A DNA stretch of 34,573 nucleotides, taken from positions 7,860 through 42,432 of the forward strand of contig CAYMOA010000001.1 of assembly GCA_964391935.1 (NCBI GenBank). Reading direction: 5' to 3'. A program made the position numbers and the translations under genes. Positions 1 to 34,573 of this stretch are shown here, piece after piece. This stretch comes from an uncultured Candidatus Saccharibacteria bacterium. Lineage in GTDB: Bacteria; Patescibacteriota; Minisyncoccia; Phycocordibacterales; UBA5272. Below the pieces are notes generated by a model. That model was not told the origin of the DNA. It worked only from the letters and a program-made list of their open reading frames with translations, and did not search any database. How positions within the stretch are numbered: the first letter of the stretch is position 1; each line of letters opens with the position of its first letter.

Positions 1-2
1 AG

Positions 3-485
3 ACAAATGAAGGTAAGGCTATTTCAAAATATAATGCCACAAAACACGGACTATTAAGTGGCGAGGTTTTATTGGAGGGGGAAAACCAAGAAAAGTTGGA
101 TGAATTAAATTATTGGTGTTACGAAGTTTTTAAGCCAGTGGGAAGATTAGAGGAGATTTTCGTAGACAGAATTGTTTCGTGCTTATGGAGACAAAGGAGG
201 GCTATTGTGGTTGAGAGAAATGCTATGGAGTTTGAGCGACAAGACCAGACAACTTTTTCATCTAGTTTTGGTGGAGACAGCACCAAGAAAGGCGAAAGAG
301 CAATGATTGATAATGATGTTATAGAGAAATTGCTTCGCTACGAAACTACCATTGAAAGAAGTATGTATCGTGCCATCCACGAATTAAATCGTTTACAAGC
401 AGAAAGAACTGGGAAAGTCGTTCCGCAGACAGTTTGGGCTTCTGTTGATGTGAACAAAGGCGATGGGTTCGTTTCGCAAAATTAA
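3..485 (+). CDS. hypothetical protein, N-terminus upstream of window
   Basis: Frame 3 is open from nt 3 (TNEGKAISKYNATKHGLLSGEVLLEGENQ...) to TAA at 483-485. The TTG at 72 in the ORF track is probably internal. I can name no domain; it has a KHGLLS-type motif followed by a helical, R-rich segment. Confidence 0.5.
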   Translation, partial: TNEGKAISKYNATKHGLLSGEVLLEGENQEKLDELNYWCYEVFKPVGRLEEIFVDRIVSCLWRQRRAIVVERNAMEFERQDQTTFSSSFGGDSTKKGERAMIDNDVIEKLLRYETTIERSMYRAIHELNRLQAERTGKVVPQTVWASVDVNKGDGFVSQN

Positions 486-509
486 CACTGTTAAATCGTT
501 CTATCTCAA

Positions 510-1166
510 ATGATTTCGGATAGAAATAAAAAAATTATGGGAAGATATGATTATTCAAGTAGAACAGAAGTTGAAGATACTAAAAAAATTTCTGCAAGTT
601 TTCTCAAGAAATTTAACTACTTTACTGGCTATAATTCTGGCACAATTACTTGGACGACAACCAATTTTGGAGAAGAACATAAAAGTAGTGTTGGGGTTGC
701 TGTTACTGTTAATGATACTGTTTATCAGTTAAGAATACACTATACCCAGACCGAAAGAGACACAGGAGAGAAAAAAGATTTTGATTACAACATTCCCCTA
801 ACATCCACTCCTTGCCGTTATGGTGGCAAAAGATGGTGGTTCATCTGTCCTTGGTATAAGAACAATGTTTATTGTGGTAGGAGGGTTGGAACTTTGTATA
901 AAAATGGAGACTATTTTGCCTGTCGTCATTGTTATAACCTAACCTATCATTCAAAAAATATAAATAGAAAGTGGAAGTTTGGAGTATTGATGAGTGTTTA
1001 CGATATAGATGAGAATATCCATGAAGTTTACAAGAAAATGAAAAAGAAGACTTATCGTGGTAAGCCAACAAGATTACATAGGAAACTCTTAAAACTTTAT
1101 CGTCAGGCGGACATTGCCGAACAACAAATTTATGAAGCATCAAGGTTGTTGGGTATTAGAAAATAG
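510..1166 (+). CDS. hypothetical zinc-ribbon protein
   Basis: 218-aa ORF with a cysteine cluster, TPCRYGGKRWWFICP...CGRRVGTLY...FACRHCYNLTY, typical of a four-Cys zinc ribbon. An alternative ATG lies at 537. Function unknown. Confidence 0.6.
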   Translation: MISDRNKKIMGRYDYSSRTEVEDTKKISASFLKKFNYFTGYNSGTITWTTTNFGEEHKSSVGVAVTVNDTVYQLRIHYTQTERDTGEKKDFDYNIPLTSTPCRYGGKRWWFICPWYKNNVYCGRRVGTLYKNGDYFACRHCYNLTYHSKNINRKWKFGVLMSVYDIDENIHEVYKKMKKKTYRGKPTRLHRKLLKLYRQADIAEQQIYEASRLLGIRK

Positions 1167-1448
1167 TATTGTGAGAATATGGGTAGGTAAAGTTACCAAA
1201 TTTATGCTATACTATATATAGTTCTTTGAAAATCAAAGATTTGTAGTCCGTGCAAATAATTCGGACCATTTATATCTCCTTATTAGGTAGGCAACTTGGG
1301 AAATCTGCGAGAAGCCATATGATATAAATGACTAACTTAAAACGGTTGGGAGATTTCGCTTAATGTGTCGCATTGAGCCAAACCTCTTTACCGTTTTTTG
1401 TTTTCTAAAAAACTCAAACGGCACGGAGGATAATTAAGAAAATAAAAT

Positions 1449-2336
1449 ATGATATATACAAATAAAATTAAAAAAGCAATTAAGTTTGCAATTGAAACTC
1501 ACGAGATAAACCAAAAGCAAAAGAGAAAAGGAAAAGATATTGCCTATATTACTCATCCTTTCACTGTTGGTTTAATACTAGCAAAAGCAGGTGCAGATGA
1601 AAATGTTGTGGTTGCAGGTATCCTTCACGATACAATTGAAGATAGTATAAAAGAAAAGAAGGTAAATAAAGAACAAATTCAAGAACTTTTCGGCGAAGAA
1701 GTTGCTGAAATAGTAGGAAATGTTACGGAAGAAAACAAAGAAATGTCTTGGGAGGATAGAAAGAAAGAAGCCAGAGAACATCTTAAGACTATGCCATTAA
1801 ATTCACTTTTAGTTAAGACTGCTGATGTTATCAGTAACACGAATGAAATTTTAGAAGATTTTAGTGATGTTGGATTTGAAGTTTTTGATAGATTTAATGC
1901 TTCTAAATTAAATGTTCTTTATCACTACATATTAACAATAAAAATAATTCGTGAAAGATGGCAGGATAATCCTTTTAGAAGTGACTTGGGAAAAATAAAC
2001 ATAGAACTACTTCGTTTGGAAGCATTGCTCCGAGGTTCTATTGCTTATACTGAGTGGAACATTTATTTTATTGAATATGAAATGCAGACCGAATATCCAT
2101 TCTCACCATCAAGAGAAAAAATAGAAAAACTATGTGGTGATTTTCATATCATAGTAAATCAATATGAAAAAGATTTTAGTATAAGTAATTTTCTATCAGA
2201 ATCTAGAATAATAGTAAATTTGTTCAGAGAATTGATTTCACAGATAGAAGAAAAAGAGGAAGGTGTTGATTTGTTGCTAAAAATGCACATAGTGGATATA
2301 AGTTATTCACTCAAGCAAATTACAGATGAAAGTTGA
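1449..2336 (+). CDS. HD-domain phosphohydrolase, RelA/SpoT-hydrolase-like, with C-terminal extension
   Basis: The N-terminal roughly 180 aa carry HD motifs (YITHPFTVGLILA...AGILHDTIEDS) typical of (p)ppGpp-hydrolase/HD_4 proteins. The last roughly 110 aa have no motif I recognise. GGAGGA at 1425-1430 is one of the few SD-like sites in the window. Confidence 0.75.
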   Translation: MIYTNKIKKAIKFAIETHEINQKQKRKGKDIAYITHPFTVGLILAKAGADENVVVAGILHDTIEDSIKEKKVNKEQIQELFGEEVAEIVGNVTEENKEMSWEDRKKEAREHLKTMPLNSLLVKTADVISNTNEILEDFSDVGFEVFDRFNASKLNVLYHYILTIKIIRERWQDNPFRSDLGKINIELLRLEALLRGSIAYTEWNIYFIEYEMQTEYPFSPSREKIEKLCGDFHIIVNQYEKDFSISNFLSESRIIVNLFRELISQIEEKEEGVDLLLKMHIVDISYSLKQITDES

Positions 2337-2454
2337 GGTATGTAGATTGTTGTATCATTTTTAAGCATAAATACAGTTCTAACTTCCTCCACGATGGGTA
2401 GCCAAATAAAAATACTACGCATGAATATGTGTGGTATTTTTATTTGCATATTTG

Positions 2455-2560
2455 CAGGGACGAGAAAGACGGAAGAAAAAAGAAATTGCCCTTGTCTTTT
2501 TTCTGAGTCGGGGTCGCGGAAAATTTTCTGCAAGAAAATTTATCTGTGACCGAGTCCCTG
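2455..2560 (+). repeat. structured repeat, copy 1 (outer helix CAGGGAC/GTCCCTG enclosing a 40-nt hairpin at 2512-2551)
   Basis: The hairpin ggtcgcgg-a-aaattttct-gca-agaaaattt-at-ctgtgacc is identical to 14787-14826 except for 2 loop bases. The 5' block gagaaagacggaag resembles gagaaagcaggagc in copy 2. It lies just upstream of the TATAAT (2571-2576) of the TfoX-like gene. Confidence 0.6.
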
Positions 2561-2582
2561 TAGAAAATGATATAATCCCCTT

Positions 2583-2900
2583 ATGGCAACAGCAAAAGAT
2601 TTTACAGAATATATTTTAGATAATACCCATTCACCCAAAATTCGAGTTCGTTCTATGTTTGGTGAGTTTGCACTGTATTATGAAGACAAAGTCGTGGCCC
2701 TGATCTGTGATAACACTTTGTTTGTAAAAATCTCTGAGAATAATAAAAAGTTTTTGGGAGAAAATAAAATTGGTCCAGCATATCCAAAATCAAAGAATTT
2801 TTATATAATTACAGAAGAACAGATTGAAACTCCAAAATTCCTACAAACAATTTTCAAAAATGTTTCGACTTCATTGCCGAAGAAAGAAGCAAGGAAATAA
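2583..2900 (+). CDS. TfoX N-terminal domain protein
   Basis: The 105-aa ORF contains SMFGEFALYYEDKVVALICDNTLFVKI, matching the TfoX_N pattern (MFGG.G.Y..GKMFA.I.D..LY.K). TATAAT at 2571-2576 is 6 nt before the ATG. Confidence 0.7.
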   Translation: MATAKDFTEYILDNTHSPKIRVRSMFGEFALYYEDKVVALICDNTLFVKISENNKKFLGENKIGPAYPKSKNFYIITEEQIETPKFLQTIFKNVSTSLPKKEARK

Positions 2901-2927
2901 ATAAAAAATATGATAACATACTAAATT

Positions 2928-3188
2928 ATGGCACCAATTACATTCACTGAAAAAAGAAATGAGATCTTACGAGCACTTACTGATTTAGGATTTATAATGA
3001 CCTCAGATTCACTTTCGCAAGCAGAATATGTACTAATTGATGGTTTTGTGAATCAACCAATACAAAGTGAATTAAGTGGGGACTTTGTAGTTGGAGGTCC
3101 AACCATACCGCTAGTAATGTTACTACGAACAAGAACGAAAGAAATTGTATACATTCCTTTAAAAGCGCTTATAAACGTAAATATTTAA
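2928..3188 (+). CDS. hypothetical protein
   Basis: 86-aa ORF, tightly spaced after the TfoX-like gene and 4 nt before the next ORF. No recognisable motif. Confidence 0.45.
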   Translation: MAPITFTEKRNEILRALTDLGFIMTSDSLSQAEYVLIDGFVNQPIQSELSGDFVVGGPTIPLVMLLRTRTKEIVYIPLKALINVNI

Positions 3189-3192
3189 ACTT

Positions 3193-3747
3193 ATGACAAC
3201 TACAGATAATCTTATAAGTAAGAAAGGAACAAAAAAAGAAGTAATAAAAGAAAAAGACATGAAAGGTTTTTTTGAGTATCAATCCAAAAGGTATATTGAT
3301 AATGAACTTGCAAAGCTTTTTAGGGACACTACAGAGAAATTCGTAGAGGAAACTGAACTAAAATTAAAAGATATTGAAATTAAGTTTGAGGAAAAAATTG
3401 AGAAAAAAGAAACTAAAACCACAGAGATTTTAGCAGTCTTCATAACACTCTTTACATTTATATCAATAAATATAAGTATTTTTACTAGAGTGCAAGATAT
3501 TTTAACTGCAGCAACACTAATGCTATTGATAACTTTTCTTTGCACTTTTCTACTTTGTCTTTCTTTTTTTATGCTTTCAGATCAGACTAAAGAAAAAAGA
3601 TACCTATCGGGTCTTTTTTCTTTAATTGCACTTTTTTTACTTTTAGGAATTGTAACTTTAGTAAAATTCGGTTTTCTTAAAAATATTGCACTTAACCCAG
3701 CACCTAAAGAGCAAACAGTTAAATCAATAAAAGCAGAATTTAATTAA
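3193..3747 (+). CDS. hypothetical membrane protein (charged coiled N-terminus, about 3 TM helices)
   Basis: 184-aa ORF. The N-terminal 75 aa are K/E-rich. Hydrophobic stretches follow (ILAVFITLFTFISINISIF, LMLLITFLCTFLLCLSFFML, LFSLIALFLLLGIVTLV). Confidence 0.5.
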   Translation: MTTTDNLISKKGTKKEVIKEKDMKGFFEYQSKRYIDNELAKLFRDTTEKFVEETELKLKDIEIKFEEKIEKKETKTTEILAVFITLFTFISINISIFTRVQDILTAATLMLLITFLCTFLLCLSFFMLSDQTKEKRYLSGLFSLIALFLLLGIVTLVKFGFLKNIALNPAPKEQTVKSIKAEFN

Positions 3748-3846
3748 AATAAATAAATTTACAAAATACATGGACCTAACTATGAAATTAGAAAACAAAG
3801 TTGAAAAAGCTAGCAATTTTGGTACATTTTACGGTATAATTACCCC

Positions 3847-3921
3847 GATGCGATAGCCGAGACGGATTACAGGCGCCTGTCCGCAAGACAGGATACGTAG
3901 GTTCAATTCCTACTCGCATCT
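3847..3921 (+). tRNA. tRNA-Cys (anticodon GCA), non-canonical anticodon loop
   Basis: Hand-folded cloverleaf. Acceptor GATGCGA/TCGCATC; D arm GCC-13 nt loop with GG-GGC; anticodon stem CCTGT/ACAGG with loop CCGCAAG; 4-nt variable region; T arm GTAGG-TTCAATT-CCTAC. The discriminator T73 is the CysRS identity base. Position 33 is C rather than U, and C32/G38 could pair. No encoded CCA. TATAAT at 3835-3840 lies 6 nt before G1. Confidence 0.7.
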
Positions 3922-3927
3922 CAAAAT

Positions 3928-4884
3928 ATGAATGCCCAAGAATATATTAAAAGGAGGCTAGATGAATTGAAACCAGAAAAGAAAAATATTTCAAAAGATG
4001 AACTAACTGATTTTGTTTATAAAACAATAATGTCAAAAAAGTTTAGGAAATTTTCCGCGAACCAAGATTTGATGAATCACGTTAGAGAATCAATTAAAAT
4101 AAATATTCAAAATAATCAGCCAATAAACTTTGTGTTCCCCCACGGTGCTTATAAATTATGGAGACTAGAAGAAGCGCCAAACCCAGATTGGGCGGAACTT
4201 TTTACTTCTATGTATTTTACAAAATGGCTCAAACCTATTTGTGAAGTATACGAGCCAGGTGTTTTATTTGAATACTTTGTTGATGATTCGATTCTTATTC
4301 CGATGAATAATTTAACAAATGAAGAAGTAGAATCTTATTTAAATGAGTACGAAAAAGTTCTACATTTTCTTAAAAAATACCAACCAGAAAATTTTAAAAT
4401 GACTATTGTCAAATTTAGCGACGTATACGGAGATATGAATAAATTCAATTCTGTTTTAAATGAAAGCATAGAAAAACTGACCGGAACTAATCCCACTTTT
4501 GCAGAAGAACAACTAAAAATGACAGAGTTGAACGCAAGACCGACAGAAGAACAAAAACAAGATCCAAAATGGAGAGAAAAAATCCGAATAATTCATGATG
4601 CATATATGCCAATTAAAAGAGAACAAGGTTACTACTACAAGCCAGAAAAAATACCTGTATTTTGTCAGAATCTTTCTTCTGGAAAATTTGTTGCTGTTGG
4701 AACTACTAAAACTTCTATTGCAAAATTCTGGGTTGGTGTTGGTGCTCTCCAAAAACGAGGAAATAGTTTTATAGAAACAATTCTTTCTCTTTCACAAATA
4801 GATAAAACATCAGCAGTGTGGGAAGAAGTAAAAATTGATGGTTTAAACGGAAAAAACTTTTCAAAGATTAGAATAATTGAGTAA
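3928..4884 (+). CDS. hypothetical protein (possible remote Dit1/PvcA-like fold)
   Basis: The 318-aa ORF starts 7 nt after the tRNA. The segment PINFVFPHGAYKLW...PNPDWAELF...ICEVYEPGVLFEYFVDDSIL loosely parallels the DIT1_PvcA pattern (FvLPaFPfKS...lPD.aE...I..iYpPG..l.IvSDG). This is motif-level similarity only. Confidence 0.5.
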   Translation: MNAQEYIKRRLDELKPEKKNISKDELTDFVYKTIMSKKFRKFSANQDLMNHVRESIKINIQNNQPINFVFPHGAYKLWRLEEAPNPDWAELFTSMYFTKWLKPICEVYEPGVLFEYFVDDSILIPMNNLTNEEVESYLNEYEKVLHFLKKYQPENFKMTIVKFSDVYGDMNKFNSVLNESIEKLTGTNPTFAEEQLKMTELNARPTEEQKQDPKWREKIRIIHDAYMPIKREQGYYYKPEKIPVFCQNLSSGKFVAVGTTKTSIAKFWVGVGALQKRGNSFIETILSLSQIDKTSAVWEEVKIDGLNGKNFSKIRIIE

Positions 4885-4900
4885 TGCTTTATTATATAGA

Positions 4901-5482
4901 CTAAATCTTCAAATTAGAACTAAAAGCGCGGAGGTGGTTCTCTGAACCTCCTTTTAGATTTTGATAAACATTGATTATTTCTGCGTTACTAGTCTTTGCG
5001 ATTTCCTGATCCAGATCTTTGATATCCATTTCTTCTATTAATACCCCAACTTTCAAAGCTTCTTCTAGAGAAATCATACCTTGAGCTGTCAAATCATCAA
5101 ATAACTTTTTCATTGATGGGTTTGTAAAAGCACCGACTGAATCATCGGTTACCGGGTCAGGGATATTGTACTTATCAAGCAAAACTTTTACTCTACTGGT
5201 GTGAGTCTGTTCACTTCCAGTGATATTAGAAAACACTCGGGCATTCCACTTTTGATGGAGAATCAGGTAAACGTCCCTAGCGAGTTTTTCTTCTTCTCGC
5301 ATACGCACTAGTCCATTTATTTCTTCATTTGATAGTGAGCCAACTTTAGAATTTGCATTTTCTAGATTTTGAGTTACATGATCTGTGAATGTCATATTTT
5401 TATTAGAAGAATAAATAAAGGCAAACAAAAAAAGCAAAACTACTACAGCAACTATTATTAATTTTGTTTTATTATTTTTCAT
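4901..5482 (-). CDS. DUF2202 (ferritin-like) domain protein with N-terminal membrane anchor
   Basis: The likely start is MKNNKTKLIIVAVVVLLFL at 5482; the track start at 5554 would overlap the arsR promoter. REEEKLARDVYLIL...GSEQTHTSRV...EEMDIKDL...GSENHLRAF matches the two-repeat ferritin-like DUF2202 pattern. Confidence 0.7.
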   Translation of the reverse strand: MKNNKTKLIIVAVVVLLFLFAFIYSSNKNMTFTDHVTQNLENANSKVGSLSNEEINGLVRMREEEKLARDVYLILHQKWNARVFSNITGSEQTHTSRVKVLLDKYNIPDPVTDDSVGAFTNPSMKKLFDDLTAQGMISLEEALKVGVLIEEMDIKDLDQEIAKTSNAEIINVYQNLKGGSENHLRAFSSNLKI

Positions 5483-5535
5483 ATCTACACTGTATACTAC
5501 ATTTTTCAAATTAAAAAAATTCAAACCTTTCTGGC

Positions 5536-5564
5536 TTGCATGTAATATTAGCATATGCTAATAT
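5536..5564 (+). promoter_or_regulatory. arsR promoter with embedded perfect 20-bp palindromic operator
   Basis: TTGCAT (5536-5541), 17-nt spacer, TAATAT (5559-5564), then 6 nt to the ATG at 5571. ATATTAGCAT|ATGCTAATAT (5545-5564) is a perfect palindrome that spans the spacer and the -10. Confidence 0.6.
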
Positions 5565-5570
5565 ATTTAC

Positions 5571-5828
5571 ATGAAAAGAAATGGGGACACAAAGTTTGAT
5601 TGCTTCTCCTCAGAAACCCGAGTCAAACTTATCAAATGTTTAGAAAAAGAAAAATGTGTTTCCGATTTACTTGGGCATTGTAACTTGTCACAGTCAGCAC
5701 TTTCTCAACATTTGAAAATCTTGAAAGATGCTGGTTTTATCAAATGTGTCCGTGATGGACAGAGACAAATCTACTCTGTCGCCAACAAAAAAGTCCTCTC
5801 TCTCGCTGAATCCTTGTTAAATCTATAA
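5571..5828 (+). CDS. ArsR/SmtB-family HTH transcriptional regulator
   Basis: 85 aa. FSSETRVKLIKCL...CVSDLLGHCNLSQSALSQHLKILKDAGFIKCVRDGQRQIYS is a typical ArsR winged-helix core. Confidence 0.8.
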   Translation: MKRNGDTKFDCFSSETRVKLIKCLEKEKCVSDLLGHCNLSQSALSQHLKILKDAGFIKCVRDGQRQIYSVANKKVLSLAESLLNL

Positions 5829-5932
5829 TTTTTTAAAAAAGCTTTTCGAAGCGAAGTTTTGTGCCATATCTAACCAAACACAAATACATTCTGACACATC
5901 AATCAGATTACAAAAAATGTTAAAATGTTTAT

Positions 5933-7108
5933 ATGTTAAAAAATAATTATTTATTATCAGGTGCGCTTCTATTTATATTTATCTCACTCTTTTTTCTAAT
6001 TTACTTTTTCCAAGGAACTAAACTTTACTCTAGAGCTGTGATGGAACATGCAGAGAAACTTGTCTCCGAAGACATGCAAATCTCCCCCACCGAATCCGCC
6101 CGTTTCTACGCTTATGTTTCTACCCTTTATTTTGAAATTTTACAAAAAGAAAAAGACCCAGGCAAAGCTATCGTTGCGACCGCACTCCTAATCGACCAAG
6201 TTTTCCCAAACGAGAAAAACAAAACCACGAAATTTTTAACCTCACAAAACCTAGACAGAAGCCTAGAATTAAATGACAAGACAAAAATATTTTTTGAAAA
6301 CTTTTTAGCTGAAGAGAAAAAAGAAAGGGAACATATAAGCGATTACAAAATTATAAAAAACAAAGACAAGTGGTCGGGAGAAAAATTCCTAGGTATTGAG
6401 GTTTTAAATTATAAATCTTTTATTCTAGAAAAAAGTTTGGTTGACCAAGTATCACCTCCACCAAAAGAAAATAGCCCAGAACAAAAAGAAGCCATCACAA
6501 GTTTAATCGAAACAACAAAACATCTGAGCGCGGAGCAGGCGGCTTGGGTTAATTTCTGGAGTGCCATGCACATGACACCGAGCCTGGCTGGAGTTTGGCA
6601 AGATAGACTTTTTACAATTTCTAAAAGTCATTTTCTAAAAGACAGCGAGTACGCTTATGCGCAAATGGTTTTAGCACAAAGCCTACATGACACTTTAAAA
6701 GAAACTTGGAAGGTTAAAGAAAAATACTTAACAAAAAGACCAAGTCTGTATAGTCAAAAAATAACTCTTGCAATGGAAGACCCTCAATACCCATCATATG
6801 TTTCAGAATATTCTTCTGTTGGGAAAGTGGCAAGTGAAATTATTATCAAATTCTTTCCTCACAGAAAAAATATTTTATTAAAAGACCAGGAGACAAGTAG
6901 TGAGATAAGTCAGTGGGCAGGATGTTCTTTTTCTTATGACGAAGAAGCGGGTAAGAAATTGGGAGATTTAATTTTAAAAGAAATAGAATCTAAAAATAAT
7001 TTACAAGCAATCAGAGAAAACTCATTTTTACCAGATTTTCTTTATGCTTTGAAAACCAGAATGAACAACTTCACCTCCGAAGCCCATGTTTATAATTGGG
7101 GTGAATAG
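5933..7108 (+). CDS. PAP2/vanadium-haloperoxidase-like protein, catalytic motifs degenerate
   Basis: Paralog of 27058..28170 (SPTESARFYAYVSTLYFE versus TPPESARFYAIVSTVYYE; TKRPS is shared). It reads PSYVSEYSS where the paralog has PSYTSGHST, and SQWAGCSFSYDE where the paralog has SRLWAGIHFPHDN. N-terminal TM helix. Confidence 0.6.
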   Translation: MLKNNYLLSGALLFIFISLFFLIYFFQGTKLYSRAVMEHAEKLVSEDMQISPTESARFYAYVSTLYFEILQKEKDPGKAIVATALLIDQVFPNEKNKTTKFLTSQNLDRSLELNDKTKIFFENFLAEEKKEREHISDYKIIKNKDKWSGEKFLGIEVLNYKSFILEKSLVDQVSPPPKENSPEQKEAITSLIETTKHLSAEQAAWVNFWSAMHMTPSLAGVWQDRLFTISKSHFLKDSEYAYAQMVLAQSLHDTLKETWKVKEKYLTKRPSLYSQKITLAMEDPQYPSYVSEYSSVGKVASEIIIKFFPHRKNILLKDQETSSEISQWAGCSFSYDEEAGKKLGDLILKEIESKNNLQAIRENSFLPDFLYALKTRMNNFTSEAHVYNWGE

Positions 7109-7117
7109 ATAATATGA

Positions 7118-7150
7118 AACCATAAAAAGTTTGGTCGAATTTTTATGGTT
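7118..7150. terminator. bidirectional hairpin between convergent genes
   Basis: aaccataaaaa (7118-7128) pairs with tttttatggtt (7140-7150). The 11-bp stem has A/T runs on both sides and overlaps the stop of the minus-strand gene. Confidence 0.5.
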
Positions 7151-7943
7151 TTATAACTGTATCCTCCCACTCGAATTTCTGACCTTTAAAATATGAATCT
7201 ATAAATGGTACAAGTAAACTTGCAAGTGGTAACGCAAAAAAGAAAGCAGGTTTAAAACTTGAAAAGATATAAAGTAGAATTGTAATAAAAACTAAAGATA
7301 AAGAAAAAATAAGTCTGCCTATTGTTGTGTCAGGTGTAGTTTTTGGATCGGTAATCATAAAGAAAGAGAAAAGGATTATCGGCACACTCAACAAATGGTG
7401 AAAGATATTTCCACTAAAAAGGTTTACGTATGAAAAAAGCAAAACGGTAAAAGAATATGGAATTAAAAAGAATAGGGCTACGTCGGTCCTCTTTACACTA
7501 TAACTGATCAATAAACCACAAGCTAAAACAAACAAAGCCAACATGCTCGAGTCAAAACCCCATTGATACGGTGTCACCGCAGCAAGCCCTGGAAAAGCCA
7601 AAATAGTCATAACTATACCAAAGTTGTTTGGATTAAAAATATGTTTATTGTTGTATCGAACAATGAATTTACTTGCCACAGTTACAAAAGTACAAAATAT
7701 AGCAGCTTGTAAACTCTGAGTGCTCATCAAAATGATAATCGGCATACCGGCAACGAAAGAACTTTTCCAGTTATATGGTATCTTTGCGAACCAAGAAAAG
7801 TAAACTTGGAACAGTTGCATAAAAACGAAAATAGTTACGATATACCAAAGTTGTATTTGTGGAAGTTTTAAGACAAAAGTCGCCATCAATAAAACCACAA
7901 CTAGAAATGCCATTTGAAAATATATCTGATTAATGTTTTTCAT
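7143..7943 (-). CDS. polytopic membrane protein, RnfD/NqrB-like
   Basis: 266 aa with about 8 hydrophobic helices. HIFNPNNFGIV and FFMITDPKTTP resemble the conserved RnfD/NqrB segments (FNP..., FFMATDP.T.P). Confidence 0.55.
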   Translation of the reverse strand: MKNINQIYFQMAFLVVVLLMATFVLKLPQIQLWYIVTIFVFMQLFQVYFSWFAKIPYNWKSSFVAGMPIIILMSTQSLQAAIFCTFVTVASKFIVRYNNKHIFNPNNFGIVMTILAFPGLAAVTPYQWGFDSSMLALFVLACGLLISYSVKRTDVALFFLIPYSFTVLLFSYVNLFSGNIFHHLLSVPIILFSFFMITDPKTTPDTTIGRLIFSLSLVFITILLYIFSSFKPAFFFALPLASLLVPFIDSYFKGQKFEWEDTVIKP

Positions 7944-7971
7944 ATTTTAATTATAGCACTAAGATACAATA

Positions 7972-7992
7972 CCCCTGCCAGGGGGTCAGGGT
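7972..7992 (+). repeat. hairpin-plus-G-tail element, copy A (short)
   Basis: cccctgccagggg plus tail gtcagggt. It is intergenic, directly after the stop (7996) of the upstream minus-strand gene. Confidence 0.45.
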
Positions 7993-7995
7993 AAA

Positions 7996-8676
7996 CTACT
8001 GAACAATAAAATATTGTAAATCTTTGGCTCTGTCTAATTCTTCTATGTTACCTTTCCATTCCCTATAAACAATATCCTCTTCTTTAATTTCTTGTGTATT
8101 TGTATATTTTATTTTATCTCCCAATTCTTCTAGATCACTCACATAAAATTTTTGGGTTTCATTATCTTTGTAAAAAACTTTAATTTTCTGATTTTCTAAA
8201 ATCAAAGAATAAATATTTAGGTGAGAATTGCTTTTATATGTGTCCACACTGTTTTCTTTTATATTAAATTTATAAATCACATCGTAAAAATCTGAGACAC
8301 TTCCCTCTTTAAAGCGAGACTCTAAAAAGTATAGGTGTTCAGGTGTGGTCAAAGTCAACATCTGGGCGCAATGCTCTGGGTCCCAAAAAACATTTTCGGA
8401 AACTTTTTCAAATTTGTTTTTTTCAGAAAAATTTATTTCTTCTAGTTTTTGATTAGTTGCAATATACCAAAATCTTCCAATCTCTTTTTCTTCTTTGTCT
8501 TTTTTTTCTTCTTTAAATCTATACAAATATGCTTTCCCATCTTTTGACAAAACCTCACCTTTTTCTTTTGTAAAACTTTGTCTAGTATCACCACTCATCA
8601 AGTCAGTCTTAAAATAAAAACTCAATCCTATTAAAATGAAAACACAAAATATTACAAACATTCTTTTATTGTTCAT
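7996..8676 (-). CDS. hypothetical membrane-anchored protein
   Basis: The preferred start is the ATG at 8676 (MNNKRMFVIFCVFILIGLSFYF), because TGTTATAAT (-10 at 8689-8684) lies 7 nt upstream and the track start at 8721 sits inside a terminator stem. No known domain. Confidence 0.5.
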   Translation of the reverse strand: MNNKRMFVIFCVFILIGLSFYFKTDLMSGDTRQSFTKEKGEVLSKDGKAYLYRFKEEKKDKEEKEIGRFWYIATNQKLEEINFSEKNKFEKVSENVFWDPEHCAQMLTLTTPEHLYFLESRFKEGSVSDFYDVIYKFNIKENSVDTYKSNSHLNIYSLILENQKIKVFYKDNETQKFYVSDLEELGDKIKYTNTQEIKEEDIVYREWKGNIEELDRAKDLQYFIVQ

Positions 8677-8695
8677 TCCGGTAATTATAACACTC

Positions 8696-8864
8696 AAACA
8701 AAGAAATAGACCGAGATGCAACGTGCATCTCGGTCCTGAGATTGCAGGTGTCCAGCCTTAACTCTGCTGGACAAGACCTCCTGAGAGGAGGCGAAGTGGT
8801 AGCCCTTGCTCACTCCACTTTAGGTTGACGGTCGAGTCCTGTGTCGGACACCCGTATGGCCTTG
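8696..8864 (-). ncRNA. GC-rich structured RNA candidate (unknown class), sRNA or cis-regulatory leader
   Basis: Minus-strand promoter TTGCTT (8898-8893), 16-nt spacer, TAGAAT (8876-8871). P1 is GGUGUCC/GGACACC (8852-8846 with 8753-8747). Inner helices are GGAC/GUCC, AAGUGG/CCACUU and CCUCC/GGAGG. The 12-bp terminator hairpin (8735-8709) is followed by UAUUUCUUUGUUU. My hand count gives 61 G+C in the 106-nt core, against much lower GC in the flanks. Confidence 0.5.
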
Positions 8865-8907
8865 TAGAATATTCTATCTTAAATATTTAAAAAAGCAAGA
8901 CATCGGC

Positions 8908-8936
8908 TTGCATAATATATTAGTATCTGCTAATAT
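8908..8936 (+). promoter_or_regulatory. second copy of the arsR-type promoter/operator, driving the glutaredoxin-like gene
   Basis: cttgcat + aatatattagtatctgctaatatatt aligns without gaps to 5535-5567, with 5 mismatches in the 26 nt after cttgcat. Elements are TTGCAT 8908-8913, imperfect palindrome ATATTAGTATCTGCTAATAT 8917-8936 and TAATAT 8931-8936. The ATG at 8945 is 8 nt downstream. Confidence 0.55.
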
Positions 8937-8944
8937 ATTATTAT

Positions 8945-9190
8945 ATGACAAATAACAATAAAAAAGTAATAATTTATTCGACACCTACTTGCCCGTATTG
9001 TGTTTATGCTAAACAATATTTTAAGGACAAAAAAGTCCCTTTTGAAGATGTTGATTTATTTATACACAGAGACAGAATAGAAGAAGCAAGATCAAAAAGT
9101 GGACAAAATGGTGTGCCAGTGATAGACATCAATGGTCAGATAGTTCTTGGTTTTCAGCCTGAAGTTTTTGAAAAACTTCTGAATCAATAA
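8945..9190 (+). CDS. glutaredoxin/NrdH-like thiol-disulfide oxidoreductase
   Basis: 81 aa. VIIYSTPTCPYCVYAKQYF...GVPVIDINGQIVLGF is the glutaredoxin CPYC fold signature. Confidence 0.8.
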   Translation: MTNNNKKVIIYSTPTCPYCVYAKQYFKDKKVPFEDVDLFIHRDRIEEARSKSGQNGVPVIDINGQIVLGFQPEVFEKLLNQ

Positions 9191-9676
9191 TTACTCAAAC
9201 TCGATTGGTATTTCCAAAGCATCGTCATTTTCTGGGAGACCAGATGGGTTATCTTTTTTGAGAATTATCGCACCTTTTTTAGAATAAACATTTGACTCTA
9301 GTTCATAGGAAATATTAGCTTCGAATGGAACGAACTCGTTTGTCATCCAGTCGCCTTTGGCTTGGGCCACACCAGTGCCAATTATTTTCCCATCCCAGTC
9401 AACAATAAAAATCGGGAATGATGCTTCGAAAAACCAGCTACCTCGGGCACTACCTGTAACTTTTACCGGGCTTTTTATTTTCTGATTTGGTTTCGGACTA
9501 TCTAAAATAATTTTATCACCTTTATCTTCTATGATATTTTTGATATTCTCTTGATTTATAGGATTATTATCTTTTTCTTTTGCAGGATTGATCCCTATAG
9601 AAAAAATCACACTCAAAATAGCAAGAACAAAAAATACTAGTGCAACTATAATAATTTTTTTATTTATATTTTTCAT
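9191..9676 (-). CDS. Gmad2 immunoglobulin-like domain protein, membrane anchored
   Basis: An N-terminal TM helix is followed by SPVKVTGSARGSWFFEASFPIFIVDWDGKIIG...GDWMTNEFVPFEANI, matching the Gmad2 pattern. Confidence 0.65.
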   Translation of the reverse strand: MKNINKKIIIVALVFFVLAILSVIFSIGINPAKEKDNNPINQENIKNIIEDKGDKIILDSPKPNQKIKSPVKVTGSARGSWFFEASFPIFIVDWDGKIIGTGVAQAKGDWMTNEFVPFEANISYELESNVYSKKGAIILKKDNPSGLPENDDALEIPIEFE

Positions 9677-10077
9677 TTATTTTCTTCTTCCTCTTCCTTT
9701 TCTTTTTTATACTCTTTTAAATGTTTCCAAAAAGTTGACACTGTGTCTTTTTCTTTAACCGCGGTTTTTAAGAAAAAGTCGCGCACTGTAGAGTAGAGAA
9801 CGTCAGTAGCGTCAGAAATAAATTTTAAAAATAAAACTATAAAATGTAGTAGCCAGTGGAAAATAGCCAACATAGACTTGGTAAAGTTTCCTTTTGTCGA
9901 GTCATAAAAAGCAAAAACTTTCTCTTTTGCTTCGTCGATATTATTATTTACATCTGCATCCAAAAAAGCACTGGTAACTATTTTTTCAATCTTTTTTCTA
10001 TTAATAAAATATCTAATAGAAAGATAAAAAGCCGCAACCAAGAATGGAATTAGAAATAAATAAAAACTATTTAACAT
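9673..10077 (-). CDS. hypothetical membrane protein
   Basis: 134-aa ORF with a 4-nt overlap onto the downstream gene. It has two hydrophobic helices and an acidic C-terminus. Confidence 0.45.
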   Translation of the reverse strand: MLNSFYLFLIPFLVAAFYLSIRYFINRKKIEKIVTSAFLDADVNNNIDEAKEKVFAFYDSTKGNFTKSMLAIFHWLLHFIVLFLKFISDATDVLYSTVRDFFLKTAVKEKDTVSTFWKHLKEYKKEKEEEEENK

Positions 10078-10080
10078 ATT

Positions 10081-10665
10081 TTATGAGTAGCGAACGAATT
10101 TTGCGATAGATGTGTTTTCACCAAATTTTTGGATAGCACCAGAAAGTAGGTCGGCAATAGTTTTAGAGTCGTCTTTCAAAAACTTTTGGTTCATGAGTAC
10201 TGAGCCGGCTAAAAACTCCGCCCACTTACCTTCTGCAATCTTTGCTTGGATATCTGCTGGCTTTCCTGTTTTTGCAGCTTCTTCCATGAAGGCTTCTAAG
10301 TATTTGGCTTTTACAGATTCATCGATATCAGATTCTTTTACGAACTCTGGGTTCATACCTGCGATGTGAACTGCAATATCAGAGGCAAGAGCGATGAACT
10401 CTGGGTTTGCTGCTACGAAGTCAGTCTCGCAAACCAGTTGCACCATAGCGCCCACTTTCCCACCTTGGTGGATATAAGCTTGAGAACACACAGCTCCAAA
10501 TGCTCGGTCACCTTTCTTTGACGCATCAGCAGACGCTTTCTTTCTCAAAGCGATTTTTGCTTTTTCCATGTCACCGTTACTTTCTTCTAGTGCTTTTTTA
10601 CATTGCATTATAGAAACTCCAGTCTCATCTCTTAATTTTTTTACTTCATCCATTGTTACTGCCAT
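10081..10665 (-). CDS. tsf: translation elongation factor Ts (short form)
   Basis: The UBA-like N-terminus VKKLRDETGVSIMQCKKALEESNGDMEKAKIALRKK and the core CETDFVA motif are present. It lies downstream of rpsB, as in most bacteria. Confidence 0.9.
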   Translation of the reverse strand: MAVTMDEVKKLRDETGVSIMQCKKALEESNGDMEKAKIALRKKASADASKKGDRAFGAVCSQAYIHQGGKVGAMVQLVCETDFVAANPEFIALASDIAVHIAGMNPEFVKESDIDESVKAKYLEAFMEEAAKTGKPADIQAKIAEGKWAEFLAGSVLMNQKFLKDDSKTIADLLSGAIQKFGENTSIAKFVRYS

Positions 10666-10710
10666 AAAATTATATTTTTGTTTTATCTGTTAATCTAGTC
10701 GCACTTTACT

Positions 10711-10736
10711 CCTCCTTGTAAAGGAGGCTGGGAGGA
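10711..10736 (+). repeat. hairpin-plus-G-tail element, copy B (divergent)
   Basis: cctcctt-gta-aaggagg followed by the tail ctgggagga. It sits in the rpsB-tsf spacer, immediately after the rpsB stop. Confidence 0.45.
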
Positions 10737-10742
10737 TTTGTC

Positions 10743-11423
10743 CTATTCTGCTGATTCTATCTTTTCGCCGATGTAGTCTAACACAGTTTGGATAGACAGA
10801 GAAGATGAATCATTAATTACTATCGGATAGTTTACTTCTTTTATATTACAGTCAGTATTACAAAGAGCAACTACAGGGATACGCATATACTTTGCCTCAG
10901 CGAGAGCGATGGCTTCGTGTTTAGAGTCAACAAGTAGAATTGCTTGTGGGAGTCCTGCAACTTGGGCCATACCTCCAAAGTTTTTTGTCATACGCGCGAT
11001 ATCACGGTCGATCAAAACATTTTCTTTTTTTGTATAAACAGCAAACTCACCTGCTTCTTTTTTGGTTAAAAGTTCTGCTAATTTTTCAACTCTTTTTTTA
11101 ATTTCACCAAAGTTTGTTAGAGTCCCACCGATGAATCTTTCTCCTGCATATGGTAGAGACAACTTCATACCAGCACTTGTAACTTGGGCGCGAGCTTCTG
11201 GTTTTGTACCAATGATTAAAAATTGTTTTTTATCTGCAACTATTTTTTGTAAGAATTCTACAGCCTTCTCAACTTGAGCAGCTGTTTTTTCTAAATCAAT
11301 AATATCTTTACCTCCTTTTGTAGCGTAAAGAGAGTTCTTTACTGATGGGTGACGGCGAGTTTTAGAGTAGCCAAAATGCGCACCTGTTTCTGTTAATTTT
11401 TTAACTAAGTCTTCTTTTGTCAT
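10743..11423 (-). CDS. rpsB: 30S ribosomal protein S2
   Basis: LTETGAHFGYSKTRRHPS...ILLVDSKHEAIALAEAKYMRIPVVALCNTDC is the canonical S2 sequence pattern. Confidence 0.92.
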   Translation of the reverse strand: MTKEDLVKKLTETGAHFGYSKTRRHPSVKNSLYATKGGKDIIDLEKTAAQVEKAVEFLQKIVADKKQFLIIGTKPEARAQVTSAGMKLSLPYAGERFIGGTLTNFGEIKKRVEKLAELLTKKEAGEFAVYTKKENVLIDRDIARMTKNFGGMAQVAGLPQAILLVDSKHEAIALAEAKYMRIPVVALCNTDCNIKEVNYPIVINDSSSLSIQTVLDYIGEKIESAE

Positions 11424-11449
11424 ATATTTTATTTTCTATTTTAATTTTA

Positions 11450-11749
11450 TTAATTATTATCCCAAGTATCAGAAGGCTCTGTAATTTTTGTTGAACTGGT
11501 TAAAAATAAACTGTCAGGATAATTATCATTTGTGAATCTGGATGTATCTATATTTTCTTGGTATCCACCTTCTTTTGCTGCCTCCCGTTCAATCTTTGCA
11601 GCGATAATCATTTCTTGCTCTCTAAGGTATTGTTCATCTTCTGGTAATAGTCCATTGTATCCTTGAGCGCACCTAGCCAAACGACGTATTTGAGCTTTGA
11701 AATTTATTTCGTCTTCATCACCATCATAATCACCATATTTTCTAGCCAT
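11450..11749 (-). CDS. hypothetical acidic protein
   Basis: 99-aa ORF behind a roughly 140-nt leader. No recognisable motif. Confidence 0.45.
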   Translation of the reverse strand: MARKYGDYDGDEDEINFKAQIRRLARCAQGYNGLLPEDEQYLREQEMIIAAKIEREAAKEGGYQENIDTSRFTNDNYPDSLFLTSSTKITEPSDTWDNN

Positions 11750-11897
11750 AAAAATACTTGTTATTTTTTTTTAATATTCAAAAAGTTTTTACTACAACAC
11801 CTGAATATTTCCTACAAAAGTTTTACTCTTGTCTGTCACGAAAATTTCGGCTCGGGTGAGCGTCCCCGATGCTGTAATTGCTTTTGAACTGGTCAGT

Positions 11898-11926
11898 ATT
11901 CTAACACAGAAGTAATTTTTTTTCAA
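11898..11926 (-). promoter_or_regulatory. sigma70-type promoter for the 99-aa gene
   Basis: On the minus strand: TTGAAA (11926-11921), 17-nt spacer, TGT-TAGAAT (-10 at 11903-11898). It abuts hairpin element copy C. Confidence 0.45.
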
Positions 11927-11932
11927 GAACAG

Positions 11933-11965
11933 AAAACACCCCTACCCCTCTTTCGAAAAGAGGGG
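11933..11965 (-). repeat. hairpin-plus-G-tail element, copy C
   Basis: aaaacacccctacccctctttcgaaaagagggg. Its reverse complement, cccctcttttcgaaagaggggtaggggtgtttt, is nearly identical to copy D. C and D therefore form inverted terminal repeats. Confidence 0.7.
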
Positions 11966-12211
11966 TTTTCGAGTTCTAACATATTTTTCTAGTTCTAATT
12001 TAACTTGTAAAACATTGCTCTCAACAGTTTCATTTGTAAATCTTAATGTTTGGATACCATATTTGATAAAAAATAAGTTATCTCTTTCACATCTTTTTCT
12101 TTTTGTTTATTGTGTATTTCTCCATCTATTTCAATTATCAATTTTAATTTGCTGCAGTAAACGTTTGGTTGTTCCTTAAATCTCTCGCTCTTGCTACCAA
12201 ATTTGAGTCAT
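11942..12211 (-). pseudogene. decayed DUF559 / Vsr-like endonuclease-domain gene
   Basis: Minus-strand translation in three different frames gives MTQIW*, FKEQPNVYCSKLKLIIEIDGEIHNKQKEKDVKEITYFLS and GIQTLRFTNETVESNVLQVKLELEKYVRTRKPLFSKEG*. These match DUF559 blocks (LW..LR, FRRQ, DFYC..LKL.IE.DG..H, G..VLRF.N.EV). An in-frame stop, frameshifts and a deletion of the IG.YI.DF block are present. Confidence 0.6.
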
Positions 12212-12239
12212 ATCTAATAAAAATAGTTTCTTGAGATGT

Positions 12240-12274
12240 CCCCCTCTTTTTGAAAGAGGGGTTAGGGGTGTTTT
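12240..12274 (+). repeat. hairpin-plus-G-tail element, copy D
   Basis: ccccctctttttgaaagaggggttaggggtgtttt. A partial tail duplicate (ggtgttttca) follows at 12289-12300. Confidence 0.7.
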
Positions 12275-12372
12275 CAGTGCCGGGAGATTTGGTGTTTTCA
12301 ATATCTGTCATAATCTAATGCTTTTTTCTGTCTTTTGTGTTATTATATCAAACATAAAAATTTAAATAATAA

Positions 12373-12924
12373 ATGCATCCAAAAAATCATAGAACTATAA
12401 TGAACGAAAATATCCGCGCACACGAACTTCGTGTCCTCGGAGAAAACAATGAAAACCTAGGCGTGATGGACAGAAATGCTGCCCTGAAAATAGCCAAAGA
12501 AAAAGGAGTGGACCTCATTTTAACAGCAGAAAACGCAGTGCCACCAGTGGCAAAGATTATCGACTACGGTAAATTCGCCTATTTAGAAAATAAAAAAGAT
12601 AATCAAAAAAGAAATAATGACAATACTACGGAGACCAAAGTATTGCGTTTAACTGTGGGTATCGGTGAGGGAGATCTAACAAACAAAGCTAAACAAGCGA
12701 GTGAGTGGTTACATGAAGGTCACCGAGTAAAAATAGAATTGAAATTAAAAGGCCGCGCTAATGCTATCGAACATGATTTCTTAAAAGAAAGATTGCAGAG
12801 AATTTTGATATTGCTTACTGAGAATTATAAAACTGCAGAGCCGATCAAAAAAATCCCCAATGGTATGACAATGGTTATCGAAAAAGCTAAAGGCAAAATG
12901 GGCGAAGCCGCAGAGAATTTGTAA
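12373..12924 (+). CDS. infC: translation initiation factor IF-3
   Basis: INENIRAHELRVLGENNENLGVM...AKEKGVDLILTAENAVPPVAKIIDYGKFAY is the IF-3 N-domain/linker pattern, and the C-domain is present. The exact start is uncertain: ATG at 12373 or a downstream codon. Confidence 0.9.
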   Translation: MHPKNHRTIMNENIRAHELRVLGENNENLGVMDRNAALKIAKEKGVDLILTAENAVPPVAKIIDYGKFAYLENKKDNQKRNNDNTTETKVLRLTVGIGEGDLTNKAKQASEWLHEGHRVKIELKLKGRANAIEHDFLKERLQRILILLTENYKTAEPIKKIPNGMTMVIEKAKGKMGEAAENL

Positions 12925-12956
12925 TTTGTTTTTAGGAGAGTTATAATACTTGCCCT

Positions 12957-13895
12957 ATGATTTCAAAAACTGAAAACAAAATTATTGATTTTTCTTTATT
13001 ATCACTTACTAATCTTTCAAATATTATCCCTACTAGAATCCTTAAAAAACATCTAAACGCAGACGGTAAGGTATATTTCGAACTAGTTTCCTGCGTATTT
13101 AAACCCGACCAGTGGACAAAAGCATTCTTACGGGGTCTTTACCAGTTTGGTGAGCAAGGAGGGTTTACAGACAAAACAGTTGTCGAGCTAGGGAGCGGTT
13201 GTGCTATAAACTTAATTTTAGTGAACAATATTTATAACCCTAAATATATTTACGGCTCAGATATTCATCCAGATGTTTATGAAAATGCATTAAAAAATGT
13301 TTCTTTAGTTTTACCAGAAGAAAAAAGAAATAATATAGAAATAATTTCTGGTGGACATAACCTAGACTCTTGGATGAAGGATGATTTTAAGGTTGATGTC
13401 ATTTTCGGTTGTCTCCCTCAAGTAATTGCCCCATCTCATATTGCTAACAATAACTTTACCGGTGAGAAAAACGAGGCTTCTTCTCACTATTACATCCCAG
13501 AAGAGTACCCATTAGCAAGAACATCTACCCACACTTTAGGACTAGCATTAAATGAACATGCTTTAAGAAAATTAAAAAGCAGATTAAATCCGTGTGGAAA
13601 AATAGTTTTGAACTTGGGTGGTAGGACAGGAAAAGAGAATTTATTAGAAATGTTCACTGCTAGTGGTTATACACCAGAAATATTACATGAGGAATTTATT
13701 GAGCAACACAGTGGTACAAGTATAGAAACTTTTGTAGAGATTGAAAAAAGATCTTCTGCCGATCATACTTTTGAATTCTTCAATGAGTTTGGTCAACAGA
13801 TATCTGCAGCACAGGCTGACATCGATAGAAAAGGTGGTAAAAAAATATACCATAAAATATATGTGATCGCTGGTACAGTTGCCGACAATGTTTAG
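12957..13895 (+). CDS. class I SAM-dependent methyltransferase, MMT/MmtN-like (methionine S-methyltransferase family candidate)
   Basis: SAM motif I is VVELGSGCAINLIL, followed by SDIHPD. FGCLPQV, LNLGGRTGK and VEIEKRSSADHTFEFF parallel the plant MMT N-terminal domain as I remember it (ELGCGNG, GCIPQI, NMGGRPG, VEIEKNSPHRFEFF). TATAAT at 12942-12947 lies 9 nt before the ATG. Confidence 0.7.
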   Translation: MISKTENKIIDFSLLSLTNLSNIIPTRILKKHLNADGKVYFELVSCVFKPDQWTKAFLRGLYQFGEQGGFTDKTVVELGSGCAINLILVNNIYNPKYIYGSDIHPDVYENALKNVSLVLPEEKRNNIEIISGGHNLDSWMKDDFKVDVIFGCLPQVIAPSHIANNNFTGEKNEASSHYYIPEEYPLARTSTHTLGLALNEHALRKLKSRLNPCGKIVLNLGGRTGKENLLEMFTASGYTPEILHEEFIEQHSGTSIETFVEIEKRSSADHTFEFFNEFGQQISAAQADIDRKGGKKIYHKIYVIAGTVADNV

Positions 13896-13942
13896 TTGCA
13901 AATTTGTCAATACTCTGTTATAATTGCACAATCATTTTCTTT

Positions 13943-14164
13943 ATGAAAACAAAAAAATCATTATTAAAAAGACTGAAAATCACCAAGAACGGCAAAATCC
14001 TTGGTCGTGCCAAAGGTATCGGTCACTTCAACGCTCGTAAAAGACGTGTTGACCAACTTGCCCAAAGAAAACCTGTTCCTTTTTCTATGACTAACAAAGA
14101 AAAGAGACGTTTCCTACCAGGTCTTGTAAAGATTGCCAAAGCAAAAGCTTATATAGCTAAATAA
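13943..14164 (+). CDS. rpmI: 50S ribosomal protein L35
   Basis: MKTKKSLLKRLKITKNGKILGRAKGIGHFNARKR matches the L35 pattern. The track start at 13904 adds an implausible hydrophobic extension. Confidence 0.85.
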   Translation: MKTKKSLLKRLKITKNGKILGRAKGIGHFNARKRRVDQLAQRKPVPFSMTNKEKRRFLPGLVKIAKAKAYIAK

Positions 14165-14173
14165 TATAATTTT

Positions 14174-14515
14174 ATGACAAGAGTTAAAAGAGGAAAAATT
14201 TCCCTAAAAAGACGAAATAATGTTCTAAAAGATGCTAAAGGTTTTAGACTACAACGTTCTAAAAAAGAGCGCTCTGCAAAAGTAGCCCTTCGTAAAGCCG
14301 GAGTTCATGCTTTCTCTCACAGAAAAGACAAGAAGAATGACATGAGAAAACTTTGGAATGTAAAGATCAATGCATCATTACGAGAAGCGGGTACAACATA
14401 TAGTAAATTCATCAACTTGATGAAAACTAAAAATGTAGTGCTTGATAGAAAAGTTCTTGCGGAAATCGCTCAGAAACATCCTAAAGTTTTTGCAAACCTA
14501 GTAAAAGCAATTTAG
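14174..14515 (+). CDS. rplT: 50S ribosomal protein L20
   Basis: MTRVKRGKISLKRRNNVLKDAKGF...LWNVKINASLRE...LDRKVLAEIA is canonical L20. Confidence 0.92.
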   Translation: MTRVKRGKISLKRRNNVLKDAKGFRLQRSKKERSAKVALRKAGVHAFSHRKDKKNDMRKLWNVKINASLREAGTTYSKFINLMKTKNVVLDRKVLAEIAQKHPKVFANLVKAI

Positions 14516-14521
14516 TAAAAC

Positions 14522-14552
14522 AAAAAACTCTAGAATATTTCTAGAGTTTTTT
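14522..14552 (+). terminator. rho-independent terminator of the infC-rplT operon
   Basis: An A-run precedes the stem ctctagaa (14528-14535), loop tat and stem ttctagag (14539-14546). A TTTTTT run follows. Confidence 0.8.
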
Positions 14553-14595
14553 GTTTATATATGTTAAAATGATTAAACTTGTTTTAAACAAGACT

Positions 14596-14668
14596 GCTCT
14601 CATAGCTCAGTTGGTAGAGCAACTCCCTCTTAAGGAGATGGTCGTAGGTTCGATCCCTACTGAGAGCA
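14596..14668 (+). tRNA. tRNA-Lys (anticodon CUU)
   Basis: Cloverleaf: GCTCTCA/TGAGAGC acceptor, GCTC-AGTTGGTA-GAGC D arm, anticodon loop CTCTTAA, GTAGG-TTCGATC-CCTAC T arm, discriminator A. No encoded CCA. Confidence 0.9.
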
Positions 14669-14720
14669 CAAAAAATAAAATAAGCAATTTGCACTTTACA
14701 GTGCTTGTTTGATTTTATTT

Positions 14721-14835
14721 ACAGTAGGGTGAGAAAGCAGGAGCGAAATTCTGTTGTGAACGAAGTGTCTCAGAACGGGTGAAGCTGGTCGCGGAAAATT
14801 TTCTAGAAGAAAATTTATCTGTGACCTATCCCTGT
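14721..14835 (+). repeat. structured repeat, copy 2 (40-nt hairpin at 14787-14826)
   Basis: It has the same architecture as 2455-2560. The outer pairing is acag..ggg / ccctgt, the 5' block is gagaaagcaggagc, and the hairpin ggtcgcggaaaattttctagaagaaaatttatctgtgacc follows. It lies between tRNA-Lys and the TATAAT (14887-14892) of the next gene. Confidence 0.6.
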
Positions 14836-14904
14836 TCAGAAAATTTCTTAATTAAAAAAAATACAAAAGTATTAAATGAATTATGTTATAATAATACTAG
14901 AAAT

Positions 14905-15993
14905 ATGGAACAAGTAGGAACACCCAAAAAGACAAACGAACAAAGGTTTAATCCCGAACAAATCAGCAAGATTTTGAATAGTCCAGAAACTTTGGAAAGA
15001 ATGAGAAAATTGGAGCAAGGTTTAGTAGGCAATACTATCGGATACACAATAGAATTTCTAATTTGTTTTCCAAAAGCCATACAAACAGATGTGAATAATT
15101 TCTTGGATTTTGTTTTAGCACAAAGTCAAAAACCAGAAGACCTTTACGGAAAAAGTTCTTTTCCTGAACAAAAAACTGTTACAAGATACTATGTTAATTT
15201 TTTCAAATCTAAATATCCAAACAAAGATATTAAATTACACTTTGCTGAAATAGGCAGACAAAATTATTCTTTCCACGCATTTAATTCTTCATTCTTACAA
15301 TCCATCAAAACCCACGGACTTGACCCACACGAAAGACAATATGACTGGTCAGAATTGAAGGAAATAAAGGATATTATGGAAGGTATTCAAAGTAATCAGC
15401 ATATCGGTCTGGCATTTCAAGATAAAGGGAAAATATCTTTTTCTGAAAGTCCTATTGTGAGTTTTGACTATGGAAATGGTTCCCCAGAATGGTTTGATAT
15501 GTTTGTTTATCATTTTACAAAAAATAATAAACTTTATAGGCATAGAAATTATGCAGAAGCGAAAGAAAAAGTTACAGAACAAACGAAGTGGTTGCAAGAC
15601 CCAGACAGACTTGTGAAAATCTATGGCAGTCAATCTGCAAACGCACCAGTAATTACACAAGAACAGGCAGACAAAATAATTTCTTTTTTTGATAAATACT
15701 GGAAAATTTTCGCAGTTGATAGTGTTCCGATGCTTGCAATTTATCCTGATGAACAAACAAAAAGTGCTTCTGAAATGTTGAAAATAAGAGAAGAAATTTC
15801 AGCAGAAATAAGAAGAACCTCAATGTTTCAAGATGTTGAAAGAAGTAAAAACGAGGAAGACAGGTTGATTGAGTTTGTTTCAAATATGTTACCACATAGT
15901 GGAAGTATAAATAGTAAAACTGACCAGAAAATTGAACCAGACAAAATTGTTTATGTGAATTTACCGAATGCTAATGAAATTTATATCCAGTAA
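14905..15993 (+). CDS. hypothetical protein
   Basis: The 362-aa ORF is taken from the ATG at 14905, 12 nt after TATAAT. The track start (GTG at 14779) lies inside the structured repeat. No recognisable domain. Confidence 0.55.
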   Translation: MEQVGTPKKTNEQRFNPEQISKILNSPETLERMRKLEQGLVGNTIGYTIEFLICFPKAIQTDVNNFLDFVLAQSQKPEDLYGKSSFPEQKTVTRYYVNFFKSKYPNKDIKLHFAEIGRQNYSFHAFNSSFLQSIKTHGLDPHERQYDWSELKEIKDIMEGIQSNQHIGLAFQDKGKISFSESPIVSFDYGNGSPEWFDMFVYHFTKNNKLYRHRNYAEAKEKVTEQTKWLQDPDRLVKIYGSQSANAPVITQEQADKIISFFDKYWKIFAVDSVPMLAIYPDEQTKSASEMLKIREEISAEIRRTSMFQDVERSKNEEDRLIEFVSNMLPHSGSINSKTDQKIEPDKIVYVNLPNANEIYIQ

Positions 15994-16010
15994 GACCGTC
16001 TAAATTTTAC

Positions 16011-16038
16011 TTGACAGAATGTCAGGGTAGTATATACT
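16011..16038 (+). promoter_or_regulatory. near-consensus sigma70 promoter downstream of a stop codon
   Basis: TTGACA (16011-16016), 16-nt spacer, TATACT (16033-16038). The -35 lies within the inverted repeat tgaca-gaa-tgtca. Confidence 0.5.
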
Positions 16039-16045
16039 AATACTA

Positions 16046-16124
16046 CAAACGCCTTCGGGCTTTCAGTAGAGCAATCTACTGGGTAAAATAATTACAGCAA
16101 TGATTTAATTGCTGTTTTTATTTT
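16046..16124 (+). ncRNA. candidate ~80-nt small RNA convergent with and overlapping the 3' end of the PemK/MazF-like gene
   Basis: The predicted transcript contains the gcc-ttcg-ggc tetraloop hairpin, the cagtag-agcaat-ctactg hairpin and a terminator (acagcaat 16094-16101 with attgctgt 16108-16115) followed by TTTTATTTT. The last 33 nt are antisense to 16092-16124 of the toxin-like CDS. Confidence 0.35.
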
Positions 16125-16484
16125 GTAAAAATCTTCCTTACTTACAATATCAAATTTTTCTTGCAACCGTTTAGTATCATATAAACGCAGTTGGGAAATT
16201 ACGATTGATTGCACACCACTTTGCGTATTTATCTTTACATAATAAGGATTATTTTCTTTTATCTTGGTAGAAAGTGCACAACCCCAAAACAAGTTATTAT
16301 TGAACTTTTTGACTACAACTATCGGCCTTTCAAATAGTTCACCTTTGCCGTCTTCTTCATCGCCAATGTTTAGACCAAGTGAAAGCCACCAAATTTCACG
16401 CTCTTTCATATACACAGGATTTACCAACCTATCCTTTCTATCGTATTCTTTTTTGATTTCATTCCAAGTATCAAAATTCTTCAT
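16092..16484 (-). CDS. PemK/MazF-like toxin-fold protein
   Basis: 130 aa. REIWWLSLGLNIGDEEDGKGELFERPIVVVKKF...GCALSTK matches the PemK/MazF SH3-like barrel pattern (GEIWW...G.N.G.E..G....RPVLVL..F). No small antitoxin ORF lies upstream. Confidence 0.65.
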   Translation of the reverse strand: MKNFDTWNEIKKEYDRKDRLVNPVYMKEREIWWLSLGLNIGDEEDGKGELFERPIVVVKKFNNNLFWGCALSTKIKENNPYYVKINTQSGVQSIVISQLRLYDTKRLQEKFDIVSKEDFYKIKTAIKSLL

Positions 16485-16489
16485 GTAAT

Positions 16490-16825
16490 CTACCTTATAT
16501 CAATCGGTCGGACAACATCACCTATCCCCTTTACTGCCCCACCACCAGTCGGACCTTGGAAAATTTCATTGGCAGTATTTCCAATAAAATAAGTTATACC
16601 AATAGCTGATAACATGATAGTAAGACCTAAAAGTGCTGGCCACAAATCTTTTATCCCCTCGGCTTTTCCGATTTTCCCATCGTAAAAACGTCTGAAAATA
16701 ACATATAAAAAAAGTGCGATTGCTATTGCTACAAATACAATAATCAGTGGGTTGATAATGCGGGCAAATAAAGTACCACCCAAACTATATATCGCTTTTT
16801 CTACGGCTGTTTCTGCTGCTGGCAT
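16490..16825 (-). CDS. small two-TM membrane protein (TrbC/VirB2-like pilin topology)
   Basis: 111 aa with two long hydrophobic helices separated by a basic loop, and a Gly-rich C-terminal tail (GPTGGGAVKGIG). The topology-level resemblance is weak. Confidence 0.45.
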   Translation of the reverse strand: MPAAETAVEKAIYSLGGTLFARIINPLIIVFVAIAIALFLYVIFRRFYDGKIGKAEGIKDLWPALLGLTIMLSAIGITYFIGNTANEIFQGPTGGGAVKGIGDVVRPIDIR

Positions 16826-16861
16826 ATTTTATTTTTATAAATTTAGTTTAGCAAGGATTCT

Positions 16862-16893
16862 AAAAAAAGAAAGGCCGGCGCGAAGCGCCGGCC
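16862..16893 (-). terminator. rho-independent terminator
   Basis: The GC-rich hairpin ggccggcgc-gaa-gcgccggcc (16873-16893) is followed on the minus strand by TTTCTTTTTTT. It lies downstream of 16932..17351. Confidence 0.75.
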
Positions 16894-16931
16894 AAACCTA
16901 TTTTAAACTTTTTTAATTTAATTTTTAAAAA

Positions 16932-17351
16932 TTAATTGTTATAGTAACCACCTCCACGAACACCACCAACTTGAGGAAGACTAGGAGCAGTTATTGTTTT
17001 CGCTCTGTTTGTGTCTATTCCGAACAACGCACCAAGCAACTGAATTAAGCCGTAAACAGCGAACATTACAGCAAGTCCTACAAGACCCCAAAATAAGTTA
17101 GTGCTATTTTTCGCATCATCACTAAATAATCCGAATAGCTTCCATCCCATTTTACTAGCAATAAAACCTATAACCAAAAAGAAAAAAACCAAAACTGCCA
17201 GAGCTGGCAATGCCCAGTTTAGGAAGTTAATAAAAATCTCAAGGTCTCCCAAAACATCTTTTACTGGTTTTAAGAAAGGTGAAGCTGCGAATGTTACTGC
17301 CGGAACAGCAAGCAGAGTTGCGAAAGCGATTTTTGTATACAAATTTTTCAT
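16932..17351 (-). CDS. small secreted/membrane protein (signal peptide plus two TM helices, pilin-like)
   Basis: 139 aa. The signal-like N-terminus is MKNLYTKIAFATLLAVPAVTFA. Two hydrophobic helices and the Gly-rich tail GGVRGGGYYNN follow. Confidence 0.45.
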   Translation of the reverse strand: MKNLYTKIAFATLLAVPAVTFAASPFLKPVKDVLGDLEIFINFLNWALPALAVLVFFFLVIGFIASKMGWKLFGLFSDDAKNSTNLFWGLVGLAVMFAVYGLIQLLGALFGIDTNRAKTITAPSLPQVGGVRGGGYYNN

Positions 17352-17451
17352 AATTTATTTATAATTTAATTATTATACTCATGAGTATAGCATTTTTAAA
17401 ATATTTGCAAGATTTCCTATGTGTAAAAGAATGTGTTATAATAGACCGCAT

Positions 17452-17667
17452 ATGATAACTCACAATCTTATTGAAATCCTTACAATTATCTTCTCAATAT
17501 CCACAATCGGACTTATTATAATGAACCAACCACAAAGTGGTGACACTTTTGGAACAAGTGGTGGTGTAGTACAAACTAGACGTGGTTTTGAAAAACAACT
17601 ACATATTCTGACTATTGCTTCGTCTGTAGTATTGTTGGTGCTTGTACTAGCTGGACAAATCATATAA
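17452..17667 (+). CDS. secG: preprotein translocase subunit SecG
   Basis: 71 aa from the ATG at 17452, 9 nt after TATAAT at 17437-17442. It has two TM helices flanking the Gly-rich loop QPQSGDTFGTSGGVVQTRRG, which is the SecG pattern. Confidence 0.7.
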   Translation: MITHNLIEILTIIFSISTIGLIIMNQPQSGDTFGTSGGVVQTRRGFEKQLHILTIASSVVLLVLVLAGQII

Positions 17668-17683
17668 TTAGTTAGTGTCTGCT

Positions 17684-17720
17684 CCCCCTCTTTTTTAAAG
17701 AGGGAGCTGGGGGTGTTTTT
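17684..17720 (+). repeat. hairpin-plus-G-tail element, copy E
   Basis: ccccctcttttttaaagagggagctgggggtgttttt, located 17 nt after the secG stop. It probably doubles as a terminator. Confidence 0.65.
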
Positions 17721-17725
17721 AATTA

Positions 17726-19402
17726 GTGAACAATATGCAAGGTTTAAAAGAAAAAATAAAAGTTTTGTTTTCCCATTTTTTGTCTCCCAAAGAAATATTT
17801 TTGGTATTTTTTCTTTTGTTTTTATCTTTCTTTTTCTTTTTAAATTTTATTTATAAAAGTTCGACCTATTTTATGACAGATAGAATAGTTTACTCAGGTA
17901 GTGCTATAGAAGGTGTGATCGGTAGTCCAAAGGAAACCAACCCCTACAACTCGGTAACCCAAGTCGACAAAGACCTGAACACCATACTCTACTCTTCTCT
18001 TTTAGATAATAATTTACAGCCCAGACTTGCAGAAAAAGTAGAAGTAAGTAATGACAAAAGTATTTATAGAATAACGATGAGACCAGATATTTATTTTTCA
18101 AATGGTGACCCTATAACTCTCGACGATATTTTATACTCTCTCAACTATGTGCCCTTAGAAAAAAATTATTCTGTTGAGAAAACTTCTGATAATGTTTTGA
18201 CTTTCCAACTTAAAAAAAGTGACCCGATCTTTTTACAACAACTAACTTACCCCATTATCCAAAAAGATACTGTATTTGAAAATAATTTTTCTACTAAAAT
18301 GGTCACTTCTTCTTTTTTTAAAATTGCAGGTATCAACAAAGACCTAGACAGTAATGTTACATCTATTAGTCTAAACAGATTTAATAATGGCGAGGCCAAA
18401 CTCCCTTATTTCAAAAAATATAATTTGGTATATTTTAAAGACGAAGTAGAAGCGTATAATGCTTTTCAAAAAAAAGAAATTGACTTGCTCAGTGGGATAC
18501 CTGGAAGTACTATTTCTAAAATAACCGATGATACAAATATAAAATTTGAAGTTGCAGCACTTCCCAATAATTATGCCGTTTTTCTAAACCAAAATAAAAA
18601 TGAAGTTTTACAAAACAAAGCTCTGCGACAAGCCATGTCAAATATCGTAGACCGAGAAAGCTTGACCAATCAAGTCCTGGGAAGTTTCGGAACACCTATG
18701 AAAAACATATTGGGTGAAAAAGGTAGTCCAAAGACAGCTGAGGAAGTCCTTAGAACTTTGACATCTGGAAAAGACTCTGGCTTTTCTTTCAAAGATGGTG
18801 TATTATATGAGGGTACAAAGAAAGCTTCAACGAGTGAGAACAGGGCAATCAAAATCAAACTTACAACTATACAGAATACCGAGCTCGTAGAGACTGCCAA
18901 ATATTTACAAAATTCTTGGAAAAAAATTGGTATAGAAACTGATATAGATATTATCGATAGAAAAAATTTAAGTGATGTTGTAAAGGAAAGAGATTTCGAA
19001 GCCTTACTGTTCGGTTTTAGTATCAAAAGCGAAAAAGATTATTATTCTTTCTTTTCAAGTAAAGAGAGAGGTTATCCGAAGTTAAATATTTCTAATTATA
19101 CAAGTAGGCAAACAGATAAAATACTAGACGTACTCGCCGGAGACAATAATCAGGCCAGAGTTCTAGACTTGGTTAACCAATTGTCTGTAGAAATAGCTGA
19201 TGATAACCCAATAATTTTACTTTATAAACCACAATTTGTTTTCACTCATTTTGCAAACTTTCAAGTCAAATTACCAAAAACAATAAAAAGTGAAGAAGAG
19301 AGATATACTTACATCCAAGACTGGTACTCAGGTACAGAAAAAGTTTTTAATTTTTTTAATCAGTCAAAGTTTGTAGATAAACTCGATATTTTACTATATT
19401 AA
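17726..19402 (+). CDS. ABC-transporter substrate-binding protein, family 5 (peptide/nickel type)-like
   Basis: 558 aa with an N-terminal TM anchor. LQPRLAEKVEVSNDKSIYRITMRPDIYFSNGDPITLDDILYSL is the characteristic SBP_bac_5 N-lobe motif. No cognate permease or ATPase genes are adjacent. Confidence 0.65.
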   Translation: MNNMQGLKEKIKVLFSHFLSPKEIFLVFFLLFLSFFFFLNFIYKSSTYFMTDRIVYSGSAIEGVIGSPKETNPYNSVTQVDKDLNTILYSSLLDNNLQPRLAEKVEVSNDKSIYRITMRPDIYFSNGDPITLDDILYSLNYVPLEKNYSVEKTSDNVLTFQLKKSDPIFLQQLTYPIIQKDTVFENNFSTKMVTSSFFKIAGINKDLDSNVTSISLNRFNNGEAKLPYFKKYNLVYFKDEVEAYNAFQKKEIDLLSGIPGSTISKITDDTNIKFEVAALPNNYAVFLNQNKNEVLQNKALRQAMSNIVDRESLTNQVLGSFGTPMKNILGEKGSPKTAEEVLRTLTSGKDSGFSFKDGVLYEGTKKASTSENRAIKIKLTTIQNTELVETAKYLQNSWKKIGIETDIDIIDRKNLSDVVKERDFEALLFGFSIKSEKDYYSFFSSKERGYPKLNISNYTSRQTDKILDVLAGDNNQARVLDLVNQLSVEIADDNPIILLYKPQFVFTHFANFQVKLPKTIKSEEERYTYIQDWYSGTEKVFNFFNQSKFVDKLDILLY

Positions 19403-19416
19403 TTAATTATAAATTT

Positions 19417-21270
19417 ATGAACGGAAATTCAACCGGCGGATATAACCAAAATTCTCAGTCTACACAAAACACACAGAGACGAGACTTTGGTCAACAAAGA
19501 AAGCCATTTAACAGAGATAACAACAGAGACCGCGGATTTAACAAACCACGACCACCTTTTGGACATCAAGACACAAAGTTTGGTGGACCACAAGACATCA
19601 AAGAAGGTGTAGTGCGTGTGATCCCACTCGGAGGTGTAGAAGAAGTAGGTCGTAACATGACCATGTTTGAGATTGGAGAAGACATCGTGATTGTCGACAT
19701 GGGCTTTGCCTTTAAAGAAGAGTCAACACCAGGTGTAGACTACATCTTGCCAAACACACAATACTTAGAAGAAAGAAAGCACAAGATCCGTGGAGTTCTG
19801 ATCACACACGGTCACCTCGACCACATCGGTGCTATTCCCTATTTGATAGAAAGACTGGGTAACCCAAAAATCTATGCTCGTAACTTTACAGCATTGATGA
19901 TTAAAAAAAGACAAGAAGAATTCCCACATTTAAAACCACTTAATATCGAAGTTGTAGAAAATTCTACAAAATTAAAATTGGGTAATTTGGATATCTCATT
20001 CTTTGCTGTGACTCACTCTATCCCCGACTCAATGGGTATAATGATCGATACCCCAAATGGAAAAATCGTGCACACGGGAGATCTTCGTCTCGACCATATC
20101 GACGGAAAACCTTCCCAGTTTGAAGAAGAAATATATTCTATTTTCAAACAAGAAAAAGTTCTTCTTTTACTTGCCGACTCTACTAACTCAGAAAACCCAG
20201 GTTTCTCTATTTCTGACCGAGTAGTGATGGACAATATCGAAAGAATTATTAAAGAAGTTCCTGGTCGTCTTATTGCGTCGATGTTCTCGTCCCAAGTTGA
20301 AAGACTTCTCGGACTTCTTGATATTGCCGAAGCTAATGGAAAAAAAGTAGTTATCGAGGGTAGATCGATGAAAACCAATATCGAAGTTATCAAGGCAGCT
20401 GGACTTCTTCGTGTGCAAGAGTCAACTCTGATCGACGTATCAGAAATGTACAAATACCCTGACAATAAAGTTATCGCCATGGTGACTGGTTCTCAAGGTG
20501 AAGAGTTCGGAGCTCTCATGCGTATTTCAACTCATACCCACAAATATATTGCTATCAACCCCAATGATACAATCTTGATGTCATCATCAATCATCCCAGG
20601 TAACGAGCGAGGTGTACAAAAATTAAAAGACAATTTGTCTCGCCAAGGTGCAAAACTAATCCACTATAAAACATCGGACATCCACTCTAGTGGACACGCT
20701 AACCGTGATGAGTTAGCTTGGATCATTTCTAAAATTAATCCTAAATTCTTCATGCCTGTTCACGGTTACCACTACATGCTACGTGTACACGGAACAATCG
20801 CTGAGAGTGTTGGTGTAAAGAAAGATAATATTATTGTTACTGACAACGGTTCGATTGTAGAAATCCAACCAGACGGAGAGACAATTAATAAAACTCAAAC
20901 CAAAGCCCCAAGTGGTATGATTTTCGTAGACGGCTTCTCTGTTGGAAACATGCAAGAAGTAGTTCTCCGTGATCGTACGGCTCTTGCCCAGGACGGAGTA
21001 TTCGTAACTGCTGTTGTTGTTGACTCTCGCAGTGGACTACTTAAAAAGTCACCAGACATCGTGTCTCGTGGATTCGTTTACTTAAAAGAATCTCAAGAAT
21101 TATTAAAACAAGTAAGACTTCTGATTCGTAAAAAAGTAGAAGACAACCCGAAAGTTCTGCAACAAGAAATCGAAGATACGAGAAATGACCTCAACGACAC
21201 GATCTCAAAGTTCTTCGTAAAGAAAACTGGTAAAGCACCAATCGTGATGAGTATCGTAATCATTATCTAA
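19417..21270 (+). CDS. rnj: ribonuclease J with ~65-aa low-complexity N-terminal extension
   Basis: It has the metallo-beta-lactamase motif ITHGHLDHIGAIPYL, a beta-CASP region and HSSGHANRDEL. The N-terminus is N/Q/R/G-rich (NQNSQSTQNTQRRDFGQQRKPFNRDNNRDRGFNK). Confidence 0.9.
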   Translation: MNGNSTGGYNQNSQSTQNTQRRDFGQQRKPFNRDNNRDRGFNKPRPPFGHQDTKFGGPQDIKEGVVRVIPLGGVEEVGRNMTMFEIGEDIVIVDMGFAFKEESTPGVDYILPNTQYLEERKHKIRGVLITHGHLDHIGAIPYLIERLGNPKIYARNFTALMIKKRQEEFPHLKPLNIEVVENSTKLKLGNLDISFFAVTHSIPDSMGIMIDTPNGKIVHTGDLRLDHIDGKPSQFEEEIYSIFKQEKVLLLLADSTNSENPGFSISDRVVMDNIERIIKEVPGRLIASMFSSQVERLLGLLDIAEANGKKVVIEGRSMKTNIEVIKAAGLLRVQESTLIDVSEMYKYPDNKVIAMVTGSQGEEFGALMRISTHTHKYIAINPNDTILMSSSIIPGNERGVQKLKDNLSRQGAKLIHYKTSDIHSSGHANRDELAWIISKINPKFFMPVHGYHYMLRVHGTIAESVGVKKDNIIVTDNGSIVEIQPDGETINKTQTKAPSGMIFVDGFSVGNMQEVVLRDRTALAQDGVFVTAVVVDSRSGLLKKSPDIVSRGFVYLKESQELLKQVRLLIRKKVEDNPKVLQQEIEDTRNDLNDTISKFFVKKTGKAPIVMSIVIII

Positions 21271-21288
21271 AACAAAAAAATATTATTC

Positions 21289-22536
21289 ATGTTAAACTTT
21301 GCAGAAATGCAAAGTTTTTCTGATAAAATTTTCTGGGTCAATATTTTTAGTTTCTTGATTTCCCTACACTACGCAGTGATAGTGTATTCTGAGTCGACAT
21401 ATTTAAGTAAAGTTTTTGGTGCTGAGAATATCTGGGTAATATATACCTGCGCAGCCAGCCTCACCATCTTACTCAACTTTCAAATATCTAGATTCCTGCG
21501 AAAAAGACATATAGAAAAGATTGTAAAAACAACTTTAGTTTTGGCTTTTATCAATTTAATTAATTTGTTTTTTAGTATCAGCCCTCTCACATCTTTCTTA
21601 TCATTTATTATATACACTGCTTTGTCACAATTCTTGTTTCTACTCTCATCCATCGTCTTAAAAGAGTTCTCAAAAGAAAGCACAACAGGAGGAGTTAGAG
21701 GTAAATATATTTCTATTCAAAGTTTGGGTTACCTAGCTGCCCCACTTATCAGTTCTTTTTTTATTAAATATTTTGGAATAGAGTCGATATTCGTTATTAG
21801 TTCGCTATTTATTTTATTATCTCTATATATATTTAACACTACTCTCAACAAAATACCTAGGATTGTCGTACCTGAAACTAGTATTTTTAAAACCCTAAAA
21901 CGTGTTTGGCGAAGTGTAGACTTGCGCAATATCATCTTTGCTCAGATTGGACTATACATATTCTATGCTTTGGTTGTGATCTATATCCCTTTTAAACTTG
22001 GTGGGTTAGGAATCTCTCTCACCCAATACTTGGGGGTTTTATTACCAGTGGCACTACTACCTTTTCTTTTTGTGCCAGAAATCCTAGGTTATGTAGAAGA
22101 CAAGATGAAAGATGAGAAGGAATTCTTGATGTTCTCGATTCTAGGTTTAATTATCATTTTAATCCTCATGGCTTTTACAACTTCTAGTTCACTTCTGGTC
22201 TGGGCTTTTATTCTTTTTGTGTCTCGTTTTTTTGCTTCGATGATGGAGACCTCGGTCTCATCTTACTTCTTTAAAAAAGTTGGGAAGTCTGACACTGATC
22301 TCATTTCTATTTTCACATCTTCTCACAACTTAGTCTATCTTTTTCTGGTTCCAGTTTTTGCTCTGATTCTAAAACAAACAGATTTGCAAACTTTGTTCCT
22401 CAGTGTTTCGTTTTTCCTCTGTTTTGTGTTAGTATTAGTGAGTAAAATACACAATACTAAAAACTATGATGAACACAAGACTTGGGCAGTTATTTGGCAA
22501 AGGTCCAAAAAAAGGACAGCGAGCGGCACCAACTAG
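21289..22536 (+). CDS. MFS-type transporter-like polytopic membrane protein
   Basis: 415 aa with about 12 hydrophobic helices in a 6+6 arrangement around a basic central loop. No diagnostic motif was confirmed. Confidence 0.5.
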   Translation: MLNFAEMQSFSDKIFWVNIFSFLISLHYAVIVYSESTYLSKVFGAENIWVIYTCAASLTILLNFQISRFLRKRHIEKIVKTTLVLAFINLINLFFSISPLTSFLSFIIYTALSQFLFLLSSIVLKEFSKESTTGGVRGKYISIQSLGYLAAPLISSFFIKYFGIESIFVISSLFILLSLYIFNTTLNKIPRIVVPETSIFKTLKRVWRSVDLRNIIFAQIGLYIFYALVVIYIPFKLGGLGISLTQYLGVLLPVALLPFLFVPEILGYVEDKMKDEKEFLMFSILGLIIILILMAFTTSSSLLVWAFILFVSRFFASMMETSVSSYFFKKVGKSDTDLISIFTSSHNLVYLFLVPVFALILKQTDLQTLFLSVSFFLCFVLVLVSKIHNTKNYDEHKTWAVIWQRSKKRTASGTN

Positions 22537-23356
22537 GATAAGAGTCCCTGGGGCTTTTGGTAATAAGATAAAGAAGAAGCTCGACCCGAGAAGTACACCA
22601 AAGTCTAAAGTAAAAACTGGTCCAAAAGGTCCAACACCTACACCGCGTATTTTTGACGGTTCTATTCGTATTAATAAAAGAATCAAAGACCTCGGGCTCG
22701 CGAGTCGTCGTGATGCAGACAGACTAATCGAAACTAAAAAAGTTTTGATCAATGGAGTTGTTGCAACCATCGGTAGTAAAGTAAGGGAGACAGATAAAAT
22801 AGAAATAGTGAACCATGCTGACAACTACCAATACTACTCTTTTTACAAACCAAAAGATGTTGTCTCACATTCCCCACAATACGGAGAGACCGAAGTAAAA
22901 AACTTTTTTAAAAACTGGGACCATGACCATTTAACAGTTGTAGGTAGACTCGACAAACACAGTGAGGGCCTGATGCTTGTAACCAACGACAAGAGACTGG
23001 TAGAGCGCATTCTCGACCCTAGGTTTGGTCATGAGAGAGAGTATGAGGTAACAGTACAAGAAAAACTTTCTAAAAATATTGTACAACTTTTCTCAAAAGG
23101 TTTTGCTGTACGTGGTCGCTTTACAGCCAAACCAGCAAAAGTAGAGTTGGTAGATAATTTTAAATTTAAAATAACTCTCACCGAAGGCAAGAAACACCAA
23201 ATCCGACTCATGACCAACGAGTTACACTACACGGTTTCTAAACTTAAAAGAACCAATATAATGAACCTCAATTTAAAAGGCATCGAGCCAGGAAAGTTTA
23301 AAGAAATTAAAAAAGAAGAGGTAAAAAAACTTTTAAAAGCGGTGGGGTTGAGTTAA
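22466..23356 (+). CDS. RsuA/RluB-family pseudouridine synthase with basic N-terminal extension
   Basis: The S4 domain is RINKRIKDLGLASRRDADRLIETKKVLINGVV and the catalytic motif is VVGRLDKHSEGLMLVTND. The first roughly 65 aa are K/P/G-rich. The ORF overlaps the upstream gene by 71 nt, so its start is uncertain. Confidence 0.8.
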   Translation: MMNTRLGQLFGKGPKKGQRAAPTRIRVPGAFGNKIKKKLDPRSTPKSKVKTGPKGPTPTPRIFDGSIRINKRIKDLGLASRRDADRLIETKKVLINGVVATIGSKVRETDKIEIVNHADNYQYYSFYKPKDVVSHSPQYGETEVKNFFKNWDHDHLTVVGRLDKHSEGLMLVTNDKRLVERILDPRFGHEREYEVTVQEKLSKNIVQLFSKGFAVRGRFTAKPAKVELVDNFKFKITLTEGKKHQIRLMTNELHYTVSKLKRTNIMNLNLKGIEPGKFKEIKKEEVKKLLKAVGLS

Positions 23357-23390
23357 GAAAAAAAACTGCAAGCTTGCTTGCAGTTTTTTT
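23357..23390. terminator. bidirectional rho-independent terminator
   Basis: An A9 run precedes the stem ctgcaag (23366-23372), loop cttg and stem cttgcag (23377-23383), followed by T7. It lies between convergent genes. Confidence 0.8.
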
Positions 23391-23399
23391 GTTTTAAAT

Positions 23400-23888
23400 T
23401 TATTTATTTTCTGGATTTACTGGAGTTTCAACTTTTGTTTCTACAGTTGGCGCAACTGTTTTTGTTACTGGAGTTTTTTTCTTCTTCGCTGCAACTTTTT
23501 TCACAGCTTTTTTAACTACATTTTTTACAGCACTTACTTTTCCTTTAGTTTCTTTTTGGATTTGAGCTTGTTTTTTTGCAATTTCAGCATTCACTTCTTT
23601 TTTCATTTTATTCCAAGTTGAGTGAAGGTCATCCACAACTTTTTTCAATTCACCCTTATCAACTGTTTTATATTTCTCAGAAACTTTTTTTACAATTTCC
23701 TTATATGCAGGCTCAGAAACATCTTTTAATTTTTCAATTCCTTGTAAGACTTCCCCTTTCATCTTTACAGACCAGGCTGCAATTTGTTTTCTTTTTGCAA
23801 CTCCGTCTTTTGAACCGTACAAATAGTAGGCTCCCGCAATCATAGAGGCAATAGCACCGATACTCATATTTTTGAAATTTTTATTCAT
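23400..23888 (-). CDS. YtxH-like protein with Lys-rich tail
   Basis: The N-terminal helix GAIASMIAGAYYLYGSKDG and a coiled region match YtxH-type proteins. The C-terminus is AKKKKTPVTK-rich. Confidence 0.55.
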   Translation of the reverse strand: MNKNFKNMSIGAIASMIAGAYYLYGSKDGVAKRKQIAAWSVKMKGEVLQGIEKLKDVSEPAYKEIVKKVSEKYKTVDKGELKKVVDDLHSTWNKMKKEVNAEIAKKQAQIQKETKGKVSAVKNVVKKAVKKVAAKKKKTPVTKTVAPTVETKVETPVNPENK

Positions 23889-23950
23889 ATATCTTTTTGT
23901 TTCTTTTTGTATTCTTTCTTATTTTCTAGATACCTCTAGTTTTTCTATCT

Positions 23951-23974
23951 ACCCTAATCCCCGCAACGCGGGGA
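23951..23974 (-). repeat. hairpin-plus-G-tail element, copy F
   Basis: accctaa + tccccgc-aac-gcgggga; the reverse complement is tccccgcgttgcgggga + ttagggt. It is intergenic, after the stop of 24039..24419. Confidence 0.5.
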
Positions 23975-24038
23975 TAGAATAAATAAAAATATTTTTAATT
24001 TTAATTGACGACGCAATAGAGTTTATAACATTTCAAAA

Positions 24039-24419
24039 CTATTTACAATTATTTGCGAGTGTATACCCTGCTTTTTGAGCAAGCAATTCTGTATCAAAAT
24101 ATCTTTTATTACTTTCTTTTATATTCCCTGCACCACTACACCAAACAAAATAATATTTTTTCCCACCTTTACTAGCTACAATTGTACTGGTTCTAACTTT
24201 TCCAAATAAAGAATTTTTTTCTTTTTCATAATTCGCATCCTCTGCTTCCTGTGACTCAAAAGTAAATGTTGGCGACATTTCCATAAACTTGGTCAATCTA
24301 CCCAGAAAAAAGAATAATATTAATAAAGAAATAGCGAGAATCCCCCAGAAAAACTTTATTAGCCAACTTACCAACTCAACCTTGAAAAACTCTTTTATTT
24401 GTGCTATAATCTCGCTCAT
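24039..24419 (-). CDS. hypothetical membrane-anchored protein
   Basis: 126 aa with one TM helix. The C-terminal KKYYFVWCSGAGNIKESNKRYFDTELLAQKAGYTLANNC resembles the short Cys-containing Y(H)..C....I...N...F.....A...GY..C domain seen on secreted proteins. This assignment is weak. Confidence 0.45.
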   Translation of the reverse strand: MSEIIAQIKEFFKVELVSWLIKFFWGILAISLLILFFFLGRLTKFMEMSPTFTFESQEAEDANYEKEKNSLFGKVRTSTIVASKGGKKYYFVWCSGAGNIKESNKRYFDTELLAQKAGYTLANNCK

Positions 24420-24454
24420 AAGTTAATTATAACAAAATAAGCAATTAAAATCAT

Positions 24455-24727
24455 ATGGCAACCAAAAAAGCGGCCGGAACGGCCAAGAACCTCCGAGATA
24501 GTAAACCAAAATACCTTGGAGTTAAAAAATATCACGGGGAAACTGTACAACCAGGTGGGATAATCATCCGCCAACGTGGTACGGACTTCGTAGCAGGAGA
24601 CAACGTAGGTCAAGGTAAAGATCACACTCTCTACTCACTTATCGGTGGTAAAGTTGTATTTTCTACAAAAAGAAAAATGGCTTTTGATAACAAGATGCAC
24701 GTTAAAAAAGTTGTATCAGTTAAGTAA
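24455..24727 (+). CDS. rpmA: 50S ribosomal protein L27
   Basis: [59 protein letters not shown] is canonical L27. Confidence 0.92.
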
Positions 24728-24747
24728 CATCCTCTCAAGCTAATATC

Positions 24748-24772
24748 ACCCCCTAAGGGGGTTATATTTTTT
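24748..24772 (+). terminator. rho-independent terminator of rpmA
   Basis: The hairpin accccc-taa-gggggt is followed by tatatttttt. Confidence 0.65.
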
Positions 24773-24815
24773 ATTTAAATTGACTTTCTTTTAAATTGTG
24801 TTTTACTTTATTCTA

Positions 24816-25100
24816 ATGGAAAAACCAAAAGTAACTTTTAATAAAAATTGGTCCCTCGGTGATAGAAAGTTAATTATAGATCAAATAAGACAAGGCTCAA
24901 ACTCTGCTCAAATCGAACGTATTGCTAAACAGAAGGGATTAGATAATATCAAGAGTAGGGCCGTAAATAACTTCATGAGAGACAATGAAGATTCACTTTC
25001 AAAAAGACTGAAAATGAAATCTGGGGGAGAGCGAGTGAGAGAATCAAGTATAGGTAATCAAAGTAAAATTACAAGAAAGGTCACTATAAAGAAGAGCTGA
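24816..25100 (+). CDS. hypothetical basic protein
   Basis: The 94-aa ORF is taken from the ATG at 24816; the track start is the GTG at 24798. No recognisable motif. Confidence 0.4.
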   Translation: MEKPKVTFNKNWSLGDRKLIIDQIRQGSNSAQIERIAKQKGLDNIKSRAVNNFMRDNEDSLSKRLKMKSGGERVRESSIGNQSKITRKVTIKKS

Positions 25101-25135
25101 AAATTAAAGTAAAAAATGAAATTTTCAATTATGAA

Positions 25136-26959
25136 TTATTTAAACCCCCTTTGTGCGCGAGCGCGGTCGGACTCGGTTAAGAATATTTTACGCAAGCGAA
25201 CTGACATCGGTGTAACCTCTAGGTACTCGTCTTCGTTCATGATCTCAAGTCCTCTTTCGATAGAAAGTGTCCAAGCTGGAACAAGTACAATTGCCTCATC
25301 ATTACCAGATGAACGTACGTTGGTAAGAGCTTTACCTTTGTTTGGGTTAACGATCAAGTCATTCCCTTTTGAAACATTCCCGATAACCATACCTTGGTAA
25401 ACATCAACTGCAGGACCAACATAGATAACTCCACGTTCTTGTAGATTCCAAAGAGAGAAGGCTGATGTCTTTCCTGTTTCAGAAACAACCATACTTCCAA
25501 CTTCGCGACGTTCGATTTCCCCAGCATAAGCACGGAACTCGAGCATACGACTAGAAAGTATACCGTTACCTTTTGTATCGATCATGAAAACTCCACGGAA
25601 ACCAAGTAGTCCACGAGTAGGCATTTCGAAAATCATTCTAGTTTGTCCATCTTTTTCTTTCATGTCACGCATCATAGCTTTACGCATTCCAAGTTTTTCG
25701 ATAACTGTACCAGAAAACTCTGTTGGTAAGTCGATAACCACTTCTTCATATGGTTCTGTCTTATTCCCTTTCTCATCAGTTTTGATGATAACTTCTGGAA
25801 CAGAAACTTGAACTTCGTAACCTTCACGACGCATGTTTTCTAGAAGAACTGAGATATGCATTTCCCCACGTCCATAAACACGGAACTTGTCCTCAGCGAA
25901 TTCTACTTTCAAACCAACGTTGATCTCTAGTTCACGTTCCAGTCTCTCACGGATTTGGCGACCAGTAACTAGTTTACCTTCACGACCTGCAAATGGAGAG
26001 TTGTTAACTAGGAAGTCTAGGGAGATAGTTGGCTCATCAATGTGGATGAGTGGCATGATTTCTGTGTCCTTGTTGTTAGTCATTGTGTCTCCGATGAAAA
26101 TAGTTGGGAAACCGGCGATCATCACGATGTCTCCAGCAGAAACTTCCGCTGCCTCTGTACGTTGTACACCTTGGAAAGAAAACATTTTGGTGATTCTTCC
26201 CTTTTCGGTTTTATTACCATCTAGTAAAAATAGTTCTGAACCGTCTTTGATTTTACCTTCGTAAACACGAGCGATAGCTAGACGACCCAAAAATTTGTCA
26301 TATGCAAGGTTAAAAACTTGAGCTTTGAAAGTTTCTGAGTTTGTTTGTTCTGTTGTGTTAGCTGCCTTTACTTGTTCCAGAACAATATCAAGAACTGCAT
26401 TTAGATTTTTCTCACCCGCATTTCCTGTTGTCATAAAGTCTTTGGCTTCTTCGATAGTTTTAAAGGCTACACCTTGGCGGCCGATAGCGTACACAGTTGT
26501 AAAATTAAGTTGTTCGTCGTTCGCACCTAGCTCTAAGAAAAGTTCAAAAACTTCATCGTGGGCACGAACTGGGTCAGCAGCTGGCTTGTCGATTTTGTTT
26601 AATACAAGAATTGGTTTGATACCGAGTTCTAGTGATTTTTTAAGTACGAAACGTGTTTGTGGCATTGGACCTTCTTGGGCATCAACAACTAAGAGAACTG
26701 AGTCGATAGAACGTAAAACACGCTCAACTTCTGAACCAAAGTCCGCGTGGCCTGGCGTGTCTACGATGTTCACCTTGGTACCTTTGTACATCAAAGATGT
26801 GTTTTTAGCATAAATAGTGATCCCACGCTCTTTTTCGATAGAGTTAGAGTCCATGGAGAAATCCCCCTCGGCTGCTCCGTTTTGTTTGAGGAGTGAGTCT
26901 GTTAAAGTTGTCTTTCCGTGGTCCACGTGGGCGATAATCGCAATGTTTCGTATTTCCAT
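25136..26959 (-). CDS. typA: translational GTPase TypA/BipA
   Basis: IRNIAIIAHVDHGKTTLTD, DTPGHADFG and NKID G-motifs are present. The 607-aa length and the C-terminal BipA-type domain fit. Confidence 0.93.
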   Translation of the reverse strand: MEIRNIAIIAHVDHGKTTLTDSLLKQNGAAEGDFSMDSNSIEKERGITIYAKNTSLMYKGTKVNIVDTPGHADFGSEVERVLRSIDSVLLVVDAQEGPMPQTRFVLKKSLELGIKPILVLNKIDKPAADPVRAHDEVFELFLELGANDEQLNFTTVYAIGRQGVAFKTIEEAKDFMTTGNAGEKNLNAVLDIVLEQVKAANTTEQTNSETFKAQVFNLAYDKFLGRLAIARVYEGKIKDGSELFLLDGNKTEKGRITKMFSFQGVQRTEAAEVSAGDIVMIAGFPTIFIGDTMTNNKDTEIMPLIHIDEPTISLDFLVNNSPFAGREGKLVTGRQIRERLERELEINVGLKVEFAEDKFRVYGRGEMHISVLLENMRREGYEVQVSVPEVIIKTDEKGNKTEPYEEVVIDLPTEFSGTVIEKLGMRKAMMRDMKEKDGQTRMIFEMPTRGLLGFRGVFMIDTKGNGILSSRMLEFRAYAGEIERREVGSMVVSETGKTSAFSLWNLQERGVIYVGPAVDVYQGMVIGNVSKGNDLIVNPNKGKALTNVRSSGNDEAIVLVPAWTLSIERGLEIMNEDEYLEVTPMSVRLRKIFLTESDRARAQRGFK

Positions 26960-27057
26960 ATTTTTGTTTATTTTAAAAGCTTTTTAGTTGAAAAAAAGAT
27001 TTTGCAATTATAACATAGAACCGGGAAAAAGTAAATATTCTGGAAGAATAACCCAGC

Positions 27058-28170
27058 CTATTTTAAAACATTAGAAATATAGAATTCACCGATTTTTTCT
27101 CCTAACTTAAAACCTTCTTCGTTGTCATGAGGAAAATGTATCCCTGCCCATAGTCTAGAATTTTTCGCATTTATGGCATCTGTCATAAAAATATCTTTTT
27201 TGTCTGGGAAAAAGTGGCTGAGAACTGTTGCAGCAGTTGCTGAAATAGTAGAATGCCCAGATGTATATGATGGGAAGTTGGGATCTTTCATTGCTAAGTT
27301 TATACTAGGGTCAACCATGCTTGGTCTTTTTGTATAGTACTGAAACTTTACAGTCCAGCACTCTATAAAAGAATCTGCCAGTGCCTGAGCCAGTATCATC
27401 TGCTTGTAAGCATAATCTTTGTCAGACAAATTTAAATTCTTGGTTTCGTTATAAAATCTATTTTGCCAAATACCGGCTGGTGCCTCTGTACCAGGGACCC
27501 CTCCCCAGAAATTGATTAATGTAACTTGCTCAGAATTTCGTTTGTTTGCAGCATCTTTTACCTGTGCCAAATCTTTTTTATATTCCTCACTTAGATATTT
27601 TGGCGGTGGCACAACTCCACTTTCAAAGTTTTTTAAATTCCAACGCTCCCATTGTGGTGCGGTTGGTGAGAGCGGGTCCTTCCCTACCCAGTACTCTTTT
27701 CCATAAAACTTTTTTGTATATTTTTGTTTATTGTCAAAGTTATATCTATCTTTAACTTCTTTTAGAATTTTATTTTCATTAAAAATTTCTTCATCTGTAT
27801 TCATGCCAAAATCCATTTCAGAAGAAATATTATTATCCATTGCATATTTGGTAGTAGAGGCATTTCTCTCTGGGTAGAGATGTTCAAAAACATAAACCAT
27901 TAGTAGATTTGTATAATCACGCGTTTCCTTTTCATCATATCCGAAAGTTTTCGCTTGCTGCAAACCTTCGTAATACACAGTAGAGACGATCGCGTAAAAT
28001 CTCGCTGACTCTGGAGGAGTTGGCTTTTCTTCTCGCACAATATCCATGGCATATTCCATCCAAAGTCTACTTCCTAGTTGTTCATTTTTATGCGAAAAAT
28101 TAAAGAAATTAACAGCAAACATAAGTACCAATACCAAGAATAAAGCGAGAATTATTTTTTTGTCTTTCAT
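27058..28170 (-). CDS. PAP2-superfamily / vanadium-haloperoxidase-like phosphatase, motifs intact
   Basis: YYTKRPS (KxxxxxxRP), PSYTSGHST (PSGH) and SRLWAGIHFPHDNEEG (SRxxxxxHxxxD) are all present. N-terminal TM anchor. Confidence 0.7.
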   Translation of the reverse strand: MKDKKIILALFLVLVLMFAVNFFNFSHKNEQLGSRLWMEYAMDIVREEKPTPPESARFYAIVSTVYYEGLQQAKTFGYDEKETRDYTNLLMVYVFEHLYPERNASTTKYAMDNNISSEMDFGMNTDEEIFNENKILKEVKDRYNFDNKQKYTKKFYGKEYWVGKDPLSPTAPQWERWNLKNFESGVVPPPKYLSEEYKKDLAQVKDAANKRNSEQVTLINFWGGVPGTEAPAGIWQNRFYNETKNLNLSDKDYAYKQMILAQALADSFIECWTVKFQYYTKRPSMVDPSINLAMKDPNFPSYTSGHSTISATAATVLSHFFPDKKDIFMTDAINAKNSRLWAGIHFPHDNEEGFKLGEKIGEFYISNVLK

Positions 28171-28199
28171 AATAGTTATAAGTTTAACATGATATAATT

Positions 28200-30446
28200 A
28201 TGGTACAAATGTTAGTCAAAGACCTGGCTTTTATTACAGAAAGAGAGAAAGCAATACTTATTAAAAATGGGGTTAAAACCTTTGAACAACTTTTATATTA
28301 TTTCCCTTTCCGTTTCGAAGAAGCACCACGTGCCAAACAAATAATTGATGTGCAGGCGGGCGAAGCCGTGTCTGTGTCAGGGATCATCGAGGACATCGAA
28401 GCCAAAAGTGGCTACCACACTGGTGCCAAGTTCACCAAAGCCATCATCAAGGACAATACAGAAAGTATCGAGGCTATCTGGTGGAATATGCCTTACATTG
28501 CAAACACGCTAAAAATCGGACAGAAAATAATCCTCACTGGGACTGTATCAGAAAAAGGTGGTAACTTATTTTTATCAAACCCAAAAATCGAAAGAGTAAA
28601 AAGTTTACCTATCAACGCTGACTCTACACTTTTCCAAAAAGATGAGATGAAACCGATGACTCCGGTTTACTCCAACTTTCGTGGAGTGAAAAATTTTGAT
28701 TTTAAAAAAATAATTGAAAAAAGTTTAAAAAGTACTGAGTTTAAAAATTTGAAAAACCTCATCCCAGAAAAAATATCTGAGAAACTGCATTTGGGAAACA
28801 GACAGAATGCTATTCTTCGTAAACATTTACCAAAGAATCAAGATGATATTGTAGTAACCAATAAATATTTTGCTTTTGAAGAAATTTTTGTGATGCAGAT
28901 CTATCGCGAACAAGAGAAAAGTTTGCGCGCAGATGCCCATGCCTATCAAATAAATGTTGATAAAAACTTTCGTGAGAGCTTAGAAGAAGTCCTCCCCTTT
29001 AAACTCACAGTTGGTCAAGAAAAAGTTCTAGAAACTATTTTAAAAGATATGGAGGTAAATAAACCAATGTCACGTTTAGTCGAGGGGGATGTGGGTAGTG
29101 GGAAAACTATTCTTGCCCTTGCGGCAACACTCGCTACAGTTCTAACAGTGGCCAAGAACTCAAAACCATTACAAGTTGCTTATATCGCTCCTACAGAAAT
29201 CTTGGCCAACCAACATTTTGAGTTTTTTACTAAAACCCTTTCTATCTTTTCTCACTTACAAATTGCCCTGCTCACTTCGTCTGGTGCAAAAATCTTCCCT
29301 TCAAAAATAGACCGAGAAAAATGGACAGCTGCACCCAAGTCCCGTGTTAAAAAACTTCTCGACGAAGGCAAACTAAATATAGTAATCGGAACCCACTCTC
29401 TATTTAATAAAAATATTTTATTTGAACATTTGGGATTAGTAATTATTGATGAGCAACACCGGTTTGGTGTTAAGCAGCGTTTAGCCATGATAGAAAAACA
29501 TAAAAGTGCAGAGAATAAGTTTAAAAAAACTAGACCCAAAAATGATCTGCGTGAGTTTACAGACGAGTATGATGATCTGAAACTTCTTCCCATTCCTCAC
29601 CTCCTTTCTATGTCAGCAACACCTATTCCTCGCACACTTGCTCTCACTATCTATGGCGATCTTGATCTATCTATTCTCGACGAGTTGCCGCCAGGGAGAA
29701 AAAGAGCTGAAACGAAAATTGTCACCAAGTTTTCTCGAGAGAAAATGTACAAAGTGTTGATCGAAAAACTAAAACTTGGTAAGCAAGCATATATTATCGC
29801 CCCCCGGATCAAAGATGATACTGAGGACGTAGGAGACGAAAACTCAAATAAAAAAAGCTCAGTCGAGTTCGAAGAGAAAAGAATCAAAGAATATCTAAAA
29901 AAAGAAAAGTTGGATTTTAAGATTGGTACTCTCCACGGTAAACAAAGTAAAAATGATAAAGAAAAAGTTATCGAGAAGTTTTATAAAAAAGAAATTGATA
30001 TTTTGATTTCTACTACTGTGGTTGAGGTTGGTATCTCTGTACCGAACGCAACTTGCATCATTATTGAAAATGCTGACACTTTTGGTCTGGCTCAACTACA
30101 CCAACTCCGTGGTCGTGTAGAGCGCAGCACCGACCACTCAGTTTGTTTTCTCGCAACCGAAAGTGAGAACGAAAAAAGTTTAAAAAGACTCGAAGCCTTG
30201 GTAAAAAGTAATAATGGTTTTGAGTTGGCAGAAGTCGACTTGTTAGAGCGAGGTGCAGGAAGTCTCATTGGTAACCGTCAGTCTGGTTTAACCGACATTG
30301 GTATGGAGGCAATTAAAAATAGGAAATTAGTAGAGATTGCCAAAGAAGAAGCAAGAAATGTTTTAGACCATGACGCGAAACTGATCAAGCCTGAACACCA
30401 AACTCTAAAAAATAAAATCGACGAGTTCACTTTCCACGAGGAGTAA
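28200..30446 (+). CDS. recG: ATP-dependent DNA helicase RecG
   Basis: It has an OB wedge region and the motifs GDVGSGKT, IIDEQHRFGV, SATPIPRT and QLHQLRGRVER. The ATG at 28200 is only 1 nt after TATAAT (28193-28198), so the ATG at 28209 is the more likely start. Confidence 0.9.
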   Translation: MVQMLVKDLAFITEREKAILIKNGVKTFEQLLYYFPFRFEEAPRAKQIIDVQAGEAVSVSGIIEDIEAKSGYHTGAKFTKAIIKDNTESIEAIWWNMPYIANTLKIGQKIILTGTVSEKGGNLFLSNPKIERVKSLPINADSTLFQKDEMKPMTPVYSNFRGVKNFDFKKIIEKSLKSTEFKNLKNLIPEKISEKLHLGNRQNAILRKHLPKNQDDIVVTNKYFAFEEIFVMQIYREQEKSLRADAHAYQINVDKNFRESLEEVLPFKLTVGQEKVLETILKDMEVNKPMSRLVEGDVGSGKTILALAATLATVLTVAKNSKPLQVAYIAPTEILANQHFEFFTKTLSIFSHLQIALLTSSGAKIFPSKIDREKWTAAPKSRVKKLLDEGKLNIVIGTHSLFNKNILFEHLGLVIIDEQHRFGVKQRLAMIEKHKSAENKFKKTRPKNDLREFTDEYDDLKLLPIPHLLSMSATPIPRTLALTIYGDLDLSILDELPPGRKRAETKIVTKFSREKMYKVLIEKLKLGKQAYIIAPRIKDDTEDVGDENSNKKSSVEFEEKRIKEYLKKEKLDFKIGTLHGKQSKNDKEKVIEKFYKKEIDILISTTVVEVGISVPNATCIIIENADTFGLAQLHQLRGRVERSTDHSVCFLATESENEKSLKRLEALVKSNNGFELAEVDLLERGAGSLIGNRQSGLTDIGMEAIKNRKLVEIAKEEARNVLDHDAKLIKPEHQTLKNKIDEFTFHEE

Positions 30447-30448
30447 AT

Positions 30449-31288
30449 TTATCTTGCACTTGCTTTCAACACATTCTCGAATAGGCAGGCGACTACGAGA
30501 GGGCCCATGCAACCGGGAACTGGTGTGTAGTATGATGCAAGATCGAAACACTCTGGGTCAAAGTCACCACAAGCTACCTCTTTTCCTGACTCATCTTTTA
30601 CAAAAGAGCAGCCATAGTCTATCAATACACTTCCCTCTTTTATGAGTTCTTTTTTTATGAAAAACGGTTTGCCAACAGCAGAGATCACTACGTCGCAATC
30701 TTTTATTTTTTCTTCTTCCCCTTTTTTTATTATCTCGATTTCCCAATTATTTTTCTGTCTATTTTTTTCTAAATAATGTTTTATTGGTAGCCCTACCACC
30801 TGACCAAGTCCAACTATCCCGAATTTCGCACTACTTCCTCCCCTATTTATAGGGGAGGTTAGGTGGGGTTGAACAACTTCTAGAATTTTTTCCAAAGCCA
30901 AAACAATTGGGGCTTCAAAATTTCCATCATTTAAATTATCTACATCTTTTTCTTTTACTATTAAAGTCAGGATTTCTTCTGTGTTCTCTTTTAATTTTTC
31001 TGGAAGAGGCAACTGTACAATTACAGCATCGTTTTCTTTTTGTAAATTTAATAATTCTTCTTTTATTTTTTCTAAACTCGTTTGTTCAGACAAAATTAAA
31101 ATATTTACAACAAAGCCATAATTTTCCCCAAATTTCTTTTTTACTTTTATAAAAGATAGAGATGCAGGATCATTACCCACACATAAAATACCTAGAGAAG
31201 GTTTTTTGTTTTCTCCAAATTTTTCTAAAATTTCTTTCTTTAAAAATTCTCCTATTTCTCTATTTATCTTTTTTCCATCAATCAACAT
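30449..31288 (-). CDS. folD: bifunctional methylenetetrahydrofolate dehydrogenase/cyclohydrolase FolD, carrying an in-frame repeat insertion
   Basis: MLIDGKKI..., ILCVGNDPASLSFIKVKKK, VIVQLPLP, KDVDNL and TPVPGCMGPLVVACL are the FolD pattern. The segment QPHLTSPINRGGSS is encoded by hairpin element copy H. Confidence 0.88.
   Translation of the reverse strand: MLIDGKKINREIGEFLKKEILEKFGENKKPSLGILCVGNDPASLSFIKVKKKFGENYGFVVNILILSEQTSLEKIKEELLNLQKENDAVIVQLPLPEKLKENTEEILTLIVKEKDVDNLNDGNFEAPIVLALEKILEVVQPHLTSPINRGGSSAKFGIVGLGQVVGLPIKHYLEKNRQKNNWEIEIIKKGEEEKIKDCDVVISAVGKPFFIKKELIKEGSVLIDYGCSFVKDESGKEVACGDFDPECFDLASYYTPVPGCMGPLVVACLFENVLKASAR
30837..30868 (+). repeat. hairpin-plus-G-tail element, copy H (inside the folD CDS)
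   Basis: cctcccctat-tt-ataggggagg (10-bp arms) plus the tail ttaggtgggg. Read on the coding (minus) strand it gives PHLTSPINRGG. Confidence 0.7.
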
Positions 31289-31296
31289 GTGTGCAA

Positions 31297-31542
31297 TTAT
31301 AGCACATCGTCTTTTACTCGATAACTAGAAATATATTTGTACATACCAAACTCCATTTCTAAACCAGAGATCAGTTTGTCACACACTTCAAATTCTTGTT
31401 CTGCGAGATATCTATGAATCGAATACTCTTTTTTTGTAATATGATGTTTATGTAAAATTAAAAGAGTGCGGAAGTGCAAAAGTCTATCAGAAATTTTTCT
31501 TACTTTATTTTTGGTTACTAATTTATTTTGCATAAGGTTCAC
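31297..31542 (-). CDS. hypothetical protein
   Basis: 81-aa ORF that overlaps the Mur-ligase 3' end by 20 nt. The folD TGCTATAAT box lies across its last codon and stop codon. No motif; coding status is uncertain. Confidence 0.35.
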   Translation of the reverse strand: MNLMQNKLVTKNKVRKISDRLLHFRTLLILHKHHITKKEYSIHRYLAEQEFEVCDKLISGLEMEFGMYKYISSYRVKDDVL

Positions 31543-32881
31543 TTATCTTAAGATACTTATTTAAAATCGCTTTACGTACCTCTTCCCTGTCATCCCACGG
31601 TTCTACATGATCTTTAAAGATGATAGTTTGCTCTGCTCCCTTACAAGTAAATAACAATACGTCACCTTCTTTTGCCATTGACACTGCCATCTCAATGGCT
31701 TTTCTTCTATCAATTGTTTCAAAAATATTTTCATTTTTCTTCATTCCAAAAGACAAAGCCTTTTCCATTAGAAAATCATTTATAATTTGTGGATCCGTAT
31801 CAAATGGGTCAGACAATGTAATTATTCCAACATTTGCTTTTTCTGACAAAATTTTTACTACTCCAGTTCTTGGCTCTCTACCCCCTCCGTCACCACCAAA
31901 AACTACTATCAGACTACTCCCAGGTTTTTTAATTTTTAACAAGGTATTAACCGCATAGCCAAAAGAAACCGCTTCGTATGCATAGTCAACTACTGCAGTA
32001 AAATTTTGTCCTACATCTGGTACAAATATTTTTTCCATCCTTCCGGGAATATAATTACAGTTTTTAACACCTTGCTGTATTTCCTCTTGTTTAACCTCTA
32101 GATGCTTGGCTAAAATTATTGCTGGTAACGAATTATATACATTTACTTTCCCTAAAACAGGAACATAATATTTTTGCTCATCCATATCAAACGAAACCCC
32201 AGAATCATTTTCAATTACATTGGTAAATTTATAGTCCCCGTTTTTCTCACCATAAGAATATTTTTTATCAGCTGGGAAGTTATAAAAATAATCACCATTT
32301 TCATCATCGGTGTTTACAATAGAAACTTTTTCAACATCTACACCGTTCCATCTTTTTGTAGGTAGTTTAGTCAAATTTTCAAAAAGCAAACCTTTCATCT
32401 TTTTATATTCTTCAAATGAGTTATTGTGTGACTTTAAATGCTCTGGGAAAATATTTGTAAATACTGCTACATCATAGTAAAGTCCAAAATGTCTATTCAT
32501 TTTCATCCCCTCACTGGTGACTTCTACTAAAACTATGTCGCATCGTGCGTCCAACATTTCTCTTAAGAGTTTTTGCAAAAGAAATCGCCCAGGCATAGTC
32601 ATATGATACCAATTCATTTTCTCAACACTTCCTATCTTTATATTCGCTGTAGATATTAAACCTACCTTGTAACCACCCTCGGTTAAAACATGCCATAAAA
32701 AGTTGAGAGTCGAAGTTTTTCCTTTTGTACCAGTAACAGCAACCACTAACATTTCTTTACTTGGGTTGCCATAATAAACTTGGGCCAGATAAGCAAGCAC
32801 TGTGTGGTAATAAATAAAAAACATCTCCCCAAAAATATTTTGAATAACTTTTCTAATAAATCTTTTTAACTCTCTAAACAT
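31523..32881 (-). CDS. Mur ligase family protein (MurE/MurT-like)
   Basis: The P-loop VAVTGTKGKTST is present, and the central and C-terminal Mur ligase domain layout (VVFGGDGGGR, TCKGAEQ) fits. TGATATACT lies 7 nt upstream of the ATG. Confidence 0.8.
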   Translation of the reverse strand: MFRELKRFIRKVIQNIFGEMFFIYYHTVLAYLAQVYYGNPSKEMLVVAVTGTKGKTSTLNFLWHVLTEGGYKVGLISTANIKIGSVEKMNWYHMTMPGRFLLQKLLREMLDARCDIVLVEVTSEGMKMNRHFGLYYDVAVFTNIFPEHLKSHNNSFEEYKKMKGLLFENLTKLPTKRWNGVDVEKVSIVNTDDENGDYFYNFPADKKYSYGEKNGDYKFTNVIENDSGVSFDMDEQKYYVPVLGKVNVYNSLPAIILAKHLEVKQEEIQQGVKNCNYIPGRMEKIFVPDVGQNFTAVVDYAYEAVSFGYAVNTLLKIKKPGSSLIVVFGGDGGGREPRTGVVKILSEKANVGIITLSDPFDTDPQIINDFLMEKALSFGMKKNENIFETIDRRKAIEMAVSMAKEGDVLLFTCKGAEQTIIFKDHVEPWDDREEVRKAILNKYLKISEPYAK

Positions 32882-32886
32882 GATAT

Positions 32887-33903
32887 TTAGTATATCATTT
32901 TTCTTAAAATGTACAGAAAATATCTTATTCTTTTTATTGGGATATCCACAAAGTCACCGTGGAATTTTGCAAATCCACCAAACCTTTTTTTAAAATTGGT
33001 CACCCCTTGTAAACTTTGTTTTCCATAACCATTTTCAAAAATACCGCCAAAATTATATATTTCACAACCCATTTTTTTAGAATGTTTTGTTGCTTCCCAT
33101 TGCATCAGATGGTTAAACCCAAGTTCTCTTTTTTCAGAAACACTTCCCGCAAAAACTAAGTTGGCAACTTTATCAGCAATTACAATCAAAGCTACAGACA
33201 TATATTTGTCCTCCAACTTTGTAAAAACTAAAAACTTTTTTATATCCTCTGAAGTTTGATTGTTTGCAAATATTTGTTTGTAATAATTTTCTTCATAAAG
33301 TGAAAAACCATCTCGCTCACTTGTCTCTTTTAAAAGATTCCAAAAATCTGAAAAATGACTTTCTAAATTCTCTTCTATAATTTCTATTTTAATATTTTCA
33401 CGTTCTGCTCGGCGTATAGAATATTTATTATCTTTATGTATTCTATTTAATAAATTTTCTTCTGTATCATTTAAGTTTAACCACCACTCTACTCGTGGTT
33501 GAAAAATCCCCTCTCTCGCAAAACTTTTTTTAGGAGGGTATATTTTTGTTTGAAGTGATGCAGAAAAAATATGGAACGTAGAGGATAAGGCACTATGTTC
33601 ATCTGCCTCGGAGTTACTTATTTTTTCTGCATCATATTTTTCTAATCTAACAAAAACACAATTTTCTTTTTTTGCGAGGTCTTTTAAATAATTTAAAATT
33701 TCTGTTTCTACCCCCCTTAATCCCCCCTTAGTAAGGGGGGAAACTAGAGCAGGCCCATAAGGTACATACAAAACTTTTCCAATTTTAAGATTTATAATTA
33801 AGCTAGCACAAACAGAAGAACCAAACTCTTTGTAAAAAGTTTTTTCTCCGACCGCTTCGTGCCAACTTAGGTATTCTCTTGTCTGGGTAAAAGGAATATT
33901 CAT
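32887..33903 (-). CDS. FemAB-family peptidoglycan peptide-bridge aminoacyltransferase, carrying an in-frame repeat insertion
   Basis: The pattern is FTQTREYLSWHEAVG..., YVPYGP..., FAGSVSEKRELGFNHLMQWEATKHSKKMGCEIYNFGGI. The start is moved to the ATG at 33903, 8 nt after TGATATAAT. The segment SPLTKGGLRGV is encoded by hairpin element copy I. Confidence 0.75.
   Translation of the reverse strand: MNIPFTQTREYLSWHEAVGEKTFYKEFGSSVCASLIINLKIGKVLYVPYGPALVSPLTKGGLRGVETEILNYLKDLAKKENCVFVRLEKYDAEKISNSEADEHSALSSTFHIFSASLQTKIYPPKKSFAREGIFQPRVEWWLNLNDTEENLLNRIHKDNKYSIRRAERENIKIEIIEENLESHFSDFWNLLKETSERDGFSLYEENYYKQIFANNQTSEDIKKFLVFTKLEDKYMSVALIVIADKVANLVFAGSVSEKRELGFNHLMQWEATKHSKKMGCEIYNFGGIFENGYGKQSLQGVTNFKKRFGGFAKFHGDFVDIPIKRIRYFLYILRKMIY
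33710..33740 (-). repeat. hairpin-plus-G-tail element, copy I (inside the FemAB CDS)
   Basis: On the plus strand: accccccttaa + tcccccctta-g-taagggggg. On the coding (minus) strand the order is hairpin then tail, which translates as SPLTKGGLRGV. Confidence 0.7.
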
Positions 33904-33958
33904 TTGCAAACATTATATCAGATTAAAAACTTTTAAACTGTAAAATACCACTAAAATC

Positions 33959-34354
33959 CTAAAACGGATCCCAATTTGGGTCATTCTTATTTTTCATAAT
34001 ACGAAGCCGACTTTGTAATTTATCAACTAATTCTTGACCGAAATCTATATAAAATACATTATCATATGAATCATATTTTAATGTTGCTCCATTTCTAATA
34101 AAAAAATTAAGGCAACGATTAACTCTTTCCTCTGATGATTCACTTTTCTCTTTTATTATACCATTTGTACCATGAATGACATTATGGAACATTTTATTTA
34201 ATTGTAAATGACAACTTACAAATCGATAATCAGGTTCTCCACGTTCCCTTAAATTAGCAAGCGATGAAATTAACCCTCCGTACTCTTCAAAGATAGCATC
34301 GGCCTCTTTTTCAAAATCAGAATTAGGTTGAGATACTTTTGTTTCTATAGTCAT
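33959..34354 (-). CDS. hypothetical protein
   Basis: 131-aa ORF with no recognisable motif. Its upstream region carries the (TA)10 tract. Confidence 0.45.
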   Translation of the reverse strand: MTIETKVSQPNSDFEKEADAIFEEYGGLISSLANLRERGEPDYRFVSCHLQLNKMFHNVIHGTNGIIKEKSESSEERVNRCLNFFIRNGATLKYDSYDNVFYIDFGQELVDKLQSRLRIMKNKNDPNWDPF

Positions 34355-34396
34355 AAATTTTTATTTTTTAAATATTATCTAGTAATATTTTTATAG

Positions 34397-34416
34397 TATA
34401 TATATATATATATATA
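34397..34416. repeat. (TA)10 dinucleotide microsatellite
   Basis: An uninterrupted tatatatatatatatatata run lies 43-62 nt upstream of the ATG at 34354, immediately downstream (minus strand) of a TTGACT hexamer (34426-34421). Confidence 0.85.
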
Positions 34417-34430
34417 TTAAAGTCAATGAT

Positions 34431-34461
34431 AAAAAAATGCTTATTTTGTAAGCATTTTTTT
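34431..34461 (-). terminator. bidirectional-looking rho-independent terminator
   Basis: An A7 run precedes the stem atgctta (34437-34443), loop ttttg and stem taagcat (34449-34455), followed by T6. It lies downstream of the partial minus-strand CDS. Confidence 0.7.
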
Positions 34462-34469
34462 ATAGATTT

Positions 34470-34573
34470 TTATTTCTCGTCTACTTTTACAGGTATTTTG
34501 TAAGTACGAAGAATTCCCTCAAACTCATCACGCTCGATATTCTCAACTTCTATCAATCTTTTTGTTATGGCAT
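34470..34573 (-). CDS. C-terminal fragment of a protein whose start lies beyond the window (possibly FtsH-like tail)
   Basis: The minus-strand frame reads AITKRLIEVENIERDEFEGILRTYKIPVKVDEK* with the stop at 34470-34472. The L.E.E.I..DEF..I pattern is reminiscent of FtsH C-termini but is not diagnostic. Confidence 0.4.
   Translation of the reverse strand, partial: AITKRLIEVENIERDEFEGILRTYKIPVKVDEK

Follow-up and report, generated by a model that had tools for sequence, protein, structure and literature searches.

The 40-nt hairpin that occurs twice in the window (the whole analysed stretch of 34,573 nucleotides from an uncultured Candidatus Saccharibacteria bacterium) is helix P3 of a three-way-junction element of ~110-150 nt, whose family members occupy the 3' ends of tRNA, tmRNA and topA genes in Patescibacteria. 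The 105-nt repeat around the first hairpin is copy A of this multi-copy family. With a probability of about 55%, the family represents a miniature, non-autonomous and non-coding integrative element of the Campbell type, in which the folded single strand is the functional part. Such a family of tiny, protein-less folded inserts is apparently undescribed. No family in Rfam 15 matches the element: in the window the two tRNAs alone reach the gathering score, copy A scores 23 bits at best compared with gathering scores of at least 50, and 27 loci with other members yielded only tRNA, tmRNA, RNase P RNA and chance matches at E <= 0.05. A literature search, with motif lists in paper supplements outside its scope, found no description of the element.

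The features assigned to the two copies are listed in the table below. The 40-mer was matched twice in the window compared with 0.00 expected from 100 shuffles, and the sole differences between the matches are two loop bases (GCA versus AGA), in agreement with an earlier reading of this DNA made from its letters. The outer pairing proposed there for copy A (CAGGGAC with GTCCCTG at 2554-2560) and the purine block GAGAAAG at both copies (2462-2468 and 14731-14737) are likewise present. The proposal that the stems are conserved and the flanks diverged holds for P3 only; the sequences of P1 and P2 differ strongly between copies A and B. Folded as RNA, copy A reaches -48.6 kcal/mol (z = -6.7; none of 200 shuffles was as stable) and copy B -39.7 kcal/mol (z = -3.7). 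A third, partial match to one hairpin arm (4045-4062) lies inside an ORF and was regarded as chance. The putative tRNA-Gln remnant upstream of copy A was not called as a tRNA by ARAGORN or Rfam. It aligns with the intact tRNA in front of the orthologous element of the same-genus genome G001, with GTTC..TCC..GGGTAGC in common, and the tail of copy A resembles the 3' end of the tRNA-Gln of G001. The tRNA partner of copy A seems to have decayed. The spacer hairpin of copy A was not called by a consensus terminator scan; its position and layout match the spacers of other family members. The 362-aa ORF located 3' of copy B belongs to no Pfam or NCBIfam family.

Table. Positions of the two element copies and their neighbouring features in the window.
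Feature	Position	Strand	Basis or remark
Putative remnant of a decayed tRNA-Gln(UUG), 5' of copy A	2337..2400	+	low confidence
Copy A, spacer R (A-tract, hairpin, T-tract; terminator-like)	2403..2446	+	read from sequence
Copy A, P1 5' strand (a'), complement of tail	2455..2461	+	fold and family structure
Copy A, junction J1/2 (GA + GAAAG), family-conserved	2462..2468	+	alignments
Copy A, P2 arm (P2a GAC/GUC, internal loop GGA/GA, variable hairpin)	2468..2509	+	fold
Copy A, junction J2/3 (GG)	2510..2511	+	invariant in pattern-selected set (columns 140-141)
Copy A, P3 (40-nt hairpin)	2512..2551	+	base GGUCGCG/UGUGACC, two conserved G-U pairs; distal stem A/U-rich
Copy A, tail (a), P1 3' strand	2552..2560	+	relic tRNA 3' end from T-loop position 57
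tRNA-Lys(CTT), host gene of copy B	14596..14669	+	Rfam, ARAGORN
Copy B, spacer, terminator-like hairpin	14691..14704	+	scan of copy B region
Copy B, P1 5' strand and GAGAAAG junction	14721..14737	+	
Copy B, P2 arm (variant P2a AGC/GCU; loop UUGUGAACGAAGUG)	14736..14786	+	
Copy B, P3 hairpin	14787..14826	+	40-mer match
Copy B, tail	14827..14847	+	diverged tRNA-Lys 3' end, 11/18 identical (row L004)

Family searches were performed with two covariance models, R1 and R2. R1 gave full-length matches in 47 of the 96 family genomes, with up to 7 per genome, and 8 of 151 genomes in a phylum-wide sample were positive in a covariance model search (1-6 copies each). R2 located 4 copies in the genome of the window (G000) and 6 in G001 at E <= 1.6e-5, with a seventh at 0.007. 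A search for phage-borne copies in IMG/VR contigs gave 10 pattern matches, of which a single one fits the model, and this weakly (19.8 bits, 65% G+C).

The structure is strand-specific and under selection. Among 83 distinct relatives, 92.6% of the cells are paired and 27 of 36 pairs show double changes; 0 of 500 shuffles were as good, and slid controls were paired to 38-49%. G-U pairs are in excess of A-C pairs (77 versus 36, the two invariant G-U pairs left out). This bears out the suggestion that a selected folded structure, and not merely a recent duplication, underlies the repeat. About 35 conserved nucleotides are grouped around the junction, and the core consists of the J1/2 motif GAAAG, P2 with G/A-rich internal loops, the dinucleotide GG and the P3 base given in the table. 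In P2a, the N:N' pair covaries in the family alignment (columns 31/138). Conservation of unpaired purines and of G-U pairs is seen more typically in functional RNAs than in DNA recombination sites, which speaks against reading the element as such a site.

Most copies of the element are associated with tRNA or tmRNA genes. Fifty-seven of 85 copies are located not more than 120 nt downstream of a tRNA or tmRNA gene on the same strand; elements alternate with tRNAs in clusters, and some copies lie within same-strand clusters of tRNA, tmRNA and RNase P RNA genes. The 3' tail of the element copies the adjoining tRNA from T-loop position 57 to the end. Out of 80 tails compared with their cognate tRNA, 23 agree in 18 of 18 positions and 33 in at least 16, whereas 0 of 800 non-cognate pairs reached 16/18. 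The direct repeat begins after C56 in every case listed, so that the boundary in tRNA genes falls exactly between positions 56 and 57; it measures 14-22 nt and ends at the discriminator plus 0-3 nt. On the sense strand, the order is the whole host gene (copy 1), a terminator-like spacer, a', the core and copy 2 of the gene 3' end, which starts directly at the 3' foot of P3. A terminator-like hairpin is usually found between tRNA and element. The inserts between the repeat copies comprise 112-215 bp, the whole insert ~110-240 bp, and copy 2 is followed by a sequence that resembles the native flank.

The 5' strand of the closing helix, a', is the complement of the tail, that is, an inverted copy of the ~20 nt located 3' of the insertion point. 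It can pair with copy 1 or with copy 2, and in some members it is split by an extra hairpin, P0, at the point from which the D and anticodon arms branch off in a tRNA. Pairing is of the Watson-Crick type even where tRNA-Lys has U2-G71 and U6-G67. The idea that the element arose as a duplicated tRNA gene, complete but with its body replaced, was therefore rejected, and a' appears to have been copied from the tRNA 3' strand. As a check on whether a' is native to tRNA flanks, element-free tRNAs were examined: 1 of 104 had its last 14 nt repeated in inverted form at a distance of up to 150 nt, a rough figure that depends on loose-regex element calls.

The element is not restricted to RNA genes. 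It was found behind topA in 8 of 30 congeneric genomes, one match being weak (16.6 bits). All eight filled loci harbor a second, in-frame C-terminal motif KTIPERC..HNPHK, the repeat is ~90-110 nt long, and copies 1 and 2 share 67-98% nucleotide identity. Judged from these sequences, both topA ends appear to be under protein-level constraint. In a tree of 57 nt of topA, the native copy could not be told from the other. In at least two filled loci (L177 and L180) a GAGCG-type terminator hairpin follows copy 2, as in several empty sites. Presence and absence of the element vary among species at this locus, and partial remnants occur at L191 and L192. The closing helix at topA is made of coding sequence, and thus tRNA mimicry is no constant feature of the family; it looks like a by-product of the insertion site.

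Near-identical cores are found at different tRNAs within one genome (G090, G012 and G087), and tandem units exist. Two loci, L168 and L008, are identical across spacer, a' and core, which documents gene conversion; this could produce the core homogeneity in the absence of transposition. That a' and copy 1 match many tRNAs while the cores stay near-identical is not explained by a classical integrase model. In G000 and G001 the repeat has decayed and the core has been kept, with P3 100% identical and the tails drifted. Copies A and B are old and probably immobile copies whose tails have drifted from the tRNA sequence, and gene conversion between the two best accounts for the identity of their P3.

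The sequence-only reading had connected the hairpin with the gene after copy A, which indeed encodes a TfoX_N domain, and had proposed a 5' leader RNA or a DNA operator that controls this TfoX-like gene and a second gene, possibly within a competence regulon. In its favor, a TATAAT hexamer follows each copy as described (2571-2576 and 14887-14892) and is succeeded by a plus-strand gene; a consensus scan called no full sigma-70 promoter around copy A or copy B. A link to TfoX is not supported: one of the four copies in G000 precedes a TfoX_N gene, and the relatives follow tRNA or tmRNA genes. The next protein gene is found in either orientation and belongs to unrelated families; no Pfam family occurs more than three times among 88 downstream ORFs, and TfoX_N is absent from the 25 families listed for them; a link to a competence regulon is likewise unsupported. 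In G001 the identical 40-mer follows tRNA-Lys, and the gene on its other side is convergent. The ATG of the TfoX_N gene is preceded at 6 nt by a TGnTATAAT box that belongs to this gene, so that the element lies upstream of, and outside, its transcript. The element does not regulate the TfoX_N gene, and a leader or operator role is extremely improbable. A MITE-like placement irrespective of gene starts, which the same reading had named as the outcome contrary to its proposal, comes close to the pattern found.

No gene could be assigned to the element as a partner. An integrase is missing from the 25 families listed for the 88 downstream ORFs, no Y1, TnpB or IS110 gene adjoins any copy, and no reverse transcriptase is encoded beside the copies. 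Y1_Tnp showed no association with the element (3 of 8 positive versus 68 of 143 other genomes), and both the TnpB zinc-ribbon (PF07282) and the IS110 DEDD domain (PF01548) were absent from five of five positive genomes that are 90-99% complete. A genome-wide search detected RVT_1 in 7 of 10 genomes with the element and in 1 of 5 without; it is lacking in G012 and G090, which harbor 6-7 copies. The checks for Y1, TnpB, IS110 and neighboring genes yielded no candidate mover, an observation that counts against the integrative reading. In assembled contigs, no excised form of the element was seen either.

Integrative elements are known to enter the 3' part of tRNA and tmRNA genes, with the T-loop as one sublocation, and to restore the gene with an element-borne copy. 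The present family resembles them in the direct repeat from the T-loop to the tRNA 3' end, the additional use of tmRNA, the intact host gene and the displaced native end behind the insert. It differs in its insert of ~110-240 bp without integrase or any other gene, in the inverted target copy combined with a conserved three-way junction with G-U pairs, and in the use of the protein gene topA. According to the favored Campbell-type reading, the insert carries a spare gene end and the host gene therefore stays whole: the replacement end supplied by the element would keep the gene working with the element in or out. The sense-strand fold, as RNA or as single-stranded DNA, would set the recombination junction at the base of the three-way junction, where the a'/a helix would imitate the target, and the moving enzyme would act in trans. 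A comparable principle is found in integron attC sites and the attP(+) of CTX phage, in which structure is conserved over sequence, folding is strand-specific and a hairpin stem, like a'/a, imitates the double-stranded target. Unlike these simple bulged hairpins, the element forms a three-way junction with unpaired purines, its target is a gene 3' end, and no integron integrase context was seen.

The essential work might instead be done by RNA. In this tentative and rather doubtful version, the element is a protein-less mobile unit with a core of ~75 nt acting as a ribozyme or as the guide scaffold of an unknown enzyme. Its a' strand (20 nt) would recognize the sequence immediately 3' of sites of the type ..C|RAWYCC.., cutting and joining would take place there, and the insert would enter or leave tRNA, tmRNA and topA genes or their transcripts, always leaving a working gene end. 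If true, this would represent a new class of RNA-directed insertion/excision element in bacteria with very small genomes. An intron-like RNA, which is improbable, would have a core that is a small self-cleaving and ligating ribozyme or the substrate of an RNA ligase; a' would dock on either gene-end copy, cleavage would occur at C|R, the stretch from copy 1 to the core would be removed from the transcript and the gene body joined to copy 2. The single exact boundary phosphate (after C56 in tRNAs, with the other side at the P3 3' foot), the ability of a' to pair with both copies, the in-frame topA ends with their protein-level constraint and the conserved nucleotides around the junction are consistent with such an RNA. 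The terminator-like spacer would, however, lie inside the supposed intron, differences between genomes at the DNA level still require a DNA step, and no ribozyme or intron family was matched in Rfam 15. Group I introns possess an exon-end U paired with G, a terminal intron G and a conserved P3-P8 core, and those in bacterial tRNA genes are likewise structured non-coding inserts with a strand that pairs to the exon. They differ in using the anticodon loop, not the T-loop, and the present insert brings its own 3' exon copy. Here, the last base of the exon is not U and that of the insert is not G, so that the group I hallmarks are lacking; the junctions are ..TTC|GA and ..GACC|GA, RF00028 was not matched and this class was rejected.

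A stable small RNA that serves the host is unlikely as well, even if several features point to it. It would be co-transcribed with, or read through from, the tRNA genes and freed by tRNA-processing enzymes, with the closing helix imitating the acceptor/T-arm stack, a tRNA-like end and a junction that binds a common protein or ligand. The strongly conserved structure with its junction purines and G-U pairs, the location of copies in same-strand RNA gene clusters and the position of P0 agree with this. The persistence of cores in G000 and G001, where the repeat has decayed, hints at a function in place. Against it stand the patchy distribution in the phylum sample and in the family, the coding sequence that forms the closing helix at topA, the in-frame copy 2 in 8 of 8 topA loci, which a small RNA gene would not need, the terminator-like hairpin that usually separates tRNA and element, and the lack of a promoter at the two window copies in the consensus scan. 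tRNA-like RNAs such as skipping-rope RNA and mascRNA share a closing helix with acceptor/T-arm stack sequence and a tRNA-like end, whereas the element has no Rfam match and the same core is closed by coding sequence at topA.

That the element derives from a single-strand or RNA-guided transposon of a known system is very improbable. Such an origin, from an IS200/IS605-type palindrome element or a REPIN that a Y1 transposase mobilizes, or from a TnpB, IscB or IS110 guide RNA, would account for small, non-coding, strand-specific hairpins with G-T mismatches, for insertion directly 3' of a short motif (..TTC|) and for a guide-like stretch of ~20 nt that matches the target. It is contradicted by the distribution and location of the Y1, TnpB and IS110 genes described above, and the known systems make no direct repeat of a gene end. 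Like the IS110 bridge RNA and the TnpB omega RNA, the element combines a scaffold with ~20 adjacent target-matching nucleotides, sometimes split by P0; unlike them, it pairs the target-matching strand in cis, and the partner enzymes are absent from all five positive genomes examined. With MITEs, REPINs and palindrome elements it shares small size, absence of coding sequence, multiple copies, hairpin-rich structure, patchy distribution and subfamilies within one genome. The subfamilies of the element comprise a GGUCGCG type, a GGCUGCG type, a topA type and a short type that lacks a'. In contrast to MITEs and REPINs, its terminal helix takes its sequence from the target and so varies from locus to locus, and there is neither a short fixed target-site duplication nor an association with Y1 transposase. 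MITEs are defined by terminal inverted repeats that are conserved and by a target-site duplication of short, fixed length; in the present family P1 follows the host gene at each locus and the repeat varies from 14-22 nt (tRNA) to ~90-110 nt (topA), and this class was rejected. The same applies to the 5S rRNA, which has the same three-way topology: a canonical 5S gene is located elsewhere in 5 of 5 genomes, including contig C43 of G000, and identity with 5S rRNA is therefore rejected. Hammerhead and other ribozymes, riboswitches, Drum and skipping-rope RNAs were discarded on the lack of an Rfam match. Retron non-coding RNAs adjoin a reverse transcriptase gene, and a retron was rejected on the absence of such a gene beside the copies.

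Patescibacteria possess tiny genomes in which few mobile elements have been recognised. In the present family, a few hundred gene-less base pairs occupy several tRNA genes per genome, and these genes remain unharmed, since a spare gene end comes with each insert. The design unites a target copy, an inverted target copy and a conserved junction whose end coincides exactly with the insertion point. Should the element be mobile, it could be moved by a recombinase of the host, by an enzyme of a phage or by its own RNA, and the target-matching strand of ~20 nt would make the system programmable in principle. In annotations of these genomes, the tails will be mistaken for tRNA fragments and the duplicated topA ends for pseudogenes. 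The contigs of four DNA runs over positions 1400-16400 gave no usable joint: the two that touch the element have sides of ~21 nt or stem from the tRNA-Lys and element of another organism.

The 40-nt hairpin described in the sequence-only reading was found on the plus strand in both copies of the element in the window (copies A and B), where two loop bases are the only difference; chance alone would be expected to yield no such match. The hairpin constitutes one helix, P3, of what is a larger element. Both copies also show the outer pairing and purine block reported with it. Copies A and B fold far better than shuffled sequence (z = -6.7 and -3.7, respectively) and diverge strongly outside P3. 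In an alignment of 83 distinct sequences from relatives, which is model-fitted and in which columns 139-148 and 192-198 are fixed by the search pattern, 92.6% of the cells are paired and 27 of the 36 pairs show two-sided changes. None of 500 shuffles matched these values, and slid partners give only 38-49% paired. In the family-level set, the whole base of P3 can change to GGCUGCG/UGUAGCC. With the two invariant pairs excluded, there are 77 G-U pairs against 36 A-C pairs, which argues from sequence that the tRNA-sense strand is the one that folds.

Parts of the element and locations of features (coordinates without a prefix refer to the window)
Feature	Location	Strand	Remarks
P1			closing helix; 5' strand a', 3' strand tail
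J1/2			GAAAG; tandem G-A pair sometimes before
P2			3-bp base G-N-C/G-N'-C, N and N' covarying; above it internal loop G-S-A/G-A and variable hairpin
J2/3			GG
P3			base GGUCGCG/UGUGACC with two G-U pairs; distal stem A/U-rich, of variable length, covarying
Copy A	2455-2560	+	
Hairpin, copy A	2512-2551	+	
Copy B	14721-14847	+	
Hairpin, copy B	14787-14826	+	
tRNA-Gln-like stretch	2337-2400		ahead of copy A
TfoX_N gene	2583-2900	+	
tRNA-Cys	3847-3922		
362-aa ORF	14905-15993	+	directly 3' of copy B
PemK/MazF-like ORF	16092-16484	-	toxin domain
Small ORF	16490-16825		upstream of PemK/MazF-like ORF
Reverse transcriptase gene	G000 (source genome), C2:58009-58629	-	
Reverse transcriptase gene	G199, C17:4834-5448	-	two elements 3.4 kb away
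tRNA/element cluster	L176 (G019:C1:275900-279100), 860-1980		
RNase P RNA	L033, 693-1052		
Second core	L130, 524-655		upstream of the element of L130

The element is associated with the 3' ends of genes. Among 20 family loci, a tRNA on the same strand lies 43-71 nt upstream of almost every copy; one copy follows a tmRNA and another is clustered with an RNase P RNA. Of 85 copies in the wider set, 57 are found within 120 nt downstream of a tRNA or tmRNA on the same strand, and these tRNAs cover at least 17 amino-acid specificities. Elements and tRNAs alternate in tRNA clusters and tandem elements occur; locus L176 holds three tRNAs and four elements, two of them in tandem, on one strand within 1.1 kb. 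The RNase P RNA of L033 reaches 86.5 bits against an Rfam gathering score of 100, so that standard annotation would miss the gene in this lineage.

Directly behind P3, the element repeats the 3'-terminal sequence of the tRNA upstream. For the 80 unique elements located within 300 nt downstream of a tRNA or tmRNA, the tail agrees with its cognate tRNA at 18 of 18 positions in 23 cases and at 16 or more in 33, a level reached by none of 800 non-cognate pairings. The repeat invariably starts at the base following C56, the junction reading ..ggttc|GA.. on the tRNA side and ..tgacc|GA.. on that of the element. It is 14-22 nt long and ends at the discriminator plus 0-3 nt; its two copies are spaced 112-215 nt apart. 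The a' strand is the complement of this tail repeat. In one genome (G090) it is a perfect Watson-Crick complement even at the U-G pairs of tRNA-Lys, which indicates that a' derives from the 3' strand of the tRNA and not from its 5' half. Many members carry an additional hairpin with a CUGC loop, P0, which splits a' exactly between the acceptor and T-stem parts. A terminator-like hairpin lies between tRNA and a'; in some loci it merges with the end of the tRNA into a single long palindrome. A short subfamily (L045, L066, L074, L084 and L121) is without the long a' strand and has an additional GTGTACTCAC-like block ahead of the tRNA copy; its spacer is similar between genes for tRNA-Arg and tRNA-Glu in different genomes.

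Some copies are preceded by topA instead of a tRNA. The element is present in eight of 30 topA loci of one genus, one of the eight being a weak match, and a second C-terminal coding motif (KTIPERC..HNPHK) follows it in these eight loci and in no others. The gene end before the element (copy 1) and that after it (copy 2) share 67-98% nucleotide identity in all eight; in the seven loci printed, copy 2 is in frame with a stop codon at its end. A GAGCG-type terminator hairpin stands behind copy 2 in at least L177 and L180, and directly behind topA in several empty sites. So the insert, consisting of copy 1, spacer, a' and core, appears to have been placed ahead of the native gene end. At two topA loci (L019 and L027) a' is complementary to coding sequence; thus the sequence 3' of the insertion point, whatever it is, supplies the closing helix. 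As judged from these loci, tRNA mimicry is not a constant feature of the element. Two further loci (L191 and L192) contain a decayed second topA copy with a partial core or none.

Nearly identical cores occur at different tRNAs of one genome, as in five or six copies of G090, L008/L168 in G012 and L006/L173 in G087. L168 equals L008 across spacer, a' and core, has its own tail and retains only a remnant of the upstream tRNA; this pattern indicates gene conversion or replacement. The identical P3 and unrelated P2 of copies A and B fit a short conversion tract. Copy B follows a tRNA-Lys(CTT) and a weak terminator, and its tail matches this tRNA at 11 of 18 positions. Copy A shows the full family order of remnant, spacer hairpin, a', core and tail, the tail being similar to the 3' terminus of the tRNA-Gln(UUG) that precedes the orthologous element in a genome of the same genus (G001); the stretch ahead of copy A aligns weakly with that tRNA and is no longer recognisable as one. 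No tRNA matching the tail of copy A was found in the source assembly (0.83 Mb, 80 contigs, 33.6% G+C, 72% complete).

The element is patchily distributed, yet multi-copy where present. A covariance model made from three sequences (R1) gave full-length matches in 47 of 96 same-family genomes, with up to seven per genome. A degenerate pattern retrieved more than 120 stretches from a species-representative genome collection, nearly all in Patescibacteria lineages and a few, apparently by chance, in G+C-rich genomes; 85 matched the covariance model. A further model (R2) detected four copies in the source genome (A, B, and one each on contigs C4 and C28), six in G001 at E <=1.6e-5 with a seventh at 0.007, and one to six copies in each of eight positive genomes out of 151 sampled across the phylum. 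Divergent members may be missed owing to strict Infernal filters and a model biased toward the GGUCGCG type. Among IMG/VR pattern matches only one fitted the model, weakly. Rfam 15 contains no family for the element, and an identity as 5S rRNA was rejected. No published description was found in the literature, supplementary material lying outside that search.

A role as RNA leader or DNA operator of the following gene, proposed from the sequence alone, was abandoned because the next protein gene lies on either strand and no family is common to the closest ORFs downstream of 88 loci, the largest family having three members. No integrase was among the 25 families listed for these ORFs. Y1 transposases showed no association with element-positive genomes, and TnpB and IS110 domains were absent from the five positive genomes examined for them. 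Reverse transcriptase occurs in seven of ten positive versus one of five negative genomes and is missing from two many-copy genomes.

Integrative elements that use gene 3' ends bring a replacement, leaving a direct repeat that runs from one phosphate to the gene end. Site choice by integrases, attC/CTX, bridge RNA, omega RNA and group I introns served as further comparisons. Like elements that integrate at gene 3' ends, the present one has a repeat starting at one phosphate and reaching the gene end, an intact second topA end and the native terminator behind it. On this basis it is probably, at a likelihood of about 0.55, a miniature integrative element that functions through its folded strand; patchiness, subfamilies, tandems and remnants are compatible with a selfish element. 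This reading leaves unexplained how a' and copy 1 match each target and what keeps unpaired purines and G-U pairs so strongly conserved, and two other explanations are retained for that reason. These are a stable sRNA, which we consider unlikely, and an intron-like element or ribozyme, which would be slightly less likely still. Template switching that extends an imperfect hairpin is one conceivable route by which a' and copy 1 could come to match a new target.

The inverted and direct copies of the tRNA 3' end also flank a different conserved core, containing GGAAGGUUUSGGAAAACCGUGGGUUUCC, which is situated on the minus strand within 130 nt past the element of L124 and again in L130. It has no match in Rfam. 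This bracket may represent a landing format of general use to several families of elements. In G001, the identical 40-mer lies behind tRNA-Lys, opposite a convergent gene. In the window, an extended -10 box TGnTATAAT (TGATATAAT) is located within 2568-2585, and since the TfoX_N start is 6 nt downstream, this gene is likely to be leaderless and not to depend on the element. The 362-aa ORF has no Pfam or NCBIfam family, its best match being RNA 2'-phosphotransferase (E-value 0.04). The small ORF next to the PemK/MazF-like gene may encode its antitoxin. The tRNA-Cys, with no element behind it, has an enlarged D-loop region and scores only 52.6 bits.

Follow-up and report, generated by a model that had tools for sequence, protein, structure and literature searches.

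A dispersed family of GC-rich palindromic elements in a CPR bacterium and its physical link to DUF559 nuclease genes across phyla

Palindromic elements and a dead DUF559 cassette in the window

The window, a 34.6-kb stretch from the genome of a Paceibacteria-type CPR bacterium, carries 8-10 copies of a hairpin element of 21-45 nt in which a C-rich arm pairs with a G-rich arm that is usually followed by a G-rich tail. Eight copies had been listed in the original prediction and all are present at the coordinates given there, six of them intergenic and two within coding sequence. The list had omitted two tail-less C/G-run hairpins (8777-8791 and 24748-24762), and it had overlooked what proved to be the most informative point, namely that copies C and D, an inverted pair, are the termini of a decayed DUF559 cassette. 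The features are as follows.

7972-7992, + strand: copy A, hairpin CCCCTgccAGGGG with the weak tail TCAGGGT, 3 nt past the stop of the gene at 7996-8721 (- strand)
10711-10736, + strand: copy B, CCTCCTTgtaAAGGAGG-CT-GGGAGGA, between rpsB and tsf, 6 nt past the rpsB stop
11933-11965, - strand: copy C, reading CCCCTCTTTTCGAAAGAGGGG-TA-GGGGTGTTTT on the - strand, terminus of the dead DUF559 cassette on the 3' side of the pseudogene
11975-12227, - strand: DUF559 (Vsr-like PD-(D/E)XK endonuclease) pseudogene with two frameshifts and residues 23-54 deleted
12240-12274, + strand: copy D, CCCCCTCTTTTTGAAAGAGGGG-TTA-GGGGTGTTTT, terminus of the dead cassette on the 5' side of the pseudogene
17684-17720, + strand: copy E, a solo copy of the C/D sequence type, 16 nt past the secG stop
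23951-23974, - strand: copy F, TCCCCGCGttGCGGGGA-TTA-GGGT with a weak tail, 64 nt downstream of the gene at 24039-24419
24748-24762, no strand assigned: tail-less C/G-run palindrome ACCCCCtaaGGGGGT with a T-run behind it, after rpmA; relatives differ at this site
30837-30868, + strand: copy H, in frame in folD (30449-31288, - strand), encoding PHLTSPINRGG
33708-33740, - strand: copy I, a 33-nt in-frame insertion in a FemAB-family gene (32887-33909, - strand), encoding SPLTKGGLRGV

The G-rich tail, proposed to be common to all copies, is clear in B, C, D, E, H and I, where 5-8 nt able to pair with the C-arm lie 0-6 nt past the G-arm, but is weak in A and F, which retain GGGT only. The related idea that the C-arm has two alternative partners is borne out by RNAfold for A, B, C, E and I, in which tail pairing rivals or lengthens the inner hairpin. 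An independent repeat finder placed C, D, E and H in one family (D3) and reported C and E as an inverted repeat. As had been claimed, the elements occur in both orientations, the solo copies A, B, E, F, H and I dividing 3:3 relative to transcription. Copies A, B and E do follow a stop codon directly, as proposed, but F lies farther downstream and C is at the DUF559 pseudogene. The convergence of encoded peptides on SP..(K/R)GG is real and uninformative: CCN encodes Pro and GGN encodes Gly, so any C-run/G-run palindrome yields it trivially.

The predicted enrichment was confirmed. When a stem of 5 bp or more and an arm with 4 or more C or G were required, hairpins were counted at 12 loci in the 34.6 kb, against 1.0±0.96 (maximum 4) in 200 dinucleotide shuffles, an enrichment of approximately 12-fold; with stems of at least 7 bp the figures are 9 in the window and 0.3 in the shuffles. 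A relaxed scan of the window that permitted one mismatch found no further convincing copies. Ordinary terminators were rejected as an explanation on the grounds that most copies lack a T-run beside the stem, that they occur in both orientations and that two lie in frame within genes. In agreement with this aspect of the original prediction, a terminator scan called A alone, weakly, and none of B to I, and the canonical terminators of the genome are other hairpins. The palindrome at 24748-24762, of uncertain relation to the family, probably serves as a terminator; in relatives the site holds an AT-rich bidirectional terminator and the neighbouring 100-aa ORF is missing.

The sole DUF559 gene of the window is a dead copy. 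A tblastn search with the intact protein of a syntenic relative (L001) aligned three colinear segments, each in a frame of its own (12221-12162, 12159-12091 and 12088-11984; summed E 7e-14), and the deletion of residues 23-54 removes the catalytic DHFVVDF block of a family whose alignment shows the invariant core D-H-F-V-V-D-F ... E-x-D-G-x-x-H. In L001 an intact DUF559 gene (PF04480) is bracketed in the same way, at another locus. The DUF559 profile matches PDB 3hrl, an endonuclease-like protein (E 1.7e-22), and the Vsr/DUF559 clade groups together with a group I intron homing endonuclease (PMC3424549). Pfam scans of 30 window ORFs detected neither Y1_Tnp nor any other transposase.

Presence and absence among relatives

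Insertion polymorphism, expected of a mobile family, was observed at orthologous loci of Paceibacteria-type CPR relatives, among which B, E, F, I and the C-D block all vary. Copy B, whose sequence type is that of the DUF559 flanks of L001, L035 and L036, lies within a segment of ~49 nt that is missing in three relatives (L022, L023 and L028), and copy F lies within a segment of ~88 nt lacking in L001 and L002. The C-D cassette is missing in relatives, which have a 159-aa gene there instead, and at the site of copy E relatives carry a different small hairpin, GTGGGGaataCCCCAC. Comparison of filled and empty sites for B, F, I and the Deinococcus cassettes described below revealed no clear target-site duplication or defined target. 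The junctions at these sites are AT-rich or locally diverged.

The two copies within coding sequence vary among relatives too. Copy I corresponds to an 11-codon gap in L001 and L002, with well-conserved flanks in both protein and DNA alignments, and its sequence resembles the 3' hairpin of the DUF559 genes of L029 and L035, CCCCTTTACTTAAAGGGG. The copy H segment is missing from the closest FolD homologues, P0002 (79% identity) and P0003 (76%), and is present at the same codon in the more distant P0007 (65% identity), with 31 of 32 nt identical; the block conserved at the nucleotide level spans ~30828-30871, and copy H adds ~14 codons to folD. In the AlphaFold model of FolD the added segment is coil, modelled with low confidence, that links helix 127-143 to strand 155-159, the pLDDT being 64 at residues 141-150 as against 93.5 overall. 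In-frame copies are also found in genes of the relatives, and the CPR genes hit are folD, a FemAB-family gene and a PIF1-type helicase gene.

Elements beside DUF559 genes across phyla

The hairpin-plus-tail motif abuts the start and/or stop of DUF559 genes well beyond this genome, and the stop codon often falls within the TAA spacer or the loop. Flanked genes occur at five further Patescibacteria loci (L009, L017, L029, L035 and L036), in one Angelakisella and one Calditrichaceae genome, in Azospirillum, two Deinococcus species, Synechocystis and Neisseria gonorrhoeae, and on several metagenome contigs of 51-69% GC. The core GAGGGGTTAGGGGTG is common to copy D and to DUF559 flanks in relatives and distant phyla, and is identical in the L019-L021 contigs (67-69% GC). 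A strict detector found an element at 21 of 40 DUF559 gene ends, compared with 0.42±0.59 in shuffles and with 8 of 208 other gene ends at the same loci (odds ratio 27.6, Fisher p 1.8e-13), in a locus set of which some members are phylogenetically dependent (L019-L021; L041/L042). Element density is 3.35 per kb near DUF559 genes and 0.127 per kb elsewhere. Our literature search found no earlier description of this pairing.

Solo copies resemble the DUF559 flanks of their own genome: E matches C and D in the window, and the elements at 1893 and 2597 of L035 match the 3' flank there. Relatives carry the cassette at differing loci, and the two Deinococcus species both have it in the hpa operon but at different positions there. 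Gene-less doublets and solo copies are scattered through many genomes; a 351-kb Pannonibacter plasmid has gene-less inverted doublets in at least 40 places, and in tandem doublets of N. gonorrhoeae the sequence neighbouring the left element is shared with the gene-bearing copy. Only beside DUF559 genes or in repeat doublets is the TTA-GGGGTG tail kept across phyla. Its direction relative to the gene is not constant: it points away from the gene in the window, in L001 and in Deinococcus, but towards it in L016 and L019-L021, a variation not foreseen by a model of fixed transposon ends. The core 15-mer occurs 145 times in viral-collection contigs, in a single case within 300 nt of a DUF559 ORF, a ratio that fits many solo copies per gene and also independence of the two.

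Interpretation, alternatives and related systems

We lean toward a model in which the family consists of REP/RAYT-like selfish palindromic elements partnered by a DUF559 nuclease. Each element (~30-45 nt, GC-rich and palindromic) would be one terminal repeat of a small selfish DUF559 cassette, with C and D as its two ends around the decayed gene; the other six listed copies (A, B, E, F, H and I) would be solo and non-autonomous. Such copies would survive where they do little harm, just past stop codons or, if divisible by three in length, in the surface loops of proteins. We infer that the DUF559 protein may recognise and cut hairpin-plus-tail DNA, and that repair of the break by copying another element or cassette could spread or homogenise the elements and the gene. 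PD-(D/E)XK nucleases hydrolyse DNA and cannot perform strand transfer on their own, so any mobilisation would need host repair. More tentatively, as something short of an even bet, we suggest that DUF559 (COG2852) and palindromes of the form CCCCTC-loop-GAGGGG-TTA-GGGGTG are nuclease and repeat partners throughout the bacteria, forming a second system of the RAYT/REP kind that works by a different mechanism.

The most serious alternative, which we nonetheless judge unlikely, is that the repeats are an independent family spread by other means and that a free-standing, homing-type DUF559 gene merely targets them, entering between two inverted copies that serve as homology arms, in the manner in which IS1397 and ISPpu9 target REP sequences. 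A homing endonuclease is known among Vsr-like enzymes, and the hairpins on either side of the gene are invariably complete, as would follow from its insertion into a doublet's spacer. Gene-less doublets are common and vary in tail orientation themselves, and elements far outnumber the genes. However, the dispersed copies in the window and its relatives are singlets, which offer such a gene no two-sided homology, and the spread of 30-45-nt singlets into coding sequences is left unexplained; the match between flanks and solo copies of one genome is predicted by both models.

It is still less probable, in our estimation, that the elements are host-useful structures (stabilisers of mRNA 3' ends, terminators, insulators or protein-binding sites) selected at gene ends, with DUF559 genes requiring strong insulation. 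Copies A, B and E do lie close behind stop codons, every relative has some hairpin downstream of secG, and C, D and E end in GGGGTGTTTT, which places a T-run behind a tail-closed stem. Yet H and I reside within essential coding sequences, the solo copies divide evenly in orientation relative to transcription, A alone is terminator-like in a genome served by other, canonical terminators, relatives thrive without B, F and I, and the TTA-GGGGTG tail is kept across phyla solely with DUF559 genes or in doublets. The reading that the copies are unrelated terminators, or GC-rich palindromes that arose by chance in an AT-rich genome, gains something from the shortness and weak tails of A and F and from the variable stem sequences, but can be set aside almost entirely, as it is refuted by the hairpin excess over shuffles and the element excess at DUF559 gene ends and runs against the architecture and sequence types shared with other genomes and the insertion polymorphism among relatives.

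The original prediction had likened the family to Rickettsia palindromic elements (RPEs), REP sequences and Correia-type repeats. The behaviour of a dispersed family stood up in each refuting test it named; the likeness is functional only, and the features that define those systems were not found. Like REP sequences and REPINs, the elements are imperfect palindromes, short and GC-rich, whose hairpin is accompanied by a brief conserved motif; they appear to be numerous, lie mostly just past genes and occur as singlets and (in other phyla) inverted doublets, and as in REP/RAYT systems a nuclease gene is bracketed by an inverted pair whose flanks match dispersed copies in the same genome. Unlike them, no window copy has GTAG (GT[AG]G) at the hairpin foot, its place being taken by (T/C)TA and a partial repeat of the G-arm; window elements also lie in frame within genes, and the bracketed gene encodes a DUF559, Vsr-like PD-(D/E)XK hydrolytic nuclease rather than an HUH Y1 (IS200-like) transposase.

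RPEs, which are ~100-150 bp long and Rickettsia-specific, share with the present family a palindromic form, a small AT-rich genome of a host-dependent bacterium, polymorphism between relatives and in-frame insertion at tolerated surface positions, seen here in I (33 nt) and H (a low-pLDDT loop). The elements described here are shorter, unrelated in sequence and from a Paceibacteria-type CPR host, and no nuclease gene is known to be associated with RPEs. As with MITEs (Correia/NEMIS) and the REP-targeting insertion sequences, non-coding derivatives outnumber the coding copy, gene-less doublets resemble internal-deletion derivatives and elements can provide stop codons at gene ends, but we detected no transposase of a known family among the 30 window ORFs and no clear target-site duplication at the sites compared, and the singlets have an internal palindrome only instead of two terminal inverted repeats. 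Genes for Vsr-like homing endonucleases (I-Bth0305I, PDB 3r3p) are likewise small nuclease genes of the same superfamily clade, and DUF559 genes too are present or absent at orthologous sites and vary in locus among relatives; they differ in being bracketed by dispersed palindromes, with no intron or intein and no single conserved target gene. The GC clusters of yeast mitochondrial DNA recall the present elements in being short, palindromic and mobile, in forming GC-rich islands within a very AT-rich genome, and in being polymorphic and occasionally in frame in coding sequence, but they are organellar, unrelated in sequence and without a DUF559 partner.

DUF559 proteins are encoded in very many bacterial genomes and their role is not agreed; the sole functional work we found in the literature characterises one member as a Vsr-type repair nickase (PMC12907096). 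The tight link described here leads to a testable hypothesis, that the flanking element is the substrate of the enzyme. If so, a role would be assigned to a widespread domain of unknown function and a second nuclease superfamily would be added to the REP/RAYT paradigm. Intergenic palindromic repeats in Rhizobiales, Deinococcus, Neisseria, Cyanobacteria and CPR bacteria would be explained, as would in-frame insertions in essential genes of minimal genomes. In practice, such elements lengthen ORFs spuriously, alter stop codons and show up in protein alignments as misleading "insertions". The in-frame insertions in folD, the FemAB-family gene and the PIF1-type helicase gene indicate that even the very reduced genomes of CPR/Patescibacteria carry active or recently active selfish DNA, and that this DNA remodels protein loops.

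Hairpin-plus-tail elements in the window

Judged by its proteins, the 34.6-kb window (34% GC) has its nearest named relatives among the Patescibacteria (Paceibacterota, Parcubacteria, Yonathbacteria and Nomurabacteria). All eight proposed copies of the GC-rich element (A, B, C, D, E, F, H and I), in which a hairpin is followed by a G-rich tail partly repeating the G-arm, are present at the predicted positions. A repeat finder independently grouped C, D, E and H, and hairpins with C/G runs are enriched over a dinucleotide-matched background (12 loci against 1.0±0.96 in 200 shuffles; with stems of 7 bp or more, 9 against 0.3). A relaxed scan of the window added no convincing copies; tail-less hairpins at 24748 and 8777 lie outside the predicted set. 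The tail was originally ascribed to every copy. Six (B, C, D, E, H and I) have a clear one; those of A and F are weak. Folding agrees with the idea that the C-arm has two alternative partners, since it can pair about as well with the tail as with the G-arm. Both orientations occur, as proposed: relative to transcription, the solo copies E, F and I read hairpin then G-tail, and A, B and H read C-tail then hairpin. The convergence of translated copies on similar peptides, however, is a by-product of codons and not a sign of function. Element counts here rest on our own structural scans instead of a covariance model; hairpin centres fall in different registers in a MAFFT alignment of 21 oriented elements, and a single consensus structure could therefore not be written.

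Other features of the window
Whole window: rpsB, tsf, infC, rpmI, rplT, secG, RNase J, BipA, RecG, FolD, Mur ligase and FemAB-family protein genes, with many small hypothetical proteins
16873, 8709, 14518, 23359 and 24748: hairpins that are the evident terminators of the genome
16873-16893: GC-only hairpin GGCCGGCGCgaaGCGCCGGCC with a T-run, in the same place in two relatives (L022 12738-12760, L023 13692-13714); in contrast to the polymorphic element family, an ordinary terminator
8709-8791: three strong hairpins in succession (stems of 12, 8 and 6 bp), unrelated in sequence to the element family, at the 5' end of ORF 7996-8721; the first overlaps the predicted TTG start codon at 8721
2512-2551 and 14787-14826: 40-nt repeat GGTCGCGGAAAATTTTCTGCAAGAAAATTTATCTGTGACC, 95% identical, itself containing an inverted repeat; one copy lies upstream of a TfoX-like gene, the other at the start of ORF 14779; may be a common operator or leader
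5533-5567 and 8905-8939: 35-nt repeat GGCTTGCAT...TATTAG.AT.TGCTAATATATT, 86% identical, in divergent intergenic regions; looks like a common promoter or operator
11750-11915: non-coding block of ~165 nt downstream of rpsB, near-identical in L022 (9160-9330) and L023 (8477-8650), where the surrounding sequence is rearranged; no Rfam match even at E<=1 (11700-11945 searched); may be an unrecognised small RNA
16092-16484: PemK/MazF-type toxin gene (Pfam E 1.7e-11)
24798-25100 and 11450-11749: small ORFs (100 and 99 aa) with no Pfam match, in window-specific segments missing in relatives, adjoining the rpmA/BipA and rpsB junctions

Elements and DUF559 genes across bacteria

Copies C (11933-11965) and D (12240-12274) form an inverted pair, and the 275 bp between them hold, on the minus strand, a gene of the Vsr-like endonuclease family DUF559 that is disrupted by two frameshifts and is missing residues 23-54. 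Relatives carry a 159-aa gene in the place of this cassette. In the related locus L001, an intact 116-aa DUF559 gene (PF04480) bracketed in the same way sits between the sigma-70 and ftsH genes. We gathered further DUF559 loci blind to the presence of elements (5 and 8 from genome and metagenome scans, more from protein look-ups and a plasmid collection), and across these the genes and elements are closely associated.

Association of elements with DUF559 genes
Ends of DUF559 genes that carry an element (strict detector): 21/40, against 0.42±0.59 in shuffles
Ends of other genes of these loci that carry an element: 8/208 (against the 21/40, odds ratio 27.6, p 1.8e-13)
Elements per kb: 3.35 within 160 nt of DUF559 genes, against 0.127 in the remainder of these loci

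A hairpin with tail abuts the DUF559 gene in five Patescibacteria loci besides L001 and the window, in Angelakisella, Calditrichaceae and several metagenome contigs of 51-69% GC, and in Azospirillum, two Deinococcus species, Synechocystis and N. gonorrhoeae; the 15-mer GAGGGGTTAGGGGTG of copy D recurs exactly in contigs of 67-69% GC. The DUF559 stop codon often lies within the element, in its TAA spacer or its loop. In the two Deinococcus species the cassette is found in the same hpa operon but not in the same slot, and in D. proteolyticus the inverted repeat runs ~15 nt past the tails. At a Nomurabacteria locus, direct repeats of the whole doublet (~110-140 nt; L009 3803-3945 and 4362-4470) flank the DUF559 gene, an arrangement suggesting that a doublet was either inserted into or duplicated.

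Elements also occur apart from the gene. In alphaproteobacterial replicons the element recurs between genes in many copies (a 351-kb plasmid has it in at least 40 places), typically as a doublet of two inverted elements some 45-70 nt apart. The alphaproteobacterial G-arm and tail together contain four G-tracts, which prompted a G-quadruplex reading of the family, but the window copies have only two. Beside the N. gonorrhoeae DUF559 gene lie three tandem gene-less doublets (L044 1490-2184, unit 281 bp), which share with the gene-bearing copy the sequence adjoining the left element. Contigs of a viral collection hold 145 occurrences of the 15-mer, 117 of them with a matching C-arm upstream, and only one of the 145 has a DUF559 ORF within 300 nt; solo copies thus greatly outnumber genes. 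Tandem gene-less doublets (unit ~335 bp) were also seen in one such contig, L157.

Insertion polymorphism at orthologous loci

Comparison with syntenic loci of relatives (IF3 97% and FolD 76-79% identical to those of the window) revealed the predicted insertion polymorphism for B, E, F, H and I. Copy I is a clean insertion of 33 nt, or 11 codons, in a FemAB-family gene. Copy B lies within a ~49-nt segment that three relatives are without, copy F lies within a ~88-nt window-specific segment, and copy E stands where relatives have a different small hairpin. Copy H lengthens the inter-domain linker of FolD by ~14 codons; in the AlphaFold model (mean pLDDT 93.5) the insert is a low-confidence coil leading from helix 127-143 to strand 155-159. 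It is missing from the two closest FolD homologues and occupies the same place, with 31/32 nt identical, in a FolD only 65% identical, so that the element is far better conserved than the codons around it. Several genes of relatives, among them folD and one for a PIF1-type helicase, contain in-frame copies of their own.

A second site in FolD is also variable. At 30560-30590 the window has a decayed-looking version (codons for VKDESGKEV), the L001 counterpart (10648-10669) is a perfect 10-bp palindrome, TGTAGACCCCcgGGGGTCTACA, encoding IVDPRGST, and other homologues lack the segment, which suggests an older in-frame palindrome insertion.

Palindromes and a proposed partner nuclease

We favor, by a modest preference, a model in which the elements are selfish palindromes partnered with DUF559. 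Neither copies B, F and I nor the Deinococcus cassettes show a clear target-site duplication, and tail orientation differs from cassette to cassette; for these reasons the mechanism is one that we infer. The main rival, that a homing-type DUF559 gene merely targets pre-existing repeats, is less probable, although the Vsr/DUF559 clade does include a group I intron homing endonuclease (PMC3424549). A function for the host, at the level of RNA or DNA, is improbable and could at most be a secondary role. As host terminators the elements can be dismissed, since a consensus terminator scan calls, among the listed copies, A alone and weakly, and H and I lie within genes.

Rfam contains no family matching the elements: the window yielded two tRNAs and nothing else at the gathering threshold, and ten element-rich loci gave no match. 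The papers that we found to mention DUF559 draw no link to repeats, and our literature searches turned up no account of repeat-flanked DUF559 genes, of the core sequence, or of elements like these from CPR bacteria. The pattern is that of REP/REPIN sequences and their RAYT transposases, in that palindromes are many, nuclease genes bracketed by inverted copies are few, and the gene flanks match solo copies of the same genome. Unlike in REP/RAYT systems, the nuclease here is a predicted hydrolytic PD-(D/E)XK enzyme.

Follow-up and report, generated by a model that had tools for sequence, protein, structure and literature searches.

A GC-rich, terminator-ended intergenic element in a Paceibacteria genome as a candidate lineage-specific small RNA

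In the oxyS-oxyR and gcvB-gcvA layouts, the gene for a small RNA (sRNA) is transcribed divergently from a stress-regulated gene. CPR organisms are uncultured, with RNAs that evolve too quickly to be discovered by genome comparison, and to our knowledge their regulatory RNAs are almost unexplored. The element described here comes from a window (the whole stretch of DNA analysed, 34,573 nucleotides) in the genome of an uncultured member of the Paceibacteria, a CPR lineage. It resembles the two layouts in that its putative promoter stands back to back with another promoter, in one short control region that holds an operator, here of the ArsR type (8912–8941). It differs from them in its divergent partner, which is a glutaredoxin gene and not a regulator; moreover, some 60 nt separate the centre of the operator from the predicted RNA start downstream of it, and an ArsR-type repressor is not expected to act from there. 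With terminating riboswitches and attenuators the element shares a structured region and an intrinsic terminator upstream of an operon, together with a possible alternative hairpin, but it has no conserved aptamer, the hairpin is weak and uncoupled, the downstream gene has a promoter of its own after the terminator, and homologous operons do not carry the element. A third likeness is to orphan sRNA candidates from GC-IGR/DIMPL screens. In AT-rich genomes, intergenic regions that are long and GC-rich are described as enriched for structured non-coding RNAs (PMC8723152, PMC11109978). The published candidates are, like the element, GC-rich non-coding intergenic regions with stable hairpins, a terminator and an upstream -10 box, which in the element is putative; they were accepted on conservation and covariation across genomes, whereas the element has no detectable relative and so stops short of the step by which a GC-rich spacer becomes an RNA class (PMC8723152, PMC11109978).

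The element is a non-coding, GC-rich, hairpin-rich stretch of the minus strand, intergenic and about 155–165 nt in size (Table 1). The host assembly amounts to 829 kb in 80 contigs and is 72% complete, and the genomes of its family and order relatives measure 0.4–1.3 Mb. An initial annotation, made by eye from the letters of the window, had counted about 57% GC in the core (8747–8852) within a more AT-rich context. The computed value is 57.5%, against 25–27% in the flanks; it is 54% across 8700–8865 and 33.6% in the genome. Independent Logan assemblies of two sequencing runs contain the element and both of its flanks at 100% identity, which excludes an assembly chimera or artefact, and a run of a different study holds a 151-nt piece of the element. 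The DNA contigs from four runs are short and identical, with zero variants within the element, and all runs listed with the locus are DNA runs, from wastewater metagenomes. The small genomes of the relatives, the glutaredoxin homologs from Candidatus Paceibacterota and the wastewater source together point to a CPR/Patescibacteria bacterium. Within its own genome the element is present as a single copy. We rejected a mobile element as its source, given the single copy and the absence of terminal inverted repeats and target-site duplications flanking the island.

Table 1. Coordinates of the element, its flanking features and the further GC-rich islands of the host genome. Positions are those of the window unless a contig (C) is named.
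Feature	Position	Strand	Remarks
TTGCTT, proposed -35 box	8893..8898	-	3 of 6 positions match TTGACA
TAGAAT, proposed -10 box	8871..8876	-	preceded by AGA, not TGn; inside the 12-nt palindrome TAGAATATTCTA
GC-rich core, about 124 nt	8742..8865	-	from the predicted 5' end (about 8865–8863) to the linker preceding the terminator
Hairpin H1	8828..8855	-	4 + 4 bp with internal loops; pair probabilities 0.88–1.0
Hairpin H2 (AAGUGG.../...CCACUU)	8794..8820	-	apical loop GAGCAAGG; pair probabilities about 0.5–0.6
Hairpin H3 (GCCUCCU-CUC-AGGAGGU)	8776..8792	-	anti-SD-like strand pairs with SD-like strand
Hairpin H4 (UGUCCAGC-9 nt-GCUGGACA)	8749..8773	-	8 bp; pair probabilities 0.76–1.0
UGCAAUCUC, proposed anti-terminator strand	8738..8746	-	pairs with GAGAUGCA in the 5' arm of the terminator
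Intrinsic terminator	8695..8736	-	13-bp stem 8736–8708, 7 G-C pairs, 3-nt loop; -22.6 kcal/mol; U-rich tract UAUUUCUUUGUUU
TGTTATAAT, consensus extended -10 promoter of the downstream gene	8684..8692	-	7 nt upstream of the ATG (8676–8674); leaderless layout
Downstream gene, 226-aa protein	7996..8676	-	N-terminal membrane anchor; no Pfam family; heads the operon
ArsR-type operator palindrome	8912..8941	.	duplicates the arsR operator found at about 5545–5564; part of the divergent glutaredoxin promoter
Glutaredoxin-like gene, 81 aa	8945..9190	+	divergent from the element
Sibling island	C4:1933-2055	-
Sibling island	C12:9422-9568	+
Sibling island	C12:9945-10051	+
Sibling island	C14:1347-1497	-
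Sibling island	C16:1769-1883
Sibling island	C17:12797-12991	-
Sibling island	C9:24207-24367	-
Sibling island	C53:2001-2143	-
Sibling island	C30:4962-5117	-
Sibling island	C47:1546-1772	-

At the 3' end of the element, a GC-rich stem-loop on the transcribed strand is followed immediately by a U-tract, as is required of an intrinsic (Rho-independent) terminator, and the U-tract accompanies the stem in the minus-strand orientation only. The perfect 12-bp hairpin and U-rich tract reported in the initial annotation are both there, and our scan lengthens the stem to 13 bp. Across the region the scan returned four terminator-like sites, against 0.5 expected in shuffled sequences. The whole 169-nt element folds at -69.5 kcal/mol (z = -5.2 relative to shuffles), and the terminator supplies much of this. 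For the 124-nt core without the terminator the predicted gain over shuffles is modest: z is -2.4 on the minus strand, where 4 of 200 shuffles fold equally well, and -1.0 on the plus strand.

The minimum free energy (MFE) fold consists of four consecutive, independent local hairpins, H1 to H4, whose pair probabilities are mostly 0.6–1.0. Two of these, H2 and H3, correspond to the hairpins AAGTGG/CCACTT (8820–8794) and CCTCC/GGAGG (8791–8777) recognised previously. The three-way junction into which they had been placed is not borne out, since its ensemble probability is below 1%. The strands of its closing helix P1, GGTGTCC (8852–8846) and GGACACC (8753–8747), do occur, but their pairing is improbable (0.003–0.008), as is that of the second helix, P2 (GGAC/GUCC; 0.001). 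A fold constrained to form P1 is 4 kcal/mol worse than the MFE fold. P1 and P2 compete with H1 and H4, and the 3' arm of H4 contains the 3' strand of P1.

The promoter proposed earlier, TTGCTT-16-TAGAAT, can be read in the sequence with its 16-nt spacer (8898–8893 and 8876–8871), and a generic promoter scan placed it below the reporting level. The tRNA genes of this genome carry extended -10 boxes, TGnTA(T/G/A)AAT, 8–12 nt before the mature 5' end; TAGAAT is the -10 variant of five of them, but there it is preceded by TGn. By the genome's own standard the putative promoter of the element thus appears weak, and because its TAGAAT is without the TG of an extended -10 box we regard it as possible but not convincing. 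A 5-bp GC hairpin (GCAAGCCGATGTCTTGC) followed by TTTTTT, at 8895–8911, is terminator-like on the minus strand. The -35 regions of the two divergent promoters both overlap with this hairpin, which could damp down antisense transcription that reads through across the glutaredoxin gene.

The spacer between arsR and the DUF2202 gene and that between the element and the glutaredoxin gene have only about 38 nt clearly in common, namely GGCTTGCAT and the operator. A promoter architecture shared to the left of the operator was considered and set aside, as the TAGTAT/TAGAAT alignment falls in AT-rich sequence of about 48% identity and may be chance. An exact-protein look-up of the glutaredoxin returned only identical strains, and its nearest named homologs belong to Candidatus Paceibacterota MAGs. 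In the closest homologs (83%, 73% and 70% identical) the gene has divergent spacers of 64 and 49 nt or lies directly behind an ArsR-family gene, and the element is absent. On other Paceibacterota contigs, these closest homologs (L077 2037-3261; L081 2688-3249) stand beside or directly behind genes for ArsR/HTH_5 regulators, a gene order that supports a putative ArsR-glutaredoxin regulon.

The simplest reading of the locus is a small independent transcription unit, because a strong, oriented terminator shields a promoter that needs protection and because GC-rich hairpins are hard to keep by chance in a streamlined genome of 34% GC. The predicted start site is near 8864, about 7 nt past TAGAAT, and the RNA would fold co-transcriptionally into the four consecutive GC-rich hairpins. 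The transcript would end at the terminator stem (8736–8708) and its U-tract, and the terminator would at the same time shield the leaderless extended -10 promoter that serves the next gene and that begins only some 15 nt beyond. We assign a probability of roughly 45% to this proposal of a small RNA that is specific to the lineage and independently terminated; judged from its sequence it is at best a species-specific candidate outside the known families. The contrast between 57.5% GC and a genome at 33.6%, the z-scores of -5.2 overall and -2.4 for the core, the better fold of the minus strand and an equal layout elsewhere in the genome (C4:1933-2055) speak for it, whereas the promoter with its unextended -10 box and three-of-six -35 match, the modest core z-score and the want of a homolog in any collection searched speak against it. 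We infer that the weak TAGAAT promoter would fire, that the RNA would accumulate and that it would act in trans; by analogy with other orphan bacterial sRNAs, base-pairing or protein binding is the likeliest mode. The most economical guess at a role is the response to thiol or metal stress, since the element stands back to back with an ArsR-operated glutaredoxin promoter. The fuller proposal, a species-specific sRNA of Paceibacteria (CPR) that is co-induced with the ArsR-controlled glutaredoxin when thiols or metals cause stress and is one among about a dozen fast-evolving GC-rich sRNA units, we consider rather unlikely.

The main alternative, which we rate somewhat lower, is that the island has no RNA function and is a recent foreign or decayed GC-rich relic of 125 nt joined to an insulating terminator. 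The terminator would then stop stray minus-strand transcription before it reached the leaderless promoter of the next gene, with the stray transcripts coming from antisense read-through of the rpsB-tsf-Gmad2 operon across the glutaredoxin gene or from divergent promoter noise. Consistent with such a source, the Gmad2 gene, which ends at 9191, lacks a terminator of its own ahead of the glutaredoxin gene that converges on it. The weak promoter and a core that only marginally beats its shuffles also fit a relic, as does the absence of the element from all relatives and syntenic slots examined.

Homologs were sought by several routes. When 60 relatives were searched by BLASTN with the 175-nt element, no match rose above noise. 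A covariance model (R1), built from the single sequence with its four hairpins and 32 pairs, found no match in 95 genomes of the family or in 150 genomes across the order, and with lax filters no acceptable match in the four genomes of the same genus. One covariance-model match in genome G001 was discarded; it scores 12.3 bits and lies antisense within a 650-aa ORF at 37% GC. An exact-word scan of 185,579 species genomes with a 23-mer from H4 gave nothing or chance hits, a 21-base gapped pattern run against 241 million metagenome records gave only chance matches, three blocks of the element gave only a chance match among viral contigs, and BLASTN found no match in phage and plasmid collections. 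The 18-mer matched in the viral collection (L045) and the two hits of the metagenome pattern (L070, L071) fall within unrelated, mostly coding sequence and were dismissed as chance.

The reach of these searches can be gauged from a positive control. In the same BLASTN, a 176-nt piece of the host's tmRNA was recovered from 4/4 genus genomes (E 1e-9 to 1e-23) but from only 3/32 other genomes of the family, so the negative result for the element is meaningful within the genus and uninformative beyond it. The four genus genomes are 69–90% complete, with a protein identity to the host genome of only about 55%. BLASTN and the covariance model alike found the element in 0/4 of them. Absence from relatives, which the initial annotation had itself named as counting against its proposal, is therefore what was observed as far as it is testable; the stand-alone sRNA that it had put forward is still a tenable reading, but the conservation that would have gone with it was not found in the four genus genomes.

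Synteny shows a slot that varies between relatives. In one genome of the genus (G004), tRNA-Trp with a TGGTAAAAT box of its own stands behind an ortholog of the Gmad2 gene (55% identical), unrelated genes come next, and the slot holds neither glutaredoxin nor element. This tRNA-Trp(CCA) gene lies at L044 6330-6400 (G004:C3, minus strand), and synteny breaks exactly there. In relatives the corresponding slot is short, AT-rich or occupied by a tRNA, and the intergenic spacers measure only 49–84 nt. Because the element is absent from the homologous slots, we interpret it as a lineage-specific insertion between a conserved operon and the ArsR-linked glutaredoxin gene. Such a variable locus agrees with a relic, and so do two other GC-rich islands of the host genome, on C4 (about 1900–2080) and C12 (9371–9601), that were likewise not found in the four same-genus genomes. 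Against a relic, functionless sequence at 57% GC should decay towards 34% GC, which would require a very recent origin, and no donor sequence turned up in any collection. Nor would a relic account readily for four well-formed hairpins directly before a terminator, with strand-biased stability, or for some 165 extra bases, conspicuous among spacers of 49–84 nt.

An independent small RNA also fits the downstream side of the locus better than does a cis-acting leader of the operon 7996–8676 / 7143–7943, that is, a riboswitch or a protein-dependent attenuator through which a ligand sets read-through. Such a leader is improbable, even though a structured RNA with a terminator stands directly upstream of a membrane-protein operon and the terminator's 5' arm can be drawn into an alternative hairpin nearby. 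The anti-terminator strand, UGCAAUCUC, exists as proposed, but at 8746–8738 and not at 8744–8736. The hairpin that it would form has 8 bp with one bulge and reaches -7.9 kcal/mol, against -22.6 kcal/mol for the terminator, which leaves it essentially zero equilibrium probability. UGCAAUCUC lies outside H1–H4 and outside the proposed P1 and has no base in common with any upstream helix, so that no sensor is coupled to it. The mutually exclusive anti-terminator platform envisaged at the outset fails on both counts, since its alternative hairpin is weak and has no link to the helices before it.

The downstream gene, for its part, appears to be independent of any leader. The promoter box that had been noticed after the terminator is present (TGTTATAAT at 8692–8684), about 10–15 nt from the terminator end, and the gene has no Shine-Dalgarno sequence. 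This layout follows a pattern found across the genome. Counted against ORFs of >=80 aa, 95 of 397 extended -10 boxes (TGnTA[ATG]AAT) precede a start codon by 6–9 nt, and the distances peak sharply at 6 nt (50 boxes, followed by 19 at 7 nt, 16 at 8 nt and 10 at 9 nt). In addition, TG occupies -15/-14 in 44% of TAnAAT-N6-8-start sites as opposed to 7.8% of all TAnAAT. The peak in box-to-start distance and the TG enrichment together indicate that leaderless mRNAs from extended -10 promoters are the rule here, and as TGTTATAAT-N7-ATG fits this rule, the downstream gene would be a separate leaderless unit and the terminator would close a unit of its own. A read-through mRNA, by contrast, would carry a 190-nt leader devoid of a ribosome-binding signal in a genome that initiates leaderlessly.

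Homologous operons point the same way. A gene for an RnfD-like protein (7143–7943) shares the operon with 7996–8676. The 226-aa protein has only two homologs in a collection of 5.8 billion proteins (53% and 48% identical), and both head the same operon: in one case the RnfD-like and PAP2-like neighbours are both called, and in the other a 1.7-kb contig ends within the second gene. The spacers upstream of these operons are 84 and 58 nt long, AT-rich and without a covariance-model match, and hence without the element. A family-alignment search with the 226-aa protein across the genome contigs gave no confirmed relative. In an organism with the homologous operon (L067 33-1370 / L068 9-1109), the divergent upstream gene is a CDPS-SBP_bac_3 fusion, an unusual architecture that joins a cyclodipeptide synthase (CDPS) domain to a periplasmic solute-binding domain (SBP_bac_3). 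Since there is, besides, no Rfam riboswitch match even at E = 10 and no conserved aptamer, the riboswitch or attenuator of the initial annotation is disfavoured by its fold, by its weak and uncoupled anti-terminator, by the gene's own leaderless promoter and by its absence from homologous operons.

We put the chance that the element is a divergent form of a known RNA missed by Rfam (SRP RNA, 6S RNA or a CsrB-like sponge) as very slim. With Rfam 15, the whole window at gathering thresholds yields two tRNAs only, and the 361 nt at 8600–8960, searched to E = 10, give only a chance alignment to ar14 and, over the terminator, a match to a plastid 3' UTR; the earlier failure to place the element in a known family is thus upheld. 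ARAGORN calls no tRNA or tmRNA at the element. The ar14 alignment (RF02344) was rejected at 20.8 bits against a gathering threshold of 58.8 bits (E = 0.065 on 361 nt), and H3 and the terminator drive it. The alphaproteobacterial sRNA ar14 does resemble the element in having a CCUCCUC-containing hairpin and a terminal terminator hairpin, but its C-rich motif is in a loop whereas that of the element is base-paired, and the phylum differs. What recommends a divergent known RNA is that neither Bacteria_small_SRP nor 6S RNA is matched at E <= 1 in the 72% complete genome and that the element RNA contains five GGA motifs; one of the unexplained GC-rich islands could be a divergent SRP RNA. However, a housekeeping RNA would be expected throughout the genus, as tmRNA is, and the element is absent there; and in place of the long end-to-end hairpin of SRP or 6S RNA the element has four local hairpins.

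A sponge of the CsrB/RsmZ type was rejected as well, there being no cognate CsrA above the cut-off in the 72% complete genome: the best PF02599 match, within a frame of 376 aa, scores 16.6 bits where the cut-off is 27 bits. GGAC/GUCC words occur five times in the element. The octamer UCUCAGGA (minus-strand sense) occurs twice, at 8734–8741 and 8779–8786; one copy lies in the loop and 3' arm of H3, and the other immediately precedes the terminator. No cognate binding protein was identified for the recurring octamer or the GGAC words. Among the known RNAs of the assembly, a fragment of class A RNase P lies at the end of contig C60 and the 5' part of tmRNA at C1:79799-79974(-). The 16S rRNA gene at G000:C29:4245-6063 (L063 136-1954, minus strand) spans 1819 nt, against 1533 nt in the model; it has an insertion of about 290 nt, inside which lies a weak tRNA-like match (36 bits).

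A small protein is scarcely credible: no open frame spans the GC island, and although its two longest minus-strand frames, a 39-aa GTG frame (8813–8694) and a 26-aa UUG frame that begins 2 nt after a GGAGG, do exist, neither has a credible initiation signal, no start codon follows TAGAAT at the spacing of a leaderless gene, the GGAGG is tied up in the stem of H3 and too near the UUG, both frames cross the terminator stem and end after the U-tract, and the peptide is neither hydrophobic nor conserved. Taken jointly, the cis-acting leader, the divergent known RNA and the small protein are still unlikely, and we leave a slight chance to readings outside those listed here.

An independent small RNA might not be alone in this genome. 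About a dozen further GC-rich, non-ORF islands have z-scores of -4 to -8.5 and no tRNA call, and several of them end in a terminator (Table 1). None matches Rfam at E <= 0.01. The island at C4:1933-2055 repeats the layout of the element: TGTTAGAAT precedes a structured RNA and its terminator, beyond which lies the leaderless promoter of the following gene. The value of the element and its dozen or so siblings lies mainly in serving as targets for metatranscriptome mapping. If transcribed, they would constitute a first set of sRNA candidates in a mostly leaderless Paceibacteria genome. If that is true, only coding regions or proteins would be open to these sRNAs as points of action, most mRNAs here having no 5' leader, and the set would thereby raise the question of sRNA regulation of targets that have no 5' UTR.

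Follow-up and report, generated by a model that had tools for sequence, protein, structure and literature searches.

In-frame selfish repeats in essential genes are textbook material for Rickettsia and are poorly documented elsewhere. According to the accounts in PMC3184786 and PMC3733652, the Rickettsia palindromic elements (RPEs; Ogata et al. 2000) lie in frame in essential genes and are translated, and the latter account gives them a length of about 105–146 bp, a distribution restricted to Rickettsia, and a CGTC tag. The REP and REPIN repeats, which include intragenic copies, make up the REPtrons together with the RAYT enzymes (PMC3733652, PMC3116915). MITEs that fuse with or interrupt open reading frames (ORFs) include Correia/NEMIS, BRE, RUP and BOX (PMC3184786, PMC10969869), and the BoxC repeat of E. 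coli is 56 bp long and present in about 32 copies (PMC2267715).

The stretch of DNA analyzed here (34,573 nt, to be referred to as the window) comes from an uncultured Candidatus Saccharibacteria bacterium, and its folD gene carries a 33-nt insertion (Table 1). The insertion is a real in-frame selfish repeat, akin to the RPEs of Rickettsia and to intragenic REPs. It belongs to a family of dispersed repeats with a box-plus-hairpin layout, and is probably a non-autonomous selfish element that would be mobilized in trans by nucleases of the DUF559 family.

Table 1. Features of the window discussed in the text (positions are those of the window)
Feature	Position	Strand	Sequence or basis
folD coding sequence, 279 aa, intact, carrying the insertion	30449..31288	-	ORF, Pfam, PDB matches, AF2 model
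33-nt box-plus-hairpin unit in folD	30837..30869	-	in silico excision gives the linker length of orthologs
Perfect palindrome in folD	30837..30858	no strand	arms 30837-30846 and 30849-30858, 2-nt spacer
C-rich 11-nt box, 5′ of the folD hairpin, giving the unit its polarity	30859..30869	-	ACCCCACCTAA
In-frame copy in FemAB-like gene, 33 nt	33709..33741	+	TACCCCCCTTAA-TCCCCCCTT-AGT-AAGGGGGGA; minus-strand reading SPLTKGGLRGV
FemAB-like gene, host of the second insertion	32887..33909	-	likely start ATG at 33903
Decayed DUF559 (YcjD-like) nuclease gene, two frames, internal deletion	11945..12207	-	profile search
Family copy just upstream of the DUF559 remnant	12241..12271	-	ACACCCCTAA-CCCCTCTTT-CAA-AAAGAGGGG
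Family copy, inverted orientation, just downstream of the DUF559 remnant	11936..11965	+	
Intergenic solo copy	10711..10737	-	ATCCTCCCAG-CCTCCTT-TAC-AAGGAGG
Intergenic solo copy	17686..17716	-	ACACCCCCAGCT-CCCTCTTT-AAA-AAAGAGGG

The palindrome reads CCTCCCCTAT-TT-ATAGGGGAGG on the forward strand, with perfect arms of 10 + 10 bp, and the entire unit reads ACCCCACCTAA-CCTCCCCTAT-AA-ATAGGGGAGG on the coding strand. With up to three mismatches allowed, the palindrome pattern has one occurrence in the window and none in 100 dinucleotide-preserving shuffles. The unit begins at nt 420 of the coding sequence, within the sole long ORF at this site, and its predicted reading is (Q)PHLTSPINRGG (11 residues). 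The translation around it is ..LEKILEVV-QPHLTSPINRGGSS-AKFGIVGLGQVVGLP.., and the predicted peptide segment across the insert is ..VVQPHLTSPINR... In its present orientation the unit has a single stop-free forward frame, which is the frame used. As its length is a multiple of three and this frame is free of stops, folD stays open and the repeat is read as 11 residues.

The original prediction had placed here a palindrome with perfect 10-bp arms, inserted in frame in the FolD coding sequence as one copy (copy H) of a repeat family. The arms are borne out by the sequence and the shuffle control, the translation offered at the time through the repeat is identical to that of the ORF, neither a stop nor a frameshift interrupts the gene, and there are six box-plus-hairpin copies in the window. 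The proposed extent of the element, 30837–30868, takes in the palindrome (to 30858), and the unit itself ends at 30869, since the 11-nt box belongs to it. The extra segment does coincide with the repeat, and its size is 11 residues (33 nt) rather than the 12–14 proposed. The linker lengths given there for the E. coli and B. subtilis enzymes (about 6–8 residues) are roughly right.

The insertion is evident from a comparison with the closest orthologs, P0002 (79% identity) and P0003 (76% identity), which have the same synteny (Mur-ligase, small ORF, folD, recG). The linker has 6 residues in both, exactly 11 fewer than the 17 in the window FolD, as an alignment of orthologs had been expected to reveal. 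Deletion of the 33 nt in silico gives a FolD of 268 aa, with a 6-residue linker (VVQSSA). Most of the clade, like these two orthologs, has no element in folD. The short segments 'NPHKN' in P0002 and 'TSSRG' in P0003 resemble the element in a suggestive way, over very few residues, and may be what a deletion has left of it.

The same element is present in folD of P0007, the one ortholog with the peptide, which also has the palindromic DNA, in two independent assemblies (L001 and L002). The case named in advance as a refutation, the peptide in an ortholog that lacks the palindrome, is thus not observed among the orthologs. A different variant of the family, in a different frame, is located in the same loop in P0005. 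Other palindromes are found there in P0018 and P0006, and a decayed one in P0029. One loop of one essential enzyme has been colonized repeatedly by palindromes in this uncultured lineage, with family or palindromic inserts of 21–55 nt in at least five orthologs besides the window. The repeated hits on this loop can be explained by selection, which filters the insertions that survive.

The elements in the window and in P0007 are identical at 32 of 33 nt, while the third codon positions of the two genes are saturated (47% identity). Third codon positions agree at 12 of 12 sites within the aligned block of the element and at 47% elsewhere in the gene (P about 1e-4). Such identity in the face of third-position saturation requires site-specific re-insertion, or else selection or gene conversion at the level of the DNA. 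It would also be expected for a co-opted hairpin, kept in folD for its DNA or RNA structure (ribosome pausing, mRNA stability or processing, or binding of a host factor), and the 56-nt hairpin context is indeed predicted to be stable, with a folding energy of -18.4 kcal/mol as RNA (z -3.5) and -9.8 kcal/mol as DNA (z -3.8). However, P0002, P0003 and most of the clade manage without the element, the loop has other palindromes, read in other frames, in other lineages, and members of the same family occur both between genes and within unrelated ones. Constraints on the propagation of the element explain the nucleotide conservation equally well. Moreover, there is no match to an Rfam family: tRNAs alone reach the gathering score in the window, no credible match at E ≤ 10 is found between 30780 and 30930, and the copies of the element in nine other loci have none, the remaining hits being unrelated asRNA and noise. 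Co-option is therefore judged quite improbable, and the insert in the window, as a selfish repeat, would have no function for FolD. The hairpin was also considered as an intrinsic terminator and rejected as such, as no U/T run follows it on the coding strand (AAGTAGTGCG) or on the other strand (TTAGGTGGGG), and it is located in the middle of a gene with an intact ORF.

The protein has the features of a FolD, the bifunctional methylene-THF dehydrogenase/cyclohydrolase of folate metabolism. It matches PF00763 (7.6e-20) and PF02882 (1.1e-23) in Pfam as well as solved FolD structures in the PDB, and it keeps all the invariant and nearly invariant columns in an alignment of 30 orthologs. In pairwise HMMER alignments to the FolD entries of the PDB, the indel is spread out and the insertion is hidden; the alignment of orthologs reveals it. 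The AlphaFold2 model (mean pLDDT 94.4, pTM 0.91) maintains the FolD fold, with TM scores of 0.78–0.87 to solved FolD/MTHFD structures. The insert is placed between a helix (residues 127–143) and a strand (residues 155–159), and the block of lowest confidence in the model (residues 141–150, mean pLDDT 70) corresponds to it. The model thus favors the loop location that had been presumed for the insert. This loop joins the helix to the first β-strand of the NADP-binding Rossmann domain, at the N-terminal end of β1 and opposite from the Gly-rich cofactor loop. Added length at the N-terminal end of β1 is generally harmless in Rossmann folds.

An ordinary lineage-specific extension of the loop with a chance palindrome, an assembly artefact or a pseudogene would account for the locus without a mobile element. 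In the clade as a whole, linker length is hypervariable (about 4 to about 31 residues), the window comes from a metagenomic assembly, and its exact FolD protein has no record in the contig index. All of these possibilities are very hard to reconcile with the other observations. The palindrome is absent from the shuffled sequences, the two assemblies of P0007 have the same element, the unit is identical to hundreds of copies in other genomes (see below), and the ORF is intact, with its conserved residues kept and its fold confidently predicted.

The second in-frame copy in the window, in the FemAB-like gene, has the same character. The relative L005 reads YGP-TQITK-EII where the window protein reads YGP-ALV[SPLTKGGLRGV]ETEIL, and the insert corresponds to exactly 11 codons. 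The two linkers are equal in length once it is excised. MITEs resemble these units in being non-autonomous repeats that are sometimes fused in frame with host ORFs. A MITE, however, has a core between terminal inverted repeats, comes with a target-site duplication and measures 50–500 bp, in comparison to a single 33-nt hairpin with its box in folD. Membership in the MITEs was rejected on comparing filled and empty sites in folD and in the FemAB-like gene, which differ by clean 33-nt insertions with no duplicated flank.

The family was defined as repeats in multiple copies, with unrelated flanks, in which a C-rich box of about 10–12 nt has TAA, TAG or CAG as its last bases and a hairpin starts immediately after it; the 5′ arm of the hairpin (7–10 nt) is pyrimidine (C-rich), and the loop has 2–12 nt. 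The folD copy fits this definition exactly. The units are 29–36 nt in length, and the pattern CCACCTARCCTCCCCT-N2-10-AGGGGAGG is found in at least 119 genome stretches. The matches listed include Patescibacteria, Nitrospirota, Gammaproteobacteria, Bacteroidota, Planctomycetota, Chloroflexota, Bacillota and others. Among these matches, some 125 copies from other genomes have sharp boundaries, a conserved box and unrelated flanks, with the consensus (A/T)ACC-CCACCTA(A/G)CC...GGGGAGG-(A/G)A. Most of them lie between genes and doublets are frequent, and about 8 of the 125 are located in long ORFs. Neither a target-site duplication nor an insertion-site consensus was found in the flanks of these copies and of the clean insertions, and no transposition intermediate was found. 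A phage vector for the spread across phyla finds no support, with just 5 exact copies in 2.9 million viral contigs.

In-frame copies are also present elsewhere in the genes for LeuRS, ATP synthase gamma, a MiaB-like enzyme, MetRS, KsgA and PGA_cap. They use three different combinations of frame and orientation, which indicates that the unit is DNA and not a peptide. Such insertions would explain in concrete terms how reduced genomes acquire loop insertions specific to a lineage, with the same units in tRNA synthetases and ATP synthase. For annotation, the family offers an explanation of many spurious peptides of the type 'PLxxKGG / PHLTSP..RGG' and of odd indels in conserved proteins.

The comparison with the RPEs shows a similarity: a palindromic selfish repeat is located in frame in essential genes, where it is tolerated as an extra surface segment, and is found in intergenic DNA as well. 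In contrast to the RPEs, the folD family has a single hairpin with a C-rich box, occurs in many phyla and is associated with DUF559 genes. Membership in the RPEs was rejected, as length (33 nt, not ~100–150 bp) and tag set the unit apart. The folD family also resembles the REP/REPIN repeats, which are GC-rich hairpins of 20–40 nt with a short polarity tag, organized as solos and inverted doublets, some of them intragenic. Like REPs, the family consists of short GC-rich imperfect palindromes in solos and doublets, mostly extragenic, and in both systems the gene of the associated enzyme is bracketed by an inverted pair of repeats. There are, however, three differences. The folD family has no GTAG or CGTC at either boundary, its partner is a Vsr-fold PD-(D/E)XK nuclease (DUF559) and not an HUH/Y1 transposase (RAYT, IS200/IS605-like), and its units are nearly identical across phyla, whereas REP families are usually species-specific. 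A GTAG is present 3′ of the folD copy, and is not common to the other copies.

The association with DUF559 genes is physical. A C-arm hairpin lies within 260 nt of 73 of the 80 small DUF559 (YcjD-like, Vsr-fold) genes, and on both sides of 49 of them. Hairpin density is about 4.4/kb near the gene and about 0.1/kb more than 300 nt away (about 44-fold), each hairpin being counted once, as a C-arm/G-arm hairpin reads alike on both strands. Hairpins that flank the same gene have matching arms in 67% of the loci, compared to 13% between loci. Starting from the element, 12 of 119 loci among the matches listed hold a DUF559 gene, and 9 of the 126 small ORFs adjoining copies belong to this family (DUF559/MTES_1575), the only recurrent neighbor above 2/126 among these matches. 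A RAYT partner, as in the REP/RAYT model, was searched for with E. coli RayT (phmmer) in the six-frame translation of ~1 Mb (the window and L009–L208) and was rejected, with one weak match (E 1e-4). As far as a literature search could find, the link between DUF559 and the hairpins is new: no paper making it was found among those on DUF559/YcjD and repeats or on REP-like elements in CPR bacteria.

Based on the analogy with REP and RAYT, the DUF559 nuclease may copy or move the repeat in trans, recognizing the box and hairpin. A short polar repeat in the style of REP or BoxC would in this way have been inserted into folD as a non-autonomous selfish element. It would be read as 11 extra residues in the loop from the helix to β1, where the additional length is harmless, with selection filtering the insertions that survive. 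The association also suggests a testable function for a very common, uncharacterized nuclease family that includes the product of the E. coli y-gene ycjD.

The window itself has a remnant of such a gene, detected in two adjacent frames (4e-9 and 2e-6) by hmmsearch with a DUF559 profile built here. It is bracketed by an inverted pair of copies with their boxes outward, and the hairpin arms beside it (CCCCTCTTT) are unlike the arms in folD (CCTCCCCT). The DUF559 gene of the window is decayed, and the cognate enzyme of the folD copy, if one exists, is located outside the window. In the dominant geometry the gene lies within an inverted pair with the boxes facing it. The geometry is not uniform: the window, L005 and about a quarter of the scored cases have outward boxes.

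The outward arrangement is also that of gene-free doublets in many loci, and gene-free hairpin arrays are common. These observations are consistent with a reading in which the hairpins are landing pads, with the DUF559 genes as free-standing selfish genes, similar to homing endonucleases, that insert in or next to pre-existing repeats, and the repeats spread by other means (a transposase, replicative template switching at the hairpins, or gene conversion). There is a precedent in the IS elements that have REPs as their targets (PMC3184786). Moreover, the box and arms are nearly identical across phyla while the flanking DUF559 proteins there are 30–58% identical, which is unexpected for a co-evolving pair of enzyme and site and hints at a constraint at the host level. 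On the other hand, the dominant inward-facing pair with matched arms has the layout of terminal inverted repeats, the stop codon of the gene is often inside the box (8 of 35 cases), and no other enzyme recurs beside the repeats, the RAYT-like match being single and weak. The landing-pad reading is possible and on the whole doubtful, and mobilization of the repeats by DUF559 is preferred.

A broader proposal is put forward tentatively, at somewhat less than even confidence. Small DUF559/YcjD-like nucleases may be the dedicated enzymes of a pan-bacterial box-plus-hairpin family that probably includes E. coli BoxC, a second REPtron-like system with a PD-(D/E)XK nuclease in the place of the HUH transposase. 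Units of thirty-odd nt, small enough to land in frame in essential genes, might repeatedly supply loop insertions to Patescibacteria, whose proteomes are streamlined (FolD, FemAB, LeuRS, MetRS and ATP synthase gamma).

To our knowledge, BoxC has never been linked to YcjD, nor reported in frame in essential genes. In E. coli, the end of ycjD and the region downstream show the box-plus-hairpin layout, CCCCTCT-GGGG-AGAGGG-TTAGGGTGAGGGG. The arm sequence of this repeat differs from those of the copies in the window. The envM (fabI) region, from which BoxC was first described, is taken to be the locus of the ycjD repeat. The identification with BoxC is a lead that comes from layout, locus and copy number. 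Through the association with DUF559, the orphan repeat family to which BoxC appears to belong would have a candidate enzyme. The ycjD repeat is dispersed over 18 places in the median genome and 32 at most, in agreement with the published copy number of BoxC.

The folD gene on the minus strand of the window contains a perfect palindrome, CCTCCCCTAT-TT-ATAGGGGAGG on the plus strand, and both of its 10-bp arms are located within the coding sequence, as originally predicted. The palindrome pattern, with up to three mismatches, occurs once in the window and in none of 100 dinucleotide-preserving shuffles. Both FolD Pfam domains are present in the open reading frame, which matches solved FolD structures at 1e-27 to 1e-28. 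The coding strand around the insert, GTT GTT CAA CCC CAC CTA ACC TCC CCT ATA AAT AGG GGA GGA AGT AGT, is translated as VVQPHLTSPINRGGSS, identical to the translation given previously. On this strand, an 11-nt C-rich box, ACCCCACCTAA, precedes the palindrome and makes the unit polar. In its 56-nt context, the hairpin has a folding energy of -18.4 kcal/mol as RNA (z -3.5) and -9.8 kcal/mol as DNA (z -3.8).

Positions of the repeat units and of the genes that carry or adjoin them (window positions unless another stretch is named)
Feature	Position	Strand	Remarks
Perfect palindrome in folD	30837-30858	+	10+10 bp
folD ORF	30449-31288	minus	279 codons, contains the palindrome
Intergenic solo unit	10711-10737		hairpin scan
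Intergenic solo unit	17686-17716		hairpin scan
Inverted pair of units	11936-11965 and 12241-12271		CCCCTCTTT arms; flanking decayed DUF559 gene
Decayed DUF559 (YcjD-like) gene	11945-12207	minus	frameshifted, internal deletion; in intergenic gap 11749-12373
In-frame unit in FemAB-like gene	33709-33741	+	C6 arms; read as SPLTKGGLRGV
FemAB-like gene	32887-33909	minus	host of second insertion
P0007 folD (ortholog)	L001 560-1453		three palindromic inserts in one gene; the PHLASPINRGG unit is shared with the window

A protein search finds about 40 FolD orthologs, all metagenomic, with 47-79% identity. The nearest, P0002 (79%) and P0003 (76%), share with the window the gene order Mur ligase, 78-aa ORF, folD, and then convergent recG. 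The linker from the LEK(I/V)LE helix to the KFGI(I/V)GLGQVVG strand has 17 residues in the window FolD, compared to 6 in these two orthologs. Excision in silico of the 33 nt ACCCCACCTAACCTCCCCTATAAATAGGGGAGG leaves an open frame of 268 codons and shortens the linker to six residues, VVQSSA. The window FolD thus has a net 11 residues without counterpart in P0002 and P0003. Extra residues coinciding with the repeat had been anticipated and are found, although their number is smaller than the 12-14 suggested. The remaining three residues of the length difference are N-terminal. No target-site duplication is visible when the filled and empty sites are compared. Only one of the three forward frames through the copy is free of stop codons, and it is the one in use; the reading frame is preserved, as proposed. 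These observations show a clean insertion of a 33-nt polar hairpin unit into folD, in frame and stop-free. The in-frame repeat in folD is real, in support of the original interpretation.

The window FolD retains all the invariant and nearly invariant columns of an alignment of 30 ortholog sequences. With this alignment as input, AlphaFold2 gives a model with a mean pLDDT of 94.4 and a pTM of 0.91, and TM scores of 0.78-0.87 relative to solved FolD/MTHFD structures. The only weak block, residues 141-150 (mean pLDDT 70), is the insert, positioned between the helix at 127-143 and the strand at 155-159. The insertion precedes the first Rossmann strand, at its N-terminal end. In the Rossmann fold, the cofactor-binding loop comes after this strand and is on the opposite face. 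From the retained columns and the model, the window FolD looks functional, with the fold maintained and the insert forming a loop, consistent with the earlier expectation.

The same loop carries inserts in several orthologs. P0007, found in two independent assemblies, is 65% identical to the window FolD and is not its sister in a neighbor-joining tree. Apart from one substitution, the 33-nt unit in its folD is that of the window, and its position and frame are also shared. In the rest of the gene, the two sequences agree at 77%, 80% and 47% of first, second and third codon positions, respectively, whereas all 12 third positions are identical in the 12-codon block over the element (P about 1e-4). 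P0007 folD also has a second family copy near the C-terminal third (CCTCACCTAGCC-TCTCCTT-GC-AAGGAGA, read as SPSLSLQRRR), and elsewhere a 22-nt perfect palindrome, CCTTTCTCCCCGGGGAGAAAGG, read as LSPRGER. This protein also has an additional, unexplained seven-residue insert (KIKSNSKEIGS region). In P0005, the loop contains a different variant in a different frame, ACCTCTCCCAA-CCTCTCCTT-GC-AAGGAGAGG, read as YLSQPLLAKERG. The insert of P0018 is longer and C/G-rich. That of P0006 is a bare palindrome (CCCCCTTTC-G-GAAAGGGGG), and the palindrome of P0029 has decayed. Linker length varies from about 4 to about 31 residues across the clade. Either insertions are preferentially targeted to this loop or, as the simpler explanation, it is one of the sites at which they persist. 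The units there then decay to ordinary loop sequence. Co-option of the hairpin for a structural role in folD is unlikely, because the sister orthologs lack the element and other lineages have different palindromes in this loop. The near-identity of the copies in the window and in P0007 nevertheless calls for an explanation, for which constraint on the element itself, gene conversion and site-specific re-insertion are candidates.

Scanning for hairpins in which the 5′ arm is pyrimidine gives six box+hairpin units in the window. The unit in the FemAB-like gene is exactly 11 codons (33 nt) long and is read in the only open frame for its orientation (YGP-ALV-SPLTKGGLRGV-ETEIL, compared to YGP-TQITK-EII without the insert in a relative's contig, L005). 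Comparison with L005 shows no duplicated flank. The two clean 33-nt in-frame insertions are less than 3 kb apart.

Among species-representative genomes, the exact pattern CCACCTARCCTCCCCT-N2-10-AGGGGAGG is found in at least 119 stretches. The hosts, among the matches listed, include Patescibacteria, Saccharibacteria, Nitrospirota, Gammaproteobacteria (with the cultured Rahnella and Ewingella), Bacteroidota, Planctomycetota, Chloroflexota, Bacillota, Elusimicrobiota and others; the copies among these matches are mostly intergenic. Aligned copies have sharp boundaries, (A/T)ACC|CCACCTA(A/G)CCTCCCCT-loop-AGGGGAGG|(A/G)A; their loops vary and their flanks are unrelated, and many have a second, inverted unit close by. 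In low-GC MAGs, in-frame copies are located in the genes for LeuRS, ATP synthase gamma, a MiaB-like radical-SAM enzyme, MetRS, KsgA/RsmA and a PGA_cap protein. The in-frame copies use three frame/orientation combinations (TPPSLP..RGG, PHLTSP..RGG and SSPK.GE.RWG), and therefore the conserved unit is the DNA and not the peptide. Only five copies are found in 2.9 million viral contigs, and the family has no match in Rfam. The LeuRS gene of a Patescibacteria MAG (L037 840-3863, plus strand), with its repeat at about residue 270, has an unusual architecture, a NUDIX domain (residues 436-545) being embedded beside the editing domain.

Nine of the 126 small ORFs adjoining element copies are DUF559 (PF04480, Vsr-like PD-(D/E)XK fold), and no other nuclease or transposase family reaches two among them. 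A DUF559 gene is present inside the fetched stretch for 12 of 119 element-first loci, among the matches listed. In these cassettes, an inverted pair of units encloses the gene, with hairpin-TTAGGTGGGGT upstream and ACCCCACC-TAA-hairpin downstream, and the TAA or TAG of the box often doubles as its stop codon. In a protein-first sample of 80 metagenomic loci with small DUF559 genes, a family-type hairpin is found within 260 nt of the gene in 73 and on both sides in 49. Near the gene there are about 4.4 hairpins per kb, and beyond 300 nt about 0.1 per kb (values halved, as every hairpin is found on both strands). The median distance is about 25 nt past the stop and about 35 nt ahead of the start; in 8 of 35 cases, the box contains the stop. 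When the hairpins upstream and downstream of a gene are compared, their arms have at least a 7-mer in common in 67% of loci, compared to 13% between loci. On the contig of the closest relative, the DUF559 gene is intact, and its flanks are those of the decayed gene of the window. Small DUF559 genes and this dispersed, cross-phylum family are physically associated, with the units arranged as inverted repeats. This strong association is apparently undescribed; no paper tying DUF559 or YcjD to any repeat family was found in the literature. In Nitrospirota (L010 about 2250-2900; L013, L018, L039, L074, L123 and others), composite repeats have two arm subtypes in opposite orientation, 3-45 nt apart (ACCTCCCCTAA-CCCCTCC..GGAGGGG ... 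CCTCCCC..GGGGAGG-TTAGGTGGGGT, for example), and are duplicated on both sides of a DUF559 gene.

By analogy with REP/REPIN and RAYT, we infer that the units are non-autonomous selfish DNA, which DUF559 nucleases would move or copy in trans by recognizing the box and hairpin. Selection would remove insertions in coding regions unless they preserve the frame, lack stop codons and lie in permissive loops. In the main alternative, the hairpins would spread by another route, and DUF559 genes would home into doublets already in place. Boxes in the protein-first sample point toward the gene more often than away from it (27 and 9 upstream, 23 and 11 downstream). The outward boxes around the DUF559 gene in the window and L005 fit homing, as does the DNA unit being far more conserved than the DUF559 proteins. 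RAYT transposases are essentially absent near the repeats, with one weak match (E 1e-4) in about 1 Mb, in a Candidatus Magasanikbacteria contig (L021) where the same locus has a DUF559 gene and a repeat copy.

In-frame palindromic repeats (RPEs) in essential genes of Rickettsia are known (PMC3184786, PMC3733652); intragenic REPs have been catalogued (PMC3733652) and ORF fusions by BRE, RUP and Correia elements reviewed (PMC3184786). The folD element behaves like all of these. It differs from REPs in having neither a GTAG or CGTC tag nor a RAYT, from RPEs in size, and from MITEs in lacking terminal inverted repeats around a core and a target-site duplication. Considered by itself, the folD insertion is a further example of a known phenomenon; the lineage is new, and the unit is unusually small. 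Added interest comes from the repeated colonization of one loop, the two clean insertions so close together, and the same units in other core genes. The DUF559 association suggests a REPtron-like system on a different nuclease fold, which could be tested in E. coli.

E. coli K-12 ycjD is the archetype of the NCBIfam DUF559 model. The gene ends ..TCACCCTCTCCC-TGA-AAGAGCGAGGGGG, followed by CCCCTCT-GGGG-AGAGGG-TTAGGGTGAGGGG. This 61-nt stretch is a dispersed repeat; all 5,426 complete E. coli genomes carry it, at a median of 18 and a maximum of 32 places per genome. This repeat is probably BoxC, a tentative assignment. BoxC was first described in the envM/fabI region. It is 56 bp long, with about 32 copies (PMC2267715). 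Downstream of ycjD (L209 3040-3420, minus strand), the last ~20 codons (ETVLENILQELNRR..) recur in degenerate form (METVLENIRQGLNRP..) about 60 nt past the gene and ahead of the next box+hairpin unit. The recurrence suggests that the 3′ end of the gene is part of the repeated unit, or that a second cassette has left a remnant.

Two strong GC-rich palindromes in the window are outside the family: GGCCGGCGC-GAA-GCGCCGGCC, intergenic, at 16873-16893, and GACCGAGATGCA-ACG-TGCATCTCGGTC at 8709-8735, overlapping the start of ORF 7996-8721. A run of AT dinucleotides with AT-rich palindromes is located near the window end (34385-34440), just past ORF 33959-34354.

Follow-up and report, generated by a model that had tools for sequence, protein, structure and literature searches.

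A predicted intrastrand-triplex repeat lies in frame in a FemAB-family gene and belongs to a dispersed family associated with DUF559 nuclease genes

In the window analyzed here, which is the whole stretch of 34,573 nt of DNA, a FemAB-family gene carries a short G/C-rich palindrome that leaves its reading frame open. What is this segment, how could it be tolerated within a coding sequence, and is it the DNA or the encoded peptide that is kept? The earlier note on this DNA had read it as an in-frame copy of a repeated element, which we could confirm, since 33 nt encode SPLTKGGLRGV (S57-V67), 11 codons that the closest orthologue lacks. The host gene and the parts of this copy, designated copy E, are located as follows.

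32887-33909, minus strand: host gene, encoding a FemAB/FemX-family aminoacyl-tRNA-dependent peptidoglycan peptidyltransferase (assigned from Pfam, the 6snr match and the AlphaFold model)
33709-33741, minus strand: element copy E, architecture 9-3-9-3-9 with a perfect 9-bp stem, encoding S57-V67 of the FemAB-family protein
33741-33733, minus strand: pyrimidine arm, TCCCCCCTT
33732-33730, minus strand: loop, ACT
33729-33721, minus strand: purine arm, AAGGGGGGA
33720-33718, minus strand: linker, TTA
33717-33709, minus strand: G/T third-strand tail, AGGGGGGTA
33745-33750, minus strand: GCTCTA, one mismatch to the GCACTA box of other copies, encoding A54-L55

Counted from TTG, the host ORF comprises 340 aa; the database form begins 2 codons later. 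It matched Pfam FemAB (PF02388) above threshold (E=4.8e-30) and, among solved FemX chains, 6snr by sequence (E=1e-31). The AlphaFold model (pLDDT 88.8, locally ~78-80 at the insert) adopted the FemX two-GNAT-domain fold, with a TM of 0.70 to both 6snr and 1ne9. In this structure prediction, insert residues 57-67 are situated between strand 44-49 and helix 61-81, and copy E is predicted to leave the FemX fold otherwise intact.

The element is 33 nt long (~42 nt with the 5' box), and its G+C content is 58%, compared to 31% for the host gene. No match to its 19-nt palindrome was expected by chance in 100 shuffles, which ruled out a chance palindrome. The DNA hairpin gave a z of -2.1 in ViennaRNA, which models hairpins only. 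We found no tRNA or known RNA family at the site, and Rfam returned no match. Ribosomal bypass and splicing of the insert were rejected, as the frame is open, with neither an in-frame stop nor a take-off/landing pair. Judging from the intact frame, the 11 additional residues are probably translated and would represent a tolerated by-product.

Seven copies of the family were found in the window. Apart from copy E and the gene enclosed by copies A and B, the features concerned are the following.

30449-31288, minus strand: folD, bifunctional methylene-THF dehydrogenase/cyclohydrolase, host of copy D
30837-30871, plus strand: copy D, CCTCCCCTAT tt ATAGGGGAGG tta GGTGGGGTTG, antisense within folD
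30828-30833: GCACTA box 5' of copy D
11934-11966, minus strand: copy A, ACCCCTCTTT tcg AAAGAGGGGT a GGGGTGTTT, left terminal repeat of a DUF559 cassette, tail outward
12241-12273, plus strand: copy B, CCCCTCTTT ttg AAAGAGGGG tta GGGGTGTTT, right terminal repeat of the DUF559 cassette, tail outward
17684-17718, plus strand: copy C, CCCCCTCTTT ttt AAAGAGGGAG ct GGGGGTGTTT, intergenic, its end 8 nt upstream of the GTG of an SBP_bac_5 gene
10711-10737, plus strand: copy J, CCTCCTT gta AAGGAGG ctg GGAGGAT, in the rpsB-tsf spacer, antisense to the operon
10701-10706: GCACTT box of copy J
23950-23975, minus strand: possible degenerate copy G, ATCCCCGC gtt GCGGGGAT ta GGGTAGAT, intergenic, with a weak tail match and uncertain membership

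The folD frame reads through copy D (as VVQPHLTSPINRGG), which encodes QPHLTSPINRGG in the FolD interdomain linker. Ortholog alignment of FemAB, done as for FolD (80% identical in L002), gave exactly 11 additional codons relative to L002 in both proteins, i.e., 33 nt in folD. As the earlier note had described, the two copies are opposite in orientation and both frames are open: on the coding strand, the order is hairpin and then tail in the FemAB gene, and tail and then hairpin in folD, where the element is on the plus strand and the gene on the minus strand. Copies D and E share their architecture but not their sequence (CCTCCCCTAT/ATAGGGGAGG/GGTGGGGTTG versus TCCCCCCTT/AAGGGGGGA/AGGGGGGTA), so that "same element" has to be read as same family. 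In most family copies a GCACTA box lies 2-4 nt 5' of the pyrimidine arm. The hairpin at 24748-24762 was set aside as an ordinary terminator outside the repeat family.

In copies A, B, C, D, E, and J, the blocks follow each other on one strand in the order pyrimidine arm, loop (typically 3 nt), purine arm, TTA-type linker, and G/T (or G/A) tail, and the tail mirrors the purine arm, with G opposite G and either T or A opposite A. The agreement with the mirrored arm was complete for copies E, A, and B (9/9 each), C (8/8), and J (7/7), and copy D matched at 8 of 10 positions, including all 6 G positions; in a control using the 5' flank, G.G matches never exceeded 4. All 9 positions of the copy E tail are compatible with G.G-C or T(A).A-T triplets. 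Over 13 distinct copies, the mean compatibility was 0.93 with the own tail versus 0.67 with shuffled tails, the former value being reached by none of 100,000 permutations (p<1e-5). A full tail accompanied 17 of the 108 hairpins with a G-rich purine arm in 1.63 Mb of loci, compared to 3 in the control; most of the 17, and nearly all of the long ones, belonged to the clade of the window. A model in which the tail repeats the purine arm in direct order fitted worse than the mirror model. The earlier note does not mention this mirror repeat, i.e., the triplex motif.

The ITxF definition of a class II motif comprises 6-15 triplets, at most 1 mismatch, and loops of 1-6 nt (PMC4666352). Copy E falls within these limits (9 triplets, 0 mismatches, loops of 3 and 3 nt), and sequence scoring, permutation, and triple-compensated changes all pointed to G.G-C and A/T.A-T triplets in which the third strand runs antiparallel to the purine strand. 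By its sequence architecture, the element can thus be classified as a putative class II intrastrand purine-motif triplex motif. A single strand would fold into a hairpin, whose major groove would take up the tail in antiparallel orientation, as a third strand bound by reverse-Hoogsteen pairing (G.G-C, T.A-T, A.A-T). For E. coli, a triplex was seen in vitro, and DMS footprinting in vivo gave no support for a stable one (PMC4666352).

We then compared the FemAB site across relatives. The closest orthologue (P0002/L002, ~70% aa identity) lacks exactly the 11 codons, with PYGPTQI followed directly by TKEI, corresponding to +33 nt in the window. At the same codon as copy E, L155 carries CCTCTCCTT tgt AAGGAGAGG ccg GGAGAGGTA, again 9-3-9-3-9, in which three triplet positions differ from copy E, each of them on all three strands, and its peptide TPLLCKERPGEV shares only 27% identical residues with that of the window. 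L001 has a near-identical peptide, with GCACTA at the codons where the window has GCTCTA; between these two, nucleotide identity was 88% in the element and 67% in the remainder of the gene, and third codon positions were identical at 10 of 11 codons of the element versus 50% in the remainder. Arm, complement, and tail covary across copies. Since in L155 this DNA architecture persists and encodes another peptide, it is the DNA that is conserved at the FemAB site, not the peptide, and the constraint on the family is probably structural and exerted at the DNA level. We found no FemAB relative keeping the peptide without the DNA element. The FemAB relatives in genome and metagenome collections were mostly distant Patescibacteria (≤37% identity) and lacked the element; close relatives were limited to the L005 and L066 lineages.

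At least four lineages from separate branches (the window, L001, L155, and L064) have an element at this site, which does not fit one simple recent insertion, and the occupation is patchy among close relatives, the element being absent from L002/P0003 and decayed in L064 and L066. The occupied site is compatible both with an old insertion that selection on the DNA has retained and with insertion recurring at one specific site. Further in-frame elements were found in a Mur ligase gene of L005 (+24 nt), a GH18 gene of L064 (+30 nt), and a second FemAB site in L138 (+36 nt). Relatives thus carry at least 8 in-frame copies across 5 gene families, and in five gene families of the Paceibacteria clade to which the window belongs, the net gain is a multiple of three each time. 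Copy E is in sense orientation to its host gene; copies in folD, L005, L064, and L138 are antisense. No target-site duplication was seen at copy E or D in comparison with L002, and the solo unit consists of a single hairpin plus tail; a MITE was rejected, as the solo unit has no terminal inverted repeats at both ends and no duplicated flank at E or D.

The earlier note had further suggested selection for translatability in several frames and strands. This was not supported, as the copies had on average 3.9 stop-free frames out of 6, versus 3.46 for 33-mers drawn at random from the window, and only 2 of the 6 frames are open in copy E and likewise in copy D. Because pyrimidine-only, purine-only, and G/T-only blocks cannot hold stops, stops arise only at the loop and linker, and survivorship is sufficient to account for the open frames. 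Its comparison with Rickettsia RPEs stands as a fair functional analogy, small repeats being tolerated in frame in both cases, although the element would itself fall into the BoxC/PIT class. RPEs are ~100-150 bp long, have long imperfect stems without a triplex tail, and are known only from Rickettsia. The likenesses are small palindromic repeats in an AT-rich reduced genome, in-frame persistence in genes, and added surface peptide segments; the differences are an element of 33 nt, a host that is a Candidatus Paceibacteria relative, and no likeness in sequence or size. The comparison would thus be an analogy of outcome only.

The family is dispersed to many nonorthologous sites, and element positions differ between genomes. 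In wastewater metagenomes, positions 12237-12274 (copy B) alone were common to other contigs, with a depth 2-8× that of the flanks, and positions 30835-30870 (copy D) alone were common to several other contigs of the same metagenomes with unlike flanks. For copy E, no excision or empty-site variant was seen in the FemAB-folD stretch in six wastewater runs (in contigs only, from which rare variants are dropped), and E-type sequence occurred in public assemblies in its FemAB context only.

The gene bracketed by copies A and B belongs to DUF559 (PF04480), a very large family of uncharacterized nucleases.

11975-12227, minus strand: degraded DUF559 (Vsr-like PD-(D/E)XK nuclease) gene enclosed by copies A and B; it carries frameshifts and has lost an internal segment

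Its ORF fragments include IIEIDGEIHNKQ and ARARDLRNNQT, and tblastn with the DUF559 protein of L002 gave three out-of-frame pieces with 60-77% identity. DUF559 cassettes are thus present in both L002 and the window, as a pseudogene in the latter. L142, L143, and L147 carry DUF559 in different gene neighborhoods, each with an element at or over the stop codon. The GCACTA box forms the last codons and the stop of the DUF559 genes in L002 and L142, so the end of the DUF559 gene falls within the element. In L143, the two flanking repeats share an unusual linker insertion.

The same association was observed outside Patescibacteria. The end of ycjD in E. coli is a TMECO pyrimidine arm with TGA in the loop position; a remnant of a second DUF559 3' end adjoins it, and the intact TMECO #9 is located ~170 nt downstream (Table 1 of PMC4666352). 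Ten DUF559 loci of other phyla contained 20 motifs in 11.2 kb, whereas 150 kb of control sequence, taken from three of the same replicons, contained none. In Deinococcus, an inverted motif pair brackets the DUF559 gene, 3 nt past the stop; no triplex motif was found at the Synechocystis and Azospirillum loci (2 of the 10). About 38% of E. coli genomes lack ycjD, and the TMECO part of the query still matches in them; strains without ycjD have the eefRABC efflux operon instead, and the ends of the ycjD cassette were unreadable from this comparison. Over these 6 + 10 loci, small DUF559 (YcjD-like, Vsr-fold) genes and the repeat family are physically linked, with inverted copies bracketing the gene, tails outward. 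Besides Patescibacteria, the link covers E. coli K-12 as well as replicons of Deinococcota, Cyanobacteria, and Alpha-, Beta-, and Gammaproteobacteria. The papers searched contained no report of a DUF559-repeat link.

How does this family compare to known repeats? BoxC/PIT (potential intrastrand triplex) repeats are the same as TMECOs and are class II intrastrand triplex motifs in the account of Hoyne et al. (2000) given by Holder et al. (2015; PMC4666352). The likeness extends to the order of pyrimidine arm, 3-6-nt loop, purine arm, 3-nt linker (mostly TTA), and G-rich reverse-Hoogsteen tail; to the size (~33-36 nt) and the G.G-C and T/A.A-T triplet logic; to genome-wide dispersal as solo copies and inverted pairs; and to a GCAC-containing box a few nt 5' of the pyrimidine arm and an adjacent DUF559 gene. 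In contrast, the arms found here contain more A/T and vary between copies, in an AT-rich Patescibacteria genome, and the TMECO consensus CCCTCNCCC N3-6 GGGNGAGGG N3 GGGNGAGGG had no match in the window, whereas the same pattern found E. coli TMECO #9. TMECOs are always intergenic (PMC4666352), whereas copies E and D are inside ORFs and about half of the copies seen here are in frame within genes. In addition, pairs in E. coli are tail-to-tail and the cassette pairs here tails-outward. The element would therefore have BoxC/PIT-class architecture and lie outside the BoxC/PIT/TMECO sequence family.

REPs are extragenic repeats of 20-40 nt found as singlets or inverted doublets, and a nuclease-type gene can be bracketed by inverted copies. 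The family described here likewise consists of structured 20-40-nt repeats built around a palindromic core and scattered either singly or in inverted pairs, with a bracketed nuclease-type gene. It differs in that this gene encodes a DUF559 Vsr-fold PD-(D/E)XK nuclease instead of an IS200/IS605-type Y1 HUH transposase and in that the repeat has a third-strand tail and also sits in frame in genes. The 5' end of the repeat carries no GTAG or CGTC tetranucleotide, the 5' box being GCAC(T/C)(A/T). The GC clusters and byp elements of yeast mitochondria are also G/C-rich hairpin mini-elements in an AT-rich genome, some of them in coding regions; however, they are organellar and the ribosome skips byp, whereas the frame here is open, with no take-off/landing codon pair.

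The inverted copies around DUF559 suggest a REP/RAYT-like system, in which DUF559 would mobilize the repeats. The DUF559 gene and its flanking triplex repeats would form the unit, and the nuclease might recognize the repeat when it is folded in single-stranded DNA. Copy E and other solo copies would be nonautonomous derivatives, often with the final 6-7 nt (GCACTA) of the nuclease gene still attached, and copies landing in essential genes would persist only if in frame, stop-free, and in permissive loops. We consider this explanation, i.e., dispersed triplex-motif repeats with DUF559 as a REP/RAYT-like unit and the FemAB copy as a tolerated solo derivative, to be on balance probable. We know of no transposition chemistry in PD-(D/E)XK nucleases. 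A broader version, which we propose tentatively and rate at somewhat short of an even chance, is that DUF559 nucleases are the cognate enzymes of BoxC/PIT-type repeats throughout bacteria, in a selfish or domesticated system recognizing hairpin plus third strand, whose 33-nt units colonize coding sequence in frame and are kept triplex competent by three-way compensatory evolution.

Several alternatives were weighed against this explanation. It is highly improbable that selection maintains SPLTKGGLRGV simply as a protein loop of this FemAB lineage, the palindrome being incidental: length after PYGP does vary in the family and the L001 peptide is near identical, but the nearest orthologues lack the peptide, L155 pairs the same DNA architecture with a dissimilar one, 10/11 silent positions preserve G/C-rich codons although the gene has 31% G+C, and the same architecture recurs in unrelated genes and intergenically. 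A role in RNA, with an mRNA hairpin slowing ribosomes, stabilizing the message, or terminating transcription, is very unlikely. The element is found both sense and antisense to its host genes, and antisense copies do not place the G/T tail in the mRNA; moreover, purine-motif triplexes are reported to be absent in RNA, PIT has no promoter or terminator activity (PMC4666352), and Rfam gave no match, even though a pyrimidine/purine hairpin could also form in RNA and copies A, B, C, and J are intergenic.

The repeats could instead be host-serving DNA signals, such as replication or recombination pause sites or binding sites of a chromosome organizer, with the FemAB copy useful at its position and DUF559 as a partner enzyme. 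Conservation of DNA with triple-compensated changes at one orthologous coding site, which indicates selection on DNA and not on peptide, would agree with such a role, as would the reported link of the E. coli motifs with local genome variability (PMC4666352). We nevertheless judge it unlikely, given the patchy presence of the element, its unconserved positions between genomes, and DUF559 cassettes in different neighborhoods, one of them a pseudogene, a pattern of mobile or decaying DNA. Finally, DUF559 might be a homing or hitch-hiking gene that inserts in or beside existing triplex repeats, like some IS at REP, with solo repeats spreading or arising otherwise. Association by itself gives no direction, the many E. 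coli genomes matching TMECO without ycjD would fit, and the second 3' remnant beside ycjD is what repeated insertion at one place predicts. However, the last codons and stop of DUF559 belong to the element, solo copies far from any DUF559 carry the GCACTA box corresponding to the end of the DUF559 frame, and the shared linker insertion in L143 is as in true terminal repeats, which makes this possibility rather unlikely.

To our knowledge, the BoxC/PIT repeats of E. coli, known since the 1990s, have had neither a function nor a partner protein. The link of DUF559 with BoxC/PIT, from Patescibacteria to E. coli, Deinococcus, and cyanobacteria, offers a testable role for both, and E. coli ycjD with its TMECOs is a ready experimental system. 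The FemAB site, with three positions changed on all three strands while the peptide changed freely, would provide natural evidence that triplex-forming potential is preserved in coding sequence, and this evidence, which is of the covariation type, would speak for a non-B DNA structure in vivo. For annotation of candidate phyla, the repeat family may explain short G/C-rich insertions, rich in Pro, Gly, and Lys, in otherwise conserved enzymes. The exact 19-mer of copy E also had 7 matches in viral contigs, at most a few of them with a plausible pyrimidine arm.

The flagged 33 nt of copy E in the FemAB-family gene indeed lie in frame and encode SPLTKGGLRGV (residues S57-V67 of the protein), and the folD copy reported by the earlier note as opposite in orientation and also encoding was confirmed to lie antisense to its host gene. 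Listing of all G/C-run hairpins of the window identified seven related copies, including one weak candidate (G).

33709-33741, minus strand: copy E, reading TCCCCCCTT ACT AAGGGGGGA TTA AGGGGGGTA
32887..33909, minus strand: FemAB host ORF (Pfam FemAB, E=4.8e-30; solved FemX chain 6snr, E=1e-31)
30837-30871, plus strand: copy D, antisense in folD, encoding ..QPHLTSPINRGG..
11934-11966, minus strand: copy A
12241-12273, plus strand: copy B
17684-17718, plus strand: copy C
10711-10737, plus strand: copy J
23950-23975, minus strand: copy G, weak candidate

The palindrome of copy E is not predicted by chance, and its 33 nt have a G+C content of 58% versus 31% for the FemAB gene. The AlphaFold model of the host ORF (pLDDT 88.8) has the FemX fold, with a TM score of 0.70 to both 6snr and 1ne9. 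An alignment of 36 FemAB homologues placed the copy E region in a variable loop after the invariant PYGP. The closest orthologue, P0002 from locus L002, reads PYGPTQI/TKEI versus PYGPALV[SPLTKGGLRGV]ETEI in the window, a net gain of exactly 33 nt. The FolD protein of L002 (80% identical) lacks 11 interdomain-linker residues present in the window, again a difference of 33 nt. The proposed in-frame insertion was largely right. In the model, strand 44-49 and helix 61-81 flank the copy E insert, whose local confidence (~78-80) is below that of its neighbours, consistent with a tolerated surface addition. From the intact frame, the FemAB protein with its insert would be made and active. The same gene contains a second inverted repeat at 33556-33634, A/T-rich with 29-nt arms (83% complementary), which overlaps an alignment-variable, low-confidence protein segment (residues ~92-118; pLDDT <50 at 98-119) and may be another in-frame structured insertion. 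Close to the 3' end of folD, L002 (11942-11963; also L003 and L004) carries a perfect 10-bp G/C-containing palindrome, TGTAGACCCC cg GGGGTCTACA, without a triplex tail.

The copies share an architecture, not a sequence: a C/T arm, a loop of 2-3 nt, a complementary G/A arm, a mostly-TTA linker and a G-rich tail. The tail mirrors the purine arm, with A retained or swapped for T (AAAGAGGGG to GGGGTGTTT, AAGGGAGG to GGAGGGAT and ATAGGGGAGG to GGTGGGGTTG). Judged from sequence, the blocks are arranged as in an intramolecular purine-motif triplex: the tail would fold back antiparallel to the purine strand and form G.G-C and T.A-T or A.A-T triplets. The tail matched the mirrored arm at 9/9 positions in E, A and B, 8/8 in C, 7/7 in J and 8/10 in D (G positions, 6/6); the 5'-flank control gave at most four G.G matches. 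Treating the tail as a direct repeat of the purine arm gave a worse fit than the mirror model. Among 108 G-rich purine-arm hairpins in 1.63 Mb of Patescibacteria loci, 17 had such a tail compared to 3 in the control, and most tailed hairpins, including nearly all long ones, came from the clade of the window. Across 13 distinct copies, compatibility was 0.93 with a copy's own tail versus 0.67 with the tails of other copies, a level reached by none of 100,000 permutations. In copy C, the tail (GGGGGTG) stops 8 nt short of the GTG that starts the SBP_bac_5 gene (17709-17728) and could double as the ribosome-binding site of this gene.

This is exactly the architecture of the class II intrastrand triplex motif defined by Holder et al. 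2015 (PMC4666352). The E. coli BoxC/PIT/TMECO repeats (CCCTCNCCC N3-6 GGGNGAGGG N3 GGGNGAGGG, with a TTA linker in most) were seen to form a triplex in vitro and are associated with local genome variability; their function is not known and a mobile-element link was not found (PMC4666352). The window copies fit the structural definition of class II but do not match the E. coli consensus, and two of them are intragenic, whereas E. coli K-12 TMECOs are intergenic without exception (PMC4666352). The earlier note's view of a repeated in-frame element stands, but 'BoxC/PIT-class triplex repeat' is a better description of it than 'RPE-like palindrome'.

Additional in-frame copies were found in relatives.

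L005, Mur ligase gene: +24 nt
L005, ComF-like gene
L064, GH18 gene: +30 nt
L138, second FemAB site: +36 nt

All measured net changes were multiples of three, as required in live genes; the core lengths (27-35 nt) were not. The copies averaged 3.9 stop-free frames of six versus 3.46 for random 33-mers, and E and D had only two each. Thus, the element is not specially translatable, and the selection for translatability that had been suggested is unneeded: block composition, with stops only at loop or linker, together with survivorship explains the open frames. In-frame intragenic copies of BoxC/PIT-class repeats are new. We aligned wastewater-metagenome contigs onto the window. Several other contigs, whose flanks were unlike those of the window, contained D-type and B-type sequence, with a depth 2-8 times that of the surroundings; in several cases the copy was preceded by ..GCACT. 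In these contigs, we saw neither E-type sequence outside the FemAB context nor any contig skipping copy E.

The FemAB site was then compared among relatives. Locus L001 (P0006, ~62% amino acid identity) carries TCCCCCTTTGATAAGGGGGGATTAAGGGGGGTG at the same codons as copy E; the element is 88% identical, with 10/11 third codon positions shared, versus 67% and 50% for the rest of the gene. At the same codons, L155 (P0007) has an intact 9-3-9-3-9 element of differing sequence, CCTCTCCTT tgt AAGGAGAGG ccg GGAGAGGTA, encoding TPLLCKERPGEV. Three triplet positions differ from copy E, each changed jointly on pyrimidine arm, purine arm and tail, while the peptides share 27% identical residues. Such triple-compensated evolution at an orthologous coding site is new. 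In L064, an L155-type arm and tail remain but the purine arm is disrupted; the L066 copy has decayed, and L002, L138, L139 and L005 lack the element at this site. These patterns fit an old insertion, repeatedly lost or decayed, whose survivors were held triplex-competent by DNA-level selection. They fit also insertions or conversions that recurred at a single position, three codons past the conserved PYGP; in a rough neighbour-joining tree, the window clusters with the element-free P0002 and P0003, and P0006 splits deeper. Under either history, what is conserved is the architecture of the DNA rather than the peptide.

In the window, copies A and B are inverted, tails outward, around a degraded DUF559 gene, and L002 has an intact 116-aa DUF559 gene bracketed likewise between sigma-70 and ftsH, which lie side by side in five syntenic relatives. 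The closest homologues of this gene (L142, L143 and L147) are found in three further gene neighbourhoods; the element sits at the stop codon in every case, and L147 also has an inverted copy upstream. Their 3' ends take two forms: ..TTG CAC TAA followed by the pyrimidine arm, and CCC TTT ACT TAA AGGGGG with the stop in the loop. Most solo copies (D, E with one mismatch, J, L001, both L005 copies and the metagenome copies) are preceded, at a distance of 2-4 nt, by a GCACTA box; since some of these DUF559 genes end in ..TTG CAC TAA, this box is the end of the DUF559 reading frame. In both flanking repeats of L143 (2870-3000 and 3355-3420), purine arm and tail are separated by a similar insertion of 23-27 nt (ACACGAGC..GCGAGTG), indicating that the two ends are copies of each other. 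The L002 and L147 DUF559 proteins (P0056 and P0060, 116-124 aa) bear the JGI name 'leucyl-tRNA synthetase', which suggests that some reference LeuRS genes bear a DUF559 domain or insertion.

The E. coli K-12 DUF559 gene, ycjD, ends in ..CGG TCA CCC TCT CCC TGA, which is the TMECO pyrimidine arm with the stop codon at the loop position. An intact TMECO (#9) lies ~170 nt downstream on the same strand; we estimate the chance of a TMECO within 200 nt of a given gene at ~0.002 (18 sites, 4.6 Mb). Between the two (L148, 2290-2420), there is a remnant of a second DUF559 3' end, with GAAAGGGTTAGGGG: 23 nt that exactly duplicate the 3' coding end of ycjD (GGAGACGGTGCTGGAGAATATTC), and then a degenerate triplex motif. 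TMECO 5' flanks have ..GCaCaatCGGTC in common. Among ten diverse DUF559 loci of other phyla, located on plasmids and secondary replicons, class II motifs were detected by the scanner in six (Picosynechococcus, Pseudanabaena, Neisseria, Deinococcus, Klebsiella and Photobacterium) and by eye in two more (Sinorhizobium and Sphingomonas), with 20 motifs in 11.2 kb versus 0 in a 150-kb control from three of the same replicons. The Deinococcus gene lies inside an inverted pair, tails outward, starting 3 nt past the stop. This association across phyla is new; our literature search found no paper connecting DUF559 or ycjD with these repeats.

Beyond the observed architecture, covariation, dispersal, in-frame persistence and DUF559 association, we infer that a DUF559 gene and two triplex repeats would form a REP/RAYT-like unit. 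On single-stranded DNA, the nuclease would recognise the folded repeat close to the GCAC box, and solo units of 33-42 nt would be non-autonomous derivatives. The copies in FemAB and folD would have landed in frame in permissive loops and survived there, being translated as harmless segments rich in Pro, Leu, Lys and Gly. The direction could also be reversed, with DUF559 targeting pre-existing repeats. About 38% of E. coli genomes lack ycjD yet still match the query in its TMECO part, a caveat to the mobilising unit. A 2026 paper found ycjD in place of the eefRABC operon at a variable E. coli locus.

Other repeats were also observed. The hairpin ACCCCC taa GGGGGT with a T-run (24748-24762), shortly after a 90-aa ORF (24455..24727; from the comparison with L002, likely L27), resembles an ordinary intrinsic terminator and was not retained in the family. 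A 40-nt repeat with inverted symmetry of its own, unrelated to the triplex family (GGTCGCGGAAAATTTTCTnnAAGAAAATTTATCTGTGACC; 95% identical), occurs at 2512-2551, ~30 nt upstream of a TfoX_N gene (2583), and at 14787-14826, directly past tRNA-Lys at the start of ORF 14779. On a Candidatus Taylorbacteria contig (L017, MHSK01000025.1, 2231-5275), two other kinds of G/C-rich hairpin repeat occur in several copies inside a 3-kb stretch, CTTCCCCTCT..AGAGGGGAAG then GAAGAGGGGA, and CCTCCTTT atg AAAGGAGG; since their purine tails appear direct, not mirrored, they may belong to a different repeat family.
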